Source: a virus (lineage: Duplodnaviria; Caudoviricetes). Taken from it: 64,000 nucleotides of DNA. The notes under the pieces are model-generated. The model was given only the letters and a program-made list of their open reading frames with translations, was not told the origin of the DNA and did not search any database. Below are positions 1 to 64,000 of the stretch, in pieces (positions within the stretch are counted from its first letter, which is position 1; each line of letters opens with the position of its first letter). The stretch spans positions 1,311 through 65,310 of IMG/VR virus record IMGVR_UViG_3300027736_000001; one strand, written 5' to 3'. The position numbers were made by a program, and so were the translations under genes.

Positions 1-1619
1 CACTTGTCAAGATCGCCCTTGGGGTGAATCTTGCTGGCGAAAAACTCGGTTGTCGATGACGGCGGGCTGTAGAACGTGCCGTCCTTTGTGATCTCCCGGT
101 CTCCCATGATGAATTTGCTGTCTCCCTCTACCCATCCAAATTGTGTTCTCATGATGTCTGCTTTCTTTGCGTACTGCAAATTTTTTACTGATGTGATGAC
201 AAACGTCGCCAAGTTTTCGTATTGTTTGTGATGTGCCATCACGCCTTGTTGAGCAAGCTGTTTGCGCAACTCATCCTTCGATGAAATAGCGGCGGTGGTG
301 ACTGAAAATTCTTTGACTCCATCGTGGGGCAGGTGCAGTCTAAACAACGCAACCTCACCCAACTCCTTGTCCCGCATACGTTTGACCACATACAGGTCAT
401 GCTCGTACACCAGCTTCGGCTCCGCCTCTTCATCCTCTTGAACTGGGCGCACATAGATGCCGCCGTTCTTGCCCCGAAAGAATGGAAATGGATACTCTGG
501 AATCGTGTATTTCTGTTCCCCACCGTCCTCTTCTTCGACGGTTACTTCGTTGTCGGCCTCGTCGGCTTCTTCTATTTCTATGCCCAAAACAATGGGCGAC
601 TTGATCTTGCCTTTGTGGATGCACCCATCACATCCGGTTGGATTACGCTCTTCAAATGTTGTGCAATGATGCGGCCCACCACGCTTTCTGATGTTCATCA
701 GTTTCAGGTCAACCTCTGTCGGGTCATAGTCTGGATACTGATCTGACATTTTGTGCGCAGCCCTGTCGCCATCTACACAGAACGCAGTAATCGAAAGCGC
801 CGACTGCCACAACGGCTCGTCAAGTTCGGCTTGATTTGCAAAACAGTAATTGAGTTGCGGGCAACCGTTCTCTGCTTTGAGCATGATGGCTTTGAACCGC
901 TTGACCTTGTTGGCCATCAGTGCTTCCATCATCGGACTGATCGCGCTTGGGATGAAGTCGGGCTTGTCTTCTTCGGGTTCAGGTTCGGGTGCTCCCAGCA
1001 ACTCCCGTACTTGCGCCACTGTCATCCTCGGCGAGACTTCGTTCCACATGCTGATTGGCTTGGTCTCCAAACCTTTCTTGTAGTTCAGTGTTCCGGGCGG
1101 GCGCAGGATACGCGATGCCTCAAACACCTTCTCATCAACAATCAGCCCGTGCTCTTTACACAGTTGTTTTAGCCGCTTGGCCAGAGGTTCCCACTCGGTG
1201 CGGGTCAATGTCTCTTCAAGCAACCAGTAGGCGTGAATGCCGTTTCCAGAATTCACCAGTATCGGTCTAGGTAAGCCGACTGTCTTGCAAAACTTCTTGA
1301 ACTTGTCCAGCCCTGTCTGCTGGTCGATGTAGCCTTCAATCTTTCCTTTGGAATTGGGCACACCTTTGGTCGGGCCGCAGTCAATGTCCAGCCATAAGGC
1401 GCGGACAAAAGCTACGTTCTCATGCGTTCTGTTGTTCAGTGGGCCAAACTTGGCACACCCAAAATACGCATTGACCTGCTGCTGTTTAAATTCCTCGATA
1501 AGTTCTTCGGCTTGTTCCCTCGTATCTGCAAAGCGTTGGTCTACATAGTCCCCAATCCCAACCACGCAGTACCGCCCATCCGTAGGCAGCACGGTGTCGA
1601 GTAGATCGAAGTCGGACAT
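1..1619 (-). CDS. Primase (AEP/RepB-like) fused to DUF927-type helicase-associated domain; runs off the left edge
   Basis: Absent from the ORF track (no stop in window). Hand translation from ATG 1619: MSDFDLLDTVLP...ALWLDIDCG...LVNSGNGIHAYW (DxD and SGxGxH primase motifs); near the window start QFGWVEGDSKFIMG. Confidence 0.8.
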   Translation of the reverse strand, partial: MSDFDLLDTVLPTDGRYCVVGIGDYVDQRFADTREQAEELIEEFKQQQVNAYFGCAKFGPLNNRTHENVAFVRALWLDIDCGPTKGVPNSKGKIEGYIDQQTGLDKFKKFCKTVGLPRPILVNSGNGIHAYWLLEETLTRTEWEPLAKRLKQLCKEHGLIVDEKVFEASRILRPPGTLNYKKGLETKPISMWNEVSPRMTVAQVRELLGAPEPEPEEDKPDFIPSAISPMMEALMANKVKRFKAIMLKAENGCPQLNYCFANQAELDEPLWQSALSITAFCVDGDRAAHKMSDQYPDYDPTEVDLKLMNIRKRGGPHHCTTFEERNPTGCDGCIHKGKIKSPIVLGIEIEEADEADNEVTVEEEDGGEQKYTIPEYPFPFFRGKNGGIYVRPVQEDEEAEPKLVYEHDLYVVKRMRDKELGEVALFRLHLPHDGVKEFSVTTAAISSKDELRKQLAQQGVMAHHKQYENLATFVITSVKNLQYAKKADIMRTQFGWVEGDSKFIMGDREITKDGTFYSPPSSTTEFFASKIHPKGDLDK

Positions 1620-1620
1620 G

Positions 1621-1860
1621 TTATTTGCGCTTCTTGTGTCGTGCTATGAATCGTTCGATCTGTTCGTTGTGGGCGCGGATTGGGACGGTGACGCCCCAAA
1701 ACCAGTTGTAAATCGTGGAGCGACTTACCCCCAGTGTTTCCGCAATGATGCCCACGGGAATCCCGTTCTCGATACACAGACGGCCCAAGGCTACGCCCAG
1801 AGACTCGGCATCGGCTTTTTTGTTGGCCTCCACCAAGTTCTGGCTGTAACCATAGCTCAT
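1621..1860 (-). CDS. XRE/Cro-like helix-turn-helix protein
   Basis: IAETLGVSRSTIYNWF HTH signature. Confidence 0.75.
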   Translation of the reverse strand: MSYGYSQNLVEANKKADAESLGVALGRLCIENGIPVGIIAETLGVSRSTIYNWFWGVTVPIRAHNEQIERFIARHKKRK

Positions 1861-1862
1861 GC

Positions 1863-2768
1863 TTATTCCTCGTCAGTCCATGCCGCAACCACAGAATCCA
1901 AATTTTTCTTGGTAGTGGGTGCAGGGGTTTCAGCTTTCTTTGACTCGCGCTTCTTGGGCTCGTCAACCTCGGGTTCGGCGGCGGCTTGTGGAGCGGGGGT
2001 AGGAGCAGGGGCAGGGGCGGCTAACTTAGGCGCACGACCAGACATGTCTGCCTGATACGGGGTCATCGTCACCATCTTCTGCACCTCGGGCTTGGCGGCA
2101 ACCTTGCTGGTCACTTCGTACTGCGCTTTGTCAATGAAACGCACGGGGGTGAACAACACAGATTGGTTGTCGTTGTCTTCGTTGAAGCTCATCTGGGTAA
2201 CCACGTAGTCCAAGCTCTTGCCGTTGTTGGCCAGATATTTGGTGTAGTTCTCAAACGTGTGGGTGTTGTCACCGACACCTTCGCCAAACAAAGACTTGGA
2301 AGCCAAGTTCATTTGGTACACCTCACCTTCGAGCGAAGTGCCAAAGTCCTCAACCAACGCCACAGCAATGCGGCGGGTGTAGCGGCAAGCCTTGGAGTTA
2401 CCCATGCCTGAACCTTTGATGTTCTGTTGGCATGAATCACAACGATCAGACTGCTTGTTGACAGACCCCGCATCAGGCGCATTGCCGTCATTGGAGAAGC
2501 AATCAGGTGCAGTCGGCTCGGCATCGGGGGTCCACTGCTTCACGTAGAAGATGCGGCCCACTTTGGGGGAGGCGCTGACAACGATAACGTCCATCGTGCC
2601 TTTCACTTTGCCCATCTCCTCGCCACCGACAACCTTGCGGAAGATGCCGTTCTTGGGGACGATGCGCTTAGTGCCAGTACGGCCAGCGAGTTGTTTGGTG
2701 AGGTCACTGACTCCAGCAGTTTGCAGGAAGTCGGGGAGGTCTTGGTTCAATAAAGCGATGTTGCTCAT
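1863..2768 (-). CDS. Putative ssDNA-binding/annealing replication protein
   Basis: Start MSNIALL after GGAAAA; Cys cluster; Pro/Ala linker; acidic C-terminus WTDEE; lies in replication module. Confidence 0.45.
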   Translation of the reverse strand: MSNIALLNQDLPDFLQTAGVSDLTKQLAGRTGTKRIVPKNGIFRKVVGGEEMGKVKGTMDVIVVSASPKVGRIFYVKQWTPDAEPTAPDCFSNDGNAPDAGSVNKQSDRCDSCQQNIKGSGMGNSKACRYTRRIAVALVEDFGTSLEGEVYQMNLASKSLFGEGVGDNTHTFENYTKYLANNGKSLDYVVTQMSFNEDNDNQSVLFTPVRFIDKAQYEVTSKVAAKPEVQKMVTMTPYQADMSGRAPKLAAPAPAPTPAPQAAAEPEVDEPKKRESKKAETPAPTTKKNLDSVVAAWTDEE

Positions 2769-2769
2769 T

Positions 2770-3198
2770 TCAATTTTCCTTTGCGCGTCTAACAACCACG
2801 GTGTATGTGTTTTCGACATTCATCCCTTTCGGGTAAAGGTCTGGATTCTCTCCAAGAAACTCCTTCATGTGTGTTTGATGAATTCGTTTCTCTAGCAGGC
2901 CGAATGCACTGGTCTCCTCTATGAAGGTGTACATTGAATCCCAATCATTCGTCCAGTACCGTGACTTAACCGATCGAATAATTGTGCCGTGCGGGGTGCG
3001 CATACTCTCAACGCCCATGGACTTGCATGTATCAAGCATTTCTGTTTCGATCAAGCCCATTTGCTCTTCAAGTTCTGCGTGTTCTTTTTTGTATTTCGCC
3101 GTGAGGTCATCACGGGCATCTCGTATCCTCAAGTAAACCTTTGTCAAGTTATTGAGGTCTGGTGTAGAGGTGACTACCTCCTGAACTGCTTCGTCCAT
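2770..3198 (-). CDS. Phage replication-region protein (coiled-coil N-terminus)
   Basis: 142 aa ORF with AGGAG RBS, downstream of a promoter. Confidence 0.6.
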   Translation of the reverse strand: MDEAVQEVVTSTPDLNNLTKVYLRIRDARDDLTAKYKKEHAELEEQMGLIETEMLDTCKSMGVESMRTPHGTIIRSVKSRYWTNDWDSMYTFIEETSAFGLLEKRIHQTHMKEFLGENPDLYPKGMNVENTYTVVVRRAKEN

Positions 3199-3225
3199 GT
3201 GTTCGCTCCTGTTGTTGTGGGGATT

Positions 3226-3253
3226 AGTTTAGCACAAGATTGTACATTGTCAA
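3226..3253 (-). promoter_or_regulatory. sigma70 promoter TTGACA-16-TAAACT
   Basis: Minus strand TTGACA atgtacaatcttgtgc TAAACT; the -35 overlaps the helicase stop codon. Confidence 0.6.
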
Positions 3254-4638
3254 GTCTCTTGTGAAGAAATTTCTTGACGGTACAAATCAATCACTTGCTG
3301 GTGGTTGGCGATGTTGCCCCGCAGTAGCGAGTACATCCGGGTTTCCACCTGACTGCCAGTGATATGCACGATGGTCATTGGGTTGACCTGACCGGGACGG
3401 TCAATACGGGCATTGGCTTGCAGGTACGTCTCTACGCTGGTGCAGGGAGCGTACCAAATAATTGTGTCGGCGGCGGTTAGGGTAAGCCCGTGGGATGCGG
3501 CCATTGGTTGAATGACAAGCACCTTTGGGTCAGGCTGGCTCTGGAACCGCTGGACAATATCCGAGCGCCGATTAACCGACACTGCGCCGTTGATAACGTC
3601 ACACGTTATGCCGTTCTTGGTTAGATGCTTGGCCAACACTTCGATGGAGTGAGTGAACGGCACAAAGATCAGCACCTTGTTGCTCGACTCATCAACGACT
3701 TCTTGCACCACATTCAGTCGGTTGGATACATCGAAGTCCACCACCTCGCCGTTGTCGGTGTAGATGGAGCCGCAAGCGATCTGAAGCAGCTTGTTGATCT
3801 TCACAGCCGCATTGACCGCAGAGACTTCTTCCCCCGCCGCTTCGATCAGCATCTCGTCCTTGAGGCGCTTGTAAAAACTCTTTTGCTGTGCCGTCATCGG
3901 GGCTTCGCGCTCGGTAAAAGTCACCGGGGGCAGGTCTAGGCACTGCTTCTTTTCAAAGCGTATGGCTGGCTGTAGGATAGTATGGACAGTCTGGGACGCA
4001 TCCGGCTTCGGGAGCCACCGATACATGCTGACCTTGTTCATGACCTTATCGCGGAACTGCCCAAAAAACATTGGCACACCGCTGGGGTTGACCAGCTTTG
4101 CTAGTCCGTAAGCATCCACAGGAGACTGCGCAGCAGGCGTACCCGTGAGCATCCACAGTCCTTTAATGACTCGTGTCAAATCGCGCAGGTCTTTCCACCG
4201 CACAGTCTGGGCGTTCTTGTAGGCTGATGCCTCGTCCACCACGATGAGATCAAACCCGCCGTCCATGATCTGCTTTTTGATGATGCCAACACCATCAAAG
4301 TTAACGACAACGAACTCGGCCCCAGCCTCAACAATCTCTTTGCGCTTCTTGGCTGAGCCATGCGCAACGGCCACTGTACGGTGGATGGCAAATTTGAACA
4401 AGTCGGCTTGCCACGCTGACTTCATGATGGACAGTGGACAAATCACTAACACTCGTTTGACCAAACCCAACTTCATCAAATAATCTACAGCCCAGATCAC
4501 GGATGCTGTCTTGCCCGTGCCCTGCTCGTTAAAACAAAACGCTTTACGCTGATTCGCTAAAAACTCTGCTGTGACCTTCTGATGCGCGAACGGTGTGAAC
4601 CCCGGAGGCCGGGGCCACTCATACTCTGATAGATTCAT
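3250..4638 (-). CDS. SNF2-family (SF2) helicase
   Basis: EQGTGKT Walker A, VVDEAS, LTGTP, HGLTLT, QANARIDRPGQ motif VI. Confidence 0.93.
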   Translation of the reverse strand: MNLSEYEWPRPPGFTPFAHQKVTAEFLANQRKAFCFNEQGTGKTASVIWAVDYLMKLGLVKRVLVICPLSIMKSAWQADLFKFAIHRTVAVAHGSAKKRKEIVEAGAEFVVVNFDGVGIIKKQIMDGGFDLIVVDEASAYKNAQTVRWKDLRDLTRVIKGLWMLTGTPAAQSPVDAYGLAKLVNPSGVPMFFGQFRDKVMNKVSMYRWLPKPDASQTVHTILQPAIRFEKKQCLDLPPVTFTEREAPMTAQQKSFYKRLKDEMLIEAAGEEVSAVNAAVKINKLLQIACGSIYTDNGEVVDFDVSNRLNVVQEVVDESSNKVLIFVPFTHSIEVLAKHLTKNGITCDVINGAVSVNRRSDIVQRFQSQPDPKVLVIQPMAASHGLTLTAADTIIWYAPCTSVETYLQANARIDRPGQVNPMTIVHITGSQVETRMYSLLRGNIANHQQVIDLYRQEISSQET

Positions 4639-4949
4639 TTTTTCTTACGTTCCTTCGTACTGACTTCTGATACAACTTTGTGATTTGATCCGCGCTTGAA
4701 TGATCTATTCGTGCTCGGGGCTTCCAAGCGTACACCATTTTTATTGGAGCCGCCTTTGGACAAGGCGACGCGGTGCGCAACGTCTTTGCCTTCTCTGATA
4801 TCTGCACGTCTGTCGCCGTTGGCGTCAGTGTTTTTGTTGTCGATGTTTTCTCTGGCGCGTTGGCGCTCTAGCCTTGACTTGCCCTCACCTCGGGCAAGCT
4901 GTTGCTCGTATTCTTTTTTATAGGGTCGGGGTTTGTTCACGTATGGCAT
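4635..4949 (-). CDS. HNH-like endonuclease
   Basis: DVAHRVALSKGGSNKNGVRLEAPSTNRS resembles the HNH core. Confidence 0.6.
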   Translation of the reverse strand: MPYVNKPRPYKKEYEQQLARGEGKSRLERQRARENIDNKNTDANGDRRADIREGKDVAHRVALSKGGSNKNGVRLEAPSTNRSFKRGSNHKVVSEVSTKERKKK

Positions 4950-5229
4950 TTGGGTTTCCTATGCTGTGGGTGTTGAAGTCTTCACGGGTCAAGCCAAATT
5001 CTGCGGGGGTTGCTTCCCATAAAGGGTTGCGCCCCTCCTCTTCCATGACCCTCATCATCTTACCAACCGCGATGCTAATCTCCATCAGCATGTTGGCTTT
5101 TTGGTCGGCAAACTGCCTTTCCATTGACTCCCGCACAACTTTGTGTACGACTTGGCCCAGTATTTCGGTCACTCGGCGTTTTAGTTCGCCCTCAAGAATC
5201 AAGGCGGTGTCAGTTTCTTCGTTTGTCAT
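4918..5229 (-). CDS. Hypothetical protein
   Basis: ORF with AGGAG RBS, coupled to neighbours. Confidence 0.6.
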   Translation of the reverse strand: MTNEETDTALILEGELKRRVTEILGQVVHKVVRESMERQFADQKANMLMEISIAVGKMMRVMEEEGRNPLWEATPAEFGLTREDFNTHSIGNPNAIREQTPTL

Positions 5230-5231
5230 GT

Positions 5232-5894
5232 CTAACTCCTGTTGTACTCACATTGCTTCACTGAACAGAATTTGCACAGTGGCCCTTGAATGGGGTTCCA
5301 CACCCCGTTTTTCAGTGCCGCCTCTATACGGGCAACATCTTGCGCTGGCTTCTCCACGTACTTGGGCATCATCTCCCGGTAGTGGGTGGCCTTCACAAAC
5401 TCTTTACTCACCACGAAGATCAAAGCTGACTTCACCTTGTTGATCTGCGGAAACTTGGCAAAAAGGCCAGCCGCCACAAGATCGAGTTGCTTGACGTCCG
5501 CATACCGCGCACTCTTGCTGGTCTTGTAATCCACTGAGTGCGCCAACTGTTTCTCCTCGTTGATGACTACCAAATCGGCTATGCCATGCCACCATACATT
5601 CGGTGCGCTGAAATCGCATGACTCCAAGTTCTTCGTTAAGCCCAACTTGACTTCGCATAGCTTCTTTCCTTGGATTACATCCAATGTCTCTAATACTGGC
5701 AACATGTACTTAAATGTGGGTGGGACAGGCTTGCCGTCTCGGATGTATTCCTCTGCCACAGTATGGGCAGTCTTGCCGTACAACGTCGCCTGTGTGTCGG
5801 GTTCAACAATATCCTTGGCTATCTTGGTGTGATAGTACTTTTTGGGGCACTGCTGAAATGTTTTCAGACTGCTGAACGACCAGACGATGCTCAT
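5232..5894 (-). CDS. Cas4/RecB-like PD-(D/E)XK exonuclease
   Basis: SFSSL..QCP at N-terminus, IADL..VDYKT, C-terminal CKFCSVKQC Fe-S-type cysteines. Confidence 0.85.
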   Translation of the reverse strand: MSIVWSFSSLKTFQQCPKKYYHTKIAKDIVEPDTQATLYGKTAHTVAEEYIRDGKPVPPTFKYMLPVLETLDVIQGKKLCEVKLGLTKNLESCDFSAPNVWWHGIADLVVINEEKQLAHSVDYKTSKSARYADVKQLDLVAAGLFAKFPQINKVKSALIFVVSKEFVKATHYREMMPKYVEKPAQDVARIEAALKNGVWNPIQGPLCKFCSVKQCEYNRS

Positions 5895-5896
5895 TT

Positions 5897-6118
5897 TTAT
5901 CCCTTTTCTTTAATTGCATCCGCTAGATACGTAATTGCATTAGCAATACTATCAAGTGAATACGCCACTCCGTCTATAGAGTGTCTTATTTCTTCCATGC
6001 CCTCATATGATTTTAAGCCGTGGGCTTCTATTGCTCCCATTGGTGTGCTTGCATTGCCGTTACCCAGCATGGAAGCGGCTCTTAAAATTGCGGCGGCGAT
6101 TGCTTCTTCGTCTATCAT
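5897..6118 (-). CDS. Hypothetical protein
   Basis: ATGA-coupled ORF. Confidence 0.6.
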   Translation of the reverse strand: MIDEEAIAAAILRAASMLGNGNASTPMGAIEAHGLKSYEGMEEIRHSIDGVAYSLDSIANAITYLADAIKEKG

Positions 6119-6336
6119 GCTTGCACCTTGGTTTCTGGCTTAGCTTTGGTTTTCATAAAATCAATATCGGGTTGCTCTTTGCGTAGGTCAGCGTACTCAA
6201 GTTGCACTCGCTGTGCGTGAATGATTTTCCCTGCGGTATTGTTCATCTCGGCGGCGACCTTTACTTCAATCGTGCCGTTTTTCAGCCCTTCGTAGAGTGC
6301 GGACAGTTCTGTTGATAGTTCACTAATATGTTTCAT
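6115..6336 (-). CDS. Hypothetical protein
   Basis: ATGA-coupled ORF with AGGA RBS. Confidence 0.65.
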   Translation of the reverse strand: MKHISELSTELSALYEGLKNGTIEVKVAAEMNNTAGKIIHAQRVQLEYADLRKEQPDIDFMKTKAKPETKVQA

Positions 6337-7004
6337 GTTATTTCCTTTATTTGTTTGTTTCTTGCGCGATCTTTCGCACGGATTGTTTCTACATTTGCGT
6401 AGTAATAAGCTATCTTGGCAGCTTTTAGTTCTTCGGGGGTGTGTTTCACCCTGCGCCCAAACTCATCAAACTTTCTTGGTGTGTAAGTTAATCCTTTTCC
6501 ATGTTTGTCCTTTCTTTTTTTCTCTCTGTTACATATCAAGCATTCATACGAATGCCCATCTTTGGTACCCCTGTTTCTACTAAACCCAATTATCGACTTG
6601 TATTCTCTGCATGTACTGCATTTCTTCTCAGTGCGGTGCTTGTCTAGCTCTTGTACCACCCGCTTGATCTTTAACCGAATACGTTCAACTTCAATGATTT
6701 CAAGCGGCAGTGCGTCAGTTGGCATTTTAAGTAGTTGTGCTACGTAGCTATCCCTTAACTCAACTCGTTTTTGCCTAGCTTTTGTTTTTTCTATAGGGGC
6801 GCGTTTATCCCTAGCCTTCTGTTGCAGTTCACGTACGCGCTCAGGGTGGGCGGCTCTGTATCGCTCACCCCTTGCTTTTTCTAACGCACGACCATGTTCC
6901 GTTTTTGCATCGGCGGCTTTCTTTGCGGCTATACGTTCCTTATTAGCCTCTCGATACACTTTACTTCTAGCGGCTTTGAGTGCTTTCTTTTCCTCGTCCG
7001 TCAT
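6333..7004 (-). CDS. Basic protein with zinc ribbon (CxxC...CxxC)
   Basis: KKCSTCREYK...DGHSYECLIC; no HNH core seen. Confidence 0.6.
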   Translation of the reverse strand: MTDEEKKALKAARSKVYREANKERIAAKKAADAKTEHGRALEKARGERYRAAHPERVRELQQKARDKRAPIEKTKARQKRVELRDSYVAQLLKMPTDALPLEIIEVERIRLKIKRVVQELDKHRTEKKCSTCREYKSIIGFSRNRGTKDGHSYECLICNREKKRKDKHGKGLTYTPRKFDEFGRRVKHTPEELKAAKIAYYYANVETIRAKDRARNKQIKEIT

Positions 7005-7168
7005 TGGTTTTCTTTCATCTCTTTGATTGCGTTCAACATCAGTTTGACCTCGGCCATCGCTTTGAGCGTGTGCTCAATGGCTTCGTCATATCCACGGTCA
7101 AGCATCGCATCATGGGCGTCCTTTAGGGCGCGTTCTGCCATCATGCAGGGGTAGGCGTAATCAACCAT
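7001..7168 (-). CDS. Hypothetical protein (MVDYAYPCMM...)
   Basis: Start chosen from the AAGGAG RBS. Confidence 0.6.
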   Translation of the reverse strand: MVDYAYPCMMAERALKDAHDAMLDRGYDEAIEHTLKAMAEVKLMLNAIKEMKENQ

Positions 7169-7178
7169 CAGTTCTCCT

Positions 7179-8996
7179 TTAACAATCACCATAACTTTGT
7201 CCATATCCAGCCTCACAGTTCAAAGGTAACTCGGGTGCCCACGCAGGGCGCAGGCGCATACACAACTCAACAAACTCCTTGGCGGTTTCAGCCTCGGCCT
7301 CGGGCACGATGCAAGCGATAGCATCATGCACTGTCATCACTACTCGGTACTTCTTTGCGATCATCAGCATCTGCTCACCGATCACAATCCGGGCCAACGC
7401 TTGGCACACGTTCTCGACAACCTTGCCGCCGTAGATTCGGTTGGGGATGATTGCTCTGCCCTTCTTGGTGTCGTAGACGATCTCGGCTTTGCCTTCCTCA
7501 TTCTCATATAGGCGCAAGTTCGGATACCGCAGGCGCAAACCATTGGGAAGAATAATACCGTTGTCGCCCTCAACCATCAACAGATCGTTCCGCCCTAAAG
7601 TGGTGTGCTGTTTCTGTAATATGGCTTTGAGGGCTTGACCCGCAGACTTCCACAGTTCGGGAATCATGGGGTACGTCAGTCGGTATGTGTCGATAATCCT
7701 CTTCGCTTCCGCGAGTTCGATATCCACGCCAAAGTTTTTAAGTTGCGTTTGAAACTTAGCCGCGCCCATGCCGTACCCCGCCCCAAGAATGGTTGTCTTA
7801 CCCACGAACCGCTCGTCCTTGGAAATTTGCGCAGTCGCCTTGCCATATATAGCCGATGCCATGATTTTGTATACGTCCTCGCCACGATCAAATGCCTCCA
7901 CTAAGTCGTCTTGCCCAGCCAGCCATGCCAGCGTCCGTGCTTCAATTTGAGATGAGTCTGAATCCAGCAACACGTATCCTCTGGGTGGGATGATTGCGTG
8001 TTTCAAGGGGGATTTGCGCGGCAGATTCTGCAAGTTCAGCTTGTCGTCCCCACCCCAGCGCCCAGTGTGTGCGGCGTAGTACCGCAGGGGTACAGGCAAC
8101 GGCCCTCGGTCGGCAATCCCAATGAACCGCTCGGTGCGGGTCTCCTCGATCGTGGACTTTGTGCCTAGCCTCGCAGCCACAAGTGCTTGTATCTCGTGCC
8201 GGGGGTGCTCCAACAATGCCTTGAAGTCCTCGTCACTTTTTGCAAACGCATAGGTCTGCTTGCCTGTGGCGGGGCTCTTCTTCATGGGCGGCTCAACACC
8301 AAATGTTCTGAGCAAATCAGCAAACTGCGGGTTGCTCATCAACGTGTCTTTGTCGAAGTTGTCCAGCAAGTCTTCTTTGCGCTGGCGCTCTTTGAGCAGA
8401 TGAGTTTCCAGTGTCAGCTTGTGCAACTGCAACACCGGGTCGGTGAACATCTGGACAGTCAAGTCGATCAGCCGCAACTCAACCTTGGGAAAGTTCTCAC
8501 TCATGGCATTGAACAGCGCCCATGTCAGGGTCACGTCATTCGCGCAATAACCTCCATAGTCGGCCAACTCCTCGGGCGTGAAGTCCTTGCGGAAATAGTT
8601 GATGTACTTTGCAACCTGCTCACCCTTGACACCCAACCCATAGTGGGAGGCTAAGACCGCAAGACTCCCGCCAACCTCAGTCCCATGCAGGGCGCGTCCC
8701 ATACTCAGCGTATCCAGAAAGCCTTTCGGCTTCATGCCAAAAATCCAATTAAGAATGGCTCCATCGAACGGCGCGTTGTGCGCTAAGACCAAATGATTGG
8801 GCAGATCAAAGGGGGTGAGGAACTGGTGCAACTCTCGGTGGTTCCCGCTGAACCAAATGGGTACGCCGTCGTTTATCTGTACTGCAACACCGATAACCTC
8901 GAACCTCGGGTCCCGAATGTATTCCTCGGTGGTCTGGGTCTTAAACCCAAGTGTCCCGCCGTAGGCAGTCTCAAAGTCGATCGTGAGGATGTTCAT
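7179..8996 (-). CDS. polA: DNA polymerase family A with 3'-5' exonuclease
   Basis: IDFET exoI, HNAPFD exoII, HTGRW, DSSQIEAR motif A, KTTILGAGYG motif B, VHD motif C. Confidence 0.95.
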   Translation of the reverse strand: MNILTIDFETAYGGTLGFKTQTTEEYIRDPRFEVIGVAVQINDGVPIWFSGNHRELHQFLTPFDLPNHLVLAHNAPFDGAILNWIFGMKPKGFLDTLSMGRALHGTEVGGSLAVLASHYGLGVKGEQVAKYINYFRKDFTPEELADYGGYCANDVTLTWALFNAMSENFPKVELRLIDLTVQMFTDPVLQLHKLTLETHLLKERQRKEDLLDNFDKDTLMSNPQFADLLRTFGVEPPMKKSPATGKQTYAFAKSDEDFKALLEHPRHEIQALVAARLGTKSTIEETRTERFIGIADRGPLPVPLRYYAAHTGRWGGDDKLNLQNLPRKSPLKHAIIPPRGYVLLDSDSSQIEARTLAWLAGQDDLVEAFDRGEDVYKIMASAIYGKATAQISKDERFVGKTTILGAGYGMGAAKFQTQLKNFGVDIELAEAKRIIDTYRLTYPMIPELWKSAGQALKAILQKQHTTLGRNDLLMVEGDNGIILPNGLRLRYPNLRLYENEEGKAEIVYDTKKGRAIIPNRIYGGKVVENVCQALARIVIGEQMLMIAKKYRVVMTVHDAIACIVPEAEAETAKEFVELCMRLRPAWAPELPLNCEAGYGQSYGDC

Positions 8997-9469
8997 CTGA
9001 AGATGCCCACAAGCCCAACCCCAAGAGAGTTCATGAGGCCACCGCCTGTGGAACCTATGCCGCCCTGTTGTGCGGCGTGAAATGCTTGTGCGGTTTGGGC
9101 TCGTATTTGCGCGGCTTGCATTTGCGTTTGCAAAGTAACGTGAGATTGGTGCTCTTTGCGTTGCCGCTCGATGTAGTGCTCATCAAACACTCGCTCCATG
9201 ATTTCTTTGTCAAACTTGGTTCGCTTCATTTCTTTGAACCCAGCAACCAAGGCTTGACGCTCCTCCTCAGTGAAGTAGCGCCACTCCTGCCACGAAATAT
9301 CTTTGTCGTCATCGCATGAAATTACCTTCGTTAGCGACTTCGCAAATGAGTAGAACCGACCCTCAATGGATTTAAACGTATGGGTATCGAAATCAGTCCT
9401 CTCAAAGTCCTCGGGGTTGGACTTCATGCGCTCCAGCAAAATTTTTACCCCCGCACAAAACTCAGTCAT
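8993..9469 (-). CDS. Hypothetical protein
   Basis: Coupled ORF with GGAG RBS. Confidence 0.6.
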   Translation of the reverse strand: MTEFCAGVKILLERMKSNPEDFERTDFDTHTFKSIEGRFYSFAKSLTKVISCDDDKDISWQEWRYFTEEERQALVAGFKEMKRTKFDKEIMERVFDEHYIERQRKEHQSHVTLQTQMQAAQIRAQTAQAFHAAQQGGIGSTGGGLMNSLGVGLVGIFR

Positions 9470-9677
9470 TTTCGTTCTCCAGTAATTTCATCATTCCAGT
9501 TGCTGTTGTTTTGTCTAGCCCTTTGGCTAGTGTTGTTGATCTTCTTTCGCCCCATTTGGCTCGATACTCGTGTCGGTAGATGCTGTACTTGCCGTTCACA
9601 AACCTCATTGTGTAGTCAAACTCTTTTTCAAGCATCTGCAACGATTGTTGCGTGAGTTGTTGTATGGTCAGGGCCAT
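9462..9677 (-). CDS. Hypothetical protein
   Basis: TAATG-coupled ORF. Confidence 0.6.
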   Translation of the reverse strand: MALTIQQLTQQSLQMLEKEFDYTMRFVNGKYSIYRHEYRAKWGERRSTTLAKGLDKTTATGMMKLLENEND

Positions 9678-10006
9678 TATTCACTCCAAGGCAAGTCACT
9701 TACAGGCAATTCACCTTTGAGCAATTTGATCTTCGCGTCCAGTTTCCCCAAGTTGTTTTCGTTGATGACCAAAGCTATGCCCTTTGCGGCTTCGATCTCG
9801 CGCATGTTTTTTTCTTGCAGTGCAGTGGCCTCGCCCTTGCCAGCCTTGGCTTCAATAGCCACAAACTTGCCGTTCACACAGCACAGGAAGTCGGGCACAC
9901 CGCTGTTGCCGTAGCCAGTGCCGATGGGCATGGCGTAGTAGATGCTGTGGGCTTTGAGGATTGCCTTGATCTTTGCTTTGACCTTGGCCTCGGGGGTGGT
10001 TGCCAT
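9677..10006 (-). CDS. VRR-NUC nuclease (Holliday-junction resolvase-like)
   Basis: TPEAKVK...GVPDFL...AIEAKAG..ATALQ. Confidence 0.85.
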   Translation of the reverse strand: MATTPEAKVKAKIKAILKAHSIYYAMPIGTGYGNSGVPDFLCCVNGKFVAIEAKAGKGEATALQEKNMREIEAAKGIALVINENNLGKLDAKIKLLKGELPVSDLPWSE

Positions 10007-10034
10007 CTGATACTCCAGTTGTTTTCAAGCCCTC

Positions 10035-10062
10035 ATAGTACCACAACCTTGTACTTTGTCAA
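10035..10062 (-). promoter_or_regulatory. sigma70 promoter TTGACA-16-TACTAT with extended -10 TG
   Basis: Minus strand TTGACA aagtacaaggttgtgg TACTAT, upstream of the replication operon. Confidence 0.7.
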
Positions 10063-10072
10063 CACCCAGACG

Positions 10073-10097
10073 AAAAAAAAGCCGCCCGAAGGCGGCT
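10073..10097 (-). terminator. Intrinsic terminator with cUUCGg loop
   Basis: Minus strand GCCGCC-TTCG-GGCGGC then T8. Confidence 0.9.
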
Positions 10098-10123
10098 AGG
10101 ATTTACCCTTGGTCTAACAAATG

Positions 10124-10582
10124 TTAGATCGATGCTTTCTCAATGGCTCGGTCGATGTACCACTTGGCCTTCTGCAAGTCTTGCAGTCGGTTGCCTTTGT
10201 GGTCGGCGCGGGTGATGTACTTCACGGCATTGCCCAAGTGATACCCCAGTGCCTTTGCTTCAATAAAGTCGATGGTCTCAATCCCGCCCACCTTGTAGTG
10301 CTCAGGATGATTCACTGGGTCGGCCTTTGGTTCTTCTACGGCGATTTCAGGCATGGGTATCATTTTGGGGGGTTGCCATACCGCAATCCGTTTGAAGTTT
10401 CCAATCTTATTGGCAAGTTCCAGTTTGTTCTTGTCCATCTCTCGCTTCACCATGTACGCAATCTGATACGTGGTCTTGAATTTCTTCGCAACTTCGTTGA
10501 CGGTAGCCTCTGGGTTGCCGTTGTAGTACTGACGCATCAGGGATGCGCGGGATACCTTCTTTGCTTTTTTAGCTGTTGCCAT
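10124..10582 (-). CDS. DUF3310 (SaV-like) domain protein
   Basis: DPVNHPEHY..GGIETIDFI...GNAVKYITRA.HKG..LQDLQKAKWY. Confidence 0.85.
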   Translation of the reverse strand: MATAKKAKKVSRASLMRQYYNGNPEATVNEVAKKFKTTYQIAYMVKREMDKNKLELANKIGNFKRIAVWQPPKMIPMPEIAVEEPKADPVNHPEHYKVGGIETIDFIEAKALGYHLGNAVKYITRADHKGNRLQDLQKAKWYIDRAIEKASI

Positions 10583-10787
10583 TGTTTGCTCCTTGCATTT
10601 GGCTGTTGATGTACTCGGTAAGAATTTCTCTCATCTTGGCTTGCTTTGTATACGGATATTTGGTGTTGAAATAATCCATCACCTCCTTTGGTAGACGCAA
10701 GCTCGTGCAAAAAAGTGGCGGCTTCTTACCCAACCCCCGCCCCTTCTTTGGCTTTATCAGTTTCAGTTCCTCAATTCCCGTTGGCAT
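10569..10787 (-). CDS. Small DNA-binding protein (RHH/BrnA-like)
   Basis: GRGLGKKP..TSLRLPKEVMDYF. Confidence 0.55.
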   Translation of the reverse strand: MPTGIEELKLIKPKKGRGLGKKPPLFCTSLRLPKEVMDYFNTKYPYTKQAKMREILTEYINSQMQGANNGNS

Positions 10788-10956
10788 GTTCTAACCTCCT
10801 TTGCTTCTTAAAAAAATATTTGATTACTTGCAAGTTCACGCCGAACCGCTCGGCGATTTCTCGCATTGATACTCCCTGCTTGTGTAGGCTCAAGGCTCTT
10901 CGCTCGTCGATCAGTGTTGGCTTACGCCCACTTCCCGGTCTTGCGCCCCCCTTCAT
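10771..10956 (-). CDS. HTH DNA-binding protein with GGARPGSGRK N-terminus
   Basis: QGVSMREIAERFGVNLQVIKY. Confidence 0.7.
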   Translation of the reverse strand: MKGGARPGSGRKPTLIDERRALSLHKQGVSMREIAERFGVNLQVIKYFFKKQRRLEHANGN

Positions 10957-11099
10957 AGCTTCACCCCTTCATACCATCCGTCAACATACGCATCGTGGAA
11001 ACCCCAAGCGAACAGCCATGTCCAACTCAACTTTTCATCGCGTGGGTAGTTGATCTTTGCCATCATCAGGCACAGTTCTTTACTCGGTGGTGGCATCAT
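10953..11099 (-). CDS. Small hypothetical protein (48 aa, MMPPPSKELC...)
   Basis: Hand-translated; fills the gap and ends in an ATGA overlap. Confidence 0.5.
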   Translation of the reverse strand: MMPPPSKELCLMMAKINYPRDEKLSWTWLFAWGFHDAYVDGWYEGVKL

Positions 11100-11361
11100 G
11101 TTTTTTCTCCATCTTGGTTTGCAACTCATCCATCTTCGCCTTTAGCTTGGGCGCGTATTGACCTATGCTGATAAGTGTTGACTTGATCGTGTTGGTGTTG
11201 TATCCATACTCAAGGTTCTGCCGCAGTTCAAGATGTGCGGACCCAAGCAACCCATAGATTTCGTCTCGTTCTGCTTTAAGTCTCGCAACGTCTCCTTCCA
11301 AACCTCTTATCACAATCTTGAACGCCGTGGCTTCGCAATGTTTTTCACATGTGTCAGTCAT
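11080..11361 (-). CDS. Hypothetical protein (MTDTCEKHCE...)
   Basis: ATGA-coupled start. Confidence 0.55.
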   Translation of the reverse strand: MTDTCEKHCEATAFKIVIRGLEGDVARLKAERDEIYGLLGSAHLELRQNLEYGYNTNTIKSTLISIGQYAPKLKAKMDELQTKMEKKHDATTE

Positions 11362-11639
11362 GCTTCCCTCGCTTTCAGCATTGCGTCTGCTAACGAATAG
11401 CAAAGCTCTGCTATTGCTTTATGCTCATCAGGTTCGGGGCTATAGTTAATCAAACCACTCAAAGCTTTTGCCGCAAAGTAATCCCGCAGGGTCATGCCCG
11501 TCATGTCAGTCCTGTGAGGGTTTGGGAATGCTTGTTCTATTTTGTCCATGATCTGTCTTTTCCTTGATCCTGATGTGTGTTGCCAATGACCTTGCTTGAG
11601 TGCCAGTTCTTCAAATGCTTCGTCTTCTGGGTCAGTCAT
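11358..11639 (-). CDS. Conserved phage protein with GMTLRDYFAAKA motif
   Basis: GMTLRDYFAAKAL...YSLADAMLKAR, a widespread phage motif. Confidence 0.75.
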   Translation of the reverse strand: MTDPEDEAFEELALKQGHWQHTSGSRKRQIMDKIEQAFPNPHRTDMTGMTLRDYFAAKALSGLINYSPEPDEHKAIAELCYSLADAMLKAREA

Positions 11640-11826
11640 TCCATTTCTCCTTTAAAAACCTATCCACTTTTTCTTGCTCAAATTTTGCATAGTGCTGGGC
11701 CGCCCCCCAAAACCCTTGCAGTGAGTCTTGGTTTACAAGCCACGCAAAACGGCGTATTGCAGGTGTCAACTCAACGCCAGCTTCGGCGGCAAGCCTGTCT
11801 AAATTTGTATCCAATCGTCTTGTCAT
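11632..11826 (-). CDS. Hypothetical protein
   Basis: Coupled ORF, AGGAG RBS. Confidence 0.55.
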   Translation of the reverse strand: MTRRLDTNLDRLAAEAGVELTPAIRRFAWLVNQDSLQGFWGAAQHYAKFEQEKVDRFLKEKWND

Positions 11827-12011
11827 GTCTTCTCCTGTGGTGTGGCGTGTACCACTGCTTCAAGGTATTTCATTTCAGTTGCATCCATGGGGCGTCCGTT
11901 CTCTTGTTTAAACTGATGCAACACTTTCCCCAGCCTAATCGTTTGGTCAAACAATTCACCTACGTCAGCACATCCAGATGTTTTAATCAGGGCTTCAATT
12001 TTTGGACTCAT
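11823..12011 (-). CDS. Hypothetical protein
   Basis: Coupled ORF, AAGGAG RBS. Confidence 0.55.
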   Translation of the reverse strand: MSPKIEALIKTSGCADVGELFDQTIRLGKVLHQFKQENGRPMDATEMKYLEAVVHATPQEKT

Positions 12012-12244
12012 GTGTTCTTCTCCTTCATCCGTTGAATCCGCTCCAGCCTCTTGTGGTGCGCTGTTATGTACACGATGTACTCCATGTATGAATACGCTTT
12101 ATCCCAGTAAGTTCCTTTTGCTTCTTTTGGTGCATCCACAACGCCGTTGTCGGCATCCTGTCTGGCCTTGGCTTCGATGGTTCGCATCCGAGCATCCCCT
12201 ACAACTTCTTTGCAGGTGTCAATGTCAAAACTTTGCGGGGTCAT
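12008..12244 (-). CDS. Hypothetical protein
   Basis: Coupled ORF, AAGGAG RBS. Confidence 0.55.
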   Translation of the reverse strand: MTPQSFDIDTCKEVVGDARMRTIEAKARQDADNGVVDAPKEAKGTYWDKAYSYMEYIVYITAHHKRLERIQRMKEKNT

Positions 12245-12408
12245 GTCTTCTCCTTGATTGATTGCATTGCCGCTTTCAAATGTTTGTCTTGTTGTTTCTT
12301 TGCCTCTATCATGTCGGCAAGCAGTTGCTCTATTTCTGCGATTGAATACATACCCGCAGGCACATAAACTCGCATCGTGTCATATGTTTTGTGTGTGTAT
12401 TCCGTCAT
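12241..12408 (-). CDS. Small hypothetical protein (55 aa, MTEYTHKT...)
   Basis: Hand-translated; ATGA overlaps at both ends. Confidence 0.55.
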   Translation of the reverse strand: MTEYTHKTYDTMRVYVPAGMYSIAEIEQLLADMIEAKKQQDKHLKAAMQSIKEKT

Positions 12409-12674
12409 TTGCTCTTCTCCTTCAAATAAAACTCCATTGCAATGCGGTATGGGTTAAACATGGACAACAGTAATTGTTGAGGGCCGTAGTAGTAATATTT
12501 CGGCTTGCTCTCATCCACTGATGTAACAACCGTCCCATCAACAACGTGGTGATACCTTGTTTCATCAACCCGAATGGCGTAGCCCTCTGCCTTTGCCACC
12601 GCCAGCTTCAACTCAAGGCTACCAATGGGAACCCAGTTCTTGATGGTGTCTTCTTTCCTGATTAGCTTATTCAT
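12405..12674 (-). CDS. Hypothetical protein (MNKLIRKE...)
   Basis: ATGA-coupled start. Confidence 0.55.
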   Translation of the reverse strand: MNKLIRKEDTIKNWVPIGSLELKLAVAKAEGYAIRVDETRYHHVVDGTVVTSVDESKPKYYYYGPQQLLLSMFNPYRIAMEFYLKEKSK

Positions 12675-12796
12675 CTGTCCCCCCTTTCGTTCTCGTCCAT
12701 CCAAAACCACAGGCGCATCAGCCCAATTAACACAAGGCCACAAACAATGAATCCCAGGCCACCCAAAAGGATTGTTGTTGCAATTGTTTCCATCAT
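12671..12796 (-). CDS. Small membrane protein (41 aa)
   Basis: Hand-translated MMETIATTILLGGLGFIVCGLVLIGLMRLWFW...; one TM helix. Confidence 0.55.
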   Translation of the reverse strand: MMETIATTILLGGLGFIVCGLVLIGLMRLWFWMDENERGDR

Positions 12797-12996
12797 TCCT
12801 CCCCGCACTCGCTGAGTGCTGTGTTAGTTAACTCCCTGACCATCTCCAATACCTCCGTGGGGTTGGCGTCATGCTTGAAGTGACTGCGTACCGCCATCTG
12901 AATGTCTATCAATGCGCTGATAGCCCTACTCCCATTGAGTGCGTGCCGTAGCTTGTCCTGATCTTCGGGGTATGTGAATTCAAGAATTGCTTTCAT
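12793..12996 (-). CDS. Hypothetical protein (MKAILEF...)
   Basis: Start after AGGA. Confidence 0.6.
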   Translation of the reverse strand: MKAILEFTYPEDQDKLRHALNGSRAISALIDIQMAVRSHFKHDANPTEVLEMVRELTNTALSECGEE

Positions 12997-13153
12997 CTTT
13001 TTTCCTTTCGGGTGGTTTCCACCCAAACTTAATCCATGTTGCTTGCACATCTGTCGATGCTGATGGGGTGTACTTAAACGCTGGGTCTAAGATACTCTTC
13101 GGTCTGTATGCCATACCTATCGGGGGTACAGCTTTGAGTTTTAGTTGTTTCAT
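12980..13153 (-). CDS. Small hypothetical protein (57 aa, ...SILDPAFKYTPSASTDVQATWIKFGW...)
   Basis: Hand-translated; AAGGAG RBS. Confidence 0.6.
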   Translation of the reverse strand: MKQLKLKAVPPIGMAYRPKSILDPAFKYTPSASTDVQATWIKFGWKPPERKKDESNS

Positions 13154-13179
13154 TGCAGTTGCTCCTTGTCTAATAGTTG

Positions 13180-14016
13180 TTAGGTCTGCTCATCCAACAC
13201 TAGGACAAACACTTCATCATTGACACGACACCCTACGTTGGATAGGAATGTCTCGGCCTCTACCAATTTCAACATACCCAACTTACTACGCATCTCGTGA
13301 GGGAGCGTATTATCATCGTAGAGTTGTACATTGTCACGCACTTTAACCAAGTATTTACCCGAATCTTTTATGACTAGGGCAACCTCTTCCTTCTCAAAGC
13401 GTTGGCGTATTGTCTCAATGGTGAGCATCTCGCCTTGCATTTCTTCGACCTTCTTCGCCGCTTTGAGAATGGGTGCGCTAACCGACGGGGGTTGTAACTC
13501 TATGTGTGCCATGAAATGTGCAAGCCCCGAACCTTTGAGGTAGTCTAGTGCCGCCCTTTGGATGGTGTTCTCCTCTTGGGCCTTGGTTCTCTCCCGCTTC
13601 CATATCTGCTCGGTAAATACATCTGTCGCCGCCTTCGCCGCCTTAGTGATGCGCTCGTCTGGCTTCAAACGAAAGAACATCTTCTTGGCTTTGAGTATGG
13701 CCTTCTCTGCATCTTCTGTGTGATACGTATCCCCGCGCAGTCGCCCCTTGGCGATGCGGTCGTTGCATATGCCGATCACATGAGTTCCACCCCGATACGT
13801 TCGCGTGATTTCGCCTAGCTTCTCGCCCTGCTCAAACACATCGAACCCCATAGCTATTCTTGTGCCGTTAAAGCTAGTGTTCACGTCCTTTACTCGAAAC
13901 GTCCACAGCGGGTTCAGTGTTGCCAGTCGATACACCACTTGGTTGATGGTGCCGCTAACCTCGTCCACCTTGCCATGCTTGTGTGTGTCAATGTTGATTA
14001 GTTCCATTGTCTTCAT
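13180..14016 (-). CDS. Hypothetical protein
   Basis: 278 aa with AAGGAG RBS; stop lies inside a palindrome variant. Confidence 0.75.
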   Translation of the reverse strand: MKTMELINIDTHKHGKVDEVSGTINQVVYRLATLNPLWTFRVKDVNTSFNGTRIAMGFDVFEQGEKLGEITRTYRGGTHVIGICNDRIAKGRLRGDTYHTEDAEKAILKAKKMFFRLKPDERITKAAKAATDVFTEQIWKRERTKAQEENTIQRAALDYLKGSGLAHFMAHIELQPPSVSAPILKAAKKVEEMQGEMLTIETIRQRFEKEEVALVIKDSGKYLVKVRDNVQLYDDNTLPHEMRSKLGMLKLVEAETFLSNVGCRVNDEVFVLVLDEQT

Positions 14017-14026
14017 CTAATACTCC

Positions 14027-14881
14027 TTACCATTCAAACTTATTGATAATTGCGTCCACCTTGGACTTCAATTCACTGCGCGTGTCGGCATCTTCCTTGA
14101 TGCTCTCCATGTCCGCGTTCAACATGGCTACCTCTACTTGCCTACGGGCTTCCTCCAACTTCGGGTCGTTGGTGATGTTCAACTTGGTCAGAAGAGAACA
14201 GAGTTCCAAAGGATTGGTAAGCAACGTGTCGTGGTAACGCTTCTTGCCGTCATCCCCCTCAACATCAGTCAACTTCTCCGACATTGCCACCAACGTCTTA
14301 TGCAGACGCTCCCACGGCTCGCGCATTGCCTCTGCCAACTTGCGGTCTTGCTGTGACATAAACTCGCTGCGCATCTCCTCCAGGTCATACGCAGGAATGT
14401 CTAAGCGAAAGTCACCAGCCTCGGGCACAGGCTTGACTGTGCGGCGAAAGCCAAACTTCAATCTAACATCTGTTAGTTCGGGGTAGTCCTCTGCCTTGTA
14501 CAGCCCCTGCAACGCAGTCGGTGCCTCGGCAACCAAGCGCGGGTACTCAATGTAGAAGTTGTTGCACATCATGTTGAACGTCTGCTCGAACCCATTCATG
14601 GTCTGCTTGTAGTCCATGAACAACGCAGTCGGTAACATGCGCTCACCCTTGTCGGCCCAGGGCAATGTGTGCTTGTTGTGATACAGGCGCACTCGTGCGG
14701 CAAAGTCTGATATGTCTTTGCGTAGGCTCGTACCTGCAAACAAGTTCTTCTTGGTCTGCGATGCCCCACGCACCGCCCCCGCATCTGAGTTCACCTTGTC
14801 CGTGATCTCTCGGTCGATCTTGGACGCAGGCCACACACTGATGTTCAATTCCACTAACACTGCTGATGCACTGATACTCAT
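14027..14881 (-). CDS. DUF3150-like protein
   Basis: SAVLVELNISVW...TLPWADKGERMLP; helical; lies downstream of the AAA/vWA pair. Confidence 0.55.
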   Translation of the reverse strand: MSISASAVLVELNISVWPASKIDREITDKVNSDAGAVRGASQTKKNLFAGTSLRKDISDFAARVRLYHNKHTLPWADKGERMLPTALFMDYKQTMNGFEQTFNMMCNNFYIEYPRLVAEAPTALQGLYKAEDYPELTDVRLKFGFRRTVKPVPEAGDFRLDIPAYDLEEMRSEFMSQQDRKLAEAMREPWERLHKTLVAMSEKLTDVEGDDGKKRYHDTLLTNPLELCSLLTKLNITNDPKLEEARRQVEVAMLNADMESIKEDADTRSELKSKVDAIINKFEW

Positions 14882-14903
14882 TTCATTTCTCCTTGGTTAA
14901 AAA

Positions 14904-15110
14904 TTACTTCTCTTTCGCTAACTCAAGCATCTGTGAGGCGGCTTTGAGGGTGAGCTCTCCAGCTATCACCTCTGTGCCAAATCTTGCCCCCGCCTTGACC
15001 CGCACAATGGCCCACACTCCGTCTCCGTTGTCGCGTAGCCGTAGTTCTTCCTTCGGAATCTGCGGCAGTCTTGTGTCAGTCCATCCGTACTTGTATCTGC
15101 TCATGTTCAC
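14904..15110 (-). CDS. Hypothetical protein
   Basis: GTGA-coupled ORF. Confidence 0.55.
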   Translation of the reverse strand: MNMSRYKYGWTDTRLPQIPKEELRLRDNGDGVWAIVRVKAGARFGTEVIAGELTLKAASQMLELAKEK

Positions 15111-15358
15111 TCCTTCACGGGCTTACCCGCCAGCTTCGACATCTGATACTGCGCGTTAGATATGACTTTCATGGTGAATTGTCTGTCTAACGGAAATACG
15201 TGATAGGTGTAATCGGTGTCGATACCACTCTTCTCCTTCTCTTCTTTGGTGCGGTACTTCTCCTCGAAAGCCTCGGCCTTTGCCAGAATCTCAGCAAGTC
15301 GTATTGCATCCTCGGTCGGCAACACCACACTGCGATACCCCAAATCAATAACTACCAT
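15107..15358 (-). CDS. Hypothetical protein (MVVIDLGY...)
   Basis: AGGAG RBS overlaps the end of palindrome 15369. Confidence 0.6.
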   Translation of the reverse strand: MVVIDLGYRSVVLPTEDAIRLAEILAKAEAFEEKYRTKEEKEKSGIDTDYTYHVFPLDRQFTMKVISNAQYQMSKLAGKPVKE

Positions 15359-15392
15359 GTTCGTTCTCCTAACAGTTGTTAGATACCAGATT

Positions 15393-16580
15393 TCAATCTC
15401 GAATATGAATCGTCTTGCCATTTGGCGCAACATCATCATTACCCCCCACAATCACCCACAACAGAGGTGCAGTCCACTCGTTACCCCAGTCGCTACCAAC
15501 GTACCCATCGGTGAGCATGATGATGCACTCAGGCACGATGTGCTTGTCCTTGAGATATGTGGATACGCAACTAGGTGAAGTACCTCCACCGCCCGCTGGC
15601 CTGGTTGACTGCACGATGCTAGATACAGTAGCGCCTGTATAGGTCTCATGCCCCGCCACCTCGCCGTCCCAGTAGAGCAAGTCCACTACCTCGGGGCTTA
15701 CTTCCTCTGCGATACCCTTAACCTCGGAGAGAAACTCGGCGAGTTCCTTCCCGCCCACCGAACCGGACGTGTCAACACCGATCACCAAGTGACCCACCTT
15801 CTCACCTATCAGCGTAGGCATGTACACGCCTGTGGATAAGAATCTGCGGTTGACCCTGCGCCATGAGGACTTGTCCTTGGCACTGCACGTTGACTTCACA
15901 AACTCACGCAACACTTCGCGCCAATCGACTTTGGGCTCCATCAAGCCTTCAAGTTCGCGGTCAAGGCCACCTGTATTAGTTCCCGCTTTCTTGGCGGAGA
16001 TGAGTCCTTGGCGTATCGCTTGGTCAATCTCTCGTGCGAGTACCTTCTTCTCTTCCTCGGTCATGTCCTTGGCACCATCCCAATCGTGGATGTCGAACCC
16101 ATCGCCCTCGCCTTCGCCGTCATCCTCCTCCTTGAGTATGTCGAACACTTGCTTGGCATTCATGCCTCGGAATCGCTCGTCCACCAAGCCCATCACCTTG
16201 CCCTTGTTCGGCCCATCGGTATAGCGTGGCATGGCAATCACTGTCTCGCTCGGGTCCAAGTCCTTGAGCATGAGGTTAATCACGTAGTCACAAGCGGAAT
16301 TCGCCAAGTGGCGGTTCTCGTCATGCAACTTGCGCCATGTAGTGAGATGCCGATACATCTTGTGCGCGTTCTCATGCGCCACCACAAACGCCAACTCGGG
16401 GTCGCGTAGCTTCTTCACAAACTCGCGCCCATACCGCTCGTCTCGCCCATTGGTACAGGCGGTCGGGATGTTGTCATCCACTCTAGTACGCCCAACCATC
16501 ATGATGCCGCTCAGCAATGCGAATTTGGAATTGCGCATCAAACTGATCTTTGCCTTCTGCACTTTGCGTTCTTCTAACAT
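15393..16580 (-). CDS. Metallopeptidase-vWA protein (DUF2201-like)
   Basis: TACTNG, AHENAH (HExxH), VDTSGS MIDAS, GGGGT, LTDG. Confidence 0.85.
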   Translation of the reverse strand: MLEERKVQKAKISLMRNSKFALLSGIMMVGRTRVDDNIPTACTNGRDERYGREFVKKLRDPELAFVVAHENAHKMYRHLTTWRKLHDENRHLANSACDYVINLMLKDLDPSETVIAMPRYTDGPNKGKVMGLVDERFRGMNAKQVFDILKEEDDGEGEGDGFDIHDWDGAKDMTEEEKKVLAREIDQAIRQGLISAKKAGTNTGGLDRELEGLMEPKVDWREVLREFVKSTCSAKDKSSWRRVNRRFLSTGVYMPTLIGEKVGHLVIGVDTSGSVGGKELAEFLSEVKGIAEEVSPEVVDLLYWDGEVAGHETYTGATVSSIVQSTRPAGGGGTSPSCVSTYLKDKHIVPECIIMLTDGYVGSDWGNEWTAPLLWVIVGGNDDVAPNGKTIHIRD

Positions 16581-16583
16581 TTG

Positions 16584-16880
16584 TTAGCTCCTTTGTTTCA
16601 CTTCAGTTTCTTCAATACTTATAAGCATCTTCAATGCCGATGCCATCTGCTCTATGTCGTGTGTCTCAAGCAACACGTTTCTTTTGGAAGTGTCCCCTGA
16701 TACATGCTCCCGCTTCAACAACACAAATCGATACTCTGGTAGGTCTTGCGATTCAAACATCCGGCGCTCCAACTCCACTCGGTAGTGGTAATTGCTGTTC
16801 TTGAGTTTCTTCTCCAGATACTCAATCTCCTCCATCCTCAACGGCCAAGCCACCTTGCTGTATACCGCCGCATATAACAT
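16584..16880 (-). CDS. Hypothetical protein bounded by palindromes at both start and stop
   Basis: ATG in copy 16874, TAA in copy 16574. Confidence 0.6.
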   Translation of the reverse strand: MLYAAVYSKVAWPLRMEEIEYLEKKLKNSNYHYRVELERRMFESQDLPEYRFVLLKREHVSGDTSKRNVLLETHDIEQMASALKMLISIEETEVKQRS

Positions 16881-16883
16881 TTG

Positions 16884-17123
16884 TTAGCCTCCTTCCTCTG
16901 GTATCAGTAGCTTCACCATGTTGTTTAACTCCTCTGGGGTGTCAAACTCATGGACGATCGTGAACATACCCGCACCCACGCCGCTCTGCTCCAAGCGGTA
17001 CAGCGCATACTTGGATACACCCTTGTCGATGTACCCTCCTACTGTGTACCCTGCGTCTCGCAGTCGCTTGGAGGTGCGGGTATGCGACACCCATCCGTTG
17101 TCTACTTCAAGGTCTCGAGTCAC
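16884..17123 (-). CDS. Hypothetical protein
   Basis: GTGA-coupled; stop in palindrome 16874. Confidence 0.6.
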   Translation of the reverse strand: MTRDLEVDNGWVSHTRTSKRLRDAGYTVGGYIDKGVSKYALYRLEQSGVGAGMFTIVHEFDTPEELNNMVKLLIPEEGG

Positions 17124-18184
17124 AGCAGGTCTTGGTTCTTTGCTACCCAGTTGCTGAACGCCTGACAGCTAAACGCAATGGCTTGCTTGTCTCGGTTCTT
17201 GGCAATGTTGATAGCGAACACGGCTTGCCACTCGGCATCGAACCGCTCCACATACTCCATGAATGGGGTGATGCTTTGCTTGTCGATACGTGCAATGGCA
17301 CCGAACACAACGATCGCACATGCGCCAGGGCTTGTGGGTACCTTGGTGTGCTTAGGGTCTCGGATGGTCGCCTCCCATGTCGGCAATTGATCTGAGAATT
17401 CAATGTACGCTTGCATGTCACGCGCACCACTCTCACCGATAGCACCTGTCAACGCCGCAATCACCGCATCGGTGTCGTTCTCTCTGCGAGTTCTAACAAT
17501 GTTAGATGCCGTCTCCAATGAGCGTGGGGTTACGAACGCCGTCATAGTCTTGCGGGGGTTGAAGATGTAGGGGTTGTCGGCTTGCCCACCATCGGTGTAG
17601 CTTGCAAGTACGTGGGGAAAACGATTCACCCATGCAATCACCTCGGGCTCGATACCCTTGTTGATAGCCCACTCAATCCACTGCTCGGCATCGGGCTTGG
17701 CTACGTTGAGAGACACAAGGCGGTTCAAGCTATGCGCCTTCAACACATCGCCCACGCCATCGGTCGTTAGATTACCTGTCAAGAAGATGGGGCTACGATT
17801 GTCAATGGTGATGTCACCAAGGCGAGGGTTCGCCTTCTCAAGCATTGGATGTAGCATGTTCTTCACAGGGTCGGCACCTTTTGAGTACTCGTCCAGCATG
17901 ATGACGACAGGCTTGCCCTCGTGCAGTTTGAACCGCGCATTGGGGTAGTAGCGGGTGGTCTTGGTCTCGTGGTCGATCACAGGCATCGCAATGTCGCCCA
18001 AATCCATATTGGGTACGTCAATATACGCATAGTCGTACCCCAAGTCCCCAGCGATCGACTCCAGCAGGGATGACTTGCCGATGCCGGGCTCACCTCGTAA
18101 CATGAACCTCGTGGTCGGGTTCGTTTTGATAAGCGTTGCCGCTTGCTTCAAGGTCACAGTTTTTCCAAAAGTTACTTCTGACAT
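17120..18184 (-). CDS. MoxR-like AAA+ ATPase
   Basis: GEPGIGKS Walker A, IMLDE Walker B, TGN sensor, TPRS. Confidence 0.88.
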   Translation of the reverse strand: MSEVTFGKTVTLKQAATLIKTNPTTRFMLRGEPGIGKSSLLESIAGDLGYDYAYIDVPNMDLGDIAMPVIDHETKTTRYYPNARFKLHEGKPVVIMLDEYSKGADPVKNMLHPMLEKANPRLGDITIDNRSPIFLTGNLTTDGVGDVLKAHSLNRLVSLNVAKPDAEQWIEWAINKGIEPEVIAWVNRFPHVLASYTDGGQADNPYIFNPRKTMTAFVTPRSLETASNIVRTRRENDTDAVIAALTGAIGESGARDMQAYIEFSDQLPTWEATIRDPKHTKVPTSPGACAIVVFGAIARIDKQSITPFMEYVERFDAEWQAVFAINIAKNRDKQAIAFSCQAFSNWVAKNQDLL

Positions 18185-18267
18185 TTTCAAACTCCATCTG
18201 ATGTGCCGTTTCTAACAGTTGTTAGATTCGGCGGGTTACAAACAAACACTTCTACTTACCAACCTAT

Positions 18268-18296
18268 ATTATACCACAATGTTATGGATATGTCAA
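18268..18296 (-). promoter_or_regulatory. Consensus sigma70 promoter TTGACA-17-TATAAT with extended -10
   Basis: TTGACA tatccataacattgtgg TATAAT. Confidence 0.9.
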
Positions 18297-18305
18297 GTTT
18301 ATAGG

Positions 18306-19364
18306 TCACACTATCTCTGATATCCACTTGGCGTACTTCGGGTTGGGAGTCTTCCCCACCTCCAGCGCCACATGCTCCAGCACCTCCTCGGCGTGGTACT
18401 TCAATATGGCTTCGTCCACCATGAGCATCCACGCATTCACATCGACCCACCCATCCATCTCGTAGTCGTGCAGTACCCACTCATTGTTGTGAGTGGCCCT
18501 ACTCTCCCAATACCCTTCTACCAATAACGCTATCGCACCTCGGTAGAAGTTCTCGTGCCGCACATCCTCGGGCTGTCCGTTTACGATCGTGTCGGTGAAC
18601 GTTTTCATGTTCTCCTCATACTTGCGTATCGCATCGCGGTAATCTTGCTTTTGCACCTCCGTTGGGTTGAAGAAATACAGCTTTGTCGGCTTGCCAAAGA
18701 TGCAGTCGGTCTTCTCGCGGTTCAGTGCTTTGGCATCGTTGTATGCGCTGTCCATCACACCAAACATATTCACCGCCTCCTGTATGCCAAAATTGATTAC
18801 ATTGAACCTTCGCTCGTATGCCCTGCCCTGATGTAACACACGCTCCTCTTGGCGTAGGTTTATGAACCCACTCAGATACTTGCGGAATTCAGAGTAGCGC
18901 GATCTAACATTTGTTAGAGCCTTGCGATTTGCTTTGTACCCATAAAGCGTTTCGTGCTCCAGCACTCTCCATGCGTTAGTCCCCTCATGGCCCATCGTCA
19001 GCGTGTTGTCGCCTGTCATGGTGTAGTATCGGTTGCCCAATCGCAAGATACTGCTCCCGTTTTTCCCATGCGCAGGTATGCTTAACACTTGTTGGATGAA
19101 TTGGTGCGATGACACACTCGCCCACCCATTGGTGCGTAGCACGATCTTGCCGTTGGCCTTGTATGTGATGACCGGAGTCTTATACAAAACAAACTCCACA
19201 TCATCGCCGTTCATGCGCACAGAGTAGCTGTCCACATCCTTGCGATTACCCAAGGGTCGAATCTCGGGCACTCGTCCCCTGATTGGTAGAGCGGTGTCGT
19301 GTACCTGTTTGGCGTCCGCATAGTCTGTCACCCTCGGTACTCTCTTCACTGTTGCGTATCCCAT
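18306..19364 (-). CDS. Hypothetical early protein
   Basis: 352 aa ORF. Confidence 0.75.
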   Translation of the reverse strand: MGYATVKRVPRVTDYADAKQVHDTALPIRGRVPEIRPLGNRKDVDSYSVRMNGDDVEFVLYKTPVITYKANGKIVLRTNGWASVSSHQFIQQVLSIPAHGKNGSSILRLGNRYYTMTGDNTLTMGHEGTNAWRVLEHETLYGYKANRKALTNVRSRYSEFRKYLSGFINLRQEERVLHQGRAYERRFNVINFGIQEAVNMFGVMDSAYNDAKALNREKTDCIFGKPTKLYFFNPTEVQKQDYRDAIRKYEENMKTFTDTIVNGQPEDVRHENFYRGAIALLVEGYWESRATHNNEWVLHDYEMDGWVDVNAWMLMVDEAILKYHAEEVLEHVALEVGKTPNPKYAKWISEIV

Positions 19365-19365
19365 C

Positions 19366-19530
19366 TCATTCCCCCTGTGCGCGTACTCGGTACGCTTTAA
19401 GTTTTTTCAGCGTTGGATATGTTGCTTTGAACATCTCCTTGGCCACCTGTTTACTGCGGCATTCGATCGACTCGGCAACCCATTGCCCGAACCTGTCGCA
19501 CCACCCTGTCACGTAGTATCTAGCTAACAT
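19366..19530 (-). CDS. Small hypothetical protein (54 aa, MLARYYVTGWCD...)
   Basis: Hand-translated; ATG in palindrome 19524 with AAGGAG RBS. Confidence 0.65.
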   Translation of the reverse strand: MLARYYVTGWCDRFGQWVAESIECRSKQVAKEMFKATYPTLKKLKAYRVRAQGE

Positions 19531-19533
19531 TTG

Positions 19534-20031
19534 TTAGTCTCCTTTTTCTGCTTCGATTGTGTATTCCCCAAGAGCTATGCACTCCATCATTCGGCGTATC
19601 TCAGCATCCACAAACTCCCATGTGCGGTAGCTTGTAGTCGGGGGCCATGAAGCCTTCCCGCTGTGGTTGACCATGCGCATCTTGATATAGAGTCCGGGCA
19701 AAAAGTCCTCGCTGTGGGCACAGTCAAACCCGAACCACCACACGTTGCCCTCCCTGCCGCTGTACGTCAGCCCACCATGCGGAGTGTTGTCGTCCATCTC
19801 CACTCGGTTGTAGTCCACCCCCACCAACTCCCCAGTGGTTACACCCACGTAACCACAAAGCGTATGCGTTATGGTGTTGCGCATGATGTGCCCATGCAGT
19901 CCAGTGCTCTCGTCCACCCACTCGGCATGGTCGGGCTCCCCCTCCCAGGGTCGGTGTGGTTCGATCAGTTTGTACTGGTCGTAGATGGATACCAGCATGT
20001 CGGGCATCCCAGGTGCTTTAATTTCTAACAT
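19534..20031 (-). CDS. Conserved phage protein (CGYV...HGGLTY...WWFGFDCAH)
   Basis: Widespread phage motif; ATG and TAA both lie in palindromes. Confidence 0.75.
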   Translation of the reverse strand: MLEIKAPGMPDMLVSIYDQYKLIEPHRPWEGEPDHAEWVDESTGLHGHIMRNTITHTLCGYVGVTTGELVGVDYNRVEMDDNTPHGGLTYSGREGNVWWFGFDCAHSEDFLPGLYIKMRMVNHSGKASWPPTTSYRTWEFVDAEIRRMMECIALGEYTIEAEKGD

Positions 20032-20309
20032 CTGTTAGTCTCCTCATGTCTCTCGTACATGTTGTACTCGGCACGATGCCAAGGGTGAAACAGTGTTTTA
20101 CTGTCATTGGGATACTTCTTGCGAAGCATGGTCACGGCATCGCACAACCGCTCATGGATGTTCAACTTTATGTCGCACACGTCCATCAGCCTGTCCTGCA
20201 CACCGCGCACCTCGGGGTTGCGCATCAACTCCAGCGTCAGCTTGTCGGCTTGGTCGCGTTTGTCGATCAACACTTTGAATCGGTCTCGGGCTTCTCTTAC
20301 ATCCATCAT
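20025..20309 (-). CDS. Hypothetical protein
   Basis: GGAGG RBS; TAG stop in palindrome 20025. Confidence 0.6.
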   Translation of the reverse strand: MMDVREARDRFKVLIDKRDQADKLTLELMRNPEVRGVQDRLMDVCDIKLNIHERLCDAVTMLRKKYPNDSKTLFHPWHRAEYNMYERHEETNRC

Positions 20310-20413
20310 GGCCTCCAGATCAAAACATCAGCACATACCACAATAAGTGCAACCAAAAACACCACGCGCAGTACGCGCTCGGACAGTTTGTAATCATTTG
20401 TTCCCTTGTTCAT
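20306..20413 (-). CDS. Small membrane protein (35 aa, ...VVFLVALIVVCADVLIWRP)
   Basis: Hand-translated; ATGA overlaps at both ends. Confidence 0.55.
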   Translation of the reverse strand: MNKGTNDYKLSERVLRVVFLVALIVVCADVLIWRP

Positions 20414-20598
20414 TCCTCTTCCTCCTCGGTTGCCTCTACACCGCAGAGGGTCATGACTTCTACTAGCGCATGATGGACATCTTCAAAGTACTCGGGATGG
20501 ATTCCATCGGGGTCGCGCAAGTAGTTGCGCAAGTCCTCGTCTATCGCTTGCAACAGCTTGTGTAGGCGCTCGATCTGGTCTAGGTCAAAATCTAACAT
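20410..20598 (-). CDS. Hypothetical acidic protein
   Basis: ATG in palindrome 20592. Confidence 0.6.
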   Translation of the reverse strand: MLDFDLDQIERLHKLLQAIDEDLRNYLRDPDGIHPEYFEDVHHALVEVMTLCGVEATEEEEE

Positions 20599-20645
20599 TT
20601 GTTAGTTCCCTTTCATTGGTTGTTTCGGTTGGTTGTTTCGGTTGT

Positions 20646-20846
20646 TCACTTCGCTTTGGCCCCAGGTTCGAGTTCAAACCCACCCTCGGTTGGGATGACG
20701 GCAATCTCGCCTCTGGATACTTTGAAGAGTAAAGCAAGGGTGAGGCTCATGTGGAAGCGCAACTCCCATCGCATTTTGAAGTACAGAATAGTCATCACGA
20801 CAAAGCCAATGAGTGACACGAGTTCGAGTTCGGTCATGGTTATCAT
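20646..20846 (-). CDS. Small membrane protein
   Basis: N-terminal TM; AAGGAG RBS. Confidence 0.6.
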   Translation of the reverse strand: MITMTELELVSLIGFVVMTILYFKMRWELRFHMSLTLALLFKVSRGEIAVIPTEGGFELEPGAKAK

Positions 20847-20858
20847 TCTTGGTTCTCC

Positions 20859-21041
20859 TTATGAATAAGTGTTTGCTTTGGCTTGCTCGTTGTAGAGATT
20901 GACCATGCGTTTTTGCACATCCTCCCAACCATCGCCCCAGTACAGCATTTGCATTGCCATACCAATAGACCAGCGCACATCGCTTTCGTCTTCCATGTGT
21001 TTGACTGCTTCGGCAATCAACTCGTCAATATTTATCTCCAT
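20859..21041 (-). CDS. Hypothetical protein (MEINIDEL...)
   Basis: TGATG coupling. Confidence 0.55.
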   Translation of the reverse strand: MEINIDELIAEAVKHMEDESDVRWSIGMAMQMLYWGDGWEDVQKRMVNLYNEQAKANTYS

Positions 21042-21283
21042 CACATCTCTCCTTGTGGGGGGAAGTCTTCTTCTTGCAAGGGGGGCAACTCCATTGCTTC
21101 CTTCATCATGTGCCACACATCGCCGAATGTCTCCATGTCCTCTGCCCCAAGGCAGGGGTCGCCGTACCCATCGGGCTTACCATCGTAGTAAGTCACCTCT
21201 TGTATGCAGTACCAATCCTCCCCGCCATTGGCAGTCTTGGTGTTGACAATTCTGTAGTTCCAATAAAAATCAAAGTCGCTCAT
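21041..21283 (-). CDS. Conserved phage protein (WNYRIV...IQEVTYYDG)
   Basis: Common phage motif; AAGGAG RBS. Confidence 0.65.
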   Translation of the reverse strand: MSDFDFYWNYRIVNTKTANGGEDWYCIQEVTYYDGKPDGYGDPCLGAEDMETFGDVWHMMKEAMELPPLQEEDFPPQGEM

Positions 21284-21513
21284 GCTCGGTTCTCCTTTGG
21301 GTTAGTCTGCTTCAGCGTTGTGGGTGCGCTGTTAGCGGTAACGTATTGATAGTTGCCTTTTGTGTATTCCTGCACAATGCACCACGATGTACGTTCCTCT
21401 TGGGCACTGTGTTCTCGGTCACGTTCGCAAAAGATGCAGAACGCTTGATACCTTGCGGTCGGTACGTCATCGCCGCAGTCGATGCATTCTTTCCAGTCTA
21501 AGTCCATCATCAT
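21280..21513 (-). CDS. Zinc-finger protein (CxxC...CxxC)
   Basis: CIDCGDD...FCIFCE; first gene after promoter 21609. Confidence 0.65.
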   Translation of the reverse strand: MMMDLDWKECIDCGDDVPTARYQAFCIFCERDREHSAQEERTSWCIVQEYTKGNYQYVTANSAPTTLKQTNPKENRA

Positions 21514-21608
21514 CTAACCTTTCTTTCTTTGTTACGTTATGAATCTAACAGTTGTTAGATTCGGGGATTGGTCGGGGGCTTTGTTACATTTATCCCTAAC
21601 CAGCTTAT

Positions 21609-21637
21609 ATTATACCACAAAGTTACAGACTTGTCAA
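21609..21637 (-). promoter_or_regulatory. Consensus sigma70 promoter TTGACA-17-TATAAT with extended -10
   Basis: TTGACA agtctgtaactttgtgg TATAAT. Confidence 0.9.
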
Positions 21638-21914
21638 GTTTTTAGCTGGAGGGCTGTCTTTGATTTGCGACCAAAGTTACGGAATTTATGTAACAAAAGG
21701 GGAAACGTAACGCAAAAACATAACGCGAAAACTTCAATGGAATCAGGGGGTTAGAGTGTTTGTGTATGTATATGTTATAATGTTATTAGAGAAAAAGGGT
21801 ATACGAGCCTGGTGGCTTTTGGTGTGTGGTGCAAATTGCGCTTTCTGCCTTGCTTGGAACTTGACGGACCTTCATACACCCCGCGTAACATTGTAACATA
21901 TAACATTGCTTTAA

Positions 21915-21927
21915 AATCAACAACTTA
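21915..21927 (+). promoter_or_regulatory. IHF consensus site
   Basis: AATCAA-caac-TTA matches WATCAANNNNTTR; near match AATCAG-gggg-TTA at 21741-21753. Confidence 0.55.
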
Positions 21928-22112
21928 CGTGTGGTACGTTATAACATTACAACGCCGAAACATAACAACATAACATTTGTTAGATTTGGGGGGCACTGTG
22001 TTTATGTACAATACATTGTGGATGCTCGCGTATACACAAGGTTGCTACGCCCACCCGAAGAACTGGTGCAAGCAAAATCGGGTTAACCCTAACAATGTTA
22101 TGTTCCACCAAC

Positions 22113-22174
22113 AAAAAAGCCCGACCTAACAAATGTTAGATCGGGCAAACAAAAAAGCCCCGCATGAGCGGGGC
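22113..22174 (-). terminator. Two tandem intrinsic terminators
   Basis: GCCCCGC-tcat-GCGGGGC-T6 (22151-22174) and GCCCGA..palindrome..TCGGGC-T6 (22113-22146). Confidence 0.85.
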
Positions 22175-22195
22175 TTAGGGGTGCGAGGGGAGGGG

Positions 22196-22726
22196 TTAAC
22201 CCAACTTGTCGATATCACCGCCGAGGGATTCGAAAACCTCCATCAATGTGCCTTTGTAATCGCTAGCGATACATGACACGCCTTCTTCTTCGGCCTTAAA
22301 TATACGATTGATAATCGTTTTCAATTCGGCCTTGGTTTTGTCGTCAATGTCAGTTGACCCCTTGACACGGTTTCCCGCTGTAACATAACCCGATGCTTCT
22401 TTGACACGTTGCCAATAAACATCAATGGTAGGTTTGCCAAACCCCTCCGCTGTCATTGCGGCCACAAATGCTTCCCTCTCCGCCTTGATACCCTTCTTCA
22501 ATGCGCCTTTGAGGTCGAACCATTTGGTTGTCACTTGACCCTGGTTGTCGGTCAAGTCAAACGTGGCACACAAGGCCAGGGCGTAAACCTTGACCACTTG
22601 ACCGGTTTTCTTGGCCGCGCCGACTAAGGCGGTGCGAGAATCGATCAAGCTGTTGACGCCCTGGGCGATGGGGGAAACGACACTAACGCTTTGGATGTTA
22701 TCCATGATACTAACCTTTTCTAACAT
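22196..22726 (-). CDS. Hypothetical protein, monocistronic first gene of the early arm
   Basis: Own promoter and terminators; ATG in palindrome 22720 (alternative start 22705). Confidence 0.7.
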   Translation of the reverse strand: MLEKVSIMDNIQSVSVVSPIAQGVNSLIDSRTALVGAAKKTGQVVKVYALALCATFDLTDNQGQVTTKWFDLKGALKKGIKAEREAFVAAMTAEGFGKPTIDVYWQRVKEASGYVTAGNRVKGSTDIDDKTKAELKTIINRIFKAEEEGVSCIASDYKGTLMEVFESLGGDIDKLG

Positions 22727-22795
22727 CTGTTAGGTTTGCACATTGCGCTACCTATCTTGAGCATACATACAAGGTTATCTTGTTTGCATGACTGG

Positions 22796-22824
22796 ATTAT
22801 ACCATTTTGTGGTGCAAAATGCAA
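22796..22824 (-). promoter_or_regulatory. sigma70 promoter TTGCAT-17-TATAAT with extended -10
   Basis: TTGCAT tttgcaccacaaaatgg TATAAT. Confidence 0.75.
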
Positions 22825-23099
22825 GTTTTTAGGGAAACAATAATTTCTCTTGGGGGGAATGGGCATAACAATGTTAGTTGTCATTCTGACAAGCGACCCA
22901 CCCACCCAAAACTACGACAAAGGGAGGTGGGGACCCCTTACACTCTGTGTCACACACCCGATACCAACATCCATACTTTCTATAACGGCGTAGTATATTT
23001 TGAATACTAGATACCCACCCCCATACTTTTTATAACAATACCCCCCTCCCCCCTATATATTTTTGAAAACACCCCCCGTCAAAGGGACCCACAAAAAGC

Positions 23100-23129
23100 T
23101 TGCACCCACTATATTTTTTCTGTTACATT
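23100..23129 (+). promoter_or_regulatory. Possible promoter for packaging genes, TTGCAC-18-TACATT
   Basis: Extended -10 TG; ends about 28 nt upstream of the start codon. Confidence 0.4.
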
Positions 23130-23156
23130 CGGCCATCTCCCGTTTACTCGGTGCCC

Positions 23157-23768
23157 ATGATAGAACTACAGCCCACTGCGGAACATCCGGTTCCATACGA
23201 CTTGTCCGACGAGCAGCCCAAGACTCATGCGGACAGCATTGCCATTGCAATAAACACAGTAGACCTAATCAACGAGCTTGGGCCTACTATAGATTTCGAT
23301 GAAGGTGACCTGCACAGAGCAAGTGACCTGATTACGGGTGCTGAGAAACCCAAAGACAAAAAGACGTTCTCCAAGTCGGCAGAGGCTGCGGCTGCACATT
23401 ACCTCGTCAAGAAGTTTGACTTCCAAGCATTCTCGGATGCGTTGCAAGCCAGGAACTTCATCACCAACAAATTGATCGCGCTGGCCGACAGTGGCGACCC
23501 AAAGATTGAAATCAAAGCGCTGGAGTTGCTGGGCAAGCACTCAGACATTGGGCTATTTACCGAGCGCAGCGAGATCACAATCAACCACACCACGTCCACT
23601 GCACTGGAGAACTCTATTAAAGAGAGAGTGAAACGCCTGCTCAACAGCGACGTGGTAGACATAACCCCCCTGGACGATTTGGATGCGCAGTTAGGGCCGA
23701 CCAAACCCGTCGAGGCGTTTGAAGAAGTAAAAGATACCCCGGAATCCGAGGTAGAGAACAATGAGTGA
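23157..23768 (+). CDS. terS: Putative terminase small subunit
   Basis: Immediately upstream of and overlapping terL; helical KALELLGKH motif. Confidence 0.6.
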   Translation: MIELQPTAEHPVPYDLSDEQPKTHADSIAIAINTVDLINELGPTIDFDEGDLHRASDLITGAEKPKDKKTFSKSAEAAAAHYLVKKFDFQAFSDALQARNFITNKLIALADSGDPKIEIKALELLGKHSDIGLFTERSEITINHTTSTALENSIKERVKRLLNSDVVDITPLDDLDAQLGPTKPVEAFEEVKDTPESEVENNE

Positions 23769-25284
23769 CATCTCCCTCAAGGACATTGAAGCCCTGATTG
23801 ACAGCGGCAAGTTGTCTGAGTCGGACATGCGGGTGCTGGAGGCCCAGCTAACCAAGTTAGAGAAGCTCAAAGACCGGGAACTTTCGCAGGAAAGGTTCAT
23901 CAAGTTCGTGGAGAGGGTCTGGCCGACCTTCATTTCGGGCGCTCACCACAAAAGAATGGCCAATGCGTTCGAGCGGGTGGCCGCTGGGACATGCAAACGG
24001 CTCATAATTAACATGCCACCCCGGCATACCAAGTCAGAATTTGCGTCCTACCTGCTCCCGGCTTGGTTTTTGGGCAAATTTCCGCACAAAAAAGTGATTC
24101 AGGCGTCCCACACAGCCGAGTTGGCCACGGGATTCGGTAGAAAAGTGCGAAATTTGGTGGATACGGAGCTTTACCACGAGATTTTTCCTGATTTGACGCT
24201 CCAGCAGGACTCAAAAGCGGCTGGACGGTGGAATACCAGCAAGGGCGGTGACTATTTCGCCATTGGTGTGGGCGGTGCGGTGACGGGTAAGGGCGCTGAT
24301 GTGCTCATTATTGACGACCCACACTCAGAACAAGAGGCGGCGATGGCCGCAAGCAACCCCGATGTGTATGACAAGGTGTATGAGTGGTACACGTCAGGTC
24401 CGCGTCAGCGTTTGCAGCCGGGTGGGGCGATCGTTATCGTGATGACGCGCTGGGCACAGCGAGATTTGACTGGCCAAGTGCTCAAAGCTGCCGCTGCGCG
24501 GGGCGGTGAGGAGTGGGAGGTCATTGAGTTCCCGGCCATCCTGCCTTCGGGAAACCCCTTATGGCCACAGTTCTGGAGTCTGGACGAGTTGTCTGCGCTC
24601 AAGGAAGAACTGCCTAATAGTAAGTGGCAGGCTCAGTATCAGCAGAACCCAGTAGGCAATGAGTCAGCTATTGTCAAGCGTGATTGGTGGCAGTGGTGGG
24701 AGGAGGAAGACCCGCCTCAGTGCGACTACATCCTTCAGACGTGGGACACGGCCTTTGAGAAAAACCAGCGGGCCGACTTCTCCGCTGGGACGACATGGGG
24801 AGTGTTCAACCACAAAGGCGACGGCAACAGGCCCAACATCATCTTGCTCAATACGTACAAGAAGCGCGTTGAGTGGGTGGAGTTGAAACGGGACGTGCTC
24901 AAGGAGTACAACGACTTTGAGCCTGATGGATTGCTTATTGAAAAGAAAGCAACAGGAGCGCCGTTGATCTATGAACTCCGGGCGATGGGCATACCTGTGC
25001 AGGAGTACACGCCAAGTAAGGGGCAGGATAAGATTGCGAGATTGAATTCGGTGAGCGATATCATTGCGTCAGGGAAAGTCTGGGTGCCCAAAACAAGGTG
25101 GGCAGAAGAGTTAGTAGACGAGATTGCTGCGTTTCCATCGGGCGAACACGATGACTTGGTGGACGCAACAACTCTGGCGCTCATGCGGTTCAGGCAGGGT
25201 GGGTTCCTCCGTCTTCCGATTGACGAGCCCGAAGAGATTCAATGGTTTAAGAGCCCGCGCAGAGAGCGGTTCTACACAGTTTGA
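23761..25284 (+). CDS. terL: Terminase large subunit
   Basis: NMPPRHTKS Walker A, IIDDP Walker B, WDTA and HDDLVDA nuclease motifs. Confidence 0.95.
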   Translation: MSDISLKDIEALIDSGKLSESDMRVLEAQLTKLEKLKDRELSQERFIKFVERVWPTFISGAHHKRMANAFERVAAGTCKRLIINMPPRHTKSEFASYLLPAWFLGKFPHKKVIQASHTAELATGFGRKVRNLVDTELYHEIFPDLTLQQDSKAAGRWNTSKGGDYFAIGVGGAVTGKGADVLIIDDPHSEQEAAMAASNPDVYDKVYEWYTSGPRQRLQPGGAIVIVMTRWAQRDLTGQVLKAAAARGGEEWEVIEFPAILPSGNPLWPQFWSLDELSALKEELPNSKWQAQYQQNPVGNESAIVKRDWWQWWEEEDPPQCDYILQTWDTAFEKNQRADFSAGTTWGVFNHKGDGNRPNIILLNTYKKRVEWVELKRDVLKEYNDFEPDGLLIEKKATGAPLIYELRAMGIPVQEYTPSKGQDKIARLNSVSDIIASGKVWVPKTRWAEELVDEIAAFPSGEHDDLVDATTLALMRFRQGGFLRLPIDEPEEIQWFKSPRRERFYTV

Positions 25285-25300
25285 TTTTTAAGGACACAAA

Positions 25301-27793
25301 ATGGCCACAAGTTCAATGGACAAAGGTTTGTATGCAGCCCCTATGGGGATGATGGACGAGGTTGGACCCTCCATCGAAATTGAGATTGAAGACCCCGAAG
25401 AAGTCACCATTGGTATGGGCGACGTTGAAGTCCAACTTAGGCCAGAAAAAGACACCGATGAGGAGTTTGATGCCAACTTGGCCGAGTTCATGGACGACAG
25501 CGAGTTGCAGTCCTTGGGCGAAGAGTTGGTTGAAGAGTTTGGTAAAGACATCAATGACCGCAAGGACTGGATGCAGACCTATGTGGACGGGCTCAAACTA
25601 CTGGGTTTGAAGTACGAAGACCGCACGGAGCCGTGGCAAGGTGCTTGTGGTGTGTTTCACCCCATGCTGACCGAGAGCGTAGTTAGGTTTCAGAGCGAGG
25701 GTATCACCGAGACGTTCCCAGCCGCTGGGCCTGTGAAGACTGTCATTCTTGGCAAGGACACTCCAGAGGTAGAAGAAGCGGCGGCGCGAGTTCGTGAGGA
25801 CATGAACTATCAGTTGACCGACGTGATGTATGAGTATCGCCCCGAGCACGAGAAGATGCTGTGGAACCTGCCCATTGCAGGCAGTGCGTTCAAAAAGGTG
25901 TACTACGACCCAAGCAAGGGCCGTCAGATGGCGGTGTTCATCCCCGCTGAAGACATCGTGGTGCCCTATGGCGCGAGTAATTTAGAAACAGCCGAGCGGG
26001 TCACGCACGTCATGCGCAAGACCAAGAATGAAGTGGCCAAGCTCATGGAGGCTGGGTTCTACATGGACGTAGACCTGGGCGAGCCCACGTATGATTTGGA
26101 CGACATTGAGAAGCAGAAGGCCGAGGAGATGGGCATGTCTGCGATCCAGGATGACCGGTATAGGTTCCTTGAGATGCACGTCGATCTGGACTTGGCTGGG
26201 TATGAAGACGCTGATAAGAAAGGCCGACTGACTGGTATCGCACTGCCATACGTTGTGACTGTTGAGAAGGGCACACGCAAGATTGTGGCCATACGGAGAA
26301 ATTGGTATGAAGACGACAAGCTCCACATCAAACGTCAACACTTTGTCCACTATCAGTACATCCCAGGGTTTGGGTTCTACGGGTACGGGCTCATCCACCT
26401 TATCGGTGGGTACGCCAAATCAGCCACCATGCTCATTCGTCAACTTGTCGATGCAGGAACGCTGTCGAACCTCCCAGGAGGTCTCAAATCTCGTGGACTT
26501 CGGATTAAGGGGGACGACACACCGATTCAGCCCGGCGAGTTCAGGGACGTAGATGTTCCCAGTGGCTCCATCAGGGACAACATCCTGCCCCTGCCGTACA
26601 AAGAGCCAAGCCAAGTGCTGTATCAGTTGTTTGACCGCATCGTCCAAGAGGGGCGTTCGTTTGCCTCCAGCGGAGACATGAAGGTCAGCGACATGAGCAG
26701 CCAAGCCCCCGTGGGCACCACACTGGCTATCCTTGAGCGCACCCTGAAAGTAATGGGGGCCGTGCAAGCGCGGATGCACTTCACGATGAAACAAGAGTTC
26801 AAGCTTTTGAAGGTCATCATTGCCGACTACACCCCCGAAGAATACGACTACGAGCCCGTGGACGGTAGCCGCAAGGCCAAAAAAGCTGACTACGACTTGG
26901 TGGACGTGATCCCCGTGAGTGATCCCAATGCCAGCACGATGGCCCAAAAGGTTGTGCAGTATCAGGCAGTCCTCCAGCTTGCCCAATCAGCCCCGCAGTT
27001 GTACAACTTGCCCTTGTTGCACCGTCAGATGATTGAGGTGCTGGGGGTTAAGAACGCTGCCAAGCTGGTGCCCGTGGAGGACGACTTGACCCCTGTAGAC
27101 CCTGTGCTGGAGAACCAGAATCTGTTGACGGGCAAACCTGTCAAAGCGTTTATTGAGCAGAACCATGAGGCCCACATCCAGGCGCACATGGCTGCAATCC
27201 AGAATCCAAAGATTCAGCAAATGATGCAGATGAATCCGCAGGCGCAGGCAATCATGGCAGCGGCAATGGCGCACATCAACGAACACATAGCGTTCGAGTA
27301 TCGCAAACAAGTCGAGATGGCGATTGGTGTACCACTTCCCACCGAGGAACAGAACAAGCACATTCCACCCGAGATTGCGGACAAGATTGCGATGATGGTG
27401 GCCCAGGCGTCGCAGAAACTTACACAACAAGCACAACAGGAAGCTCAGCAACAGCAGGCTCAACAGCAAATGCAAGACCCCATCGTTCAGATGCAGATGC
27501 AGGAACTTCAGATCAAGATGGAGGAGTTGAAGCTCAAGCAGCAAAAACAACAAATCGACGCTGCGGCCAAAGCCGACCAGATGCGAATCGAAGAGTCACG
27601 TATTGCGTCTCAAAAAGAGATTGCGGCAATGCAAGTCGCGGCTACAGCAGCCGCTGCAAAAGACAAGCTCAATCGCCAAGGTGAGATTGAAGGAGTTCGT
27701 ATGGGCATGGACGCGGCCAAACACCGCGCTCAAATGGCCGTACAGCAAGCGCAACGGGCAGCGCAGAAATCGCCTAGTAAACCCAAGGAGTGA
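25301..27793 (+). CDS. Portal protein with Gln-rich C-terminal barrel
   Basis: 830 aa after terL; GSAFKKVYYD, FYGYGLIHLIGG; Gln-rich coiled tail. Confidence 0.85.
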   Translation: MATSSMDKGLYAAPMGMMDEVGPSIEIEIEDPEEVTIGMGDVEVQLRPEKDTDEEFDANLAEFMDDSELQSLGEELVEEFGKDINDRKDWMQTYVDGLKLLGLKYEDRTEPWQGACGVFHPMLTESVVRFQSEGITETFPAAGPVKTVILGKDTPEVEEAAARVREDMNYQLTDVMYEYRPEHEKMLWNLPIAGSAFKKVYYDPSKGRQMAVFIPAEDIVVPYGASNLETAERVTHVMRKTKNEVAKLMEAGFYMDVDLGEPTYDLDDIEKQKAEEMGMSAIQDDRYRFLEMHVDLDLAGYEDADKKGRLTGIALPYVVTVEKGTRKIVAIRRNWYEDDKLHIKRQHFVHYQYIPGFGFYGYGLIHLIGGYAKSATMLIRQLVDAGTLSNLPGGLKSRGLRIKGDDTPIQPGEFRDVDVPSGSIRDNILPLPYKEPSQVLYQLFDRIVQEGRSFASSGDMKVSDMSSQAPVGTTLAILERTLKVMGAVQARMHFTMKQEFKLLKVIIADYTPEEYDYEPVDGSRKAKKADYDLVDVIPVSDPNASTMAQKVVQYQAVLQLAQSAPQLYNLPLLHRQMIEVLGVKNAAKLVPVEDDLTPVDPVLENQNLLTGKPVKAFIEQNHEAHIQAHMAAIQNPKIQQMMQMNPQAQAIMAAAMAHINEHIAFEYRKQVEMAIGVPLPTEEQNKHIPPEIADKIAMMVAQASQKLTQQAQQEAQQQQAQQQMQDPIVQMQMQELQIKMEELKLKQQKQQIDAAAKADQMRIEESRIASQKEIAAMQVAATAAAAKDKLNRQGEIEGVRMGMDAAKHRAQMAVQQAQRAAQKSPSKPKE

Positions 27794-27993
27794 GATTGAA
27801 CGACTACAAGTTGTTGGCTGTAGCCGCCAAAGAGATCGAGAAGATGCGACAGGAGCAAATTGCTTTCGTCGCTGCAAGTCGAGCCGATACCTTTGACGAG
27901 TACAAAAAAGTCTGCGGAGTCATCCGGGGTCTGAACCTCGCAGAAAACGTAATTAACGACCTTGTGCAAAAAATGGAGAAGTCTGATGACTGA
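27790..27993 (+). CDS. Small head-module protein
   Basis: YKKVCGVIRGL; coupled to portal. Confidence 0.65.
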   Translation: MRLNDYKLLAVAAKEIEKMRQEQIAFVAASRADTFDEYKKVCGVIRGLNLAENVINDLVQKMEKSDD

Positions 27994-28396
27994 GTTTGAC
28001 GTAGCGGCAGTAGACCTGTCTGGAATTTTGAACACCACTGCGGAGCAAAAAGCCAAGCAGTTGCCTGACCCCAAAAGGTTCATGATGTTGTGTGTTGTTC
28101 CCGAAGCAATGGAAGAGTATCACGACAGTGAAGTGGGGTTGATTAAAGACTCCAAGACAATGCACTATGAGGAAGTACTCACTCCGATCTTATTTGTTGT
28201 AAAGCTTGGCCCCGACTGCTACCAAGACCCTACCCGGTTCCCCAGTGGACCGTCGTGCAAGGAAGGTGATTTTGTCATCGTCCGACCCAATTCAGGCACC
28301 CGCCTGAAGATTCATGGCCGTGAATTCCGCATCATCAACGATGACTCGGTTGAAGCAGTTGTGGAAGACCCCCGTGGCATTACACGAGCATCATAA
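27986..28396 (+). CDS. GroES-like co-chaperonin
   Basis: VVKLGP...CKEGDFVIV....GTRLKIHGREFRIINDDSVEAVV. Confidence 0.8.
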   Translation: MTEFDVAAVDLSGILNTTAEQKAKQLPDPKRFMMLCVVPEAMEEYHDSEVGLIKDSKTMHYEEVLTPILFVVKLGPDCYQDPTRFPSGPSCKEGDFVIVRPNSGTRLKIHGREFRIINDDSVEAVVEDPRGITRAS

Positions 28397-28405
28397 GGAG
28401 TAATC

Positions 28406-29395
28406 ATGGCAACATTGCCTGCGTTTAAAGGTGAAGAATACAAGTTTCCTGACGAACAGGAGGCCGTTGTTGAAGACAAGTTTGAGGTAGAAATCGAGGA
28501 CGATACCCCTCCAGAGGACCGTGGGCGCAAGCCTATGAAGGAGCCCGTGGAAGACCCGACCGAAGACGAACTAGCTTCTTACGACGAAAAGGTTCAGGCC
28601 CGCATCAAGAAGTTCACTCGTGGCTACCACGACGAACGCCGCGCCAAAGAGGAAGCTCAGCGCGAACGAGAAGCTGCCGAAACCTTTGCCCGACAAGTGT
28701 TTGAGGAGAACAAACGTCTCCAACAGCAGCTTTCTACGGGTAGCAAGGCGTTTATTGAACAGACGCAATCCACTGCTGAAATTGAGCTTGGTGCCGCCAA
28801 AAAACGGTACAAAGAGGCTTATGAATCAGGGGATGTGGACGCATTTACCGAAGCGCAAGCGGATATCGCCAAAGCTACCTTGAAAATAGACAAAGCTTCC
28901 GGAATGCAGCCTATCGAAGTAAACGATAAGCAATTTGTCCCTGCACAACCCGCCGCTCCTAAGCTGGACCGCCGCACTCAGAAGTGGATAGATTCCAACA
29001 AAGACTGGTGGGGGGTAGACGATGAGATGACTATGACTGCTATGGGGCTTGACAAGAAGTTACAGAAGCAGTATGGTGCCGACTATATAGGTACTGAAGA
29101 GTACTTTGAAACCATCGATAAAACGATGCGCAAGAGATTTCCTGAGCAGTTTGAAGACGCTCAGAGCGACGAGGATGACGAACCGCCTCCAAAGAAAAGA
29201 ACGTCAGAACCGGCCTATGAGGATGATCCTCCACGCCGTGCAACAAAACCCGCTGCGGTTGTGGCTCCGGCCTCCCGTAGCACCCCGCCTAACCGTATTA
29301 AGTTAAAGGGGTCCGAAGCTGCGATTGCTCGCAGGCTTGGGGTCCCGATTGAAGAATACGCTAAACAGGTTGCCAAACTAAGAAGAGGTGAATAA
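28406..29395 (+). CDS. Putative scaffolding protein
   Basis: Acidic coiled-coil; C-terminal IARRLGVPIEEYAKQ; lies before capsid genes. Confidence 0.65.
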   Translation: MATLPAFKGEEYKFPDEQEAVVEDKFEVEIEDDTPPEDRGRKPMKEPVEDPTEDELASYDEKVQARIKKFTRGYHDERRAKEEAQREREAAETFARQVFEENKRLQQQLSTGSKAFIEQTQSTAEIELGAAKKRYKEAYESGDVDAFTEAQADIAKATLKIDKASGMQPIEVNDKQFVPAQPAAPKLDRRTQKWIDSNKDWWGVDDEMTMTAMGLDKKLQKQYGADYIGTEEYFETIDKTMRKRFPEQFEDAQSDEDDEPPPKKRTSEPAYEDDPPRRATKPAAVVAPASRSTPPNRIKLKGSEAAIARRLGVPIEEYAKQVAKLRRGE

Positions 29396-29874
29396 TGGAT
29401 CAAATGCAAGTCAAAGCTGCTGAAAAAGCACAAAATCGTATGAGTCGTGAGTTGGACTCTCGTGCCGTGATGCAACGCCCAACAGCGTGGCGTCCGCCTG
29501 AGACGCTTCCTATGCCGGATGACCGTCCGGGGTGGAAGCACCGCTACGTTCGCATCAGTACGATGGGCGTCGCTGATCCAAGCAACATTTCTTCAAAGTT
29601 ACGCGAAGGTTACGAGCCGTGTAAAGCGGACGAGTATCCCGAGCTAATGATGCACGCTACCACCGAAGGCCGCTTTAAAGGCTGCGTTGAGGTGGGTGGA
29701 CTGTTGCTTTGCCGCATTCCTGAAGAGTTTTTGGCCCAGCGTATGAAATACTACGACAACCAAAATCGCGCACAGATGGAATCGGTGGACAACAATTTTC
29801 TTCGTGATAGTGATCCTCGTATGCCTCTGTTCTCAGAGAAAAAGACGAAGGTTACTTTCGGTTCTGGTTCATAA
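29395..29874 (+). CDS. Head-module protein
   Basis: Between scaffold and capsid genes. Confidence 0.6.
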   Translation: MDQMQVKAAEKAQNRMSRELDSRAVMQRPTAWRPPETLPMPDDRPGWKHRYVRISTMGVADPSNISSKLREGYEPCKADEYPELMMHATTEGRFKGCVEVGGLLLCRIPEEFLAQRMKYYDNQNRAQMESVDNNFLRDSDPRMPLFSEKKTKVTFGSGS

Positions 29875-29888
29875 ACTTGGAGTCTTAA

Positions 29889-30545
29889 ATGGCATATCCT
29901 ACGATCGACAAGCCTTACGGCTTGAAGCCGATCAATCTGTATGGCGGTACCCCCTTCGCGGGCGCTACTCGCCAGTATCGGATTGCTTCTGGCTACAACA
30001 CTGCAATTTTTTACGGCGACGTTGTTGAGATGATTAACGATGGCACGATTATCAAATCTGCTATCACGACCGCTCGCGCAACCGTAACGACCTCGCAGGT
30101 CATTGGCATTTTTATGGGTTGTTCATACGTGAACGCTCAAGGCCAAGTGATTTTCGCGCAGTACTTCCCTGCAAACACCACGGCTCCCACGGGTACGTTC
30201 ATTACCGCTAACATCGTTAATGACCCCAACACCCTGTTCAAAGCTGTGATTGCCGCAGGCGCAACTGCCGATGACGCAACCTCCGGTTTGCTGCCTTCCA
30301 GCACTACGCAATTTACCGTTGTCGGTACTAACGTAGCCTTGGTGCAGAACACTGGTTTGACGACTACTGGCGATAGCCGCGTAGCCGTTGCATCGTCTGC
30401 AACCACTGGAACACTGCCCCTAAACGTTGTTGACGTTGTTCAAGACACGTCTTATGTCAACGGTTCTGGCAACGTTGTGTTCCCCGAGATCATCGTTCGT
30501 TGGAACTTTGAAATTCATACCACCACTATCGCTTCTGGCGTTTAA
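29889..30545 (+). CDS. Putative capsid decoration/cement protein
   Basis: Beta-rich; directly upstream of the major capsid gene. Confidence 0.5.
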   Translation: MAYPTIDKPYGLKPINLYGGTPFAGATRQYRIASGYNTAIFYGDVVEMINDGTIIKSAITTARATVTTSQVIGIFMGCSYVNAQGQVIFAQYFPANTTAPTGTFITANIVNDPNTLFKAVIAAGATADDATSGLLPSSTTQFTVVGTNVALVQNTGLTTTGDSRVAVASSATTGTLPLNVVDVVQDTSYVNGSGNVVFPEIIVRWNFEIHTTTIASGV

Positions 30546-30561
30546 TCAAGGAGCTTAAATC

Positions 30562-31473
30562 ATGGCTATTTCACGCGCACAACTGCTGAAAGAGTTGCTC
30601 CCAGGTCTGAACGCTTTGTTCGGTATGGAGTATTCTCGTTACGGCGAAGAACACAAAGAGATCTACGAAACTGAGACCTCTGAGCGTTCGTTTGAAGAAG
30701 AGACCAAACTGTCTGGATTCTCCGCCGCTCCGGTGAAGAACGAAGGCTCCGCAATTGCTTATGACAATGCGCAGGAAGCTTGGTCAACCCGCTATACGCA
30801 CGAAACCATCGCCTTGGGTTTCTCGATCACTGAAGAAGCGGTCGAAGATAACTTGTACGACAGCTTGTCTGCTCGCTACACCAAGTCGCTGGCTCGCGCT
30901 ATGGCTTACACCAAGCAAGTCAAGGCTGCTTCGGTCATTAACAACGGTTTCTCCAGCACCTACGCAGGTGGTGATGGCGTTTCTCTGTTCAATGCTAGCC
31001 ACCCCTTGATCTCTGGTGGTGTCAACAGCAACACTCCTTCTACCCAAGTTGATTTGAACGAGACTTCTTTGGAAGCTGCCGTTATTCAGATTGCCGCTTG
31101 GACGGATGAGCGTGGTTTGTTGATCGCAGCCAAGCCCAAGAAGATGGTTGTTCCTCCTGCCCTGATGTTCGTGGCCAAGCGTTTGCTGGACACCGAACTG
31201 CGGGTCTCTACTGCTGATAACGATATCAACGCTATTAAGCAGATGGGCGCAATCCCTGAAGGCTACTGTGTCAATCACTTCTTGACTGACACCAATGGCT
31301 GGTATCTGACCACTGACGTGCCCAACGGCATGAAGCACTTTGTCCGTACTCCTCTCCAGAACTCAATGGATGGTGATTTCGACACTGGCAACGTCCGTTA
31401 CAAGGCTCGTGAGCGTTACAGCTTCGGCTGGTCTGACCCCTTGGGTATGTGGGGTTCTTCAGGTTCGACCTGA
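30562..31473 (+). CDS. Major capsid protein (Mu gpT-like)
   Basis: MAISRAQLLKELLPGLNALFG...YKARERYSFGWSDP; strong RBS; followed by a terminator. Confidence 0.85.
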   Translation: MAISRAQLLKELLPGLNALFGMEYSRYGEEHKEIYETETSERSFEEETKLSGFSAAPVKNEGSAIAYDNAQEAWSTRYTHETIALGFSITEEAVEDNLYDSLSARYTKSLARAMAYTKQVKAASVINNGFSSTYAGGDGVSLFNASHPLISGGVNSNTPSTQVDLNETSLEAAVIQIAAWTDERGLLIAAKPKKMVVPPALMFVAKRLLDTELRVSTADNDINAIKQMGAIPEGYCVNHFLTDTNGWYLTTDVPNGMKHFVRTPLQNSMDGDFDTGNVRYKARERYSFGWSDPLGMWGSSGST

Positions 31474-31480
31474 TGAGACT

Positions 31481-31511
31481 GAAAAAGGGGCCTTGTGCCC
31501 CTTTTTCTTTT
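31481..31511 (+). terminator. Intrinsic terminator after the capsid gene
   Basis: GAAAAAGGGGC-cttgt-GCCCCTTTTTC-TTTT. Confidence 0.85.
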
Positions 31512-31524
31512 AGTGTATATTGGC

Positions 31525-31600
31525 CACATTCCGGGGTTCCCGGTGTATCTGACAGTCCCGGCTGACGACATGCAGACAGATACGCCCCACTTGCATGTAA
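31525..31600 (+). ncRNA. Structured RNA, probable Mu-gpT-DE motif
   Basis: GTGTATCTG(31543-51)/CAGATACGC(31577-85) crossed by ACATGCA(31568-74)/TGCATGT(31592-98); downstream of a gpT-like gene. Confidence 0.55.
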
Positions 31601-31609
31601 GGAAAAATC

Positions 31610-32149
31610 ATGGCACGCACTACGTTTCAGGGCCCAATTCGTTCTTTGGGCGGCATCTATCAGCAAGGCCCAGCCGCTGTTATTGACATCACTTCTAGCA
31701 CCACTCTGAACCCCGTTGACCACGGCGGTCGAATCATTTCTGTTGGTGGGTCGTTGGCCGCAGCACTTACGCTGACTTTGCCAACTATCAACGCATCTAC
31801 CAACCCCGCAACTTCTGGCCCTGGCCAAGACCCCAACACCATCAACAACGAAGGCGTTGTCTACACCATCTGGGTTCCCACCACCATCTCCACTAGCGCG
31901 TTAAAAATTGGCACTGACGGTACCGATAAATACATTGGCGCTGTGTTGTCTATTGACACCGATACCTCTGGTGCCGCTGTAGGGTTTACCGCAGGCGCAA
32001 GTGATGACTTCATCAACTTGAACGGCACTACCACTGGCGGTGTCGCTGGAACTTTTGTTCAGATTGTTGCTGTTGCTGCTCTGAAATACATGGTCACTGG
32101 CACTGTGTTGGGTTCTGGCACTGTTGCCACCCCGTTTGCTACTTCTTAA
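31610..32149 (+). CDS. Virion structural protein
   Basis: Thr/Gly-rich; MARTTFQGP N-terminus. Confidence 0.6.
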   Translation: MARTTFQGPIRSLGGIYQQGPAAVIDITSSTTLNPVDHGGRIISVGGSLAAALTLTLPTINASTNPATSGPGQDPNTINNEGVVYTIWVPTTISTSALKIGTDGTDKYIGAVLSIDTDTSGAAVGFTAGASDDFINLNGTTTGGVAGTFVQIVAVAALKYMVTGTVLGSGTVATPFATS

Positions 32150-32162
32150 TTAGGAGCCAAAT

Positions 32163-32705
32163 ATGGCTATGCAAACGGACGTTAAGTCAGCACACTTAAA
32201 TGTGACTGGCATCGCGGTCAGTGGTAGAACTCGCTTTCGCGGGTTGTTCTATACCAGCGGTACTTCCGCAGGTACGCTCAATGTATGGGACACCCTCAGT
32301 GCTGTGACGGCCATCACGTCGTATACGCGCACGGGTAACACCATTACCGTCACTTTGGCAAGCCACGGTTTGAACACTGGGGATCAGATTGGCTTGAGTT
32401 TCAGCTCTGGTACGGGTGGATACGGGACAAACGGCACTTACATTGTCACTGTCACCAACTCCAGCACCTACACCGTGCAAGACATCAACTCGGGCACGAT
32501 CACTTCTGGCACGGGTGGGACTCAAACTGTCGCTGGCGGGCGTTGGCTGTTCTCTATGGACACGGCTGGCCAAACCACTTCAGGTCAACCCGGTATAACC
32601 AGCGTATTGATCCCTGGTGAAGGTATTCTTGCGCAAACTGGCATTTATGCCCAGATGGGTACGTCTGGAACAAACCAGAATGGTTTGACAATCTTCTATG
32701 GCTAA
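32163..32705 (+). CDS. Virion structural protein with beta-rich insert
   Basis: TITVTLASHGLNTGDQI (E1 FCCH-like). Confidence 0.55.
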   Translation: MAMQTDVKSAHLNVTGIAVSGRTRFRGLFYTSGTSAGTLNVWDTLSAVTAITSYTRTGNTITVTLASHGLNTGDQIGLSFSSGTGGYGTNGTYIVTVTNSSTYTVQDINSGTITSGTGGTQTVAGGRWLFSMDTAGQTTSGQPGITSVLIPGEGILAQTGIYAQMGTSGTNQNGLTIFYG

Positions 32706-33021
32706 GTCTCCTGCATGGCAACGCAAGGAAGGCAAATCCGAGAAGGGCGGCTTGAACGCCAAGGGGCGGGCTTCCTACAATGCAGCCAATCCGGGCAAAC
32801 CGGGGTTAAAAGCCCCGCAGCCCGAGGGCGGCAGCAGGCGCGACTCTTTCTGTGCAAGGATGAGTGGGATGAAGAAAAAGCTGACATCCGAGAAGACAGC
32901 CAACGACCCAAACAGCCGGATTAACAAAAGCCTCCGGGCTTGGAATTGCGCCGAGGGTGGGTATGTGAATTCAGCAGACGGTATTGCCCAACGGGGCAAA
33001 ACTAAAGGAAAGATGTACTGA
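32698..33021 (+). CDS. Small basic protein with C-terminal ADGIAQRGKTKG tag
   Basis: GGLNAKGRASYN...RRDSFCARM...SLRAWNC. Confidence 0.7.
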   Translation: MAKSPAWQRKEGKSEKGGLNAKGRASYNAANPGKPGLKAPQPEGGSRRDSFCARMSGMKKKLTSEKTANDPNSRINKSLRAWNCAEGGYVNSADGIAQRGKTKGKMY

Positions 33022-33022
33022 C

Positions 33023-33211
33023 ATGAACCACGATGTAAAAACAATGACTGATGGCGCGGCAGTTGTGATGGGCCTTGGGGGTTTCTTAGGGTGGATGACT
33101 CCTGTGGTGACACTTATTGGCGGCGTGTTGACCATCGTGTGGATGGTTATCCGTATCTGGGAAACCGATACCGTACAGCGGTGGGCATATAAAGATGCCG
33201 TCAACAAGTAA
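33023..33211 (+). CDS. Small two-TM membrane protein (holin-like)
   Basis: AVVMGLGGFLGW and VVTLIGGVLTIVWMVI. Confidence 0.5.
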   Translation: MNHDVKTMTDGAAVVMGLGGFLGWMTPVVTLIGGVLTIVWMVIRIWETDTVQRWAYKDAVNK

Positions 33212-33704
33212 AAAACAACACAACTTTATGGCGGCGGTGGCCCACAATCCGGCGTTTGCCAAAAAGGTTGGAGTCCCCCAAAGCGTAGGGCAAGATTTTG
33301 CCACCGCTGACAAAGGCAAAAAGTTTGGCGCGGGTACCCGTGCTGATTTGCAAGGTGTGAACAAGCCCAAAACCGATCAGGGCAAAAATGAACTTTTCAA
33401 CAAAGGTGGTGATACTATGGCAGGCAAAATGAATCCCGGTTTTATGGCAATGATGGCCAAGAAAAAGAGCGCACAGGAAGGCTCTAAAGCTGACATGGCG
33501 GCTGACAAAAAACAAATGATGGGCATGAAAAAGGGCGGCATGAAAAAAATGGCTTCGGGCGGTATGACTGCCTCGAAAATGGGTTCTGTTAAGACCGCCG
33601 CTCCTAGTGTGGACGGACTTGCTGCCAAGGGTAAAACCAAAGGCACTCAAGTCAAGATGACTGGTAGCAAACCTCTGGGTATGAAAAAGGGCGGCAAAGC
33701 CTAA
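33195..33704 (+). CDS. Lys/Met-rich basic protein with repeated KKGG motifs
   Basis: MPSTSKKQHNFMAAVAHNP; MKKGG, MASGG, DGLAAKGKTKG. Confidence 0.7.
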   Translation: MPSTSKKQHNFMAAVAHNPAFAKKVGVPQSVGQDFATADKGKKFGAGTRADLQGVNKPKTDQGKNELFNKGGDTMAGKMNPGFMAMMAKKKSAQEGSKADMAADKKQMMGMKKGGMKKMASGGMTASKMGSVKTAAPSVDGLAAKGKTKGTQVKMTGSKPLGMKKGGKA

Positions 33705-33716
33705 AAGGAGCCTGAC

Positions 33717-34397
33717 ATGGCACGAGGACAAGATTTAGCTGGGCTTGCAGCCCTTGCTGGGTTGGCCTATATGGCCAACAGGAAAAGCAAAAAAAGCCAA
33801 GAGACCACCGGGGTTGATCCCGGTGCGGCTATGGGCGCGACTCCTTCCGAAGACGCTGGTAGTTTTGGCTACGGCGACGCTGGTGCGGCGGTTGATGCCG
33901 CGTCAATGGCTGATATGGGGCCTAGCGGCTCCCGTACCAAAGTCAACCCAGAGACGGGCGATCTGTACTATCCAGAAGGCGCTCCCGCGCCCGCTCGCGC
34001 CGCTCCTACTCGCTCTGCGGCCTCTGCCCGCGCTCCCGCTGCCCAAGCTCCAGCCCGCGATCCTCGTGATCTGGAACAAAACCTGTATGTGTCCAGAGGT
34101 GCTCGCCCTGCTAAGTTTAGAGAGACTCAAGCTCCCGCCCAAGCTCCCGCCCAAGCCCCCGCTCGTCCTTCTGCTGCTGGGCAAAAGTACTCCGCTGATC
34201 CCGATGCAACCATTGGTAAATTTGTTCCCGGCATAGGGTATGTAGATGTCAACGGGAATATCATGTCTCGCAATAGGCAGTACAAAAAAGGCGGCGCAGT
34301 CAAGGCTAAGAAGATGGCCAGCGGCGGCGTGACTTCGGCTTCTAAACGCGCTGACGGTATTGCTTCTCGTGGCAAAACCAAGTGCAAAATGTATTGA
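33717..34397 (+). CDS. Ala/Pro-rich protein with C-terminal tag
   Basis: YKKGGAV..MASGGV.SASKRADGIASRGKTK. Confidence 0.7.
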   Translation: MARGQDLAGLAALAGLAYMANRKSKKSQETTGVDPGAAMGATPSEDAGSFGYGDAGAAVDAASMADMGPSGSRTKVNPETGDLYYPEGAPAPARAAPTRSAASARAPAAQAPARDPRDLEQNLYVSRGARPAKFRETQAPAQAPAQAPARPSAAGQKYSADPDATIGKFVPGIGYVDVNGNIMSRNRQYKKGGAVKAKKMASGGVTSASKRADGIASRGKTKCKMY

Positions 34398-34405
34398 GGT
34401 GAATC

Positions 34406-34837
34406 ATGAAAGATGAATACGAGCCCCGAGGGTTGAAAAAAATGCGGGATATGGATATGTCCCCAGAGGACGTAGCTGAAGATAAAGCGGCTAAAAAAGC
34501 TACAGAGGCTTACAACAAAGCAATGCCTGAAGCCGATACAACTTTTGGCAAGCTAAAAAAGTTTGCGTCCAATAAAAAGGACGAAATGGAGTCTGCCGCT
34601 AAAAACTTTGATGTTAATGGAGCCGCAAGAACAACACTTTATACCAATCCTGTCACTGCCCCTGGGATAGCCGCGTATGACACTGTTAAAGCCCTTCGTG
34701 AAGAAGGCAAAAACAGAAAAGCCCCAAGGCTTAATGAGATGGGTGATGCCTACAAAAAAGGTGGTAGCGTTGGTACTGCCTCAAGCCGTGCTGATGGCAT
34801 CGCTCAGCGGGGTAAAACCCGTGGAACATTTGTATGA
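34406..34837 (+). CDS. Protein with C-terminal tag
   Basis: YKKGGSV.TASSRADGIAQRGKTRG. Confidence 0.7.
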   Translation: MKDEYEPRGLKKMRDMDMSPEDVAEDKAAKKATEAYNKAMPEADTTFGKLKKFASNKKDEMESAAKNFDVNGAARTTLYTNPVTAPGIAAYDTVKALREEGKNRKAPRLNEMGDAYKKGGSVGTASSRADGIAQRGKTRGTFV

Positions 34838-35334
34838 TGGCAAGCCGTGGGATGGGGGCGATCAACCCCAAGAAGATGCCGACCAAGAAGGTCATCCATC
34901 GCACGGATAACCCTGACGATGTGGACATGTACAAAGAGGGCGGGTCTATTCGTGGGCCTAGTGGCCCTGGATCAGTTGATGGAGTTGGTGGCCCTGGTAA
35001 ACCGAAACAGACTGGTAGTTTGGCAGGTAAGTACAGTACGCTAGTTTCAAGCGACCTTCAAAACGCCAAAGCAAAAGCTGAAAGTTTAGGATTGCAGCAA
35101 GACGTGCAAAATATTACCGCCGAAGAAAATTTGCGGGCTCGGTTAAAAGGGCAGAAAAATGGCGGTAAAGTAAACGCTGCTGGCAACTACACCAAACCGG
35201 GTATGCGTAAGTCGCTGTTTAATTCCATCAAGAATTCAGCAACGCAGGGTACGGCGGCAGGCCAGTGGTCAGCCAGAAAAGCGCAGTTGCTGGCCAAGAG
35301 GTACAAGGCCGCAGGTGGGGGCTATCGAGATTGA
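34834..35334 (+). CDS. Basic protein
   Basis: MASRGMGAINP...NYTKPGMRK...WSARKAQ..YKAAGGGY. Confidence 0.7.
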   Translation: MMASRGMGAINPKKMPTKKVIHRTDNPDDVDMYKEGGSIRGPSGPGSVDGVGGPGKPKQTGSLAGKYSTLVSSDLQNAKAKAESLGLQQDVQNITAEENLRARLKGQKNGGKVNAAGNYTKPGMRKSLFNSIKNSATQGTAAGQWSARKAQLLAKRYKAAGGGYRD

Positions 35335-35564
35335 AAGCGCCACAGACTTCCCTCAAAAATTGGACAGACCAGAAATGGAGGACCAAAAGTGGAAAACCGT
35401 CTAGCAAAACAGGTGAACGATATCTTCCAGAAGCTGCGATCAAAAGTCTTAGCCCTGCTGAGTACGCTGCGACAACGCGGGCAAAACGAGCAGGCAAAAA
35501 AGCCGGAAAACAATTTGTAGCGCAACCAAAGAGCATTGCAAAGAAAACAGCAGGGTTTAGATAA
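35331..35564 (+). CDS. Basic protein (DUF5872-like)
   Basis: TTG start overlapping the upstream stop; SLKNWTDQKW..SKTGERYLP. Confidence 0.6.
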   Translation: MKAPQTSLKNWTDQKWRTKSGKPSSKTGERYLPEAAIKSLSPAEYAATTRAKRAGKKAGKQFVAQPKSIAKKTAGFR

Positions 35565-36493
35565 TGGCAGTCACATCTGGCGCAACATCATTCAACCTTG
35601 ACCTGACAGAGTTGGTCGAGGAAGCTTACGAGCGTGCTGGCTCGGAGTTGCGCACGGGTTACGACCTGCGTACAGCGCGGCGTAGCCTTAACATCATGTT
35701 TGCAGATTGGGCCAGTCGCGGCATCAATATGTGGACGTTTGAGCCGGGCATCATCAACTTGGTTCAAGGGCAAAACACCTACGCACTGCCAGACGACACC
35801 ATTGACCTGCTGGAGCATGTGATTCGCACGGGCGGGAACGTGGCGGCAACGCAGGCCGATCTGACCATCACTCGTATCAGTGTTTCTACCTACGCTACGA
35901 TTCCCAACAAGATTCAACAAGCTCGCCCAATTCAAGTGTGGGTGCAGCGATTCAATGGCCAGAATTCGCCCGTGAGTGCAACCCTGAGCACCACAATCAC
36001 TTCGTCGTCCACTGAGATTGTGCTGAGCAATGTGGTCAACTTACCCGCATCTGGGTTTATCAAGCTCGACAGTGAGATCATCAACTACGGATACATATCA
36101 GGGAATACCCTGTATAACTGCTTTCGGGGGCAACAAAACACCACTGCGGCGGCTCACACTGCTGGCGCAACTGTGTATTGGGCGCAAGTCCCTGCCGTCA
36201 CGGTTTGGCCAACCCCTGACAATGCCCAGACATATCAGTTTGTGTACTGGAGGCTGCGCCGCACCCAAGATGCAGGTGGCGGTGTCAACGTCATGGATGT
36301 GCCGTTCAGGTTCATTCCCTGCATGGCGGCTGGCTTGTCGTACTACATTGCTGGCAAGATTCCTTCTGGTTTTGAGCGGATACCCATGTTGAAATCTCAG
36401 TACGACGAAGCATGGCAGATAGCGGCTGGCGAAGACCAAGAGAAAGCGTCTGTTCGCTTTGTGCCGAGACAGCAGTTTATTGGTGGGGCTTAA
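35564..36493 (+). CDS. Putative head-tail adaptor
   Basis: LVEEAYERAG...ARRSLN..WASRGINMW; VPFRFIPCMAAGLSYY. Confidence 0.55.
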   Translation: MAVTSGATSFNLDLTELVEEAYERAGSELRTGYDLRTARRSLNIMFADWASRGINMWTFEPGIINLVQGQNTYALPDDTIDLLEHVIRTGGNVAATQADLTITRISVSTYATIPNKIQQARPIQVWVQRFNGQNSPVSATLSTTITSSSTEIVLSNVVNLPASGFIKLDSEIINYGYISGNTLYNCFRGQQNTTAAAHTAGATVYWAQVPAVTVWPTPDNAQTYQFVYWRLRRTQDAGGGVNVMDVPFRFIPCMAAGLSYYIAGKIPSGFERIPMLKSQYDEAWQIAAGEDQEKASVRFVPRQQFIGGA

Positions 36494-36921
36494 TGGGGAA
36501 TAGGTTCGCCTCTGGTAAAAATGCGATCTCCCAGTGCGATCGCTGTGACCAGCGTTTTAAGCTCACGCTTTTGAAGCGTGAAGTCATCAAGGGGCGTAAC
36601 TACGATCTTTTGGTTTGCCCGGAGTGCTGGGACCCGGATCAGCCACAATTGCACTTGGGCGAGTTTCCAGTAGACGACCCACAAGGCTTGCGTAATCCCC
36701 GTCCTGACCGAAGCTATGTGCTGTCGGGGACAAGCGGGTTGCAGACCAATGTGAATGGCGGTACTGGGCCAACGGGCACTGGGACTGTGGAAGCGGGTAG
36801 CCGAATCTTTCAGTGGGGGTGGAGCCCTGTGGGGGGGTCATCATTTTTTGACGCAGCACTCACACCAAATAACTTGGTTTTGGGCGTGCAATTGGGTACA
36901 GTATCGGTATCAACGACATAA
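36493..36921 (+). CDS. Zinc-finger protein (CDRC...CPEC)
   Basis: TAATG-coupled start. Confidence 0.6.
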   Translation: MGNRFASGKNAISQCDRCDQRFKLTLLKREVIKGRNYDLLVCPECWDPDQPQLHLGEFPVDDPQGLRNPRPDRSYVLSGTSGLQTNVNGGTGPTGTGTVEAGSRIFQWGWSPVGGSSFFDAALTPNNLVLGVQLGTVSVSTT

Positions 36922-36930
36922 GGAGTCGAA

Positions 36931-37128
36931 ATGGACAAGAAAGACTTGGCACAAGACAAAGCCCTCATCAAGAAGGCTTTCAAACAGCACGATAAACAAG
37001 AGCACAAAGGCGGTAAAGGCACTGCTTTGAAATTGCGTGCTGGCGGTAAAACCAACAGCGATATGCTCAAGTACGGGCGCGGTATGGCCAAAGTGATGAA
37101 CCAGCGTAGTTCTGGTCGTGGAGGTTAA
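36931..37128 (+). CDS. Small basic protein
   Basis: AAGGAG RBS; LRAGG motif. Confidence 0.65.
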   Translation: MDKKDLAQDKALIKKAFKQHDKQEHKGGKGTALKLRAGGKTNSDMLKYGRGMAKVMNQRSSGRGG

Positions 37129-37129
37129 T

Positions 37130-37330
37130 ATGGCAACGTACAAAGTACCAAAAAAAGTAGCCACCGTGGTTGTTGGTGAAGAGCCAGCAAAAGAGACAAT
37201 GCGTAAAGCAAACGTGTCTGTGGCTAACACACGCAGTCAAGACTATCCCCCCACCAAAACCAGCGGCATCAAAATCCGTGGTACTGGTGCAGCCACTAAA
37301 GGTCTGATGGCCAGAGGCCCGATGGCATGA
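37130..37330 (+). CDS. Small basic protein
   Basis: GGAGG RBS; SGIKIRGTGAATKG. Confidence 0.65.
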   Translation: MATYKVPKKVATVVVGEEPAKETMRKANVSVANTRSQDYPPTKTSGIKIRGTGAATKGLMARGPMA

Positions 37331-38040
37331 ACTACACCGAGTTGTACAACACAATTCAGTCGTACACCGAGAATCAATTCCCCGATGTGTACCTTGCGAG
37401 TGGGAGTACTGTGTCTGCAACGACACAGATAAATACTTTCATCACGCAGGCTGAGCAACGTATATACAACTCGGTTCAGTTTCCATCGTTGCGCAAGAAC
37501 GTAACCGGGTTCACAACCACAAGTAATAAGTACTTGGCTTGCCCGTCTGACTTCTTGGCAACGTATTCAATGGCTGTGATTGCCGCAGACGGCTCATATG
37601 AGTATTTGCTGAACAAAGATGTCAACTTCATCCGTCAGGCATACCCGCAGCCCACAGACACGGCTATCCCGAAGTACTACGCGCTTTTTGGTCCGTCATA
37701 CAGCAACAGCGACGAGTTGTCGTTCATCCTTGGCCCCACGCCTGATGCCGTGTATAACATGGAGTTGCACTACTTCTTCTATCCAGATTCAATCACTGTT
37801 GCTGCTGATGGCCGCACTTGGCTGGGCGACAACTTTGACTCGGTGCTGCTGTACGGGTCTTTGGTTGAGGCATACACCTTTATGAAGGGTGAAGTGGACA
37901 TCATCACCGGCTACAACCAGAAATACATGGAAGCACTTGCATTGGCCAAACGTCTGGGCGATGGGCTTGAGCGCAGCGATGCGTACCGCAGTGGGCAGTA
38001 CCGCACACCCGCACTGCCACAGAATACTGGGGTTGTGTAA
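37327..38040 (+). CDS. Putative tail tubular/adaptor protein
   Basis: FITQAEQRI, PKYYA, GPTPD, LLYGSLVEA. Confidence 0.6.
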   Translation: MNYTELYNTIQSYTENQFPDVYLASGSTVSATTQINTFITQAEQRIYNSVQFPSLRKNVTGFTTTSNKYLACPSDFLATYSMAVIAADGSYEYLLNKDVNFIRQAYPQPTDTAIPKYYALFGPSYSNSDELSFILGPTPDAVYNMELHYFFYPDSITVAADGRTWLGDNFDSVLLYGSLVEAYTFMKGEVDIITGYNQKYMEALALAKRLGDGLERSDAYRSGQYRTPALPQNTGVV

Positions 38041-38462
38041 TGGCGTTTACGGGCAACTACAGTTGCAACACTCTTCGGTCAGGGCTGGCAAGCGGGTCGT
38101 TCAATTTCTCGACGGATACGTTTCGTTTGGCGTTGTACACCAACGCAGCAACGCTTGATGAGACTACCACTGCGTACACTACGGACGGTGAAGCATCGGG
38201 GGGCAATTACGCCGCTGGGGGGCAAGTTGTTACCGCTACTGTAGGCACGGAAACCACCTCCGCTGGAAGCATTGTGTTCATCAATTTCTCATCCCCCGCT
38301 TGGACGGGTGCGATCACTGCCAGGGGTGCTTTGATCTACAAGGCCGGGGCCAATGGCGCTGTGTGCGTCTTAGACTTTGGGTCTAACAAAACATCTACCA
38401 ACACTTTCACTGTGACGATGCCTGCAAACACAAGCACATCGGCACTCATTCGGCTTGTTTAA
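38040..38462 (+). CDS. Tail structural protein
   Basis: FRLALYT...TARGALIY. Confidence 0.6.
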   Translation: MAFTGNYSCNTLRSGLASGSFNFSTDTFRLALYTNAATLDETTTAYTTDGEASGGNYAAGGQVVTATVGTETTSAGSIVFINFSSPAWTGAITARGALIYKAGANGAVCVLDFGSNKTSTNTFTVTMPANTSTSALIRLV

Positions 38463-38471
38463 GGAGCGACC

Positions 38472-39050
38472 ATGTTCAACGATAAAGTTAAATCCAAAGA
38501 TGTTGCCTCAAGCAGCTTGGTTGCTGGTGGCTCCGCCGCTGATAGCGCAAGCGCAAAAGGCGTGTACAAAATCCAGTGCCATGATGCACAAGGAAACTTG
38601 AAGTGGGAAGACGAAGCCCCCAATCTGGTGGTCAACGTCGGTCTGCAAGACATGAACGCCAAGTACTTCACGGGCAGCGCATACACCGCAGCTTGGTACA
38701 TCGGTCTTTATGGCGCAGCCGCCACTAACAACCCCGCCGCTGGTGACACCATGTCTTCCCATGCGGGTTGGACTGAAGTTGTGGCCTACAGCCAAGCCAC
38801 ACGGCCTGCTTGCACGTTTGGAACCCCCACGACTGCTAACCCTTCAGTGGCTACCAACTCAGCTTCACCAGCAACGTTTAGCATCAACGCAACAACGACT
38901 GTGGGCGGGGCTTTCCTGACCAGCAACAGCACCAAGAGTGGTACGACTGGTACGTTGTACTCAGCCGCTGACTTCAGTTCTCCTGGAGATCGTGCTGTCA
39001 CTAACGGTGACACATTGTCCGTAACTTACACACTCAGCTTGGCAGGTTAA
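38472..39050 (+). CDS. Tail structural protein
   Basis: NLVVNVG...GDTLSVTYTL; Thr/Ala-rich. Confidence 0.6.
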   Translation: MFNDKVKSKDVASSSLVAGGSAADSASAKGVYKIQCHDAQGNLKWEDEAPNLVVNVGLQDMNAKYFTGSAYTAAWYIGLYGAAATNNPAAGDTMSSHAGWTEVVAYSQATRPACTFGTPTTANPSVATNSASPATFSINATTTVGGAFLTSNSTKSGTTGTLYSAADFSSPGDRAVTNGDTLSVTYTLSLAG

Positions 39051-39052
39051 TC

Positions 39053-39232
39053 ATGGCAACAACTTTTAAAAAAGGCGACGTTGTTAAGGCGATCGCAGTC
39101 ATCCCCCAAGGCCCGGTGCTTGCTCTGCGTATGAGCGAAGATGGTGTGTTTTCATATCTGATCGAGTGGACGGATACCGATGGAGCAACTCAACAACGCT
39201 GGTTTGAAGAGTCTCAACTGACAGGAGCATGA
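39053..39232 (+). CDS. Small protein (59 aa, MATTFKKGDVV...RWFEESQL)
   Basis: Hand-translated; fills the gap. Confidence 0.6.
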   Translation: MATTFKKGDVVKAIAVIPQGPVLALRMSEDGVFSYLIEWTDTDGATQQRWFEESQLTGA

Positions 39233-39235
39233 TCT

Positions 39236-40048
39236 ATGGCGCTCGTCCTCGCAGACCGGGTAAGGGAAACTACCACCACTACAGGCACTGGCTCTGTAAC
39301 GCTAGGTGGCGCGTACACGGGCTTTCAGACTTTTCTTGCTGGTATTGGCAACAGTAACAGCACCTACTACACCATTGCCAACGTAACCACAGGCGAGTAT
39401 GAGGTGGGGATTGGCACGTACACCACAGCGGGTAACCTACTCTCTCGTACAACTGTCCTAAATTCCAGCAACTCAAATGCGTTGGTAAATTTTGCTGCGG
39501 GATCAAAAGATGTGTTTGTCACACAGCCTGCCGAACGGGCGGTGTACATAGACTCTGCGGGTACTACGGTTGATGTAAACATCCTGGCCGCTTCGGGGGA
39601 CTCATCGTTCAACTCCACGGGTGCGTTAAAAATCTCGGCGGGTACGACAGGCCAGCGGCCTACGGGTGCAGTGGGCAAGATTCGTTGGAACAGCACGTTG
39701 TCCCAGTATGAGGGGTATGACGGCGCAAACTGGACGCTTCTGGGCGGGGCGGTGATTTCCAACGACACAAGCACGGCGAGTAATTTATATCCAGTGTTTT
39801 CCAGCGTCACGACTGGCAACGCTTCCACTTTATATACGGGCAACGCCTATTTGCTGTACAAGCCCTCAACGGGTGAATTGCAATCCAGAGTGCCAGTGGC
39901 AAGCAACGGGATTGTGGTGAACAGTTTGACAGTGGCTACCAGCTACACGATTGCGGCTGGGTACTCAGGCTCATCAACAGGCCCGATCACCGTGTCGAGT
40001 GGTGCAGTCGTGACGGTTTCCAGCGGCTCCCGCTGGGTTGTCATTTAA
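39236..40048 (+). CDS. Tail fibre proximal/adaptor protein
   Basis: MALVLADRVRETTTTTGTG; GKIRWNST..YEGY. Confidence 0.7.
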   Translation: MALVLADRVRETTTTTGTGSVTLGGAYTGFQTFLAGIGNSNSTYYTIANVTTGEYEVGIGTYTTAGNLLSRTTVLNSSNSNALVNFAAGSKDVFVTQPAERAVYIDSAGTTVDVNILAASGDSSFNSTGALKISAGTTGQRPTGAVGKIRWNSTLSQYEGYDGANWTLLGGAVISNDTSTASNLYPVFSSVTTGNASTLYTGNAYLLYKPSTGELQSRVPVASNGIVVNSLTVATSYTIAAGYSGSSTGPITVSSGAVVTVSSGSRWVVI

Positions 40049-40057
40049 GGAAAGAAT

Positions 40058-41869
40058 ATGAGTTCAATTGTTGTTTCAGGCGATACATCAGGGGCAGTGA
40101 CTCTGAGCGCACCAGCAGTGGCTGGTACTGTGACTGTGACCTTGCCGTCCGCATCGGGGACGATGGCTGTGACGGGCGGCTCTCCTTCTTTTGCGGCCCT
40201 GACGGTCACGGGAGATGCCACCATTGATGGACTTACTGTTGGTCAAGGCGGCGGTAATGTAGCCACCAACACTGCGGTGGGTGCTAGTGCTTTGGCGGCA
40301 AATACGACAGGAAATTTTAACGCTGCTGGGGGTTATCAGGCTTTAATTTTGAATGCTGGAGGTCAATATAATACAGCTTTTGGTGCGGTGTCTTTAGCTG
40401 CCAATGCTGGCGGTACAGATAATTCTGCGTTTGGTACTGGCGCTTTAAATGCCAATACATCTGGAAGCTACAACACTGGGCTTGGTCGATCCGCTCTTCA
40501 GTCCAACACCACAGCCTCAAACAACACTGCTGTAGGTTATCAGGCGGGGTATAGCATTACTGGTTCGCAATACAACACTTCAATGGGTTCGGGTGCTTTG
40601 TATTCGCACACAACTGGCAACGGTGCCTTTGGTTACAATGCACTTCGCCTGACAACTACTGCCGAATCTGTTACAGCTGTAGGAACAAACGCTGGGTATA
40701 GCAATACAACTGGTAATTACAACTCTGCTTTTGGTAAAGACGCCCTCTACTCCAACACCACAGCCTCAAGCCTTGTTGCCGTGGGTTATACAGCCGCGTA
40801 TAAAAATACATCTGGCGCAAGCAATGTTGCCGTAGGTGCTTCTGCCCTGTATCAAAATACAACAAGCAGTAACAACACGGCTATTGGCGCAAATGCTTTA
40901 GCAAATATTACAGGCTCAAGCAACACTGGCGTTGGGCAAGGTGTTATGTACAACACAAGCTCTGGCTCATACAACACTGGTGTGGGAGATTCTGCTTTAG
41001 GTAATGTAACTGGAAGCAACAATACCGCAGTTGGGTATCAAGCACTTACAGCCAACACCACAGCCTCATACAACACTGCTGTAGGTTATCAGGCGGGGTA
41101 TAGCCAAACAACAGGGGGAGCTTCTGCTGGATACAACGCTTATTTTGGACAAAACGCAGGATATGCTTCAACTGGATACCAAAATACTTTAATTGGTCGA
41201 AATGCTGGCTCGGCAATAACAACAGGAAACGCCAATACGATTCTTGGTCAGTACAACGGCAACCAAGGCGGCGTAGACATTCGCACAGCAAGCAACATCA
41301 TCGTGCTGTCTGATGGGGATGGGAATCCCCGTGCGTATCGAGATGCTACTACATGGATTCTTAGCGGCGCTACAAAAACATCAGAATATTTTTGGGCTGC
41401 TGGTATAGGAACCGCTGGTGGTCTTTATTTAGGTTCTGCTGGTTCTTCCAATGGTCTTATTTCGCAAGGTTCAAGTGGTACTGGAACGACTACCACATAC
41501 ATTGGTAATGCGGCTATTACAACAGTATCTGATGTTCGATTAAAAGAAAACATTGTTGATACACAGCGCAATGCTCTTAATATTCTTGATCAATTAAGAG
41601 TGGTAGACCATACATGGAATGACCCAAGCGACCAGTGCGAAAACAACCGCAACAGCCGTGGCACATGGATGGGTTTAATTGCTCAAGAAGCACAACCAGT
41701 CATTCCTTGGTTAGTAAACAAGCCAACAGCAGATGTTGACGAAAATGGCGACCCACAATATTGGCACATGGATTACGGCTACGCTGTACCCTTGCTTGTC
41801 AAAGCTATCCAAGAACTCAAAGCAGAGGTTGACAGCCTCAAAGCCCAAATCAACGGAGCATCAGCATGA
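40058..41869 (+). CDS. Tail fibre with NTAVG repeats and C-terminal intramolecular chaperone (peptidase S74)
   Basis: NTAVG..AL repeats; SDVRLKENI...GLIAQE...LVKAIQEL. Confidence 0.85.
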   Translation: MSSIVVSGDTSGAVTLSAPAVAGTVTVTLPSASGTMAVTGGSPSFAALTVTGDATIDGLTVGQGGGNVATNTAVGASALAANTTGNFNAAGGYQALILNAGGQYNTAFGAVSLAANAGGTDNSAFGTGALNANTSGSYNTGLGRSALQSNTTASNNTAVGYQAGYSITGSQYNTSMGSGALYSHTTGNGAFGYNALRLTTTAESVTAVGTNAGYSNTTGNYNSAFGKDALYSNTTASSLVAVGYTAAYKNTSGASNVAVGASALYQNTTSSNNTAIGANALANITGSSNTGVGQGVMYNTSSGSYNTGVGDSALGNVTGSNNTAVGYQALTANTTASYNTAVGYQAGYSQTTGGASAGYNAYFGQNAGYASTGYQNTLIGRNAGSAITTGNANTILGQYNGNQGGVDIRTASNIIVLSDGDGNPRAYRDATTWILSGATKTSEYFWAAGIGTAGGLYLGSAGSSNGLISQGSSGTGTTTTYIGNAAITTVSDVRLKENIVDTQRNALNILDQLRVVDHTWNDPSDQCENNRNSRGTWMGLIAQEAQPVIPWLVNKPTADVDENGDPQYWHMDYGYAVPLLVKAIQELKAEVDSLKAQINGASA

Positions 41870-42180
41870 CAATTTTTACCACCACCATAACTTCAATGTA
41901 CACCTTGCAACAGCCCGACCCCAACTATGTGGTCAACGCTTTGTGGCAGGTCACGGGCGTGGACGGACAATACACCGCCAAGATCGGTGGCAACACCACC
42001 TTTGATTCCAATCAGGCCGAAACTTTCATCCCGTATGCAGACCTGACAGAAGCCATCGTCATTGGCTGGATTCCAGAACAAGCTATGGCAAGCGCACAAG
42101 CCTGTGTGCAGGGCCAGATCGACAGCATGATTACCCCACCTGTCAGCCCACAGAACACCCCTCTTCCTTGGAGCGCATAA
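41866..42180 (+). CDS. Putative fibre assembly protein
   Basis: FIPYADLTE..VIGW; PLPW near C-terminus. Confidence 0.55.
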   Translation: MTIFTTTITSMYTLQQPDPNYVVNALWQVTGVDGQYTAKIGGNTTFDSNQAETFIPYADLTEAIVIGWIPEQAMASAQACVQGQIDSMITPPVSPQNTPLPWSA

Positions 42181-43188
42181 ATGGCCTCATCAATCAACGC
42201 ATCCACTACCGCCGGGGTAGTAACGACTGCTGACACTTCGGGCGTGTTAAACATTCAAACTGCCGGGACAACGGCGATCTCCATTGACGCAAGCCAAGCA
42301 GTATCGTTTACCAACGCACCCACAGTCACAGGCGGCACAGCCAATGGTGTGGCCTATCTCAATGGCTCAAAGGTGCTGACCACGGGTAGTGCGTTGGTGT
42401 TTGATGGTACGAATGTTGGACAAAATGGTGCGGCGAGTGCATGGGCTGGTGCTGGTCGATATGCTTACCAAATCAACGACACAGTTGTTGGTTATTTCTC
42501 CGCAAAAACTAGAGCTGAATTTACCTGCAACTATTACTACAACGGCTCTTTAGATAAATATATCCAAAATGGATACGCAGGTCTGTACTTGATTGACAGT
42601 ACAACTGGAAACCACACTTGGTATACCGCACCAAATAATACTTCTGGTGCTAATGCAACAATGACCACCACCCAAGCAATGACCCTTAACGCCAATGGCG
42701 CATTGGCTTTGCTAGGTGCATCAACATCAGCTACAGGTATCGGCATCACCTTCCCCGCAACTCAATCAGCATCATCTGACGCAAGCACGCTGGATGATTA
42801 TGAGGAGGGGACTTGGACTCCTACATTGGGTGGAACCAGCACGTACACCATTCAAGCTGGAACTTATGTAAAAGTCGGAAAAATGGTTACTGTGTGGTTT
42901 GATTTTGCCGTAGCCGCAATGGGTACTGGTCGCACCAACGGCTCAATTACTGGCTTACCTTTTTCTTCAAGGGTTTCTTCTTATCCACAAGGAATGGGGG
43001 GTTGTATAGGGTACTTTGCTCTTTTAGGTTTAAATGTTTATGCTGTTTTTGCTAGAACTGATAACAACTCATCAACTATTCAAATATCTTGTTCAACAGC
43101 CGCCGCAACTACTGTTAATGATGGGCCAAACATATTTGTAGCAAGTAGCCGAATTACAGGCACTATGACTTATGAAGCAAATGCTTAA
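42181..43188 (+). CDS. Tail fibre/spike protein
   Basis: LDDYEEGTWTP, YVKVGKMVTV, GLPF. Confidence 0.75.
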   Translation: MASSINASTTAGVVTTADTSGVLNIQTAGTTAISIDASQAVSFTNAPTVTGGTANGVAYLNGSKVLTTGSALVFDGTNVGQNGAASAWAGAGRYAYQINDTVVGYFSAKTRAEFTCNYYYNGSLDKYIQNGYAGLYLIDSTTGNHTWYTAPNNTSGANATMTTTQAMTLNANGALALLGASTSATGIGITFPATQSASSDASTLDDYEEGTWTPTLGGTSTYTIQAGTYVKVGKMVTVWFDFAVAAMGTGRTNGSITGLPFSSRVSSYPQGMGGCIGYFALLGLNVYAVFARTDNNSSTIQISCSTAAATTVNDGPNIFVASSRITGTMTYEANA

Positions 43189-43223
43189 TTAAAACAGTTT
43201 GACTATACACAAAGGAGCACACC

Positions 43224-43478
43224 ATGTCACTCACCAAAACCACCGCTGTCGATCAAATCACCGTCACTGAGAACGGCATCGTGCTGTACCGTGAAGCTAC
43301 ACGCATCATGGAAGATGGCAATAAATTGAGCGAAACCTACCATCGCTCTAGCCTCACTCCGGGCCAAGACTTGACGGGAATCCCTGCCAATGTTGCGGCA
43401 ATCTGCAATGTGGCTTGGACTGCTGAAGTCATTGCGGCGTATCAGGCTCAAGTGGCGGCACAATCACAAGGAGCATAA
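43224..43478 (+). CDS. Putative fibre-associated protein
   Basis: YHRSSLTPG..VAAICNVAWT. Confidence 0.55.
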   Translation: MSLTKTTAVDQITVTENGIVLYREATRIMEDGNKLSETYHRSSLTPGQDLTGIPANVAAICNVAWTAEVIAAYQAQVAAQSQGA

Positions 43479-43480
43479 CC

Positions 43481-44773
43481 ATGGCGATCACGCTAGACGG
43501 AACCACTGGGATCACCACCCCAGGACTTACAAACACAGGCTCAACGACCATTGTTGCCCTGACCACCACAGGCAACACCATCCTTGGGGATGCCAGCACA
43601 GACACGCTCAATGTGGGCAACGGCAATCTGGTGACTGATGCAAGCGGGAATGTGGGTGTGGGTGTTACGCCTAGTGCTTGGGCAACCTATAAAGCAATTG
43701 ATGTTTTAGGCTATGCCAGCTTTTCAAGCTACAACGGCAATGAAGCTGATATGTCAACCAATGCGTATTACAACGCAGGATGGAAATATAAAAACACTGC
43801 GGCGGCAACTTTATATCAGCAAGATGCTGGTGTTCATCGTTGGCAATATGCTACTTCGGGTACGGCAGGAAATGCTATTACTTGGACTCAAGCAATGACC
43901 CTTGATGCGTCTGGAAATATGTTTTTGGGTGCCACAAGCGCAAGCATGGGTACGCCTAGATTTTTTGCAACGGGATCAAGAGCAAATGATGGTGTCGTAA
44001 ACTTTCAAAACACCACCAACACAAGTGATGTAAATCACGGCGTTATTAACATAATTAATTCTGCTACTGGTGCGACTGGTAATGATGCCCGTGTCATGTT
44101 TTCATTCAGACAAGTTGGAGCGACTACGGGTCTTGACCCAATGGCTAGTATGGGGGCAGTCAAAGAAGCTGGAGATATGGCGGCGGCTTTGCAATTTAAT
44201 ACTCGATCTGCCAGTGGTTCATATTCTGAAAAAGCCCGTATCGACGCCAGCGGTAACTTGTGCGTTGGAAATACAAACACTGCCCCCGGTTCTGGAAACA
44301 CTGTAACTGGGTGTACGCTTAATGGGGGTTTGGGTATTGGTTATTTTAGTCGCTCAAACGATTCATCTTTAATCATAAATACCAACGCTAATGGTAAAGT
44401 GTCTCGCATTTACCGTTCTGGAAGTGAAGTTGGAGACATTACTGTTACGACTACAACTACATCATTTAATTCAACATCAGATTACCGCTTAAAAACTGTT
44501 GTTGGCGCAGTATCTGATTCTGGCTCTCGCATTGATGCACTTGAGCCTATTGAGTACACATGGAACTCAACTGGTTTACGCACCCGTGGTTTTTTGGCGC
44601 ACAAGTTTCAAGAAGTTTATGCAAATAGCGTAAACGGCACAAAAGACGCTATTGATGCAAATGGAAATCCAGAATACCAATCAATGCAGGCAGGAAGTTC
44701 TGAAGTTATTGCAGACCTTGTTGCTGAAATTCAATCCCTTCGTAAACGCCTTGCGGCACTGGAGTCAGCATGA
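43481..44773 (+). CDS. Tail fibre with C-terminal intramolecular chaperone (S74)
   Basis: MTLDASGN repeats; SDYRLK...GFLAH...LVAEIQSLRKR. Confidence 0.8.
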   Translation: MAITLDGTTGITTPGLTNTGSTTIVALTTTGNTILGDASTDTLNVGNGNLVTDASGNVGVGVTPSAWATYKAIDVLGYASFSSYNGNEADMSTNAYYNAGWKYKNTAAATLYQQDAGVHRWQYATSGTAGNAITWTQAMTLDASGNMFLGATSASMGTPRFFATGSRANDGVVNFQNTTNTSDVNHGVINIINSATGATGNDARVMFSFRQVGATTGLDPMASMGAVKEAGDMAAALQFNTRSASGSYSEKARIDASGNLCVGNTNTAPGSGNTVTGCTLNGGLGIGYFSRSNDSSLIINTNANGKVSRIYRSGSEVGDITVTTTTTSFNSTSDYRLKTVVGAVSDSGSRIDALEPIEYTWNSTGLRTRGFLAHKFQEVYANSVNGTKDAIDANGNPEYQSMQAGSSEVIADLVAEIQSLRKRLAALESA

Positions 44774-44931
44774 TTAAACTGGAACTGCCAATTGACGCTG
44801 TAAACATGATCCTTGGGGCTTTGGGGGAACTTCCATCCAAGACCAATGCAATGGCCCTGATGTTGCTCATCAAAGAGCAGGCCGACCCCCAAGTGCCCAA
44901 AGAAGAACCCATAGCTGAAACTGTGCAATGA
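44770..44931 (+). CDS. Small protein (53 aa, MIKLELPID...)
   Basis: Hand-translated; ATGA overlaps at both ends. Confidence 0.6.
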   Translation: MIKLELPIDAVNMILGALGELPSKTNAMALMLLIKEQADPQVPKEEPIAETVQ

Positions 44932-45854
44932 TCTTTGGAGCAGCGGCATTTGCTCAAGCACCGTTCGCTGCGGCGGCGGGGAACTTCTTCGCTTGTGAAG
45001 TTGCTGAAACTGCCACTGCCACCGACTCCATAGAGGCTCTCGCCACCTTTGCCACCAACTTTGCCGATACTGCAACAGCCACGGACGCTACGGCGTCCAG
45101 CTTCCAAATCAACTCATCGGTCAGTGAAACCTCAACCGCAACGGACAGTACGGCCTCCCTTGTAACGGTCAACGCTGCGGTCGATGAAACAGCCACGGCA
45201 ACGGACACCACTGCTTCCACCGCCACATTTGGCACGGCTGTCAGCGAAACCGCCACAGCCACAGACAACATATCCAGCTTGCCAACCTACGCCGTGTCCA
45301 CCTCCGACACTGCCTCGGCCTCTGATGCCACTGAAGCTGGCGCTGTGTTCACCCCGCAAATCAACGAGACAGCCACGGCAACGGATGCCACTTCGTCCAT
45401 ATTCATATTCCTCTGCGCGGTAGATGAGACCTCAACTGCCACAGACACGCCGTCATCAAAAACCACGTTCCCAACCGCAGTCAGCGAAGCCACATCCGCT
45501 GCCGACACTACTGCATCCAAACACACAGCCATTTGCTCTGTCAGCGAGTCCGTCACTGCCACCGACACAGTAACCACAGCCGCCACAGTCTTGGCGTCCG
45601 TTCAGGAATCCGTCACTGCGGCTGATGCTTTTGTGCGCCGACTGCTCTGGGAGCCGATAGATGACGATCAGTCTCCAGGCTGGACAAGCATCCCTGCAAC
45701 GGTGACAATCAGCGATGTAGCCACATTTGGTAGTTTGGTGTTTGGGGATGTGTCTATAGCGGGTCAATTCAACGAGACCTGGGCACCTGACAACTCCCAG
45801 TGGACTCAAATCAATGACACGCAAACCCCCACATGGACAGAAGTTGTTCAATAA
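44928..45854 (+). CDS. Thr/Ala-repeat virion protein
   Basis: ~20-aa repeats V(S/D)ETATATD; MIFGAAAFAQAPFA N-terminus. Confidence 0.65.
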   Translation: MIFGAAAFAQAPFAAAAGNFFACEVAETATATDSIEALATFATNFADTATATDATASSFQINSSVSETSTATDSTASLVTVNAAVDETATATDTTASTATFGTAVSETATATDNISSLPTYAVSTSDTASASDATEAGAVFTPQINETATATDATSSIFIFLCAVDETSTATDTPSSKTTFPTAVSEATSAADTTASKHTAICSVSESVTATDTVTTAATVLASVQESVTAADAFVRRLLWEPIDDDQSPGWTSIPATVTISDVATFGSLVFGDVSIAGQFNETWAPDNSQWTQINDTQTPTWTEVVQ

Positions 45855-45863
45855 GGAAAACCA

Positions 45864-47372
45864 ATGAGTACGTATTCATCAAGTCTTCGGATAGAACTTC
45901 CCAGTGATGGCACCCAGGCGGGTACGTGGGGAGACACGACCAACAGTAATCTGGCATACATCCTAGACACATCCGTTGCCGGGTACCAGACGGTCAGTGT
46001 CACTGCCGCCAGCCAAGCCCTGACATTTACCAACGGCCCAACGTCCACGGCAGCAAGCAATCAAGCTGTGTATGCCATGTTGCGGTTCACCACCACGACT
46101 GGGGCAGCTTTTGCTGTCTATGCGCCGCCAAACTCCAAGGCATATATTATTTGGAACAACAGCGGATACTCGTTGACCATCTACAACTCGACTGTGATTG
46201 GCAATACCACAGCAGCGGGTACTGGGGTTACGGTTACCAATGGCTCCAAAATCATGGTCTGGTCTGATGCAACCAATTTCTATGAACTGCAAGCAGCCAA
46301 TCTGACAGGTACTTTGGCCGTTGCCAATGGTGGTACGGGCGCAACCACAGCAGCCAGCGCAAGAACAAACTTAGGGTTAACCATTGGTACGGATGTTCCA
46401 GCCCCCACCGGTACGGGCGCATCTGGTACTTGGGGCATTTCTATCTCTGGCAACGCTGCCACGGCCACGAACGGACTGACTACAGGCAATTACAACAGCT
46501 ATGCACCTACGCTGACAGGCACGGGGGCGTCGGGTACTTGGGGTATTAGCATTTCTGGCAACGCTGCCACTGCCACAAACGGTTTAACTACAGGTAACTA
46601 CAACAGCTACGCGCCTACGCTGACAGGCACAGGTGCGTCGGGTACATGGGGCATTTCTATTTCTGGCAACGCTGCCACCGCCACAAGTGCAACTTCGGCT
46701 ACAAACGCCACCAATGCAACAAACGCAACCAATTCAACTTATGCCACAAACCCGGCATCTGGTGGGTCTTTCATAACTTCCAGCAACATTGCTTCCCAGT
46801 CTGTTGCCTCTGCTACAAACGCCACCAATGCAACAAACGCCACAAACGCTACGAACGCTACCAACTCAACCTATGCTACAAATCCAGCTTCGGGCGGGTC
46901 TTTCATAACTTCCAGCAACATTGCTTCACAGTCCGTTGCTTTTGCTACAAACGCCACCAATGCAACAAATGCTACCAATGCAACAAGTGCTACTAACGCA
47001 ACAAGTGCAACCACTGCCACAACTGCCACAGCCCTTACCACGGCTTCAGGCTCAGCCCCTTCATACTCCGCCAGAGCGTGGATTATGTATGACGATACTG
47101 GCGCTTCACCCACAATTACAGCCAGCGCTAATGTGAGCAGTATTACGGACGGGGGGGCTGCAATAGTTACTATTAACTTTTCAACAGCCATGCCAGACGC
47201 CAATTATGTTGTTCTAGGTTGCGCCAGTGATGACAATGCGGCAAATCGTGGGGTCAATGTTTTTGGAACACCCGCAGCAAATCAGTTGGCAGGTAGTGTA
47301 AAAATTACCACTTACACCCCATTTTCAGGGGCAAGCCCAGCAACGGGCACATACGTTGCAATAATCCGATAA
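45864..47372 (+). CDS. Tail fibre protein with internal repeats
   Basis: GTWGDTTN N-terminus; GTGASGTWGISISGNAATA x3; ATN tripeptide runs; SARAW..FSTAMPDANY C-terminus. Confidence 0.8.
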   Translation: MSTYSSSLRIELPSDGTQAGTWGDTTNSNLAYILDTSVAGYQTVSVTAASQALTFTNGPTSTAASNQAVYAMLRFTTTTGAAFAVYAPPNSKAYIIWNNSGYSLTIYNSTVIGNTTAAGTGVTVTNGSKIMVWSDATNFYELQAANLTGTLAVANGGTGATTAASARTNLGLTIGTDVPAPTGTGASGTWGISISGNAATATNGLTTGNYNSYAPTLTGTGASGTWGISISGNAATATNGLTTGNYNSYAPTLTGTGASGTWGISISGNAATATSATSATNATNATNATNSTYATNPASGGSFITSSNIASQSVASATNATNATNATNATNATNSTYATNPASGGSFITSSNIASQSVAFATNATNATNATNATSATNATSATTATTATALTTASGSAPSYSARAWIMYDDTGASPTITASANVSSITDGGAAIVTINFSTAMPDANYVVLGCASDDNAANRGVNVFGTPAANQLAGSVKITTYTPFSGASPATGTYVAIIR

Positions 47373-47383
47373 AAGGACGCATC

Positions 47384-47587
47384 ATGACAAAACACATTAT
47401 TTACCCAACAGATGAAGGCGGCGTGGCTGTAGTCACTCCCACGCCTGAGTGGTTGTCCCACGCAGGAAACACAATAGAAGCGCTTGCGGCCAAAGACGTT
47501 CCTGCGGGCAAACCCTTTAAGATAATTAATGTGGCAGACCTACCTACTGACCGTACATTTCGGGACGCATGGGAGTATCAAGCATGA
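47384..47587 (+). CDS. Fibre-associated small protein
   Basis: AKDVPAG...LPTDRTFRDAW. Confidence 0.6.
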   Translation: MTKHIIYPTDEGGVAVVTPTPEWLSHAGNTIEALAAKDVPAGKPFKIINVADLPTDRTFRDAWEYQA

Positions 47588-47817
47588 GCATAGTAATCAA
47601 CATTACGAAAGCAAAAGCCATTGCGCACGGGCTACGCCGAAACGCCCGTGAAAAAGAATTTAAGCCCTATGACGAGATCATAATGAAGCAAATTCCAGGC
47701 AACGACTACGTTGCAGCAGAAGCGCGGCGTCAAGAATTAAGAGAAAAATACGAGGCGATGCAGATGGCTATTGATACTGCTACAACCATTGACAAAATTA
47801 AAACAGCTTTGGGGTAA
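47584..47817 (+). CDS. Fibre-associated small protein
   Basis: ATGA-coupled; INITKAKAIAH..RRNAR. Confidence 0.6.
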   Translation: MSIVINITKAKAIAHGLRRNAREKEFKPYDEIIMKQIPGNDYVAAEARRQELREKYEAMQMAIDTATTIDKIKTALG

Positions 47818-47820
47818 CAA

Positions 47821-48390
47821 ATTGATCCCATCACGGCATTCGCACTTTGCAAGGGAGCCTATGAAGGCATAAAGGGGTGCGTTGCCGTTTATCAAGACCT
47901 GAAGAAGACAGGCAATGATCTGACAAAGATCACCACGGAAGTGGGTGGGGCGCTCTCAAAGTTTTTCAAAGGCCACGCAGAGCTTGAAGCCAGCCACGAA
48001 AAAGCAGAAGTACAACGGGAAGACAACCAGAAAAAGGGGATTAAAGACGACCTTGCCACACAAGCCATAGACAATGTGATGTATCTGCGGCAGACCAAGC
48101 AGTTTTACGCCGACCTTGAGAAAATGGTGCGCTGGGAGATGGGAATGCCTGATATGTGGCGTGACATCGTAGAAGAGTACCAGCGGCTCTTGGATCAGAA
48201 ATCGGAACAAGCGGCTCGTGAACTGTACGAAAAGCGGGTGAAAGCATGGCGGCGACAAAGGTTAAAAAATCAGATACTGGACAGGGTGCTGGAAACGGTG
48301 GTGGTGGTTTTCGTAATCGGATACCTGATATGCCTAATGTGGATAATCAGTCTTCATCATCGGGGTCGTTTGGATACCTTTTTGTCCTGA
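47821..48390 (+). CDS. Coiled-coil protein with C-terminal TM; probable ATT start
   Basis: Frame open from ATT-GAT-CCC-ATC (DPITAFA) with an in-frame TAA two codons upstream. Confidence 0.55.
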   Translation: MDPITAFALCKGAYEGIKGCVAVYQDLKKTGNDLTKITTEVGGALSKFFKGHAELEASHEKAEVQREDNQKKGIKDDLATQAIDNVMYLRQTKQFYADLEKMVRWEMGMPDMWRDIVEEYQRLLDQKSEQAARELYEKRVKAWRRQRLKNQILDRVLETVVVVFVIGYLICLMWIISLHHRGRLDTFLS

Positions 48391-48572
48391 CACTGTTCGC
48401 ACTGGTCTTTGTGCTGATGATCCCTCTGGTGGGGATGCTATATGTGGATACCATGGTTGTGAAACGGGAGGCCCGAGCGCAGATGGAAAAAACCGAAAAA
48501 CTGCGCAAGCAGATTGAAGACGAAAGGAAAAAAGATGACGGAAAAACTGGAAGCCAAATCGGCCCTCATTGA
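48246..48572 (+). CDS. Membrane protein (TM plus coiled coil), possibly spanin-like; start uncertain
   Basis: YLFVLTLFALVFVLMIPLVGML. Confidence 0.4.
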   Translation: MAATKVKKSDTGQGAGNGGGGFRNRIPDMPNVDNQSSSSGSFGYLFVLTLFALVFVLMIPLVGMLYVDTMVVKREARAQMEKTEKLRKQIEDERKKDDGKTGSQIGPH

Positions 48573-48864
48573 AAAAACGGCTTTTGCCCTTTTGCCCATT
48601 CTGTTCACCTGTGTCGTGTACCTGATGAATGCCCTCTCCACCCTGGCGCATGAGGTGACCATCCTGAACAACAAGATCAGTCTGGTGGTGACCTCAGACA
48701 ATAAGCAGGCCAGCAACACTGGAGCGGAGCTTGCCCGCGAGAAATTGCGCCAAGACTTGGAAAAAGAAGTGCAAAAAAACCGGGATGACATTCAAGTCAA
48801 CCGGATGCACATCGCCATTCTTGAAGAAAAAATTGGTGTCACTCAACGCATAAAAGGAAAATAA
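48535..48864 (+). CDS. Membrane-anchored coiled-coil protein
   Basis: AFALLPILFTCVVYLM; AGGA RBS. Confidence 0.55.
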   Translation: MTEKLEAKSALIEKTAFALLPILFTCVVYLMNALSTLAHEVTILNNKISLVVTSDNKQASNTGAELAREKLRQDLEKEVQKNRDDIQVNRMHIAILEEKIGVTQRIKGK

Positions 48865-49370
48865 TGCTCACTCTATTCTCATCCCTCATCAGCTTCCTGA
48901 TGGGCGGACTCCCAAAAATCCTTGAGTTCTTCCAAGACCGGGCCGACAAGAAGCATGAGTTGGCGCTTGCCGCCATGCAGACAGAGCGGGAACTGACGCT
49001 AAAGAAAGCTGGCCTGGAGGCACAGGAACGCATTGAGCATATCCAGACCGAGCAGATTCAGATCAACGCAGAGGTCACCAATGCTCAGACCGCAATGCAG
49101 GAGCGCCAAGCCCTGTATGCACACGATATAGCCTTGGGCCAAGGGGCCAGCACTTGGGTTATCAATATGCGTGCGGCCACCAGAAGCGTCATCACTTACG
49201 GCATGTTTGTGATGTTCATGTTTGTTGAGATTTTTGGCTTCTATTACGCTTGGCATACAAATGTGGCCTTTGATGTGGCGATCAACCAGCTTTGGGATGA
49301 TGAAACACAAATCATCTGGAGTTGTATCGTGAGCTTCTGGTTTGGCGGTCAGGCGTTTAAATCAAAATGA
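48864..49370 (+). CDS. Putative holin (3-TM type)
   Basis: DKKHEL, TRSVITY, SFWFGG; adjacent to endolysin. Confidence 0.6.
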   Translation: MLTLFSSLISFLMGGLPKILEFFQDRADKKHELALAAMQTERELTLKKAGLEAQERIEHIQTEQIQINAEVTNAQTAMQERQALYAHDIALGQGASTWVINMRAATRSVITYGMFVMFMFVEIFGFYYAWHTNVAFDVAINQLWDDETQIIWSCIVSFWFGGQAFKSK

Positions 49371-49843
49371 ACGTCAGCCCAGAGGCCATCAAGGTCATCT
49401 GCCACCATGAGGGCATTCGGTATAAACCCTACCGCTGCCCGGCAAAGCTCTGGACTGTGGGCGTGGGCCACGTTTTGTACCCCGAACAAGGCAAGCTAAA
49501 AATTGAAGACCGGGATGGATTTGCCCTGCGCCCGGAAGACAACAGACAATTCACCAAGGAAGAAGTAGATGGGATTCTCAGGTTTGATCTTGCAAGGTTC
49601 GAGCGTGGAGTTGTTCAGTTTTGCCCCGTTCCTCTTACACAAGGCATGTATGATGGCCTTGTTAGCTTTAGTTTTAATGTCGGTCTTGGAACACTCCAGC
49701 GTTCAACGCTTCGTCAAAAGCTGCTTCGGGGCGATAAAGCGGGCGCTGCGGAAGAACTCTTGAAGTATTGCATGGCTGGTGGGAAAATACTCAAAGGGCT
49801 GCAAAACCGTCGGATTGACGAACGCGCCATGTTCTTGTCATAG
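49367..49843 (+). CDS. Endolysin, GH24 lysozyme
   Basis: HEG..YKPYRCPAKLWTVGVGH; LVSFSFNVGLG; GLQNRRIDE. Confidence 0.92.
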   Translation: MNVSPEAIKVICHHEGIRYKPYRCPAKLWTVGVGHVLYPEQGKLKIEDRDGFALRPEDNRQFTKEEVDGILRFDLARFERGVVQFCPVPLTQGMYDGLVSFSFNVGLGTLQRSTLRQKLLRGDKAGAAEELLKYCMAGGKILKGLQNRRIDERAMFLS

Positions 49844-49851
49844 GAATCGAA

Positions 49852-52329
49852 ATGCCCTTACAGAAACTTGCATTCAGGCCGGGAACCAACCGAGAAAGCA
49901 CCAACTACGCCAATGAAGGCGGTTGGTATCAAACCAACAAGGTGCGCTTTCGTTCGGGCCAACCAGAGAAAATTGGCGGCTGGGATAGAGATGCGGGGGC
50001 TTTGTCTACTGATGTTGCCGGAGTAAGCACTGCAATTGTTTATCCCACCACAGGCGTGTTGTGGGGTGTTGTGCGTTCCATGTGGAACTGGATAACGTTG
50101 TCTAGCTTTAACTTGCTGGCTCTTGGCTCCAGTCTTAAATACTATATACAGAGTAGCCCTGGTGGCAACTTCTTTGATGTGACGCCTATACGGGCTACTT
50201 CGGGGGTGGGTGGGGCTACATTTGCGGCAACCACAGGGTCATCGACCATCACAGTAACTGACGCAGGGCACGGCGCTCAGACTGGGGACTTTGTAACTTT
50301 CAGTGGAGCAGTGAGTCTTGGTGGCAACGTAACCGCGCTTATTCTCAATGCTGAATTTCAAATCACATATCTCTCTTCAAGCACATACAGCATTACGGTA
50401 TCTGTTGTAGCTACAGCAGGAGATTCAGGAAATGGCGGGGGCTCGGTGTTAGCCACGTATCAAGCCACGACTGGGGGTGCTACGTACACGTTTGGTACGG
50501 GTTGGGGCGCTGGTGGGTGGGGCGGCTCTAATGGACCGTCAGTTACAACAACACTAACAGGCGCATTGGCTACTGTTGGTAACAGCATACTCTCTGCATC
50601 AATAAGCAGTTCTGTTACCACGATAGGCGTTGCCAGTACGGCAACTCTTGCGGCTTCGGGTAGTGTCTTAATTGACAGCGAGATCATTTCTTACACAGGG
50701 GTAACCGCTACAACTTTGACGGGCTGTACACGGGGGGCAAGCGCTACTGTTGCCGCTTCGCATCCTTCGGCTACGGGCGTTATCCAGTACTCCACAGTAA
50801 CAATCAACGTCACATCCACAACAGGCTTCTCTGCTTCTGGTACTTTTAGTGTCACTGGAGAAGTGATTTCTTACACTGGGGTAACTGCTACAACCTTTAC
50901 CGGGTGTGTACGCGGGTACGCAGGGTTTGTAACGACACACGCTATTGCAGACAGTGTTCGTCAGTATGCAGCTTCTGCCACCGGGTGGGGAGTTGCGGCT
51001 ACAACAGGAATTGGAATTCAGCTACGAACATGGAGCCAGTCAAACTTTGGTGAAGACCTTGTGTTTAATGCGCGTGGCGGTCCCTTGTACTACTGGGAAG
51101 TTAACAACAATCCCAATATTTTTGATCGGGGTGTGATAGTTCTTGCAGGTACGGGAGGGGTAGATGCTACGTGCCCATCTCTTGTCAACTACGTACTGGT
51201 ATCCGACGCATCTAGGTTTGTTATTGCTTTTGGCGCGAATGATCCAACTGGGGTGTATGCCACCGTTGCGCTTGATCCCATGCAAATTCGTTGGTCAAAC
51301 CAAGAAGATTACAAAACCTGGACGCCTGCTATTACCAACCAAGCAGGGGATTACAGGCTTAGTCGTGGGTCTGCAATTATCACGGCCCAACAAACTCGAC
51401 AAGAGATTTTGGTGTTTACTGATGCGGCAATTTACTCCATGCAATATATTGGCCCACCCTACGTGTGGAGCTTCCAGATATTGGGTGACAACATTTCCAT
51501 TGCTGGCCCCAATGCTGTGGCAACCGCTACCAACATCACGTACTGGATGGGGTTAGACCAGTTCTACCAATACTCTGGTCGAGTAGATATTTTGCCATCT
51601 ACGCTGCGTGAATATGTATTTACCGACATCAACAGAACACAGTCTTTTCAGTTTGTGGCTGGAACCAATGAAGGCTACAACGAGGTCTGGTGGCAGTACT
51701 GCTCAACCAACTCCACCGTAATTGATCGGTATGTGATCTACAACTACAAAGACAATGTTTGGTATTACGGTGACTGGACAAACTACACGGGCACAGCTTA
51801 CCAAGGGCGTACAGCATGGCTTGATAGTCCGTTGCGGTATTCTCCAATGGCGGTTGCCTATGGGTCTGCTGGCGGAAGTGAAAATGGTTTGTTGGTTTAC
51901 CACGAAGACGGTGTAGATGACGGCACGGTTAATCCGCCTGTCCCAATTGTGGCCAATGTGCAGTCATCCGACTTTGACATTGGGGATGGCAACAACTTTG
52001 GGTTTGTGTGGCGCTTGATTCCTGATCTGACGTTTGACGGCTCTAACGTTAACCAGCCGACTGCGTATTTCACGGCACTTCCAAGAACTTTTCCTGGCGC
52101 GGCGTATGGGAACTCAAACGATCCGGCGGTGACCAGCACCCAGAACTACCAGAACCAGATCACGTACAACATACAGCAGTTCACTCAGCAGGTCTATGTA
52201 CGGATTCGTGGACGGCAGATGGCGTTTAAAGTCAGTTCTGGCACTGCCGGATCAACGACAGACGGCTTGGGGGTGCAGTGGCAACTGGGCGCTCCTCGTA
52301 TTGACATTCGTCCTGATGGGAGGAGATAA
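49852..52329 (+). CDS. Tail hub/stabilisation protein (P22 gp10-like)
   Basis: MPLQKL.FRPG, VRFRSG.PEKIGGW, IRWSNQE, C-terminal RPDGRR. Confidence 0.65.
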   Translation: MPLQKLAFRPGTNRESTNYANEGGWYQTNKVRFRSGQPEKIGGWDRDAGALSTDVAGVSTAIVYPTTGVLWGVVRSMWNWITLSSFNLLALGSSLKYYIQSSPGGNFFDVTPIRATSGVGGATFAATTGSSTITVTDAGHGAQTGDFVTFSGAVSLGGNVTALILNAEFQITYLSSSTYSITVSVVATAGDSGNGGGSVLATYQATTGGATYTFGTGWGAGGWGGSNGPSVTTTLTGALATVGNSILSASISSSVTTIGVASTATLAASGSVLIDSEIISYTGVTATTLTGCTRGASATVAASHPSATGVIQYSTVTINVTSTTGFSASGTFSVTGEVISYTGVTATTFTGCVRGYAGFVTTHAIADSVRQYAASATGWGVAATTGIGIQLRTWSQSNFGEDLVFNARGGPLYYWEVNNNPNIFDRGVIVLAGTGGVDATCPSLVNYVLVSDASRFVIAFGANDPTGVYATVALDPMQIRWSNQEDYKTWTPAITNQAGDYRLSRGSAIITAQQTRQEILVFTDAAIYSMQYIGPPYVWSFQILGDNISIAGPNAVATATNITYWMGLDQFYQYSGRVDILPSTLREYVFTDINRTQSFQFVAGTNEGYNEVWWQYCSTNSTVIDRYVIYNYKDNVWYYGDWTNYTGTAYQGRTAWLDSPLRYSPMAVAYGSAGGSENGLLVYHEDGVDDGTVNPPVPIVANVQSSDFDIGDGNNFGFVWRLIPDLTFDGSNVNQPTAYFTALPRTFPGAAYGNSNDPAVTSTQNYQNQITYNIQQFTQQVYVRIRGRQMAFKVSSGTAGSTTDGLGVQWQLGAPRIDIRPDGRR

Positions 52330-52330
52330 C

Positions 52331-52657
52331 ATGGGCTTTAAAACCGTTACCCCACCGCGCCTGCCCTCGGCTCCAACTGAGTACAACGCTCAGTATCAAG
52401 AGCAATTTATGAATATCTTGCGGCTGTACTTTAACCAGATAAACGCCCCGCTGCCTGCAATATTTGCGTCTGCCGGAGTAGGGACTACCGGGGTGGTGGC
52501 GGGTTTAACTTTTGCCCAACCAAGTTCTACTACATCTGGACAGTTCGTTATCAGCTTACCCACGCAAGCCGACTTTGCCAACCTGCGTTCTGGTGACATT
52601 TACTACGATACTTCGGGCGGTGTGGCAACCAGCTACCCTTTGCGGATAAAAGCCTGA
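52331..52657 (+). CDS. Small tail protein
   Basis: PRLPSAPTEY..NILRLYFNQI; GGAG RBS. Confidence 0.55.
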   Translation: MGFKTVTPPRLPSAPTEYNAQYQEQFMNILRLYFNQINAPLPAIFASAGVGTTGVVAGLTFAQPSSTTSGQFVISLPTQADFANLRSGDIYYDTSGGVATSYPLRIKA

Positions 52658-52696
52658 CATGATACGATCAACCAACCCCCCATTTACGAGGCAAAA

Positions 52697-54349
52697 ATGA
52701 GCCTTCAACAAGCCGCACAACATCTCGCCGCCCAAGGGCGAGGCAAAGACACGACCTTGGTCCACATGACCCCCAACGAGGTTCGTGGGCTGCAACAAAT
52801 TGCTATGGCCGCTGGGGGGTCTTTGACCATTAACCCTTCTACGGGTTTACCCGAAGCTGGGTTTCTTGAAGACATGTTGCCCATGATTATTGGCGGTGGC
52901 TTGGCGGTTGCTACAGGCGGAACTTCGCTTGCTTTAACCCCCGGAATGATTGGCCTTGGGGTTGGTGGTATTCAAGCTTTGCGTACTGGCAACTTGATGG
53001 ATGGCGTTAAAGCAGGTTTAGGTGCTTATGGCGGCGCGGGGCTGGGCGCAGGGATGCTTGGTTTAGGTACTCAAGAATTGGGCACTCAAGCGGCACTTTC
53101 TGGCGGGAACGCCGCCCAAGCAGTTACCACGGCACAAGCAAGTCCGTTTGCCACTGCTGGTAAAGGCTTGGAGACTATGTTTGGCGGTGGTAACACCGCA
53201 GCGGGTGCTTCTGGTTTAAGTGCCGGAGTTGATGCTATGGGCGGTATTTCGGGTCTTGCCAAGTCTGGGTTGGCAGGGTTAGCCCCCATGATGATGCACG
53301 AATCAGAAGCCCCACCCCCTGTAACCCCCGACAAAGATATGGGTCAGCGGTATTCCTACAGCGCAGGGCCGACTACGCCGTTCCCGCAGCCCAACGTACC
53401 ACGGGCTGGGTCTCCAGAGCAGTTCCAAAGCTTTGGCAGAGAGCAACGCTACTTCACTCCGGGCTACACCAAAATTGGTGCAGACCAAGCCAAATCGTTA
53501 TACGGGTTTGCCGAAGGTGGAGAAACCACAATTAAATACGATCCGGGCAAACAACAGTACGAGGCCATCAAACAAGGTCAGAGTCGTAGCCCAACCACTC
53601 AGGAATTGGTAGACGCCGGAAATGGCGGCGGTGGCGGTGGCGGTGGTGGCGGTGGTAGTTCTACTGGCTCTTCTAGTTCTTCTAGTTCTTCTGGCTATGG
53701 AGATTTTGGCATGGGCGCAATTGGCGCAGGCCAAGCCCTGTCGGGTTACGGTTCCATGTTGGGTGGTTTGGCTCCTGGCGGTATGTTGGCGGGTTTGATC
53801 GGTGCTGGGATGCTGGCTCATGGTATTGGGCAATTGGGGGAAGCGGAAGGCGCGGCAGCAACTATGGGCGGTGTTGCCGATAGCAGTGGAAGTTATGGCG
53901 GCAGTGCTGCTGGCGATGCGGCCATAGGTGGTTGGGGCGGTGGTGAGGGTGGCGCTGAAGGCGGTGGCGATGCTGGCGGTGGAGGCGGTGGAGGCGGCGA
54001 TGCTGGCGGTGGCGGGGAGGCTCATGGTGGTTTGATGCACGCCTATGCTGCCGGTGGCGGATATAACCTCGGCGATTACTCCGATGGTGGCCGACTGCTT
54101 CGTGGCCCCGGAGATGGCGTGTCTGACTCTATTCCTGCCACAATCGGTAAAAAACAACCTGCTCGTTTAGCCGACGGTGAATTTGTGGTGCCTGCACGTA
54201 TCGTGTCCGAGTTGGGCAATGGCTCGACCGAAGCAGGTGCGCGTAAGTTGTACGCAATGATGAATAGAGTTCAATCGGCCCGTGGCAAAACTGTGGGCAA
54301 TGGCAAGGTTGCCAAAAACAGCCGAGCCGAACGCTTTTTGCCAGCATGA
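52697..54349 (+). CDS. Gly-rich internal virion/ejection protein
   Basis: GRGKDTTLVHM..INPSTGLPEA; hydrophobic Gly segments; GPGDGVSDSIPA..LADGEFVVPA. Confidence 0.6.
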   Translation: MSLQQAAQHLAAQGRGKDTTLVHMTPNEVRGLQQIAMAAGGSLTINPSTGLPEAGFLEDMLPMIIGGGLAVATGGTSLALTPGMIGLGVGGIQALRTGNLMDGVKAGLGAYGGAGLGAGMLGLGTQELGTQAALSGGNAAQAVTTAQASPFATAGKGLETMFGGGNTAAGASGLSAGVDAMGGISGLAKSGLAGLAPMMMHESEAPPPVTPDKDMGQRYSYSAGPTTPFPQPNVPRAGSPEQFQSFGREQRYFTPGYTKIGADQAKSLYGFAEGGETTIKYDPGKQQYEAIKQGQSRSPTTQELVDAGNGGGGGGGGGGGSSTGSSSSSSSSGYGDFGMGAIGAGQALSGYGSMLGGLAPGGMLAGLIGAGMLAHGIGQLGEAEGAAATMGGVADSSGSYGGSAAGDAAIGGWGGGEGGAEGGGDAGGGGGGGGDAGGGGEAHGGLMHAYAAGGGYNLGDYSDGGRLLRGPGDGVSDSIPATIGKKQPARLADGEFVVPARIVSELGNGSTEAGARKLYAMMNRVQSARGKTVGNGKVAKNSRAERFLPA

Positions 54350-54750
54350 AAATTGAAGCCGTAGATACTGGGCACGTCCATCAGGTTTGGCCGATGGTTG
54401 AGGGCTTTATTGACTCTGCGCTCAAGTTTTCCAAAGGGGACTACGATACCCAAGCTGCTAAAGTACTTGTATCTACCGGCCAATGGTCGTTGCTTGTTGC
54501 CGTAAATGACGAAGGCGTACAAGGCGCGGCAACCGTATCTTTTTATAACCGCCCGAATGATCGGGTTGCTTTCATCACTGCTATTGGCGGCAAACTAATC
54601 AGCAGCCCAGAAACTTTTGCGCAATTGAAACAAGTTTTGTCCCGATATGGGGCAACTTGTATTGAAGGCGCAGCCCGTGATTCGATTGCTCGTCTGTGGA
54701 CACGCTACGGGTTTTCGGAAAAATACAAAATTGTTGGGGTCAGCATATGA
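54346..54750 (+). CDS. GNAT-fold-like protein (P22 gp14 position)
   Basis: AFITAIGG...ARLWTRYGF. Confidence 0.5.
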   Translation: MKIEAVDTGHVHQVWPMVEGFIDSALKFSKGDYDTQAAKVLVSTGQWSLLVAVNDEGVQGAATVSFYNRPNDRVAFITAIGGKLISSPETFAQLKQVLSRYGATCIEGAARDSIARLWTRYGFSEKYKIVGVSI

Positions 54751-57605
54751 ACTACTCTCGTCGTCAGCTTTATGCAGTAGGTGAACTTTTGGGCGAGTGC
54801 GTAACTCGCAAAGAAGGTGGTCGTGTCATTTACGGCGGTGGCGGTTCTGGCGGTGGTGGCGGCACTCCTTCACAAACAACTCAAATTACTGAATTGCCTG
54901 AGTGGGCACGGGGGTACGCCAAAGACACGCTAGCCAAAACATCAGCGTTGACGGACATTAACCAGAATCCATATAAAACCTACGATGCAAACCGCATTGC
55001 TGGGTTCTCTCCGTTGCAGCAACAAGCCATGACACAAGCCGGAAACATGGGTACTGCTCCTCAGTTGGATACCGCCTCTGGGTTGGCTGGGTTGGCTGGC
55101 CAACGGGCTATGGGGACGAGCTATAACGCGGGACGGTTTGGTAATCAATTTCAAGCACCTGCTGCCTATCAGGCTGGGCAATTCAACGCCCAACAAGTCA
55201 ATGCACCTGGACTACAAGATTATCAGATGCAAGGGCCGTCAGATGTAAATGCGCCTGGGCTACAACAATATAAGATGGACCCAGCCCAACAAGTAGGCAC
55301 GCAAGACTACACAGGCTCAAACGTCAGCCAGTACATGAACCCCTACATGCAGAATGTGGTGGATATTCAGCAGCGCGAAGCCCAACGCCAAGCCGACATT
55401 GCTGGAACTCAACGTGGTGCCCAGGCAGCTAGGTCAGGGGCATTTGGCGGTTCTCGTGCGGCCATTATGGATGCAGAAGCTGCACGTAACTTGGCTACCC
55501 AAAAGGGCGACATTCAAGCATCCGGGCAGAACGCCGCGTTTCAAAACGCTCAGCAGCAATTCAACGCCCAGCAACAGGCCAATCTGCAAGCGCAGCAAGC
55601 TAACCAAGGCGCGGGCCTTACGGTTGGACAACAGAATCTTGGCGCTCAATTGGGCATACAACAACTGGGCGCAGGGCAAAATCTTCAGTCTCAGCTTGCT
55701 AATCAGCAGATGGGCTACAACGTACGCCAGCAAAATCTTGGTGCGCAGTTACAAACTCAACAACTTGGCGCTGGGCAAAACCTCCAGGCACAGTTGGCCA
55801 ATCAACAGCAAGGCATGGCCGCGCAACAATTGGGGGAACAGTCTCGGCAGTTTGGCGCTGGTCAAGGCATGACTGCTGCTCAGCAACGCGCACAGTATGG
55901 GCTATCAGGCCAACAACTTGGCGAACAATCTCGTCAGTACGGCGCTGGTCTGGGTATGCAAGGCTTGCAAACCGGCTTGCAAGCTGCGGGGCAGTTGGGG
56001 CAATTGGGTGGCCAACAGTTTGCCCAAGGTATGGATATCAACAAGCTGCAAAATGCTTACGGCACACAACAGCAAGCGTTGGAACAGCAGGGTTTGAGTC
56101 AGTCGTATCAAGACTTCTTGAATCAGCAGAACTACCCGTACAAACAGTTGGGCTTCATGTCTGACATTTTGCGCGGTACGCCTACGGGTTCGTCGTCTGT
56201 TACACAGATGTACCAAGCTCAGCCCGGTGGGTTGCAGCAGTTGGCGGGTTTAGGTATGGGCGCTTATGGCGTTAGCCAGTTGATGAAGGCTGACGGCGGT
56301 TTTGTGCATGAGTATGCTGATGGTGGCTCGGTCACAAGTGATTACAACACCGCCGACATCATTGACAAACTGAGCGATCAGCAATTGCAAGCAGCCCGGC
56401 AAAATGCGCAGGCCCGCAAAGACATGGGCACGCTTGAACTCATCGACGAGGAACTAGCACAAAGGGCTTCCGATCGTGGCGGCATGTCTGCTGCGTTTAA
56501 CCAGCTTCCCCCCAATGCGCAAGAGAATATGTACAAGGCTGCAAACGGCGGTATCGTAGCCTTTGCTGGTGGTGGGTCTTATGGGAAACAGGCTCAAGAA
56601 GCCATTTCTGGTCTGAGTGGAATGTCGCTTACTACTCCAACGCCCGAAGAATACGAACAAGGCGTGAACGCCCGTATGCCGTTCATTGAGAAAATGTATG
56701 GCGCAGATACTTTGGCCCCGTATTTGGCTGAGACTAAAGCTGAACGGGAGAAGTTAAGGAGCGGTAAAGACGTAGATGAAGCCAAAGGTCTCGGCGCGTT
56801 GTTGGCTGCGGCCAAGATGATTAGCGCCCCCAACATATACCAAGGCGCTGGAGGCGCAATTGAAGCGTTTACTGGCGAAGTTGCCCGAGTCAAGAAAGAC
56901 AACAAAGAGGCTGAGCGTTTGTTGCGTTCTTCTGAGATTCAATTGGCTACTGCCGCACAAGCCCGTAAAGAAGGCATGACTAGCAAAGCTATGTCGTTGC
57001 AAGACAAGGCCGAAACCAAAGAAATGGAAGCCCAAAAACTTAGAGTCGGCGTGCAAGAAAAGACCGCTCAATTGCTGGGTGGTCTGGCTCAATCTGAAAT
57101 GACTGCTCAAAGCCATTTGCAAGCTGCGGGTATCTCTGCAAACAAACCCACGGACTTAGCTCGTCAAACGGACATTGTGTATCAAGGGATGCTCGAAGCT
57201 GGAGCACCTGCTAACAAACAGACGCTGGCCAAAGCTGCTGCTCAAGCCGCAAGTGATCTTGGTCGGTATCCAGGTGAAGCTCGTGCTGCCGCTGCGCAAG
57301 AAGGGCAGAAAGCAAAAGATAGAAAAGCAGCCATAGAGGCATGGAATGATAATAAACTATCAGATAAAGAGTACAAAAATTTAAAGAAAGCCGACCCGGA
57401 TCGGGCCGAAGCGTATCGAGATGCGTGGATTGAGCGGGAGATGGGCGTCGGTAAACCTGCCCCCCAAGGAGCCCCAACGCCAACACCAGCGCCAGTACGG
57501 GGAGCGCCTGCAACGCAAAGCGGTCCAAAACCGGGTACAGTACAACAGGGGTATCGTTATAAAGGCGGCGACCCTGCAAATCCATCAAGCTGGGAAAAGG
57601 TATAA
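54747..57605 (+). CDS. Gln-rich DNA ejection/pilot protein
   Basis: YMNPYMQNV, GAFGGSR, QQLGAGQNLQ repeats. Confidence 0.65.
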   Translation: MNYSRRQLYAVGELLGECVTRKEGGRVIYGGGGSGGGGGTPSQTTQITELPEWARGYAKDTLAKTSALTDINQNPYKTYDANRIAGFSPLQQQAMTQAGNMGTAPQLDTASGLAGLAGQRAMGTSYNAGRFGNQFQAPAAYQAGQFNAQQVNAPGLQDYQMQGPSDVNAPGLQQYKMDPAQQVGTQDYTGSNVSQYMNPYMQNVVDIQQREAQRQADIAGTQRGAQAARSGAFGGSRAAIMDAEAARNLATQKGDIQASGQNAAFQNAQQQFNAQQQANLQAQQANQGAGLTVGQQNLGAQLGIQQLGAGQNLQSQLANQQMGYNVRQQNLGAQLQTQQLGAGQNLQAQLANQQQGMAAQQLGEQSRQFGAGQGMTAAQQRAQYGLSGQQLGEQSRQYGAGLGMQGLQTGLQAAGQLGQLGGQQFAQGMDINKLQNAYGTQQQALEQQGLSQSYQDFLNQQNYPYKQLGFMSDILRGTPTGSSSVTQMYQAQPGGLQQLAGLGMGAYGVSQLMKADGGFVHEYADGGSVTSDYNTADIIDKLSDQQLQAARQNAQARKDMGTLELIDEELAQRASDRGGMSAAFNQLPPNAQENMYKAANGGIVAFAGGGSYGKQAQEAISGLSGMSLTTPTPEEYEQGVNARMPFIEKMYGADTLAPYLAETKAEREKLRSGKDVDEAKGLGALLAAAKMISAPNIYQGAGGAIEAFTGEVARVKKDNKEAERLLRSSEIQLATAAQARKEGMTSKAMSLQDKAETKEMEAQKLRVGVQEKTAQLLGGLAQSEMTAQSHLQAAGISANKPTDLARQTDIVYQGMLEAGAPANKQTLAKAAAQAASDLGRYPGEARAAAAQEGQKAKDRKAAIEAWNDNKLSDKEYKNLKKADPDRAEAYRDAWIEREMGVGKPAPQGAPTPTPAPVRGAPATQSGPKPGTVQQGYRYKGGDPANPSSWEKV

Positions 57606-57608
57606 AGT

Positions 57609-60600
57609 ATGGCAACCGGACCTTGGGACGCATACAAATCAGACGCATCCCAAGGGCCTTGGGCGCAATACGCCGCTCAGCCAGAACCTGTTTCTGAAGG
57701 CCCTTGGACCCAGTATGCTGTTGCGCCTAAAGTAGAGGCCGAGGAAAAGCCGCAAGCAACCACATCAAACCCGTTTATGGGAATGATTGGTCGTACCGCA
57801 TCTTTGACTGGTGCAGGTGTTGGGGCCGTGGCAGAAGTTGCCGAGCGAATTGGTGATAAGTTGGAATTGGCTGTGCCGCTGTCCGGTATCAGTGAAGAAG
57901 ACATAAAGAACAAGAAGCAGCTTCAACCCCTGTTTGATTGGGCTAAATCGCTTAAAGATTTTGACGAGAGTATCGGCTATCAACCTAGCACGCAACTTAA
58001 AGAGTTGGGTAGCAACCCCCTCAAGGCTGTACCGTTCATTGCCGAGCGCGTGCTGACTTCTTCTCCAGATATGGTGGCAGCGGCAGGGGTTTTCCCTGCT
58101 TATATCATGGCGCGTACCAAAGAAATTTTGGACGAGCGCGTTAAAAATGACGAGAAGACGCTTGATGACGCCACTGTCGGAGACGTAATTGCTGCGGCTA
58201 CTGCCGCTATTGTAGAAGGCACGTTTGAACGCTTTGCCACCAAAGGACTTTTAAAACCCACTGTTGGTAAAACGGGCGCTGGGCGCATTGGAAAAGAGAC
58301 AGCTATTCAAGCTGGTACTGAGGCTTTGGAAGAAGAAGCGGCGTACCTTGGTGAAGCTGCGGGGACCAAGAAAGGTCTCAGCGCAGAAGAGGCGTTGAAT
58401 CGTGGCTTGGAAGCTGCGATCGTTGGTGGTGGTCTTGGCGCTGGCGTGCAGGGCACAAAAGAATATCTCAACCGCAAACCCGAAGCTGCCTCAGAGGCAC
58501 CTGCACAAACAGTTGCCGGACAACCAACGACTGCCCCTACCGTAGAAGAAGCTGCTGCTGCGCCAACGCCCGGTGTGCCACAAATTGATCCTGCGCGTGT
58601 GGAGCAATTAAAAACCACATTTACGGATATGGGGCTGACGCCCGCCGAGGCTGAAATCAAAGCCGTGGAAGCGGCTACTTTAGAGGCAGAAGATGATGCG
58701 GCTTACGAAAGAACAGCGCAAGGAGCAGAAAATGTTGCAGGAACTGACACTACAGCAGGTGGAGCAGGCGCTCCAGTGGTTGGACAGCCCGGTGCAGTCA
58801 GCGCCCCCGCAGGAGTTGGAGCAGTTGAGCCAAGTGGAGTGGTACCTGTTGGACAAAATGTTGCAGCAACTCCTGCTGGAGAAGCGGTTCAGCAGCCTGC
58901 ATTAACACTTGATGAACGGGTTGCTTTAGACGAAGCCGAGCAAGCCAAGTCTGAAGCAAAACGCGCTGAAGCCCAGCAAGTTGCAAAAACTAATTTTGAC
59001 GCTGCTCTTGACCAAGTAAACAGTCCTGAGTACAACGGGGATGTCAATGCGGCTCTTGACTCCTACCGCCAAAACACAATTGACACGCTTGTGGATAATG
59101 GGGAGACCGATCAGTTTGTAATTCGCCAAGCTGAAGATACGTTTGATCGTCTAGCCACAGAATACAAAACCAAACAAACCCCCGCAACTGAAACCGCAGA
59201 AGGCATCCCGCCTGTTGAAGAGCAAGCTGCACTGCAAGAAGAACTTGCCGCAGAACAAGCCAAGACGGACGTTGACCACGCCGAGGAAGCCCCCATCCCT
59301 GATTCAGTTGCCAACGTGATTGGCGATCTGGCTGACCTTGCGCCTGAGATCGAGGCCGAGACCCAAGCTGAAACTGAAGCTGCGCCTAAAGGCAAACGCG
59401 GGCCGAAGGGCGCTCGGCTAACACCAGAGCAAAGGGCCGCGTCAGATCAAAGGCGTGAGCAACAGCGCAAAGATTGGAAGTCCAACAGCAAAGCAGTAGA
59501 TGCTGCGGATGCGGCACTTAATAATGCACTGACACCCTTGGACCCCAGCGGCTACGACAGTCTTGAGGCCGCGCAAGAAGCGGTTGAGAGCCAACGAATT
59601 GGCAAAATTCAAGCAATCAAATCATTGTTGTTGTTGGGGCGCGTGCTTAAAGGTACGCAGCTAGGCGCTAGAGTTGATGCGTTGCTTAAAAATCCGGCAA
59701 TCACTGCCAGGGAACTTGCTGATATCAAAACAGGCATTGCTGCCCAAGTATCCAAGTCTGCTGCTCAAGTCAAAACGGGTCGGGCCGATACCAGATTCAA
59801 CAAGATGACCACTGGCCAGCAAGCGTTGCGGCACGTCATCAAAACAGGTAATCCATTCCAAAAGTTTTTGGCCCAGCGCCTGCTGCCGTTTGTCAAAGAC
59901 GTTCGCTTCCAAGTCATCGAGGAGGATGCTCCTCTGCCCCCGCAAATTACTGAGGGCGGCGCTGTTGAAGACTGGGATATGTCTCGTGGGTTGTTTCTGC
60001 GTGTTGTCTCTACAGGCGAGCGATTTGTATTTGTCCGGGGCGTGACTGGGGGTCCAAGCCAAGGCATAAACAACGTCACTGTGCTGCACGAGATGCTGCA
60101 CGCCGCCCTAAACAAGAAAATGGACATGGCGCTTAGTGCGTTGCAATCCGGGTCTATTTTTGAGCGTCGGTCCGATTTGGGTAAGGCTTACAACGCCTTG
60201 TTGGATACGATGAACCTGACGGTCAATCGAGTAAATGAAATGCGCGAAGCGGGCACTTTGCCCGACTTCATGGAGGATTTAATCGCCTCCAACATTTTTG
60301 GAGACCCCCGCGAGTTTGTTGCGTATGCAATGTCGGACCCCACCTTTCAAAAGTTCCTGATGGACACGCCGGGGGTGTTGAAGCAGTCATTGTTCACTCG
60401 CTTCGTCAACAATGTGCGGCAGTTCTTCAACATGGGGCCGATGCACACAAGTGCCCTGTCAGATGTAATCAACCTCACCGACAAGATGCTGACGTCTCGT
60501 ATGACGCCTTTGATGCAAGCCGAGGTTAAGAACGAACAGTTGACAGCAAAAGAAGCCGAGGTTTCTTCCCAACTCAAGACCAAAAAGAAGAAGGCCAACG

Positions 60601-63600
60601 CAACGGAAACCAAGATTGAGAAGAGCAATACTGCCGACACGTTCCGTGATCTGGGCACGTTGACCAACCTGCGCAGCATGAACGATTTTGTAAATGTGAT
60701 GCTGTTGCGGGGCAAAGTTTTTTCAAACGCAGCGTTGCGTCAACTTCTACCTGCGCTGCAAACCAGTGCGGTTGTGCAGTGGGCCGACCGACTCGGTATC
60801 AAAGGCATCAAAGAATCTTGGCAGTACCTGGGCGATATGGCTGCGATGCGCAATGAGCGCACCAATGCTCTGTTCCCTATATCTGATAAGCTGGCGAAGC
60901 TGCATCGCACATCTATCAAGCAGTTCAAGGCTTTGGCTGACGTGATGCACTATTCCACGCTGTTGTCGCGGGACCCAACCAAGCCGTTCTATCTGCTTGC
61001 TGGTACGGGCAAAGACCGTATCTCCATGTCTTTTGCCACTGCTGCCGAGCGTGACACTTACGCAAAAGCCAACGCCCAAAAGTTACAAGACTTGGGCGGC
61101 AAACGTGAGTTCACCGATCCTACGTTGGAGCGACTGTGGAAAGGGTTAACCCCCGACGTTAAAAAACTTTATTCGGACGTGCGTGACTTCTACATAAACA
61201 ACCACGACATGTACCAAGATTTGCTCCAGCAGCAGATCAATACGTCCAAGCTTGACCCCACGGCGCAAAAGAAAGTTATCGCCGAACTCAAGAAGATGTA
61301 CGAGGACGGCAAGAAGCTGTATCCGTACTTCCCCCTCATGCGTTACGGGCAGTATTGGCTGCGTGTCGGTAAAGGTAAGAACCGTGAGTTCTACATGTTT
61401 GAAAGCGAGATCAATCGAGACTTGTTTGCGCAAGAACGGGCAAAGCAGTTAGGTGAAAGCTTAGACGACCTGAAGCAACGCAAAGAAGTGGACGCTGGTA
61501 ACGACCTGTCGGATGCGCGTAAGAATGACCAAGAACCCAGCAGTATGCTAAAGAAGATGTTTGAGGCCATTGACAACGGCGCGGTAGCGCAATCTGTTAC
61601 GGACGATCAAGGGAACTTAGTGTCCACAGGTATGTCCAAAATTGACGTTGATCGCCTCAAGGATGAGATTTACCAGATGTACTTGCAGACGTTGCCCGAT
61701 CGCAATTTCCGCAGGCAGTTCATGCACCGCCAAGGCACGACGGGTTTCACTGGAGACATTGCCCGCAACTTTGCTGTGACGGGTACAAACATGGCCAATC
61801 AATTGGCCCGCATCAAGTACGGCCCAAAGATCATGGGGCAGCTTGACCGCGCCAGCGACTCCCTCCAAGGGAATCCAAATAAAGCCAGACTTGGTGAGTT
61901 TGTGACTGAGATGCGTATGCGTGCAGAGACGCAGGTGCGCCCTGATCCCGAAGACAGTGCTATGTACGGGGCATCCGCTTTTGTGAACCAATCGGCGTAT
62001 CTGTGGCTGATGACTTCGGTGAAAACTGCTGTGGCACAGTTAACGGCCATTCCAATTTTTGTTGGCCCAGTGCTCACTTCCAATCACGGATTTAACCCAG
62101 CCAAAGTTGCGGCGTCTTTGGGGAAATCTTTGGCCATCTTTGGCTCCACTGGCGTTACACGCACTGCTGCGGACGGCACGTCCACTTACGAGTTTCCATC
62201 TATGCTCAACAACCAATTGGTGAAGTTGACTGGGGACGAACAACTTGCGGCTCAGTACATGGCGGACCGAGGGATTAGCGATACCACGTTGGCTTATGAC
62301 TTGGGTAATCGTAGAGCAAAGCCTACACAAGCAACTCAAGGGGCAGTAGCCCGGACTTGGCGGGTTACAACTAACACCATGACGGCGTTGTTCCATCACA
62401 CCGAACGCATGGTGCGGGAAGTCACGTTCATGACTTCGTATCGTTTGTATCGAAGTGAAATAAACCCCGACACAAAGAAAAAGTACACCCACGAAGAAGC
62501 CCTGCCATTGGCCGAAGCCGAAACATATCAGGCGCTGGGTAACTATCACGCATCAGAGCGTCCTCGTGGCTTGCTTGCTACCGCAGAGCGGAGTGTTTTA
62601 ATCAACGCTCACAAGCCGCTCGAAAGGGCGCTGTTGCAGTTCAAAATGTTCCCAGCGTTTGTGACCACGTTCTTCCTTCGCAACGCTTACCGCATGGTTG
62701 CCGGGCTGGATGCCAAGGACCGGGCGAAGGCTATGACTCAGTTCTTTGGAACAATTGCCATGTCTGGGATGATTGCTGGCTATGCTGGCGTTCCTGGCGC
62801 GTCTTTTATGATGGGCGTACTTCAAGCCATGAGCAAGTCAAAAGACGAGGACGAAGAGGACCCCCTTGACGAACGCGATTTGGAATTCTGGTTTCGCAAC
62901 AAGTGGCTCCCTGAGACTTTTGGCAGCGTGAAGGTTGGCAACCACACTTTGGACGAAATCCTTGACCGTGGGGTGCTCACGGCCATGACTGGCTACGATA
63001 TCACTGGTAGCTTATCACTCAACAACATGTGGATGCCCGAGGTCAAGGAATCCGCTACTGCAACTGCTGCGATGCAAGAATATCTTATGTCGTTGATGGG
63101 GCCGGGCTTTTCACTTGGCTTTAAACAAATACCCCAAGCAATTGATTACTACAACAAGGGTGATATCTTGCGTGGAGTTGAGCAATTGATGCCAGCGTTT
63201 GTTCGTGGGGCGTTCACTGCTGAACGGTATGAGCGCGAGGGTGCTACTACTGCGTCAGGTGCAATTATCAAAGATGCCGACGAATTTACCAAGGGTCAAC
63301 TGTGGGCGCAGCGATTTGGGTTTGCCACCGAAGGGCTTGTGGCCCAGCGCGAAGCAATCTTCCACCTCCAAGGCGAGATTCTCAAAGTTAAACGTGAGCG
63401 CACTGAACTGCTTGATCGGCTGGAGCGGGACTTGGACAAAGGTTCGGACGAGGACGTGGAGAAGGTGCTCACCAAGATGGCCAAGTTCAACTCCAGCAAT
63501 CCTTTCGATGCCATCAAGTACGAGAACATCAAAGCCTCGTTGAAGAAGCAGCTTGAGCGCAAGATGAAGTCTGATCGGGGTATGCCAATCGATAAGAAAT

Positions 63601-63677
63601 ACTACCCGCAGGTCATGGAGATTTTGGAACCTTCCACCCGCAAATTGGACCGCGAAGCGCAAGCGGCTCGGCAATAA
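57609..63677 (+). CDS. Giant (2022 aa) ejection/polyvalent protein with HExxH metallopeptidase-like domain
   Basis: VLHEMLH then EFVAYAMS; YFPLMRYG; last gene of the late arm. Confidence 0.65.
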   Translation: MATGPWDAYKSDASQGPWAQYAAQPEPVSEGPWTQYAVAPKVEAEEKPQATTSNPFMGMIGRTASLTGAGVGAVAEVAERIGDKLELAVPLSGISEEDIKNKKQLQPLFDWAKSLKDFDESIGYQPSTQLKELGSNPLKAVPFIAERVLTSSPDMVAAAGVFPAYIMARTKEILDERVKNDEKTLDDATVGDVIAAATAAIVEGTFERFATKGLLKPTVGKTGAGRIGKETAIQAGTEALEEEAAYLGEAAGTKKGLSAEEALNRGLEAAIVGGGLGAGVQGTKEYLNRKPEAASEAPAQTVAGQPTTAPTVEEAAAAPTPGVPQIDPARVEQLKTTFTDMGLTPAEAEIKAVEAATLEAEDDAAYERTAQGAENVAGTDTTAGGAGAPVVGQPGAVSAPAGVGAVEPSGVVPVGQNVAATPAGEAVQQPALTLDERVALDEAEQAKSEAKRAEAQQVAKTNFDAALDQVNSPEYNGDVNAALDSYRQNTIDTLVDNGETDQFVIRQAEDTFDRLATEYKTKQTPATETAEGIPPVEEQAALQEELAAEQAKTDVDHAEEAPIPDSVANVIGDLADLAPEIEAETQAETEAAPKGKRGPKGARLTPEQRAASDQRREQQRKDWKSNSKAVDAADAALNNALTPLDPSGYDSLEAAQEAVESQRIGKIQAIKSLLLLGRVLKGTQLGARVDALLKNPAITARELADIKTGIAAQVSKSAAQVKTGRADTRFNKMTTGQQALRHVIKTGNPFQKFLAQRLLPFVKDVRFQVIEEDAPLPPQITEGGAVEDWDMSRGLFLRVVSTGERFVFVRGVTGGPSQGINNVTVLHEMLHAALNKKMDMALSALQSGSIFERRSDLGKAYNALLDTMNLTVNRVNEMREAGTLPDFMEDLIASNIFGDPREFVAYAMSDPTFQKFLMDTPGVLKQSLFTRFVNNVRQFFNMGPMHTSALSDVINLTDKMLTSRMTPLMQAEVKNEQLTAKEAEVSSQLKTKKKKANATETKIEKSNTADTFRDLGTLTNLRSMNDFVNVMLLRGKVFSNAALRQLLPALQTSAVVQWADRLGIKGIKESWQYLGDMAAMRNERTNALFPISDKLAKLHRTSIKQFKALADVMHYSTLLSRDPTKPFYLLAGTGKDRISMSFATAAERDTYAKANAQKLQDLGGKREFTDPTLERLWKGLTPDVKKLYSDVRDFYINNHDMYQDLLQQQINTSKLDPTAQKKVIAELKKMYEDGKKLYPYFPLMRYGQYWLRVGKGKNREFYMFESEINRDLFAQERAKQLGESLDDLKQRKEVDAGNDLSDARKNDQEPSSMLKKMFEAIDNGAVAQSVTDDQGNLVSTGMSKIDVDRLKDEIYQMYLQTLPDRNFRRQFMHRQGTTGFTGDIARNFAVTGTNMANQLARIKYGPKIMGQLDRASDSLQGNPNKARLGEFVTEMRMRAETQVRPDPEDSAMYGASAFVNQSAYLWLMTSVKTAVAQLTAIPIFVGPVLTSNHGFNPAKVAASLGKSLAIFGSTGVTRTAADGTSTYEFPSMLNNQLVKLTGDEQLAAQYMADRGISDTTLAYDLGNRRAKPTQATQGAVARTWRVTTNTMTALFHHTERMVREVTFMTSYRLYRSEINPDTKKKYTHEEALPLAEAETYQALGNYHASERPRGLLATAERSVLINAHKPLERALLQFKMFPAFVTTFFLRNAYRMVAGLDAKDRAKAMTQFFGTIAMSGMIAGYAGVPGASFMMGVLQAMSKSKDEDEEDPLDERDLEFWFRNKWLPETFGSVKVGNHTLDEILDRGVLTAMTGYDITGSLSLNNMWMPEVKESATATAAMQEYLMSLMGPGFSLGFKQIPQAIDYYNKGDILRGVEQLMPAFVRGAFTAERYEREGATTASGAIIKDADEFTKGQLWAQRFGFATEGLVAQREAIFHLQGEILKVKRERTELLDRLERDLDKGSDEDVEKVLTKMAKFNSSNPFDAIKYENIKASLKKQLERKMKSDRGMPIDKKYYPQVMEILEPSTRKLDREAQAARQ

Positions 63678-63701
63678 AAAACCCCCGCACTAAGGCGGGG
63701 G
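63676..63701 (-). terminator. Intrinsic terminator between the convergent arms
   Basis: Minus strand CCCCCGC-cttagt-GCGGGGG-T6. Confidence 0.85.
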
Positions 63702-63764
63702 AAAGGGAGGAAGGGAGAACCTTCAAGGAGCAAACATCATGTGCTGGCAACTGCATTCCCAGCA
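63676..63764 (-). ncRNA. Candidate ~90-nt sRNA with anti-SD tracts
   Basis: Promoter-like TTGCGG-17-TACACT (63798-63770), 5' hairpin, C/U-rich middle, terminator. Confidence 0.55.
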
Positions 63765-63777
63765 TCGCCAGTGTAGC

Positions 63778-63972
63778 TCATACCCGCCACACCCGCAAAC
63801 CTTTGATGCCCTCTACGATCACAACTTTTGTAACAATACGAATTTTCAGTCGGCCCATAACTTCCTTCACTGCACGTTTTGCTGCCTTGTGGTCAATGCA
63901 GGGTACAAAAAAGGAATGGCCGACCCGAAACTTCGCCCAGTTAATCCTGTACGTTACTGTCTCGATCTTCAT
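63778..63972 (-). CDS. Small conserved phage protein
   Basis: INWAKFRVGHSFFVPC...GLRVWRV. Confidence 0.7.
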   Translation of the reverse strand: MKIETVTYRINWAKFRVGHSFFVPCIDHKAAKRAVKEVMGRLKIRIVTKVVIVEGIKGLRVWRV

Positions 63973-64000
63973 TCGCGTTTAGCATTACATCCATTTGCAG
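63941..64000 (-). CDS. 3' end of a gene entering from the right edge (possibly primase-DUF927)
   Basis: Open frame LQMDVMLNANEDRDSNVQD* overlapping the next start. Confidence 0.4.
   Translation of the reverse strand: MQMDVMLNANEDRDSNVQD

What the first reader, a model, noticed from the sequence alone, without database searches (positions are those of the whole stretch)
10114..22877. Eighteen copies of a palindrome CTAACA-NN-TGTTAG confined to the early region
Seen: 12 perfect copies (10114, 14463, 15369, 16574, 18212, 18904, 19524, 20025, 20592, 21545, 22126, 22720), 3 with one mismatch (13170, 16874, 21970) and 3 with a 1-nt centre (17493, 22089, 22865). By eye I found none in 1-10 kb or the 41-kb late arm. 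Twelve fixed bases are expected about 0.004 times in 64 kb of uniform sequence. Conserved arms with a variable centre (TT, TC, GT, AA) fit a dimeric protein site. It does not match LexA (CTGT-N8-ACAG), parS or matS consensus. Inference: a phage system that marks or silences the whole early segment rather than single promoters. Candidate binders are 22196-22726 (site over its own start), XRE 1621-1860, HTH 10771-10956 and RHH-like 10569-10787.
Basis: partly seen in the sequence, partly recalled or inferred. Interest (0 to 1): 0.88.

Follow-up and report, generated by a model that had tools for sequence, protein, structure and literature searches.

The report
Dispersed palindromic operator sites, phage early region
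A freshwater phage and its many uncultured relatives carry about 18 copies of one 14-base palindrome at the promoters, gene junctions and terminators of their early genes, most likely the binding sites of a still unidentified regulator of early transcription.

Summary
The window has 12 perfect CTAACA-NN-TGTTAG, 3 one-mismatch copies and 3 copies with a 1-nt centre, all in 10114-22877; shuffles expect 0.01-0.22. The window is nearly a whole 65.3-kb virus record with no further copy.

The motif is the commonest palindrome in 76 of 80 related IMG/VR loci. It comes in genome-wide classes: spacer 1, 2 or 3 nt, or arms CTGACA/TGTCAG. Selection is class-specific, even inside genes. One ATPase peptide encodes a perfect 1-nt-spacer site in 15/15 spacer-1 loci but 5/35 spacer-2 loci. 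Another protein encodes the 2-nt site in 22/44 spacer-2 loci and 0/18 spacer-1 loci.

The arms are invariant, with no G·U tolerance. The spacer-1 centre is A or T in both orientations. One copy lies upstream of the first early promoter in 14/14 lineages. These points favour recognition as double-stranded DNA by a spacing-specific dimer that controls three sigma70-type early operons.

The reader protein is not identified. The RHH protein is identical in a spacer-2/spacer-3 pair. The first early gene tracks spacing in 37/39 loci, but on only 3-4 independent contrasts. An RNA-level role is not excluded.

The parts
22865..22877 (.). Motif copy, 1-nt centre, one outer mismatch (ATAACAATGTTAG on +). 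It lies 40 nt upstream of the -35 of early promoter P1, outside the early transcript.
   Evidence: A copy is present at this position in 14 of 14 unique P1 regions of relatives (11 strict, 3 with one inner mismatch).
22796..22824 (-). P1, sigma70-type promoter (TTGCAT, 17 nt, TGgTATAAT) of the first early gene.
   Evidence: Read; found by pattern. The transcription start is not mapped.
22720..22733 (.). Motif copy in the P1 leader. It starts 62 nt after the -10 and ends 14 nt before ATG 22705.
22196..22705 (-). Gene 1 (169 aa; 176 aa if started at 22726). It is the first early gene, forms its own transcription unit and is all-helical with no recognisable fold.
22155..22176 (-). T1, intrinsic terminator-like hairpin after gene 1.
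22119..22146 (-). T2, a 12-pair terminator-like hairpin whose apex is the motif copy 22126-22139.
   Evidence: The same arrangement with different, complementary flanks occurs in 5 contexts in relatives.
22089..22101 (.). Motif copy, 1-nt centre, one outer mismatch, just after T2.
21650..22100 (.). Non-coding region between T2 and P2, rich in orphan half-sites TAACA/TGTTA. It contains the copy 21970-21983 (one outer mismatch) and a conserved promoter-like element (TTGATT ... TGTTACAAT, 21920-21890).
   Evidence: 11 orphan half-sites in the 21-22 kb bin against about 1 per kb elsewhere.. Relatives without the palindrome have half-site arrays in a non-coding stretch.
21609..21637 (-). P2, perfect sigma70 consensus promoter with an extended -10.
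   Evidence: 12 of 12 matches.
21545..21558 (.). Motif copy in the P2 leader. It starts 50 nt after the -10 and ends 31 nt before ATG 21513.
20592..20605 (.). Motif copy directly after an SD-like sequence. Its ATG (20598) is the start codon of gene 20410-20598.
20025..20038 (.). Motif copy. Its ATG (20031) starts the MazG-like gene 19534-20031, and its TAG ends gene 20025-20309.
19524..19537 (.). Motif copy. Its ATG (19530) starts gene 19366-19530, and its TAA ends gene 19534-20031.
18904..18917 (.). Motif copy inside ORF 18306-19364, read as L-T-N-V-R.
18268..18296 (-). P3, perfect sigma70 consensus promoter with an extended -10.
   Evidence: 12 of 12 matches.
18212..18225 (.). Motif copy in the P3 leader. 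It starts 42 nt after the -10 and ends 27 nt before ATG 18184 of the ATPase gene.
17493..17505 (.). Perfect 1-nt-centre copy inside the MoxR-like ATPase gene, read as S-N-I-V-R.
   Evidence: the same codons are kept in 15 of 15 spacer-1 loci and 5 of 35 spacer-2 loci.
16874..16887 (.). Motif copy (one outer mismatch). Its ATG (16880) starts gene 16584-16880, and its TAA ends gene 16884-17123.
16574..16587 (.). Motif copy. Its ATG (16580) starts the DUF2201/VWA gene 15393-16580, and its TAA ends gene 16584-16880.
15369..15382 (.). Motif copy between the stop of 15393-16580 and the SD plus ATG 15358 of the next gene.
14463..14476 (.). Motif copy inside ORF 14027-14881, read as L-T-D-V-R.
   Evidence: a perfect 2-nt-spacer site at this position in 22 of 44 spacer-2 loci and 0 of 18 spacer-1 loci, where the peptide reads (I/L)-E-x-V-(K/R).
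13170..13183 (.). Motif copy (one inner mismatch). Its TAA ends gene 13180-14016, and it lies 16 nt before ATG 13153.
10569..10787 (-). Small ribbon-helix-helix-like protein with a basic KGRGxGKKP N-terminal arm. It is the conserved DNA-binding candidate at the end of the early region.
   Evidence: No Pfam hit.
10114..10127 (.). Last motif copy. Its TAA ends the DUF3310 gene 10124-10582, and it lies just upstream of the terminator that closes the early region.
10080..10097 (-). Intrinsic terminator-like hairpin at the early/middle boundary.

Best explanation
The palindromes are a dispersed set of binding sites, read as double-stranded DNA by a sequence- and spacing-specific dimeric regulator.

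The phage is a lytic-looking 65-kb podovirus-like phage from freshwater. No integrase was seen in what I scanned, and its polymerase is only distantly related to those of Pseudomonas KPP25 and Rhizobium phages. Its early genes (22.9 to 10.1 kb, minus strand) are transcribed by host RNA polymerase from three very strong sigma70-type promoters.

Each promoter is followed by one copy in the leader. P1 also has a copy upstream. Further copies sit every 0.3-1.3 kb at gene junctions, in one terminator and in three coding sequences.

I infer that the regulator brackets P1 and blocks elongating polymerase in the leaders and at the junctions. This would shut down or throttle the whole early segment once the regulator has accumulated.

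The regulator's arm and spacing specificity has changed repeatedly in the family, and all sites of a genome have followed.

Shown here: the sites, their conservation, their class-specific selection and their placement.

Inferred only: that binding is to DNA, that it represses, and who binds. The lead is the product of the first early gene, 22196-22705. The RHH protein 10569-10787 is the second candidate. A host factor is possible.
For: 1. Non-random and confined to one region. There are 12, 15 and 17 copies (perfect, one mismatch or fewer, 10-base core) against shuffle means of 0.01, 0.11 and 0.22. In 5 of 5 near-complete relatives all copies lie in one 4-20 kb stretch.

2. Family-wide with genome-wide classes. 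The motif is the top palindrome in 76 of 80 loci. Spacer-1, spacer-2, spacer-3 and CTGACA classes each dominate their genomes. On the DUF2201 tree the class changes at least 5 times, 14 by parsimony.

3. A near-identical pair differs in class. L069 and L051 are 92-98% identical in DNA, yet 7 orthologous sites differ by exactly one base in the spacer.

4. Class-specific selection inside genes. The ATPase SNIVR position is a perfect spacer-1 site in 15/15 spacer-1 loci, 5/35 A2, 0/3 A3 and 0/3 G2. The LTDVR position of the 284-aa protein is a perfect spacer-2 site in 22/44 A2 and 0/18 A1, with amino-acid changes.

5. DNA-like rather than RNA-like signature. Inner arm positions are almost invariant among 723 unique-context sites. 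One-mismatch variants that would keep a G·U pair number 5, against 19 of the mirror C·A type. The spacer-1 centre is A or T in 150 of 151 non-start sites, A 71 and T 79, so both orientations of one duplex occur.

6. Copies outside the early transcript. A copy lies 22-40 nt upstream of the P1 -35 in 14 of 14 unique P1 regions.

7. Half-sites alone cluster in non-coding DNA. There are 11 in one kb of the window. Direct and inverted arrays occur in 4 relatives that lack the palindrome.

8. Regular placement. The order promoter, 40-75 nt, motif, SD, ATG is conserved in all classes.

9. Candidate readers. Gene-1 type goes with spacing in 37 of 39 loci, and its spacer-1/3 type is the only family of at least 6 loci that spans all six spacer-1 clades. 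The RHH-like protein is present in 64 of 80 loci. Its modelled homodimer scores 0.48 against a best control of 0.00. That mark was reached by 20 of 30 solved homomers and 1 of 23 single chains. The runs agree in at least 91% of contacts and pLDDT is at least 73. The pass may reflect likeness to solved RHH dimers.
Against: 1. No binding has been measured, and no reader is identified.

2. The phylogenetically controlled test of gene 1 has only 3-4 independent contrasts: 2 go the same way and 1 the opposite way (L057 against L070), p = 1. Gene 1 has no recognisable DNA-binding fold. Foldseek finds nothing at E <= 0.001 in PDB or BFVD, and the best VIA Z is 6.5, on helical repeats.

3. The RHH protein, the Zn-finger protein and the 54-aa protein are identical in the spacer-2/spacer-3 pair. 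No ORF of the CTGACA genome L057 is closer to the other CTGACA genomes than to CTAACA genomes. No ORF family beats the baseline in nearest-neighbour class concordance.

4. Some genomes mix spacings: the window has 15 + 3, L062 has 9 + 5 and L070 has 7 + 5. A rigid dimer should not tolerate this. The P1-upstream copy of spacer-2 phages often has a 1-nt spacer.

5. RNA-flavoured features exist. 11 of 18 copies lie within 31 nt of a start codon or on it. One copy forms the apex of a terminator hairpin whose flanks co-vary. On the coding strand the 2-nt centres are skewed: in the 'other' category AA 104 against TT 48, and AC 22 against GT 1. Avoidance or use of start codons can explain the skew.

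6. Roadblocks 40-60 nt downstream of consensus promoters are not known to be efficient repressors (established knowledge, not tested here).
Confidence: 0.5

Rival explanations
1. RNA-level element. In the early mRNAs the motif folds into a weak 5-bp hairpin with a 3-5 nt loop. A phage or host RNA-binding protein or endoribonuclease recognises it. The role would be translational repression at start codons (RegA- or MS2-operator-like), intercistronic processing (T7 RNase III-site-like) or nut/boxB-like antitermination from the leaders.
For: - 5 copies carry the start codon directly after an SD, and 6 more lie within 31 nt upstream of a start.
- Across relatives, 126 of 624 sites are SD plus ATG-in-motif starts.
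- Every early promoter has a copy in its leader.
- One copy is the apex of a terminator hairpin with co-varying flanks in 5 contexts.
- The coding-strand centres are skewed in the 2-nt class.
Against: - The stems never co-vary within a genome, and G·U-compatible variants are not favoured: 5 against 19.
- The loop varies while the stem is invariant, the opposite of known hairpin operators (established knowledge).
- The spacer-1 centre is A or T at equal frequency on the coding strand and almost never G or C.
- One copy is conserved upstream of P1, where no early transcript is expected.
- Direct half-site arrays cannot form hairpins.
- Three copies lie within coding sequence under class-specific selection.
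- No Rfam family matches.
Confidence: 0.2
2. The sites are read by a host protein, for instance a global dimeric regulator or nucleoid protein. The phage would use them to time or boost early transcription, and a change of motif class would follow a change of host.
For: - No phage protein in the compared regions co-varies cleanly with the class.
- The near-identical pair L069/L051 differs mainly in the late region (65-91% identity or no alignment), where host-range genes may lie (not identified here), while the early and middle regions are 92-98% identical.
- The 10-base core equals that of the 14-bp PrfA box of Listeria, a Crp/Fnr-family site. I saw the string only in a search listing.
- The arms resemble a -35 hexamer: CTGACA matches TTGACA at 5 of 6 positions (read from the sequence).
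Against: - Orthologous host regulators rarely change half-site spacing by 1-2 bp (established knowledge).
- The host is unknown, so nothing could be tested.
- The giant virion-protein type does not follow the class.
- Gene-1 type does follow the class in 37 of 39 loci.
Confidence: 0.15
3. The conserved 14-mer serves mainly as a linker of micro-homology at which early-gene cassettes are exchanged between related phages, as proposed for promoter-stem-loop cassettes of T4-type phages.
For: - The early region is highly plastic. Of 35 window genes used as queries (31 of them in the early region), 13 are found in 5 or fewer of 80 relatives.
- Ends of pairwise alignment blocks are ten times denser at motif sites than in the background: 188 against 18 per kb.
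- Contigs of relatives in public runs join across cassettes at motif positions, for example 16587 to 17207 and 16893 to 20040.
Against: - Motif-less gene junctions have nearly the same breakpoint density: 148 against 188 per kb.
- Linkers need neither a palindrome, nor a genome-specific spacing, nor copies inside conserved genes, nor a copy upstream of P1.
Confidence: 0.07
4. The palindromes extrude as DNA hairpins and are recognised in that form, for example as promoters of a virion-borne polymerase as in phage N4, or by another injected protein.
For: - A 5-6 bp stem with a 3-5 nt loop is the N4 promoter geometry (recalled).
- The phage has a 2022-aa virion-type polyvalent protein.
- In one triad of genomes the block encoding this protein went with the spacer class.
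Against: - No polymerase domain is detected in the giant protein.
- Three consensus sigma70 promoters already serve the early region.
- Many copies overlap SD and start codons, so a transcript started there would lack them.
- The giant-protein type does not follow the class in other genomes.
Confidence: 0.04

Closest known systems
Stoperators of Cluster A mycobacteriophages (L5, Bxb1)
   Same: - Tens of copies of one short site are spread through transcribed DNA, mostly in the short gaps between genes.
- The motif differs between related phages along with the repressor.
- The repressor is said to stop elongation at the sites. My sources are the abstract of PMC9283540 as shown in the listing, and passages of PMC6550527 found.
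   Different: - Stoperators are asymmetric 13-mers, oriented with transcription and bound by a monomeric immunity repressor of temperate phages (PMC9283540, abstract in the listing). They occur over the whole genome.
- Here the site is a palindrome with a variable spacer and is restricted to the early region.
Intergenic 22-bp repeats of lytic phages T1 and Stevie
   Same: There are 16-20 copies of one repeat, predominantly intergenic, in a lytic phage, and the role is unknown (PMC4319613, passage read).
   Different: Those repeats are asymmetric and oriented with transcription. No class switching or in-gene selection has been described for them in the passage I read.
Operator pairs that bracket a promoter (gal OE/OI, lac O1/O3) and the dispersed C1 operators of phage P1
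   Same: Sites lie upstream and downstream of P1, about 144 bp apart, and many sites serve one regulator. This comparison is recalled, not from a call.
   Different: No looping or repressor has been shown here. P1 operators are asymmetric 17-mers.
PrfA box (TTAACANNTGTTAA) and other 14-bp Crp/Fnr-family sites
   Same: The 10-base core TAACA-NN-TGTTA and the 14-bp dyad geometry are identical. The string was found in 6 papers in the listing, and I read none of them.
   Different: The outer bases differ. The organism is unrelated. No Crp-family protein was found in the phage. The spacer-1 and spacer-3 classes have no counterpart.
Omega and Arc type ribbon-helix-helix repressors binding short repeats 7-9 bp apart
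   Same: - The phage encodes an RHH-like dimer.
- Half-site centres 7, 8 or 9 bp apart, and arrays of direct and inverted half-sites, are what adjacent RHH dimers bind. This is recalled knowledge; the title of 2bnw names direct heptad repeats.
   Different: The RHH protein is identical in genomes with 2-nt and 3-nt spacers, and it has no Pfam RHH match.
Promoter-early stem-loop cassettes (PeSL) of T4-type phages
   Same: A strong early promoter is followed by a stem-loop, flanking variable small ORFs in a plastic early region (recalled). Here the leaders also begin with a conserved stem-loop (read).
   Different: Only 3 of 18 copies follow a promoter, and breakpoints are hardly enriched over other junctions.

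Membership tests
Mycobacteriophage-type stoperators | Many copies of one short site dispersed in transcribed DNA, mostly in short intergenic gaps | tested here: met
   18 copies in 12.8 kb. 15 of 18 lie at junctions, in leaders or in non-coding DNA.
Mycobacteriophage-type stoperators | Asymmetric site with one orientation relative to transcription | tested here: not met
   The site is a perfect palindrome. The spacer-1 centres are A 71 and T 79 on the coding strand.
Mycobacteriophage-type stoperators | Bound by the phage's immunity repressor, which co-varies with the motif | tested here: inconclusive
   There is no binding data. Gene-1 type is concordant with spacing in 37/39 loci, but only 3-4 independent contrasts exist. 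The RHH protein is identical across two classes.
RNA hairpin operators (MS2 operator, boxB, RegA sites) | Stem kept by compensatory or G·U changes, loop conserved | tested here: not met
   The stem sequence is invariant within genomes, the loop is variable, and G·U-type variants number 5 against 19 of C·A type.
RNA hairpin operators (MS2 operator, boxB, RegA sites) | Located in transcripts at translation starts or leaders | tested here: inconclusive
   11 of 18 copies are near starts, but one conserved copy lies upstream of P1 and 3 lie inside ORFs.
Intrinsic terminators | G+C-rich stem followed by a T run | tested here: not met
   Only 22126 is embedded in such a hairpin, and 10114 lies beside one. 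Among 752 unique sites in relatives, 5 are terminator-like.
N4-type hairpin promoters for a virion RNA polymerase | Virion-borne polymerase present and early genes lacking host promoters | tested here: not met
   Three sigma70 consensus promoters are present. The giant protein has only LPD39 and DarB-like matches. Absence of a polymerase fold was not tested by structure.
Crp/Fnr-type 14-bp dyad sites (PrfA box) | 5-4-5 dyad with core TAACA..TGTTA, read by a Crp-family dimer | tested here: inconclusive
   The core string is identical (listing). No Crp-family protein appears among the phage ORFs scanned. The host is unknown.
Ribbon-helix-helix proteins (for 10569-10787) | Strand-helix-helix topology forming a dimer through an antiparallel ribbon | tested here: met
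   - Model: an extended segment, then helices 34-43 and 48-67.
- More than a dozen RHH proteins are among the 50 rows listed by VIA, Z 2.5-3.7, rmsd 2.2-4.4 A over 40-49 residues.
- Homodimer score 0.48 against 0.00, with residues 27-32 paired between copies. This may reflect likeness to solved RHH dimers.
Ribbon-helix-helix proteins (for 10569-10787) | Match to a curated RHH sequence family | tested here: not met
   No Pfam family at E <= 0.01. The profile search of PDB sequences gave nothing relevant.
Recombination linkers / PeSL cassettes | Mosaic breakpoints concentrated at the repeat beyond other gene junctions | tested here: inconclusive
   188 block ends per kb at motifs, 148 at motif-less junctions and 18 in the background.

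The most novel reading that the evidence does not exclude
A lytic freshwater phage lineage runs a stoperator-like network. The product of the very first early gene, a protein of a fold not matched to anything solved, would bind a palindrome at about 18 places and close down the whole host-transcribed early segment. Its arm and spacing specificity would diversify rapidly (1, 2 or 3 nt; A or G in the arm), with every site in the genome following, even at the cost of amino-acid changes. That pattern is what one expects if related phages that co-infect a cell silence each other's early genes. It would be a form of heteroimmunity without lysogeny.
Probability: 0.2. Interest if true: 0.8.

Novelty: new variant of a known kind. 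Interest (0 to 1): 0.62.

Why it matters
Dispersed regulator sites that act on whole transcription units are well documented only for temperate mycobacteriophages. Comparable repeats in lytic phages such as T1 have no known role.

This case offers an unusually clean comparative signal in an abundant, uncultured freshwater phage group, with 143 relatives in IMG/VR. The same element occurs in four interchangeable specificity classes. Selection on it is visible at single codons. Near-identical genomes differ only in the spacer.

- a natural series for studying how a DNA-binding protein and a whole set of its sites change spacing together;
- a handle on early shut-off in phages that lack their own RNA polymerase;
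- compact, orthogonal operator/regulator pairs.

If the RNA reading is right instead, it would be a new multi-site post-transcriptional operator.

Tried and rejected
**Near relatives among deposited phages.** Megablast of 10000-23000 found none. By DNA polymerase the best hits are 35-37% identical.

**Literature.** Searching the two hexamers returned only noise. The full motif strings are in no paper searched; only the PrfA-box core string was found. A six-term concept search found nothing.

**Known RNAs.** There are no Rfam matches at gathering score and no tRNA. The weak E-value hits are terminator look-alikes.

**Motif as a promoter.** No fixed -10-like element follows the copies (read).

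**Extended hairpins.** Beyond the 6-bp arms, pairing continues only at chance level, apart from a slight excess at the 7th pair.

- The ORFs of L057 compared with the other CTGACA genomes gave nothing.
- Nearest-neighbour class concordance over 66 ORF families found none above the baseline of 0.87-0.91 that spans several classes.
- The triad G006/G002/G007 pointed to the giant virion-protein block. This lead was rejected, because the window (spacer 2) carries the same C-terminal type as the spacer-3 genomes (67-70% identity). In addition, the spacer-2 genomes G001 and G004 are as distant as the spacer-1 genome G005.

**Gene 1.** A profile search of PDB sequences, Foldseek against PDB and BFVD, the VIA wide search and the protein atlas gave no informative relative.

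**RHH model.** Foldseek gave no match.

**Public reads.** Only Logan contigs were available, and the RNA-labelled runs held 5-10% of the words. They show neither transcript ends nor levels, so they say nothing on RNA processing.

**Closed or unused tools.** Supplementary files of papers were not opened. They might hold motif tables for the stoperator papers, but they do not bear on this phage.

**Dropped rows.**
- In some searches the loci whose peptide did not match my pattern were collapsed into one 'nomatch' row. The counts I quote come from one search, which located the position by alignment in every locus whose match covered it.
- In one search only the 52 sequences of at least 12 kb (51 of the 80 loci plus the window) were used, and pairs at 99% identity or more were left out.
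- In one search only the 39 rows (38 loci plus the window) with a typed gene 1 were used.

Full report
**1. The observation**

100 dinucleotide-preserving shuffles give a mean of 0.01. With one mismatch there are 15 copies, the three extra being 13170, 16874 and 21970, against a mean of 0.11. The 10-base core TAACA-N(1-3)-TGTTA occurs 17 times against a mean of 0.22. That count includes the three 1-nt-centre copies at 17493, 22089 and 22865. Two mismatches add only 4446 and 19082, as chance predicts (2.09 expected). All 18 copies lie in 10114-22877. The window is bases 1311-65310 of a 65,310-base IMG/VR virus record with terminal repeats, and the rest of the record holds no copy.

**2. The setting**

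Genes in 1-23.7 kb run on the minus strand and the structural genes run from 23.7 kb on the plus strand. The plus-strand genes include:
- terminase and portal;
- tail proteins;
- a 2022-aa polyvalent protein.

The minus-strand arm contains:
- a family A DNA polymerase, a helicase, a primase-like protein and a PD-(D/E)XK nuclease in 1-10 kb;
- upstream of these, a MoxR-like ATPase, a DUF2201 metallopeptidase/VWA protein, a MazG-like protein, a DksA/TraR-like zinc finger, a DUF3310 protein and about twenty small ORFs without family.

No close deposited relative exists. By polymerase the nearest are Rhizobium and Pseudomonas KPP25-type phages at 35-37% identity. Public runs holding this DNA are freshwater metagenomes.

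Three sigma70-type promoters with extended -10 elements face the early genes. P2 (21637-21609) and P3 (18296-18268) match the consensus at 12 of 12 positions. P1 (22824-22796) reads TTGCAT-17-TATAAT. Terminator-like hairpins lie after the first gene (22176-22155 and 22146-22119) and at 10097-10080. The motif-bearing segment is therefore the stretch from P1 to the terminator that precedes the replication genes.

**3. Anatomy of the copies (with ORFs)**

On the coding strand the motif reads C-TAA-CA(A/G)-ATG-TTA-G.
- At 16574, 16874, 19524, 20025 and 20592 an SD-like GGAG/GGGA directly precedes the motif. The ATG inside the motif opens the downstream gene, so these proteins begin Met-Leu.
- At 10114, 13170, 16574, 16874 and 19524 the TAA inside the motif is the stop of the upstream gene. 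At 20025 the terminal TAG is that stop.
- At 22720, 21545 and 18212 the copy lies in the leader. It starts 62, 50 and 42 nt after the -10 of P1, P2 and P3, and ends 14-31 nt before the start codon. At 15369 and 13170 it lies just ahead of an SD.
- 22126 is the apex of the second terminator hairpin. 22089 and 21970 lie in the non-coding stretch before P2. 22865 lies 40 nt upstream of the P1 -35.
- 18904, 17493 and 14463 lie inside ORFs. The 2-nt-spacer form has only one open frame, which reads LT(N/D)VR.

The 3 kb from 13.1 to 10.1 kb, with about 14 small genes, has no copy.

**4. Relatives**

I used the DUF2201 protein as bait. IMG/VR holds 143 relatives, of which 80 loci (65-96% identity) were kept.

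The motif family is the commonest palindrome in 76 of the 80. It comes in classes:
- CTAACA-N2-TGTTAG, as in this phage;
- CTAACA-N1-TGTTAG, up to 16 perfect copies in a locus;
- CTAACA-N3-TGTTAG, 5-6 copies;
- CTGACA-N2-TGTCAG, 4-10 copies, with both arms changed.

Most genomes have one dominant class. A few are mixed, for example L062 with 9 and 5 copies and L070 with 7 and 5.

Four loci lack the palindrome but have arrays of related half-sites, direct and inverted, clustered in a non-coding stretch. The window has a matching cluster: 11 orphan TAACA/TGTTA in the 21-22 kb bin against about 1 per kb elsewhere.

In 5 of 5 near-complete relatives all copies fall in one 4-20 kb region. On a quick DUF2201 tree the class changes at least 5 times, 14 by parsimony.

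**5. Evidence that the motif itself is selected, class by class**

L069 (spacer 3) and L051 (spacer 2) are 92-98% identical across the early and middle regions. Even so, 7 orthologous sites differ by exactly one base in the spacer, and one site is the same in both.

Two coding sites act as natural experiments. I located each position by alignment in every locus whose match covered it.
- The ATPase peptide SNIVR is encoded as a perfect 1-nt-spacer site in 15 of 15 spacer-1 loci and 4 of 5 mixed loci. It is so encoded in only 5 of 35 spacer-2 loci, 0 of 3 spacer-3, 0 of 3 CTGACA and 0 of 4 motif-less loci. In those the codons wander freely.
- The 284-aa protein carries a perfect 2-nt-spacer site, read LTDVR, in 22 of 44 spacer-2 loci and 0 of 18 spacer-1 loci. 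In the spacer-1 loci the peptide reads (I/L)-E-x-V-(K/R), so the protein sequence itself has been bent to hold the site.

**6. DNA or RNA?**

Points for a duplex-DNA reader:
- Among 723 unique-context sites, arm positions 2-5 are almost invariant and most single changes hit the outermost pair. Changes that would keep a G·U pair in the mRNA number 5, against 19 of the mirror type.
- Within a genome the stem never co-varies while the centre does vary.
- The 1-nt centre is A or T in 150 of 151 non-start unique sites, A 71 and T 79. These are the two orientations of one duplex.
- Spacing is genome-specific, and this holds even inside ORFs.
- A copy sits 22-40 nt upstream of the P1 -35 in 14 of 14 unique P1 regions, in the divergent intergenic region.
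- Half-sites occur as direct repeats.

Points for RNA:
- Many copies are associated with leaders and start codons.
- The terminator with the motif at its apex has flanks that differ between lineages but stay complementary, in 5 contexts.
- The 2-nt centres are skewed on the coding strand. AC against GT is 22 to 1 in the 'other' category (sites that are neither starts nor intragenic).

The skew is explained if the centre is chosen to provide an ATG where a start is wanted and to avoid ATG, GTG and TTG in leaders. That is a constraint of being in mRNA, not proof of an RNA function.

I put the DNA reading at roughly two to one over the RNA reading.

**7. Who reads it?**

- *HTH 10771-10956.* It has weak Pfam HTH_7 and sigma70 region 4 matches and occurs in only 9 of 80 loci.
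- *HTH-like 1621-1860.* It is 96% identical between the spacer-3 genome G006 and the spacer-2 genome G007, and 89% identical to the spacer-3 genome G002.
- *Protein 10569-10787.* It is found in 64 of 80 loci.
  - It models as strand-helix-helix.
  - It draws a list rich in RHH proteins, at low Z of 2.5-3.7.
  - As two copies it scores 0.48 against a best control of 0.00. That mark was reached by 20 of 30 solved homomers and 1 of 23 single chains. The runs agree in at least 91% of contacts and pLDDT is at least 73. This supports an RHH-type dimer, but it may reflect memory of solved RHH dimers.
  - The protein is identical in L051 and L069 and nearly identical in L057 (CTGACA) and L062 (CTAACA). 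It therefore cannot be what sets the spacing or the arm base.
- *No ORF family co-varies.* No L057 ORF groups with the other CTGACA genomes, and no ORF family exceeds the baseline class concordance.
- *The giant virion protein.* It looked promising in one triad but fails in other genomes.
- *The first early gene, 22196-22705.* It is the best remaining lead.
  - It has its own promoter flanked by two copies and its own terminators, one of which carries a copy.
  - It exists in deeply diverged types. The window's type occurs in spacer-2 genomes, another type in spacer-1 and spacer-3 genomes.
  - Type and spacing agree in 37 of 39 loci.
  - The second type is the only family of at least 6 loci that spans all six spacer-1 clades.
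  - Counting only independent contrasts on the tree leaves 3-4 pairs: 2 in the expected direction and 1 against (L057 against L070), p = 1.
  - Its model (pLDDT 79) is a six-helix protein with no convincing structural relative. The protein atlas lists only hypothetical viral proteins.
- *A host-encoded reader* cannot be excluded.

**8. Other readings**

Mosaic breakpoints are ten times denser at the motif than in the background. They are only 1.27 times denser than at motif-less gene junctions: 188, 148 and 18 per kb. Cassette exchange therefore looks like a side effect rather than the purpose. An N4-like hairpin-promoter reading conflicts with the three host-type promoters and with copies that overlap SD and start codons.

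**9. Comparison with what is known**

The nearest described systems are these:
- the stoperators of Cluster A mycobacteriophages (PMC9283540, abstract as listed; PMC6550527, passages);
- the unexplained intergenic repeats of lytic T1-like phages (PMC4319613, passage).

Both are asymmetric and oriented. The present element is a dyad with switchable spacing in a lytic-type phage and is restricted to the early segment.

The comparisons with the following are recalled and come from no call: Brown et al. on L5, the P1 C1 operators, the gal/lac operator pairs, omega-repressor heptads (apart from the PDB title of 2bnw), N4 promoters, T4 PeSL cassettes, and the Cluster K and Cluster O repeats.

The exact motif strings occur in no paper of the searched library. 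Only the PrfA-box core is shared.

**10. Verdict**

The finding is real and far beyond chance. It is conserved and under strong, class-specific selection. Its most likely nature is a dispersed operator set for a dimeric DNA-binding regulator of host-polymerase early transcription (confidence 0.5). I rate it a new variant of a known kind, with interest 0.62.

Noticed in passing
window 21880-21925 (minus strand); also L008, L047, L054, L077, L067, L068, L044: A promoter-like element (TTGATT, about 19 nt, TGTTACAAT) and roughly 100 nt of downstream non-coding sequence are conserved across motif classes, even in a relative without the palindrome. This could be a small RNA gene, an origin or a regulatory hub. 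No Rfam match.
   Followed up: partly
window 22880-23100 (between P1 and the late operon): Two direct repeats (TTATA[A/G]AAAGTATGG...GGTAT) and G-runs lie next to a block (GGTATCGGGTGTG...CACAGAGTGTAAGGGG...CCACCTCCC) that is conserved in the P1-upstream regions of many relatives. This may be a late-promoter or activator site, or a packaging signal.
   Followed up: no
window 21560-21605 and 18226-18262; leaders: The P2- and P3-type leaders begin with a conserved ATAAGCTGGTTGGG... segment. It can pair with a downstream CCC(A/G)ACC stretch, with covariation between lineages, to form a 5'-terminal stem-loop of the early mRNAs. P1 leaders have a different one (CATGCAAAC...GTTTGCATG).
   Followed up: no
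window 21615-21632, 18274-18291; relatives: The spacer of the early promoters is itself conserved ((C/G)ATAAC(T/A)TTGTGGTATAAT). In some relatives it forms a motif-like palindrome (G/A)TAACA-N3-TGTTAT overlapping the extended -10. This may be a weak operator on the core promoter.
   Followed up: partly
window 15393-18184: A MoxR-like AAA ATPase and a DUF2201 metallopeptidase/VWA protein, with the unknown 284-aa and 278-aa proteins downstream (13180-14881), form the conserved core of the early region in nearly all 80 relatives. Their role in infection is unknown. PHROGs labels the DUF2201 family as HNH endonuclease, which looks like a mislabel.
   Followed up: no
window 21280-21513: A small protein with a DksA/TraR-type C4 zinc finger (weak Pfam match, E 0.015) is the first gene after P2 and is conserved in 40 of 80 loci. 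It is a plausible modulator of host RNA polymerase.
   Followed up: no
window 57609-63677: A 2022-aa polyvalent-type protein (LPD39 domain; the C-terminal 850 aa match DarB-like giant phage proteins). Its type is exchanged between otherwise near-identical genomes: 27% against 70% identity.
   Followed up: partly
L069:12335-13294: A 319-aa ORF is inserted directly after the DNA polymerase gene in one relative and is absent from its 95%-identical sister L051. It may be a mobile gene.
   Followed up: no
window 10100-13150: About 14 short, tightly packed or overlapping ORFs at the distal end of the early region carry no motif copy at all, unlike the proximal 10 kb.
   Followed up: no

What the first reader, a model, noticed from the sequence alone, without database searches (positions are those of the whole stretch)
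63676..63798. Candidate sRNA with anti-Shine-Dalgarno tracts matching the phage's own RBSs
Seen on the minus strand: TTGCGG-17-TACACT (63798-63770), a 5' hairpin UGCUGG-gaaugcaguug-CCAGCA, a C/U-rich stretch CAUGAUGUUUGCUCCUUGAAGGUUCUCCCUUCCUCCCUUU, then a GC terminator with U6. This is typical sRNA architecture. UGUUUGCUCCUUG pairs 13/13 with the RBS directly before the DUF3310 gene start (10583-10595). UUGCUCCUUG (10 nt) and loop UGCAGUUGC (9 nt) both match the RBS of 12980-13153 (13154-13168). GGUUCUCC matches the RBSs of genes starting at 20846 and 21283. GCUCCUUGA matches the capsid RBS. Inference: a multi-target translational repressor. Caveat: AAGGAG is common, so short matches are partly expected.
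Basis: partly seen in the sequence, partly recalled or inferred. Interest (0 to 1): 0.8.

Follow-up and report, generated by a model that had tools for sequence, protein, structure and literature searches.

The report
Conserved phage small RNA mirroring ribosome sites
At the end of its replication operon this uncultured freshwater phage, like most of its relatives, keeps a short non-coding RNA gene whose open stretch mirrors ribosome-binding sites, so it probably damps translation of a phage gene, though no transcript has been seen.

Summary
The unit fills the 100-nt gap between a conserved 64-aa gene, the last of the leftward replication operon, and the convergent 2022-aa late gene.

I compared 59 distinct relatives from IMG/VR.
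- **Promoter:** the -10 reads T-A-n-A-n-T (T 59, A 59, A 56, T 59 of 59). The -35 leucine codon is TTG in 50 of 59.
- **Terminator:** 57 of 59 have an intrinsic terminator.
- **Anti-Shine-Dalgarno word:** 51 of 57 carry one, against 20 ± 4 in shuffles.
- **Plus-strand ORF:** it is not conserved.

I therefore read it as a real small RNA gene built like DapZ, with its promoter straddling the stop codon of the upstream gene. No Rfam family reaches threshold.

Only one target claim beats chance. The reverse complement of the RNA is a near copy of the DUF3310 gene's translation start: 13 nt over the SD and spacer, then 9 of 10 over the start codon region. One spacer base co-varies in related phages. 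The 8-10 nt matches to other genes, capsid included, are at chance level.

No RNA data cover the locus. This scan has noted similar anti-SD RNA candidates in other phages, none alike in sequence.

The parts
63793..63798 (-). -35-like hexamer TTGCGG, made of the Leu59 and Arg60 codons of the 64-aa gene
   Evidence: Read. The Leu codon is TTG in 50 of 59 distinct relatives. TTG makes up 29.5% of Leu codons in six genomes, and is used in 14 of 59 at the invariant Leu42 of the same protein. Third positions of the neighbouring Gly58 and Arg60 codons vary freely.
63770..63775 (-). -10-like hexamer TACACT, starting 2 nt after the stop codon, 17 nt from the -35
   Evidence: Read. In 59 distinct relatives position 1 is T in 59, position 2 is A in 59, position 4 is A in 56 and position 6 is T in 59, while positions 3 and 5 vary.
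63761..63765 (-). inferred transcription start, about 7 nt after the -10 (not observed)
   Evidence: Inference from promoter geometry. The base 7 nt after the -10 is a purine in 43 of 59 relatives.
63742..63764 (-). 5' hairpin TGCTGG / CCAGCA. It holds the conserved word GCAGUUGCC (63754-63746), which complements the start-codon region of the DUF3310 mRNA
   Evidence: In the 13-sequence alignment A2, 94.4% of hairpin cells pair and one pair changes G-C to A-U in 2 sequences. Complementarity to the mRNA is shown.
63724..63736 (-). seed UGUUUGCUCCUUG: anti-Shine-Dalgarno plus anti-spacer
   Evidence: 13 of 13 complement to 10595-10583. Its CTCCTT core has a predicted unpaired probability of 0.64.
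63702..63721 (-). second C/U-rich tract with UCUCCC and CCUCCC words
   Evidence: Its 8-nt matches to the genes at 20846 and 21283 are present but at chance level.
63676..63701 (-). intrinsic terminator: 7 G-C pairs, 6-nt loop, U6
   Evidence: 57 of 59 distinct relatives have such a terminator, with its stem starting 31-76 nt after the stop codon.
63778..63972 (-). conserved 64-aa gene, last gene of the leftward replication operon. Its 3' end carries the -35
   Evidence: 184 relatives in IMG/VR, best 80 kept. 52 distinct proteins with an invariant C-terminal G-x-K-G-L-R-x-W-R.
10572..10595 (-). best-supported target: translation start region of the DUF3310 gene (gene 10582-10124), from the SD to codon 4
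   Evidence: Pfam DUF3310, E = 5e-22. Top gapped match of the RNA's reverse complement among 92 start regions: score 32.5 against 27 for the next, reached by 1 of 200 shuffles. Best of 60 ortholog groups.
3200..3210 (-). possible second target: ribosome site AGGAGCGAACA of the 142-aa gene (3198-2770)
   Evidence: Ranks 3 of 92, 5 of 85 and 3 of 97 in G000, G001 and G002, and its spacer base follows the RNA. It does not stand out in G003-G005.
57609..63677 (+). convergent 2022-aa late gene (LPD39 / DarB-like C-terminal region). Its stop codon abuts the terminator's U-tract

Best explanation
This is a small non-coding RNA gene of about 85-90 nt.

**Transcription.** A weak promoter of the host sigma-70 type has its -35 in the last codons of the 64-aa gene and its -10 just after the stop codon. 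The RNA ends at the intrinsic terminator that also closes the leftward replication operon. This is the layout of 3'-end sRNAs with their own promoter, such as DapZ.

**Action.** The open C/U-rich stretch has the sequence of the ribosome's anti-Shine-Dalgarno tail. It pairs with ribosome-binding sites and blocks translation initiation.

**Target in this phage and its nearest relatives.** The RNA is a two-block antisense copy of the translation start of the DUF3310 (T7 gp1.7-like) gene, the last gene of the early unit. One block covers the SD and spacer, the other the start codon and the next codons. They are joined by an 8-nt loop on the RNA side.

**Shown:** the sequence features, their conservation and the complementarity. 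**Inferred:** transcription from this promoter, pairing in the cell, and repression.
For: **Setting**
- The unit lies between convergent genes, and the 64-aa gene is real: 184 relatives.
- The phage has consensus sigma-70 promoters (12 of 12 at 21637-21609 and 18296-18268; 10 of 12 at 10062-10035). No phage RNA polymerase was seen among the proteins scanned.

**Promoter**
- The -10 pattern T-A-n-A-n-T is kept in 59, 59, 56 and 59 of 59 relatives.
- The -35 leucine codon is TTG in 50 of 59, against a 29.5% background and 14 of 59 at another invariant Leu.

**Terminator and seed**
- 57 of 59 have a terminator.
- 51 of 57 have an anti-SD 5-mer, against 20.2 +/- 3.6 (maximum 33) in 1000 dinucleotide shuffles. 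None of the 57 has an SD-like word on the same strand.
- 22 of 23 sequence-cluster representatives carry the word.
- It is predicted unpaired (probability above 0.5) in 48 of 52.

**No coding alternative**
- 33 of 57 have no SD-linked start on the opposite strand, and only 3 of 57 have an ORF of 40 aa or more there.

**Target**
- The 13-nt match is reached in 1 of 300 flank shuffles.
- In gapped alignment the DUF3310 start region is top in G000 (1 of 200 shuffles reach it) and in G001 (0 of 200).
- DUF3310 is the best of 60 ortholog groups: mean z = -2.53, ranks 2 of 92, 3 of 85, 2 of 97 and 1 of 89.
- The spacer base co-varies. In this genome RNA GUUUGC faces mRNA GCAAAC. In G001, G002 and three further contigs RNA GUUAGC faces GCUAAC (the three further contigs were compared by eye).
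Against: **Transcript and promoter**
- No transcript evidence. The only RNA run found holds four 151-nt contigs inside the large gene and none over the locus.
- The promoter matches 7 of 12 consensus positions and was not flagged by the scan.
- Its -35 lies in an invariant peptide, so only one codon's synonymous sites speak for it.

**Independence of the data**
- The 59 sequences are related (23 clusters). Counts are therefore not independent events.
- The sRNA-target co-variation rests on one changed RNA position.

**Target specificity**
- This RNA also finds a 13-nt match in an unrelated gene of G005, so such matches arise by chance.
- With intramolecular structure counted, DUF3310 ranks 3 of 92 in G000. 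It ties for second of 85 in G001 and is outside the top 7 of 97 in G002.
- In G001-type RNAs the anti-SD word is predicted paired (unpaired probability 0.22).
- In nine further genomes or fragments (G002-G005, G012, G018, G031, G028, G022) no start region stands out: 13 to 133 of 200 shuffles reach the top score.

**Exceptions**
- Five of 57 bodies lack the anti-SD word.
- 2 of 59 lack the unit altogether.
Confidence: 0.55

Rival explanations
1. There is no separate RNA gene. The stretch is just the 3' untranslated tail and terminator of the replication operon. The C/U-rich tract either has no function or acts as part of the long mRNA, for example by folding back on ribosome sites of the same message.
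For: The unit shares the operon's terminator, and the operon promoter at 10062-10035 lies upstream. The local promoter is weak by consensus and was not flagged. No transcript data exist.
Against: It does not explain the T-A-n-A-n-T pattern kept at a fixed distance from the stop in 59 of 59 relatives, nor the TTG codon bias at the -35. A tail role and a separate RNA are not exclusive. [quoted passage not shown]
Confidence: 0.17
2. The RNA is real, but its targets are host messages or ribosome-binding sites in general. It would act as a mimic of the 16S rRNA tail that titrates strong Shine-Dalgarno sites. The DUF3310 match would then be a by-product of resembling a consensus start region.
For: Only the anti-SD word is kept across the 23 clusters, while flanks differ widely. 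In nine further genomes or fragments no phage start region stands out. A non-cognate 13-nt match occurs by chance. AUGGCAAC starts recur among this phage's genes (gene list, read by eye).
Against: The host is unknown, so host targets cannot be checked. DUF3310 is the best ortholog group in four genomes, and its spacer base co-varies with the RNA. Titrating all SD sites would need very high RNA levels from a weak promoter (inference).
Confidence: 0.2
3. A protein gene starts on the plus strand at AAGGAG...ATG (63739). The purine-rich stretch would be its ribosome-binding site.
For: Good SD spacing, and an ORF open to the window end (87 aa).
Against: The ORF is antisense to the conserved 64-aa gene and has no Pfam or PHROG match. 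In the three relatives whose 64-aa protein is 95% identical (L050-L052) it is 11-12 codons long. 33 of 57 relatives have no SD-linked start there, only 3 of 57 have 40 aa or more, and frames differ.
Confidence: 0.02
4. The promoter-terminator pair is a regulatory transcription unit, not a base-pairing RNA. It could be an antitermination cassette of the lambda PR'-tR' kind, a replication primer, or an insulator against read-through from the convergent late operon.
For: A short promoter-to-terminator unit at an operon boundary. On the plus strand the terminator hairpin is not followed by a U-tract, so late transcripts may read through it.
Against: Beyond the terminator on this strand lies only the antisense of the late genes, so there is nothing to antiterminate into. 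It does not explain why an unpaired anti-SD word is the one conserved element of the body.
Confidence: 0.06

Closest known systems
DapZ (Salmonella) and MicL / MicX: sRNAs from mRNA 3' ends with their own promoter inside or at the end of the upstream coding sequence
   Same: The promoter overlaps the end of the upstream gene, the RNA shares that gene's terminator, and a short single-stranded seed lies upstream of the terminator. For DapZ, a review passage I read states that a conserved promoter lies just upstream of the dapB stop codon (PMC9438474).
   Different: No sequence relation. The parent gene is a phage gene. Hfq dependence and expression are unknown here. The seed here is an anti-SD word, whereas I recall DapZ's as GcvB-like.
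c4 antisense RNA of phages P1 and P7
   Same: A phage-encoded RNA, made from the same strand as its target and encoded elsewhere, that blocks translation by pairing around the ribosome-binding site. The complementary segments are thought to sit in loops (PMC12197685, passage read). The two-block pairing seen here resembles c4's two short complementary regions; that detail is recalled.
   Different: The Rfam scan listed no match to the C4 family at E up to 10. As I recall, c4 is cut out of a longer transcript rather than made from its own promoter, and it controls an antirepressor in a temperate phage. Here the target is a DUF3310 gene, and the phage's lifestyle is unknown.
C/U-rich anti-SD sRNAs of bacteria: Betaproteobacteria 'toxic small RNA' (Rfam RF02278) and mmgR/suhB (RF00519)
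   Same: Short RNAs of about 60-90 nt with C/U-rich words and a terminator. They were the best, sub-threshold, Rfam matches. Expression of the toxic small RNAs was confirmed by Northern blot, and their function in Burkholderia cenocepacia is unknown (PMC4603805, passage read).
   Different: Scores are far below the gathering thresholds: 19.8 against 50 and 21 against 41. Those are chromosomal genes. No double-hairpin layout is shared across the family here.
Other candidate phage anti-SD small RNAs noted by this scan on other genomes
   Same: Same idea: a conserved promoter-seed-terminator unit in uncultured or cultured phages that mirrors the phage's own ribosome sites (e1-6283643, e1-5824485, e1-1970783).
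   Different: No look-alike stretch by sequence. These are AI notes that I did not check. None has experimental support.

Membership tests
Rfam RF02278 Betaproteobacteria toxic sRNA | Covariance-model score at or above the family's gathering score (50 bits) | tested here: not met
   19.8 bits, E = 0.41
Rfam RF00519 suhB / mmgR | Covariance-model score at or above the gathering score (41 bits) | tested here: not met
   21 bits, E = 0.16
Rfam C4 antisense RNA (P1/P7 c4) | Any covariance-model match | tested here: not met
   Not among the 7 matches listed at E up to 10 for window 62500-64000
3'-end sRNA with own promoter (DapZ/MicL-type architecture) | Promoter inside or at the end of the upstream coding sequence | tested here: met
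   Met by conservation only: the -10 pattern in 59 of 59 and TTG at the -35 in 50 of 59. Promoter activity was not measured.
3'-end sRNA with own promoter (DapZ/MicL-type architecture) | Shares the intrinsic terminator of the parent mRNA | tested here: met
   Terminator at 63701-63676 is the first after the 64-aa gene. 57 of 59 relatives have one.
3'-end sRNA with own promoter (DapZ/MicL-type architecture) | A discrete stable transcript, usually bound by Hfq or ProQ | not testable with these tools
   The one RNA run found does not cover the locus. The host is unknown.
Base-pairing translational repressor sRNA | Conserved, accessible seed complementary to the ribosome-binding region of a target | tested here: met
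   Anti-SD word in 51 of 57, unpaired in 48 of 52. DUF3310 start region is top in G000 and G001.
Base-pairing translational repressor sRNA | Seed and target co-vary | tested here: inconclusive
   One RNA position (U against A) is matched by changes in two target spacers. This is a single event on the RNA side. No signal in nine further genomes or fragments.
Protein-coding gene on the plus strand | ORF and frame conserved in relatives | tested here: not met
   Only 3 of 57 have 40 aa or more, and 33 of 57 have no SD-linked start.

The most novel reading that the evidence does not exclude
The RNA family would be a phage-made mimic of the 16S rRNA tail and a general timing device. Early in infection it would cap strong Shine-Dalgarno sites of early phage messages, and perhaps host ones. 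Late in infection, read-through from the convergent late operon would produce its perfect antisense and mop it up. This is possible because the shared hairpin lacks a U-tract on the late strand. One small locus would then couple the early-to-late switch to translation.
Probability: 0.12. Interest if true: 0.8.

Novelty: new member of a known kind. Interest (0 to 1): 0.55.

Why it matters
Few small RNAs are known from phages outside the classic temperate coliphages. None, as far as my searches showed, comes from this large group of uncultured freshwater phages (no relative among 50,697 deposited phage records; literature searches).

This locus gives a family-wide candidate with a clear layout and a concrete, testable target pair. 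The pair consists of the RNA seed and the DUF3310 start region, with a natural compensatory change between them.

If confirmed, it would show that phages use DapZ-style 3'-end RNAs to tune their own early genes. It would also add a handle on the unexplained DUF3310 / gp1.7-like genes.

Tried and rejected
**Expression**
- One freshwater metatranscriptome run (X1) held 7% of the sampled words of 60000-64000.
- Laid on the window, it gave four 151-nt contigs at 60810-61725 and nothing over 63676-63800. This tells nothing either way.

**Known phages**
- blastn of 63300-64000 and tblastn of the 64-aa protein against 50,697 phage records gave no match.

**Host**
- A scan of species genomes with the 64-aa alignment gave a 1050-bp contig binned in an Actinomycetota MAG, which holds the same unit.
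- It also gave a weak partial hit in a Fulvivirga MAG.
- I draw no host from this.

**The 64-aa protein**
- AlphaFold model with mean pLDDT 81.7.
- Foldseek against the PDB gave no match at E of 0.001 or better; the best was E = 0.22. I drew no function from it.

**Energy rankings**
- Plain duplex energies over the whole RNA put DUF3310 first in G000 and G001, but by small margins over many noisy long-loop solutions.
- Co-folding with self-structure put it third of 92 in G000. It tied for second of 85 in G001 and was outside the top 7 of 97 in G002.
- I relied instead on exact and gapped complement with shuffles and on the ortholog-level score.

**Multi-target claim**
- Tested and not supported.

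**More distant relatives**
- I looked for a private target in G003-G005 and in five fragments of 42-46 kb. Nothing rose above shuffles.
- A sixth genome, G009, was fetched but not analysed, because the script stopped on a missing key.

**Same-contig pairing**
- Pairing sRNA and DUF3310 loci by contig name gave too few shared contigs, so I used handles instead (13 of 30 records had a match).

**Literature**
- Searches were searches. I read passages only of PMC12197685, PMC4603805 and PMC9438474, and no supplements. Other papers are known to me from listings or recall only.
Full report
**What is there.** The window is the last 64,000 bases of a 65,310-base single-contig virus record whose ends overlap by about 127 bases.
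- Genes run leftward from about 22.7 kb, wrap round the record's end, and finish with a 64-aa gene at 63972-63778. Late genes run rightward from 23.2 kb to a 2022-aa gene ending at 63677.
- The finding fills the 100-nt gap between these convergent genes.
- The -35 hexamer is made of codons 59-60 of the 64-aa gene. The -10 starts two bases after its stop codon.

**Context.**
- The phage has perfect sigma-70 promoters at 21637-21609 and 18296-18268.
- A 10-of-12 promoter at 10062-10035 sits just after a terminator that follows the DUF3310 gene.
- The leftward arm is therefore an early unit ending with DUF3310, followed by a replication unit. The replication unit holds DNA polymerase, helicase and a DUF927 primase-helicase, and ends with the 64-aa gene.
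- No phage RNA polymerase turned up among the proteins I scanned, so host polymerase is the likely reader of these promoters.

**Relatives.** Deposited phage genomes hold nothing similar, but IMG/VR holds 184 contigs with the 64-aa gene, of which the best 80 were returned. With the window these give 81 sequences, 59 of them distinct over the last 60 coding bases plus 100 downstream bases.
- **-10 element:** T, A, any, A, any, T in 59, 59, 56 and 59 of 59. This is the information pattern of a sigma-70 -10 element.
- **-35 element:** the leucine codon is TTG in 50 of 59.
  - TTG makes up 29.5% of leucine codons in six related genomes.
  - At another invariant leucine of the same protein, TTG is used in only 14 of 59.
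  - Third positions of the flanking glycine and arginine codons vary freely.
- **Terminator:** 57 of 59 have a G+C-rich hairpin plus U-tract whose stem starts 31-76 nt after the stop. The other two have lost the unit.
- **Anti-SD word:** between -10 and terminator the sequence differs greatly between lineages (23 clusters at 75% identity).
  - 51 of 57 bodies hold an anti-SD 5-mer, and so do 22 of 23 cluster representatives.
  - The expectation is 20.2 +/- 3.6 (maximum 33) in 1000 dinucleotide-preserving shuffles.
  - None holds an SD-like word on the same strand.
- **Accessibility:** the word is predicted unpaired (probability above 0.5) in 48 of 52. In 14 of 52 it begins 5-14 nt after the -10, that is at the inferred 5' end.
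- **Structure:** in a 13-sequence alignment of the nearest clades, 95.1% of cells in the 5' hairpin and terminator pair, with two compensatory pairs. This is modest support, because those sequences are close.
- **Known families:** no Rfam family reaches its threshold.

**The plus-strand ORF.**
- The 87-aa frame is antisense to the conserved gene and has no family match.
- It is 11-12 codons long in the three relatives whose 64-aa protein is 95% identical (L050-L052).
- 33 of 57 relatives have no SD-linked start there.

**Targets.** The 13-of-13 match to the DUF3310 ribosome site is real. It was reached in 1 of 300 shuffles that keep the anti-SD core.
- **A second complementary block.** Downstream on the mRNA, UGGCAACAGC (the last two start-codon bases plus the next eight) faces the conserved hairpin word GCAGUUGCCA with one mismatch. 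The order of the two blocks fits antiparallel pairing. The reverse complement of the RNA is thus the DUF3310 start region with an 8-nt insert.
- **Rank among start regions.**

| Genome | DUF3310 score | Next best | Start regions | Shuffles reaching the top score |
|---|---|---|---|---|
| G000 | 32.5 | 27 | 92 | 1 of 200 |
| G001 | 36 | 28 | 85 | 0 of 200 |

- **Co-variation.** In G001, G002 and three further contigs, both the RNA and the DUF3310 spacer carry the complementary alternative at one position. The three further contigs were compared by eye.
- **A possible second target.** The spacer of a 142-aa gene follows the same rule, with a G-U pair in this genome.
- **Ortholog level.** DUF3310 is the best of 60 groups, with ranks 2 of 92, 3 of 85, 2 of 97 and 1 of 89.

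**Cautions.**
- This RNA also finds a chance 13-nt match in an unrelated G005 gene.
- With self-structure counted, DUF3310 is third of 92 in G000, ties for second of 85 in G001 and is outside the top 7 of 97 in G002.
- The co-variation is a single event on the RNA side.
- In nine further genomes or fragments no start region beats shuffles.
9 of 92 start regions have 8 nt or more of complement, against 6.2 +/- 2.4 expected.

**Reading.**
- Most likely this is a real small RNA gene with the DapZ-type layout (PMC9438474, passage). It would work like the RBS-masking antisense RNAs of phages, such as c4 (PMC12197685, passage).
- DUF3310 is its best-supported target in this clade.
- I put the existence of the RNA near 0.75 and the full statement at 0.55.
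- The main rivals are a tail-only role for the stretch and a host or general-SD target.
- No transcript has been seen. The single RNA run found does not cover the locus.

**Place among known things.** This is a new family of a known kind, not a member of any Rfam family tested. This scan has noted comparable anti-SD RNA candidates in other phage genomes, but none resembles this one in sequence. I did not check those notes.

Noticed in passing
In G004-type relatives a one-base-centre copy sits directly on the -10 and start site of the small-RNA promoter, and the exact-complement list showed 12 further copies elsewhere in that genome. In G001-type RNAs the seed GUUAG-CUCCUU contains one half-site. 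A link between the palindrome and the RNA is possible but was not tested.
   Followed up: partly
window 10035-10097, minus strand: A strong terminator (7 pairs, T8) lies right after the DUF3310 gene, followed at once by a 10-of-12 sigma-70 promoter with an extended TG. DUF3310 is therefore the last gene of the early unit, and the replication genes form a unit of their own. The terminator is also present after the DUF3310 ortholog in G001 and G002.
   Followed up: partly
window 63778-63972, minus strand: The 64-aa protein is highly conserved, with 21 invariant columns in 32 sequences and an invariant C-terminal G-x-K-G-L-R-x-W-R. It folds confidently into a small strand-helix-strand-strand unit (pLDDT 81.7), but has no Pfam family and no significant PDB fold match. 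It always travels with the small RNA unit. Whether it binds that RNA is unknown.
   Followed up: partly
L105, L106, L114 (about 3196-3300): Three relatives (two distinct sequences) lack the RNA body and terminator. Their -10 has decayed to TATTTT, and the neighbouring convergent gene follows closely. These are natural losses of the unit.
   Followed up: no
window 63941-63972 and the record's first bases: The start of the 64-aa gene overlaps the end of the 935-953-aa DUF927 primase-helicase gene by 32 nt in another frame, and it has no Shine-Dalgarno of its own. This suggests translational coupling (worked out by eye).
   Followed up: no
window 22151-22200, minus strand: A second intergenic terminator is preceded by a C-rich tract containing a CCTCC word, directly after the 169-aa gene. 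No promoter-like element was looked for. It may be only a short 3' tail.
   Followed up: no
L253 (1050-bp contig binned in an Actinomycetota MAG): This contig holds the 64-aa gene (64% identity) with TTGCGC-17-TATACT, three anti-SD words starting 7 nt after the -10, and a terminator. It is probably a phage contig swept into the bin. I take no host from it.
   Followed up: partly
window 57609-63677, plus strand: The 2022-aa late protein has an LPD39 domain, and its C-terminal 800 residues match the ends of very large DarB-like / polyvalent virion proteins in PHROGs. In relatives the gene convergent with the RNA unit is not always this one.
   Followed up: no
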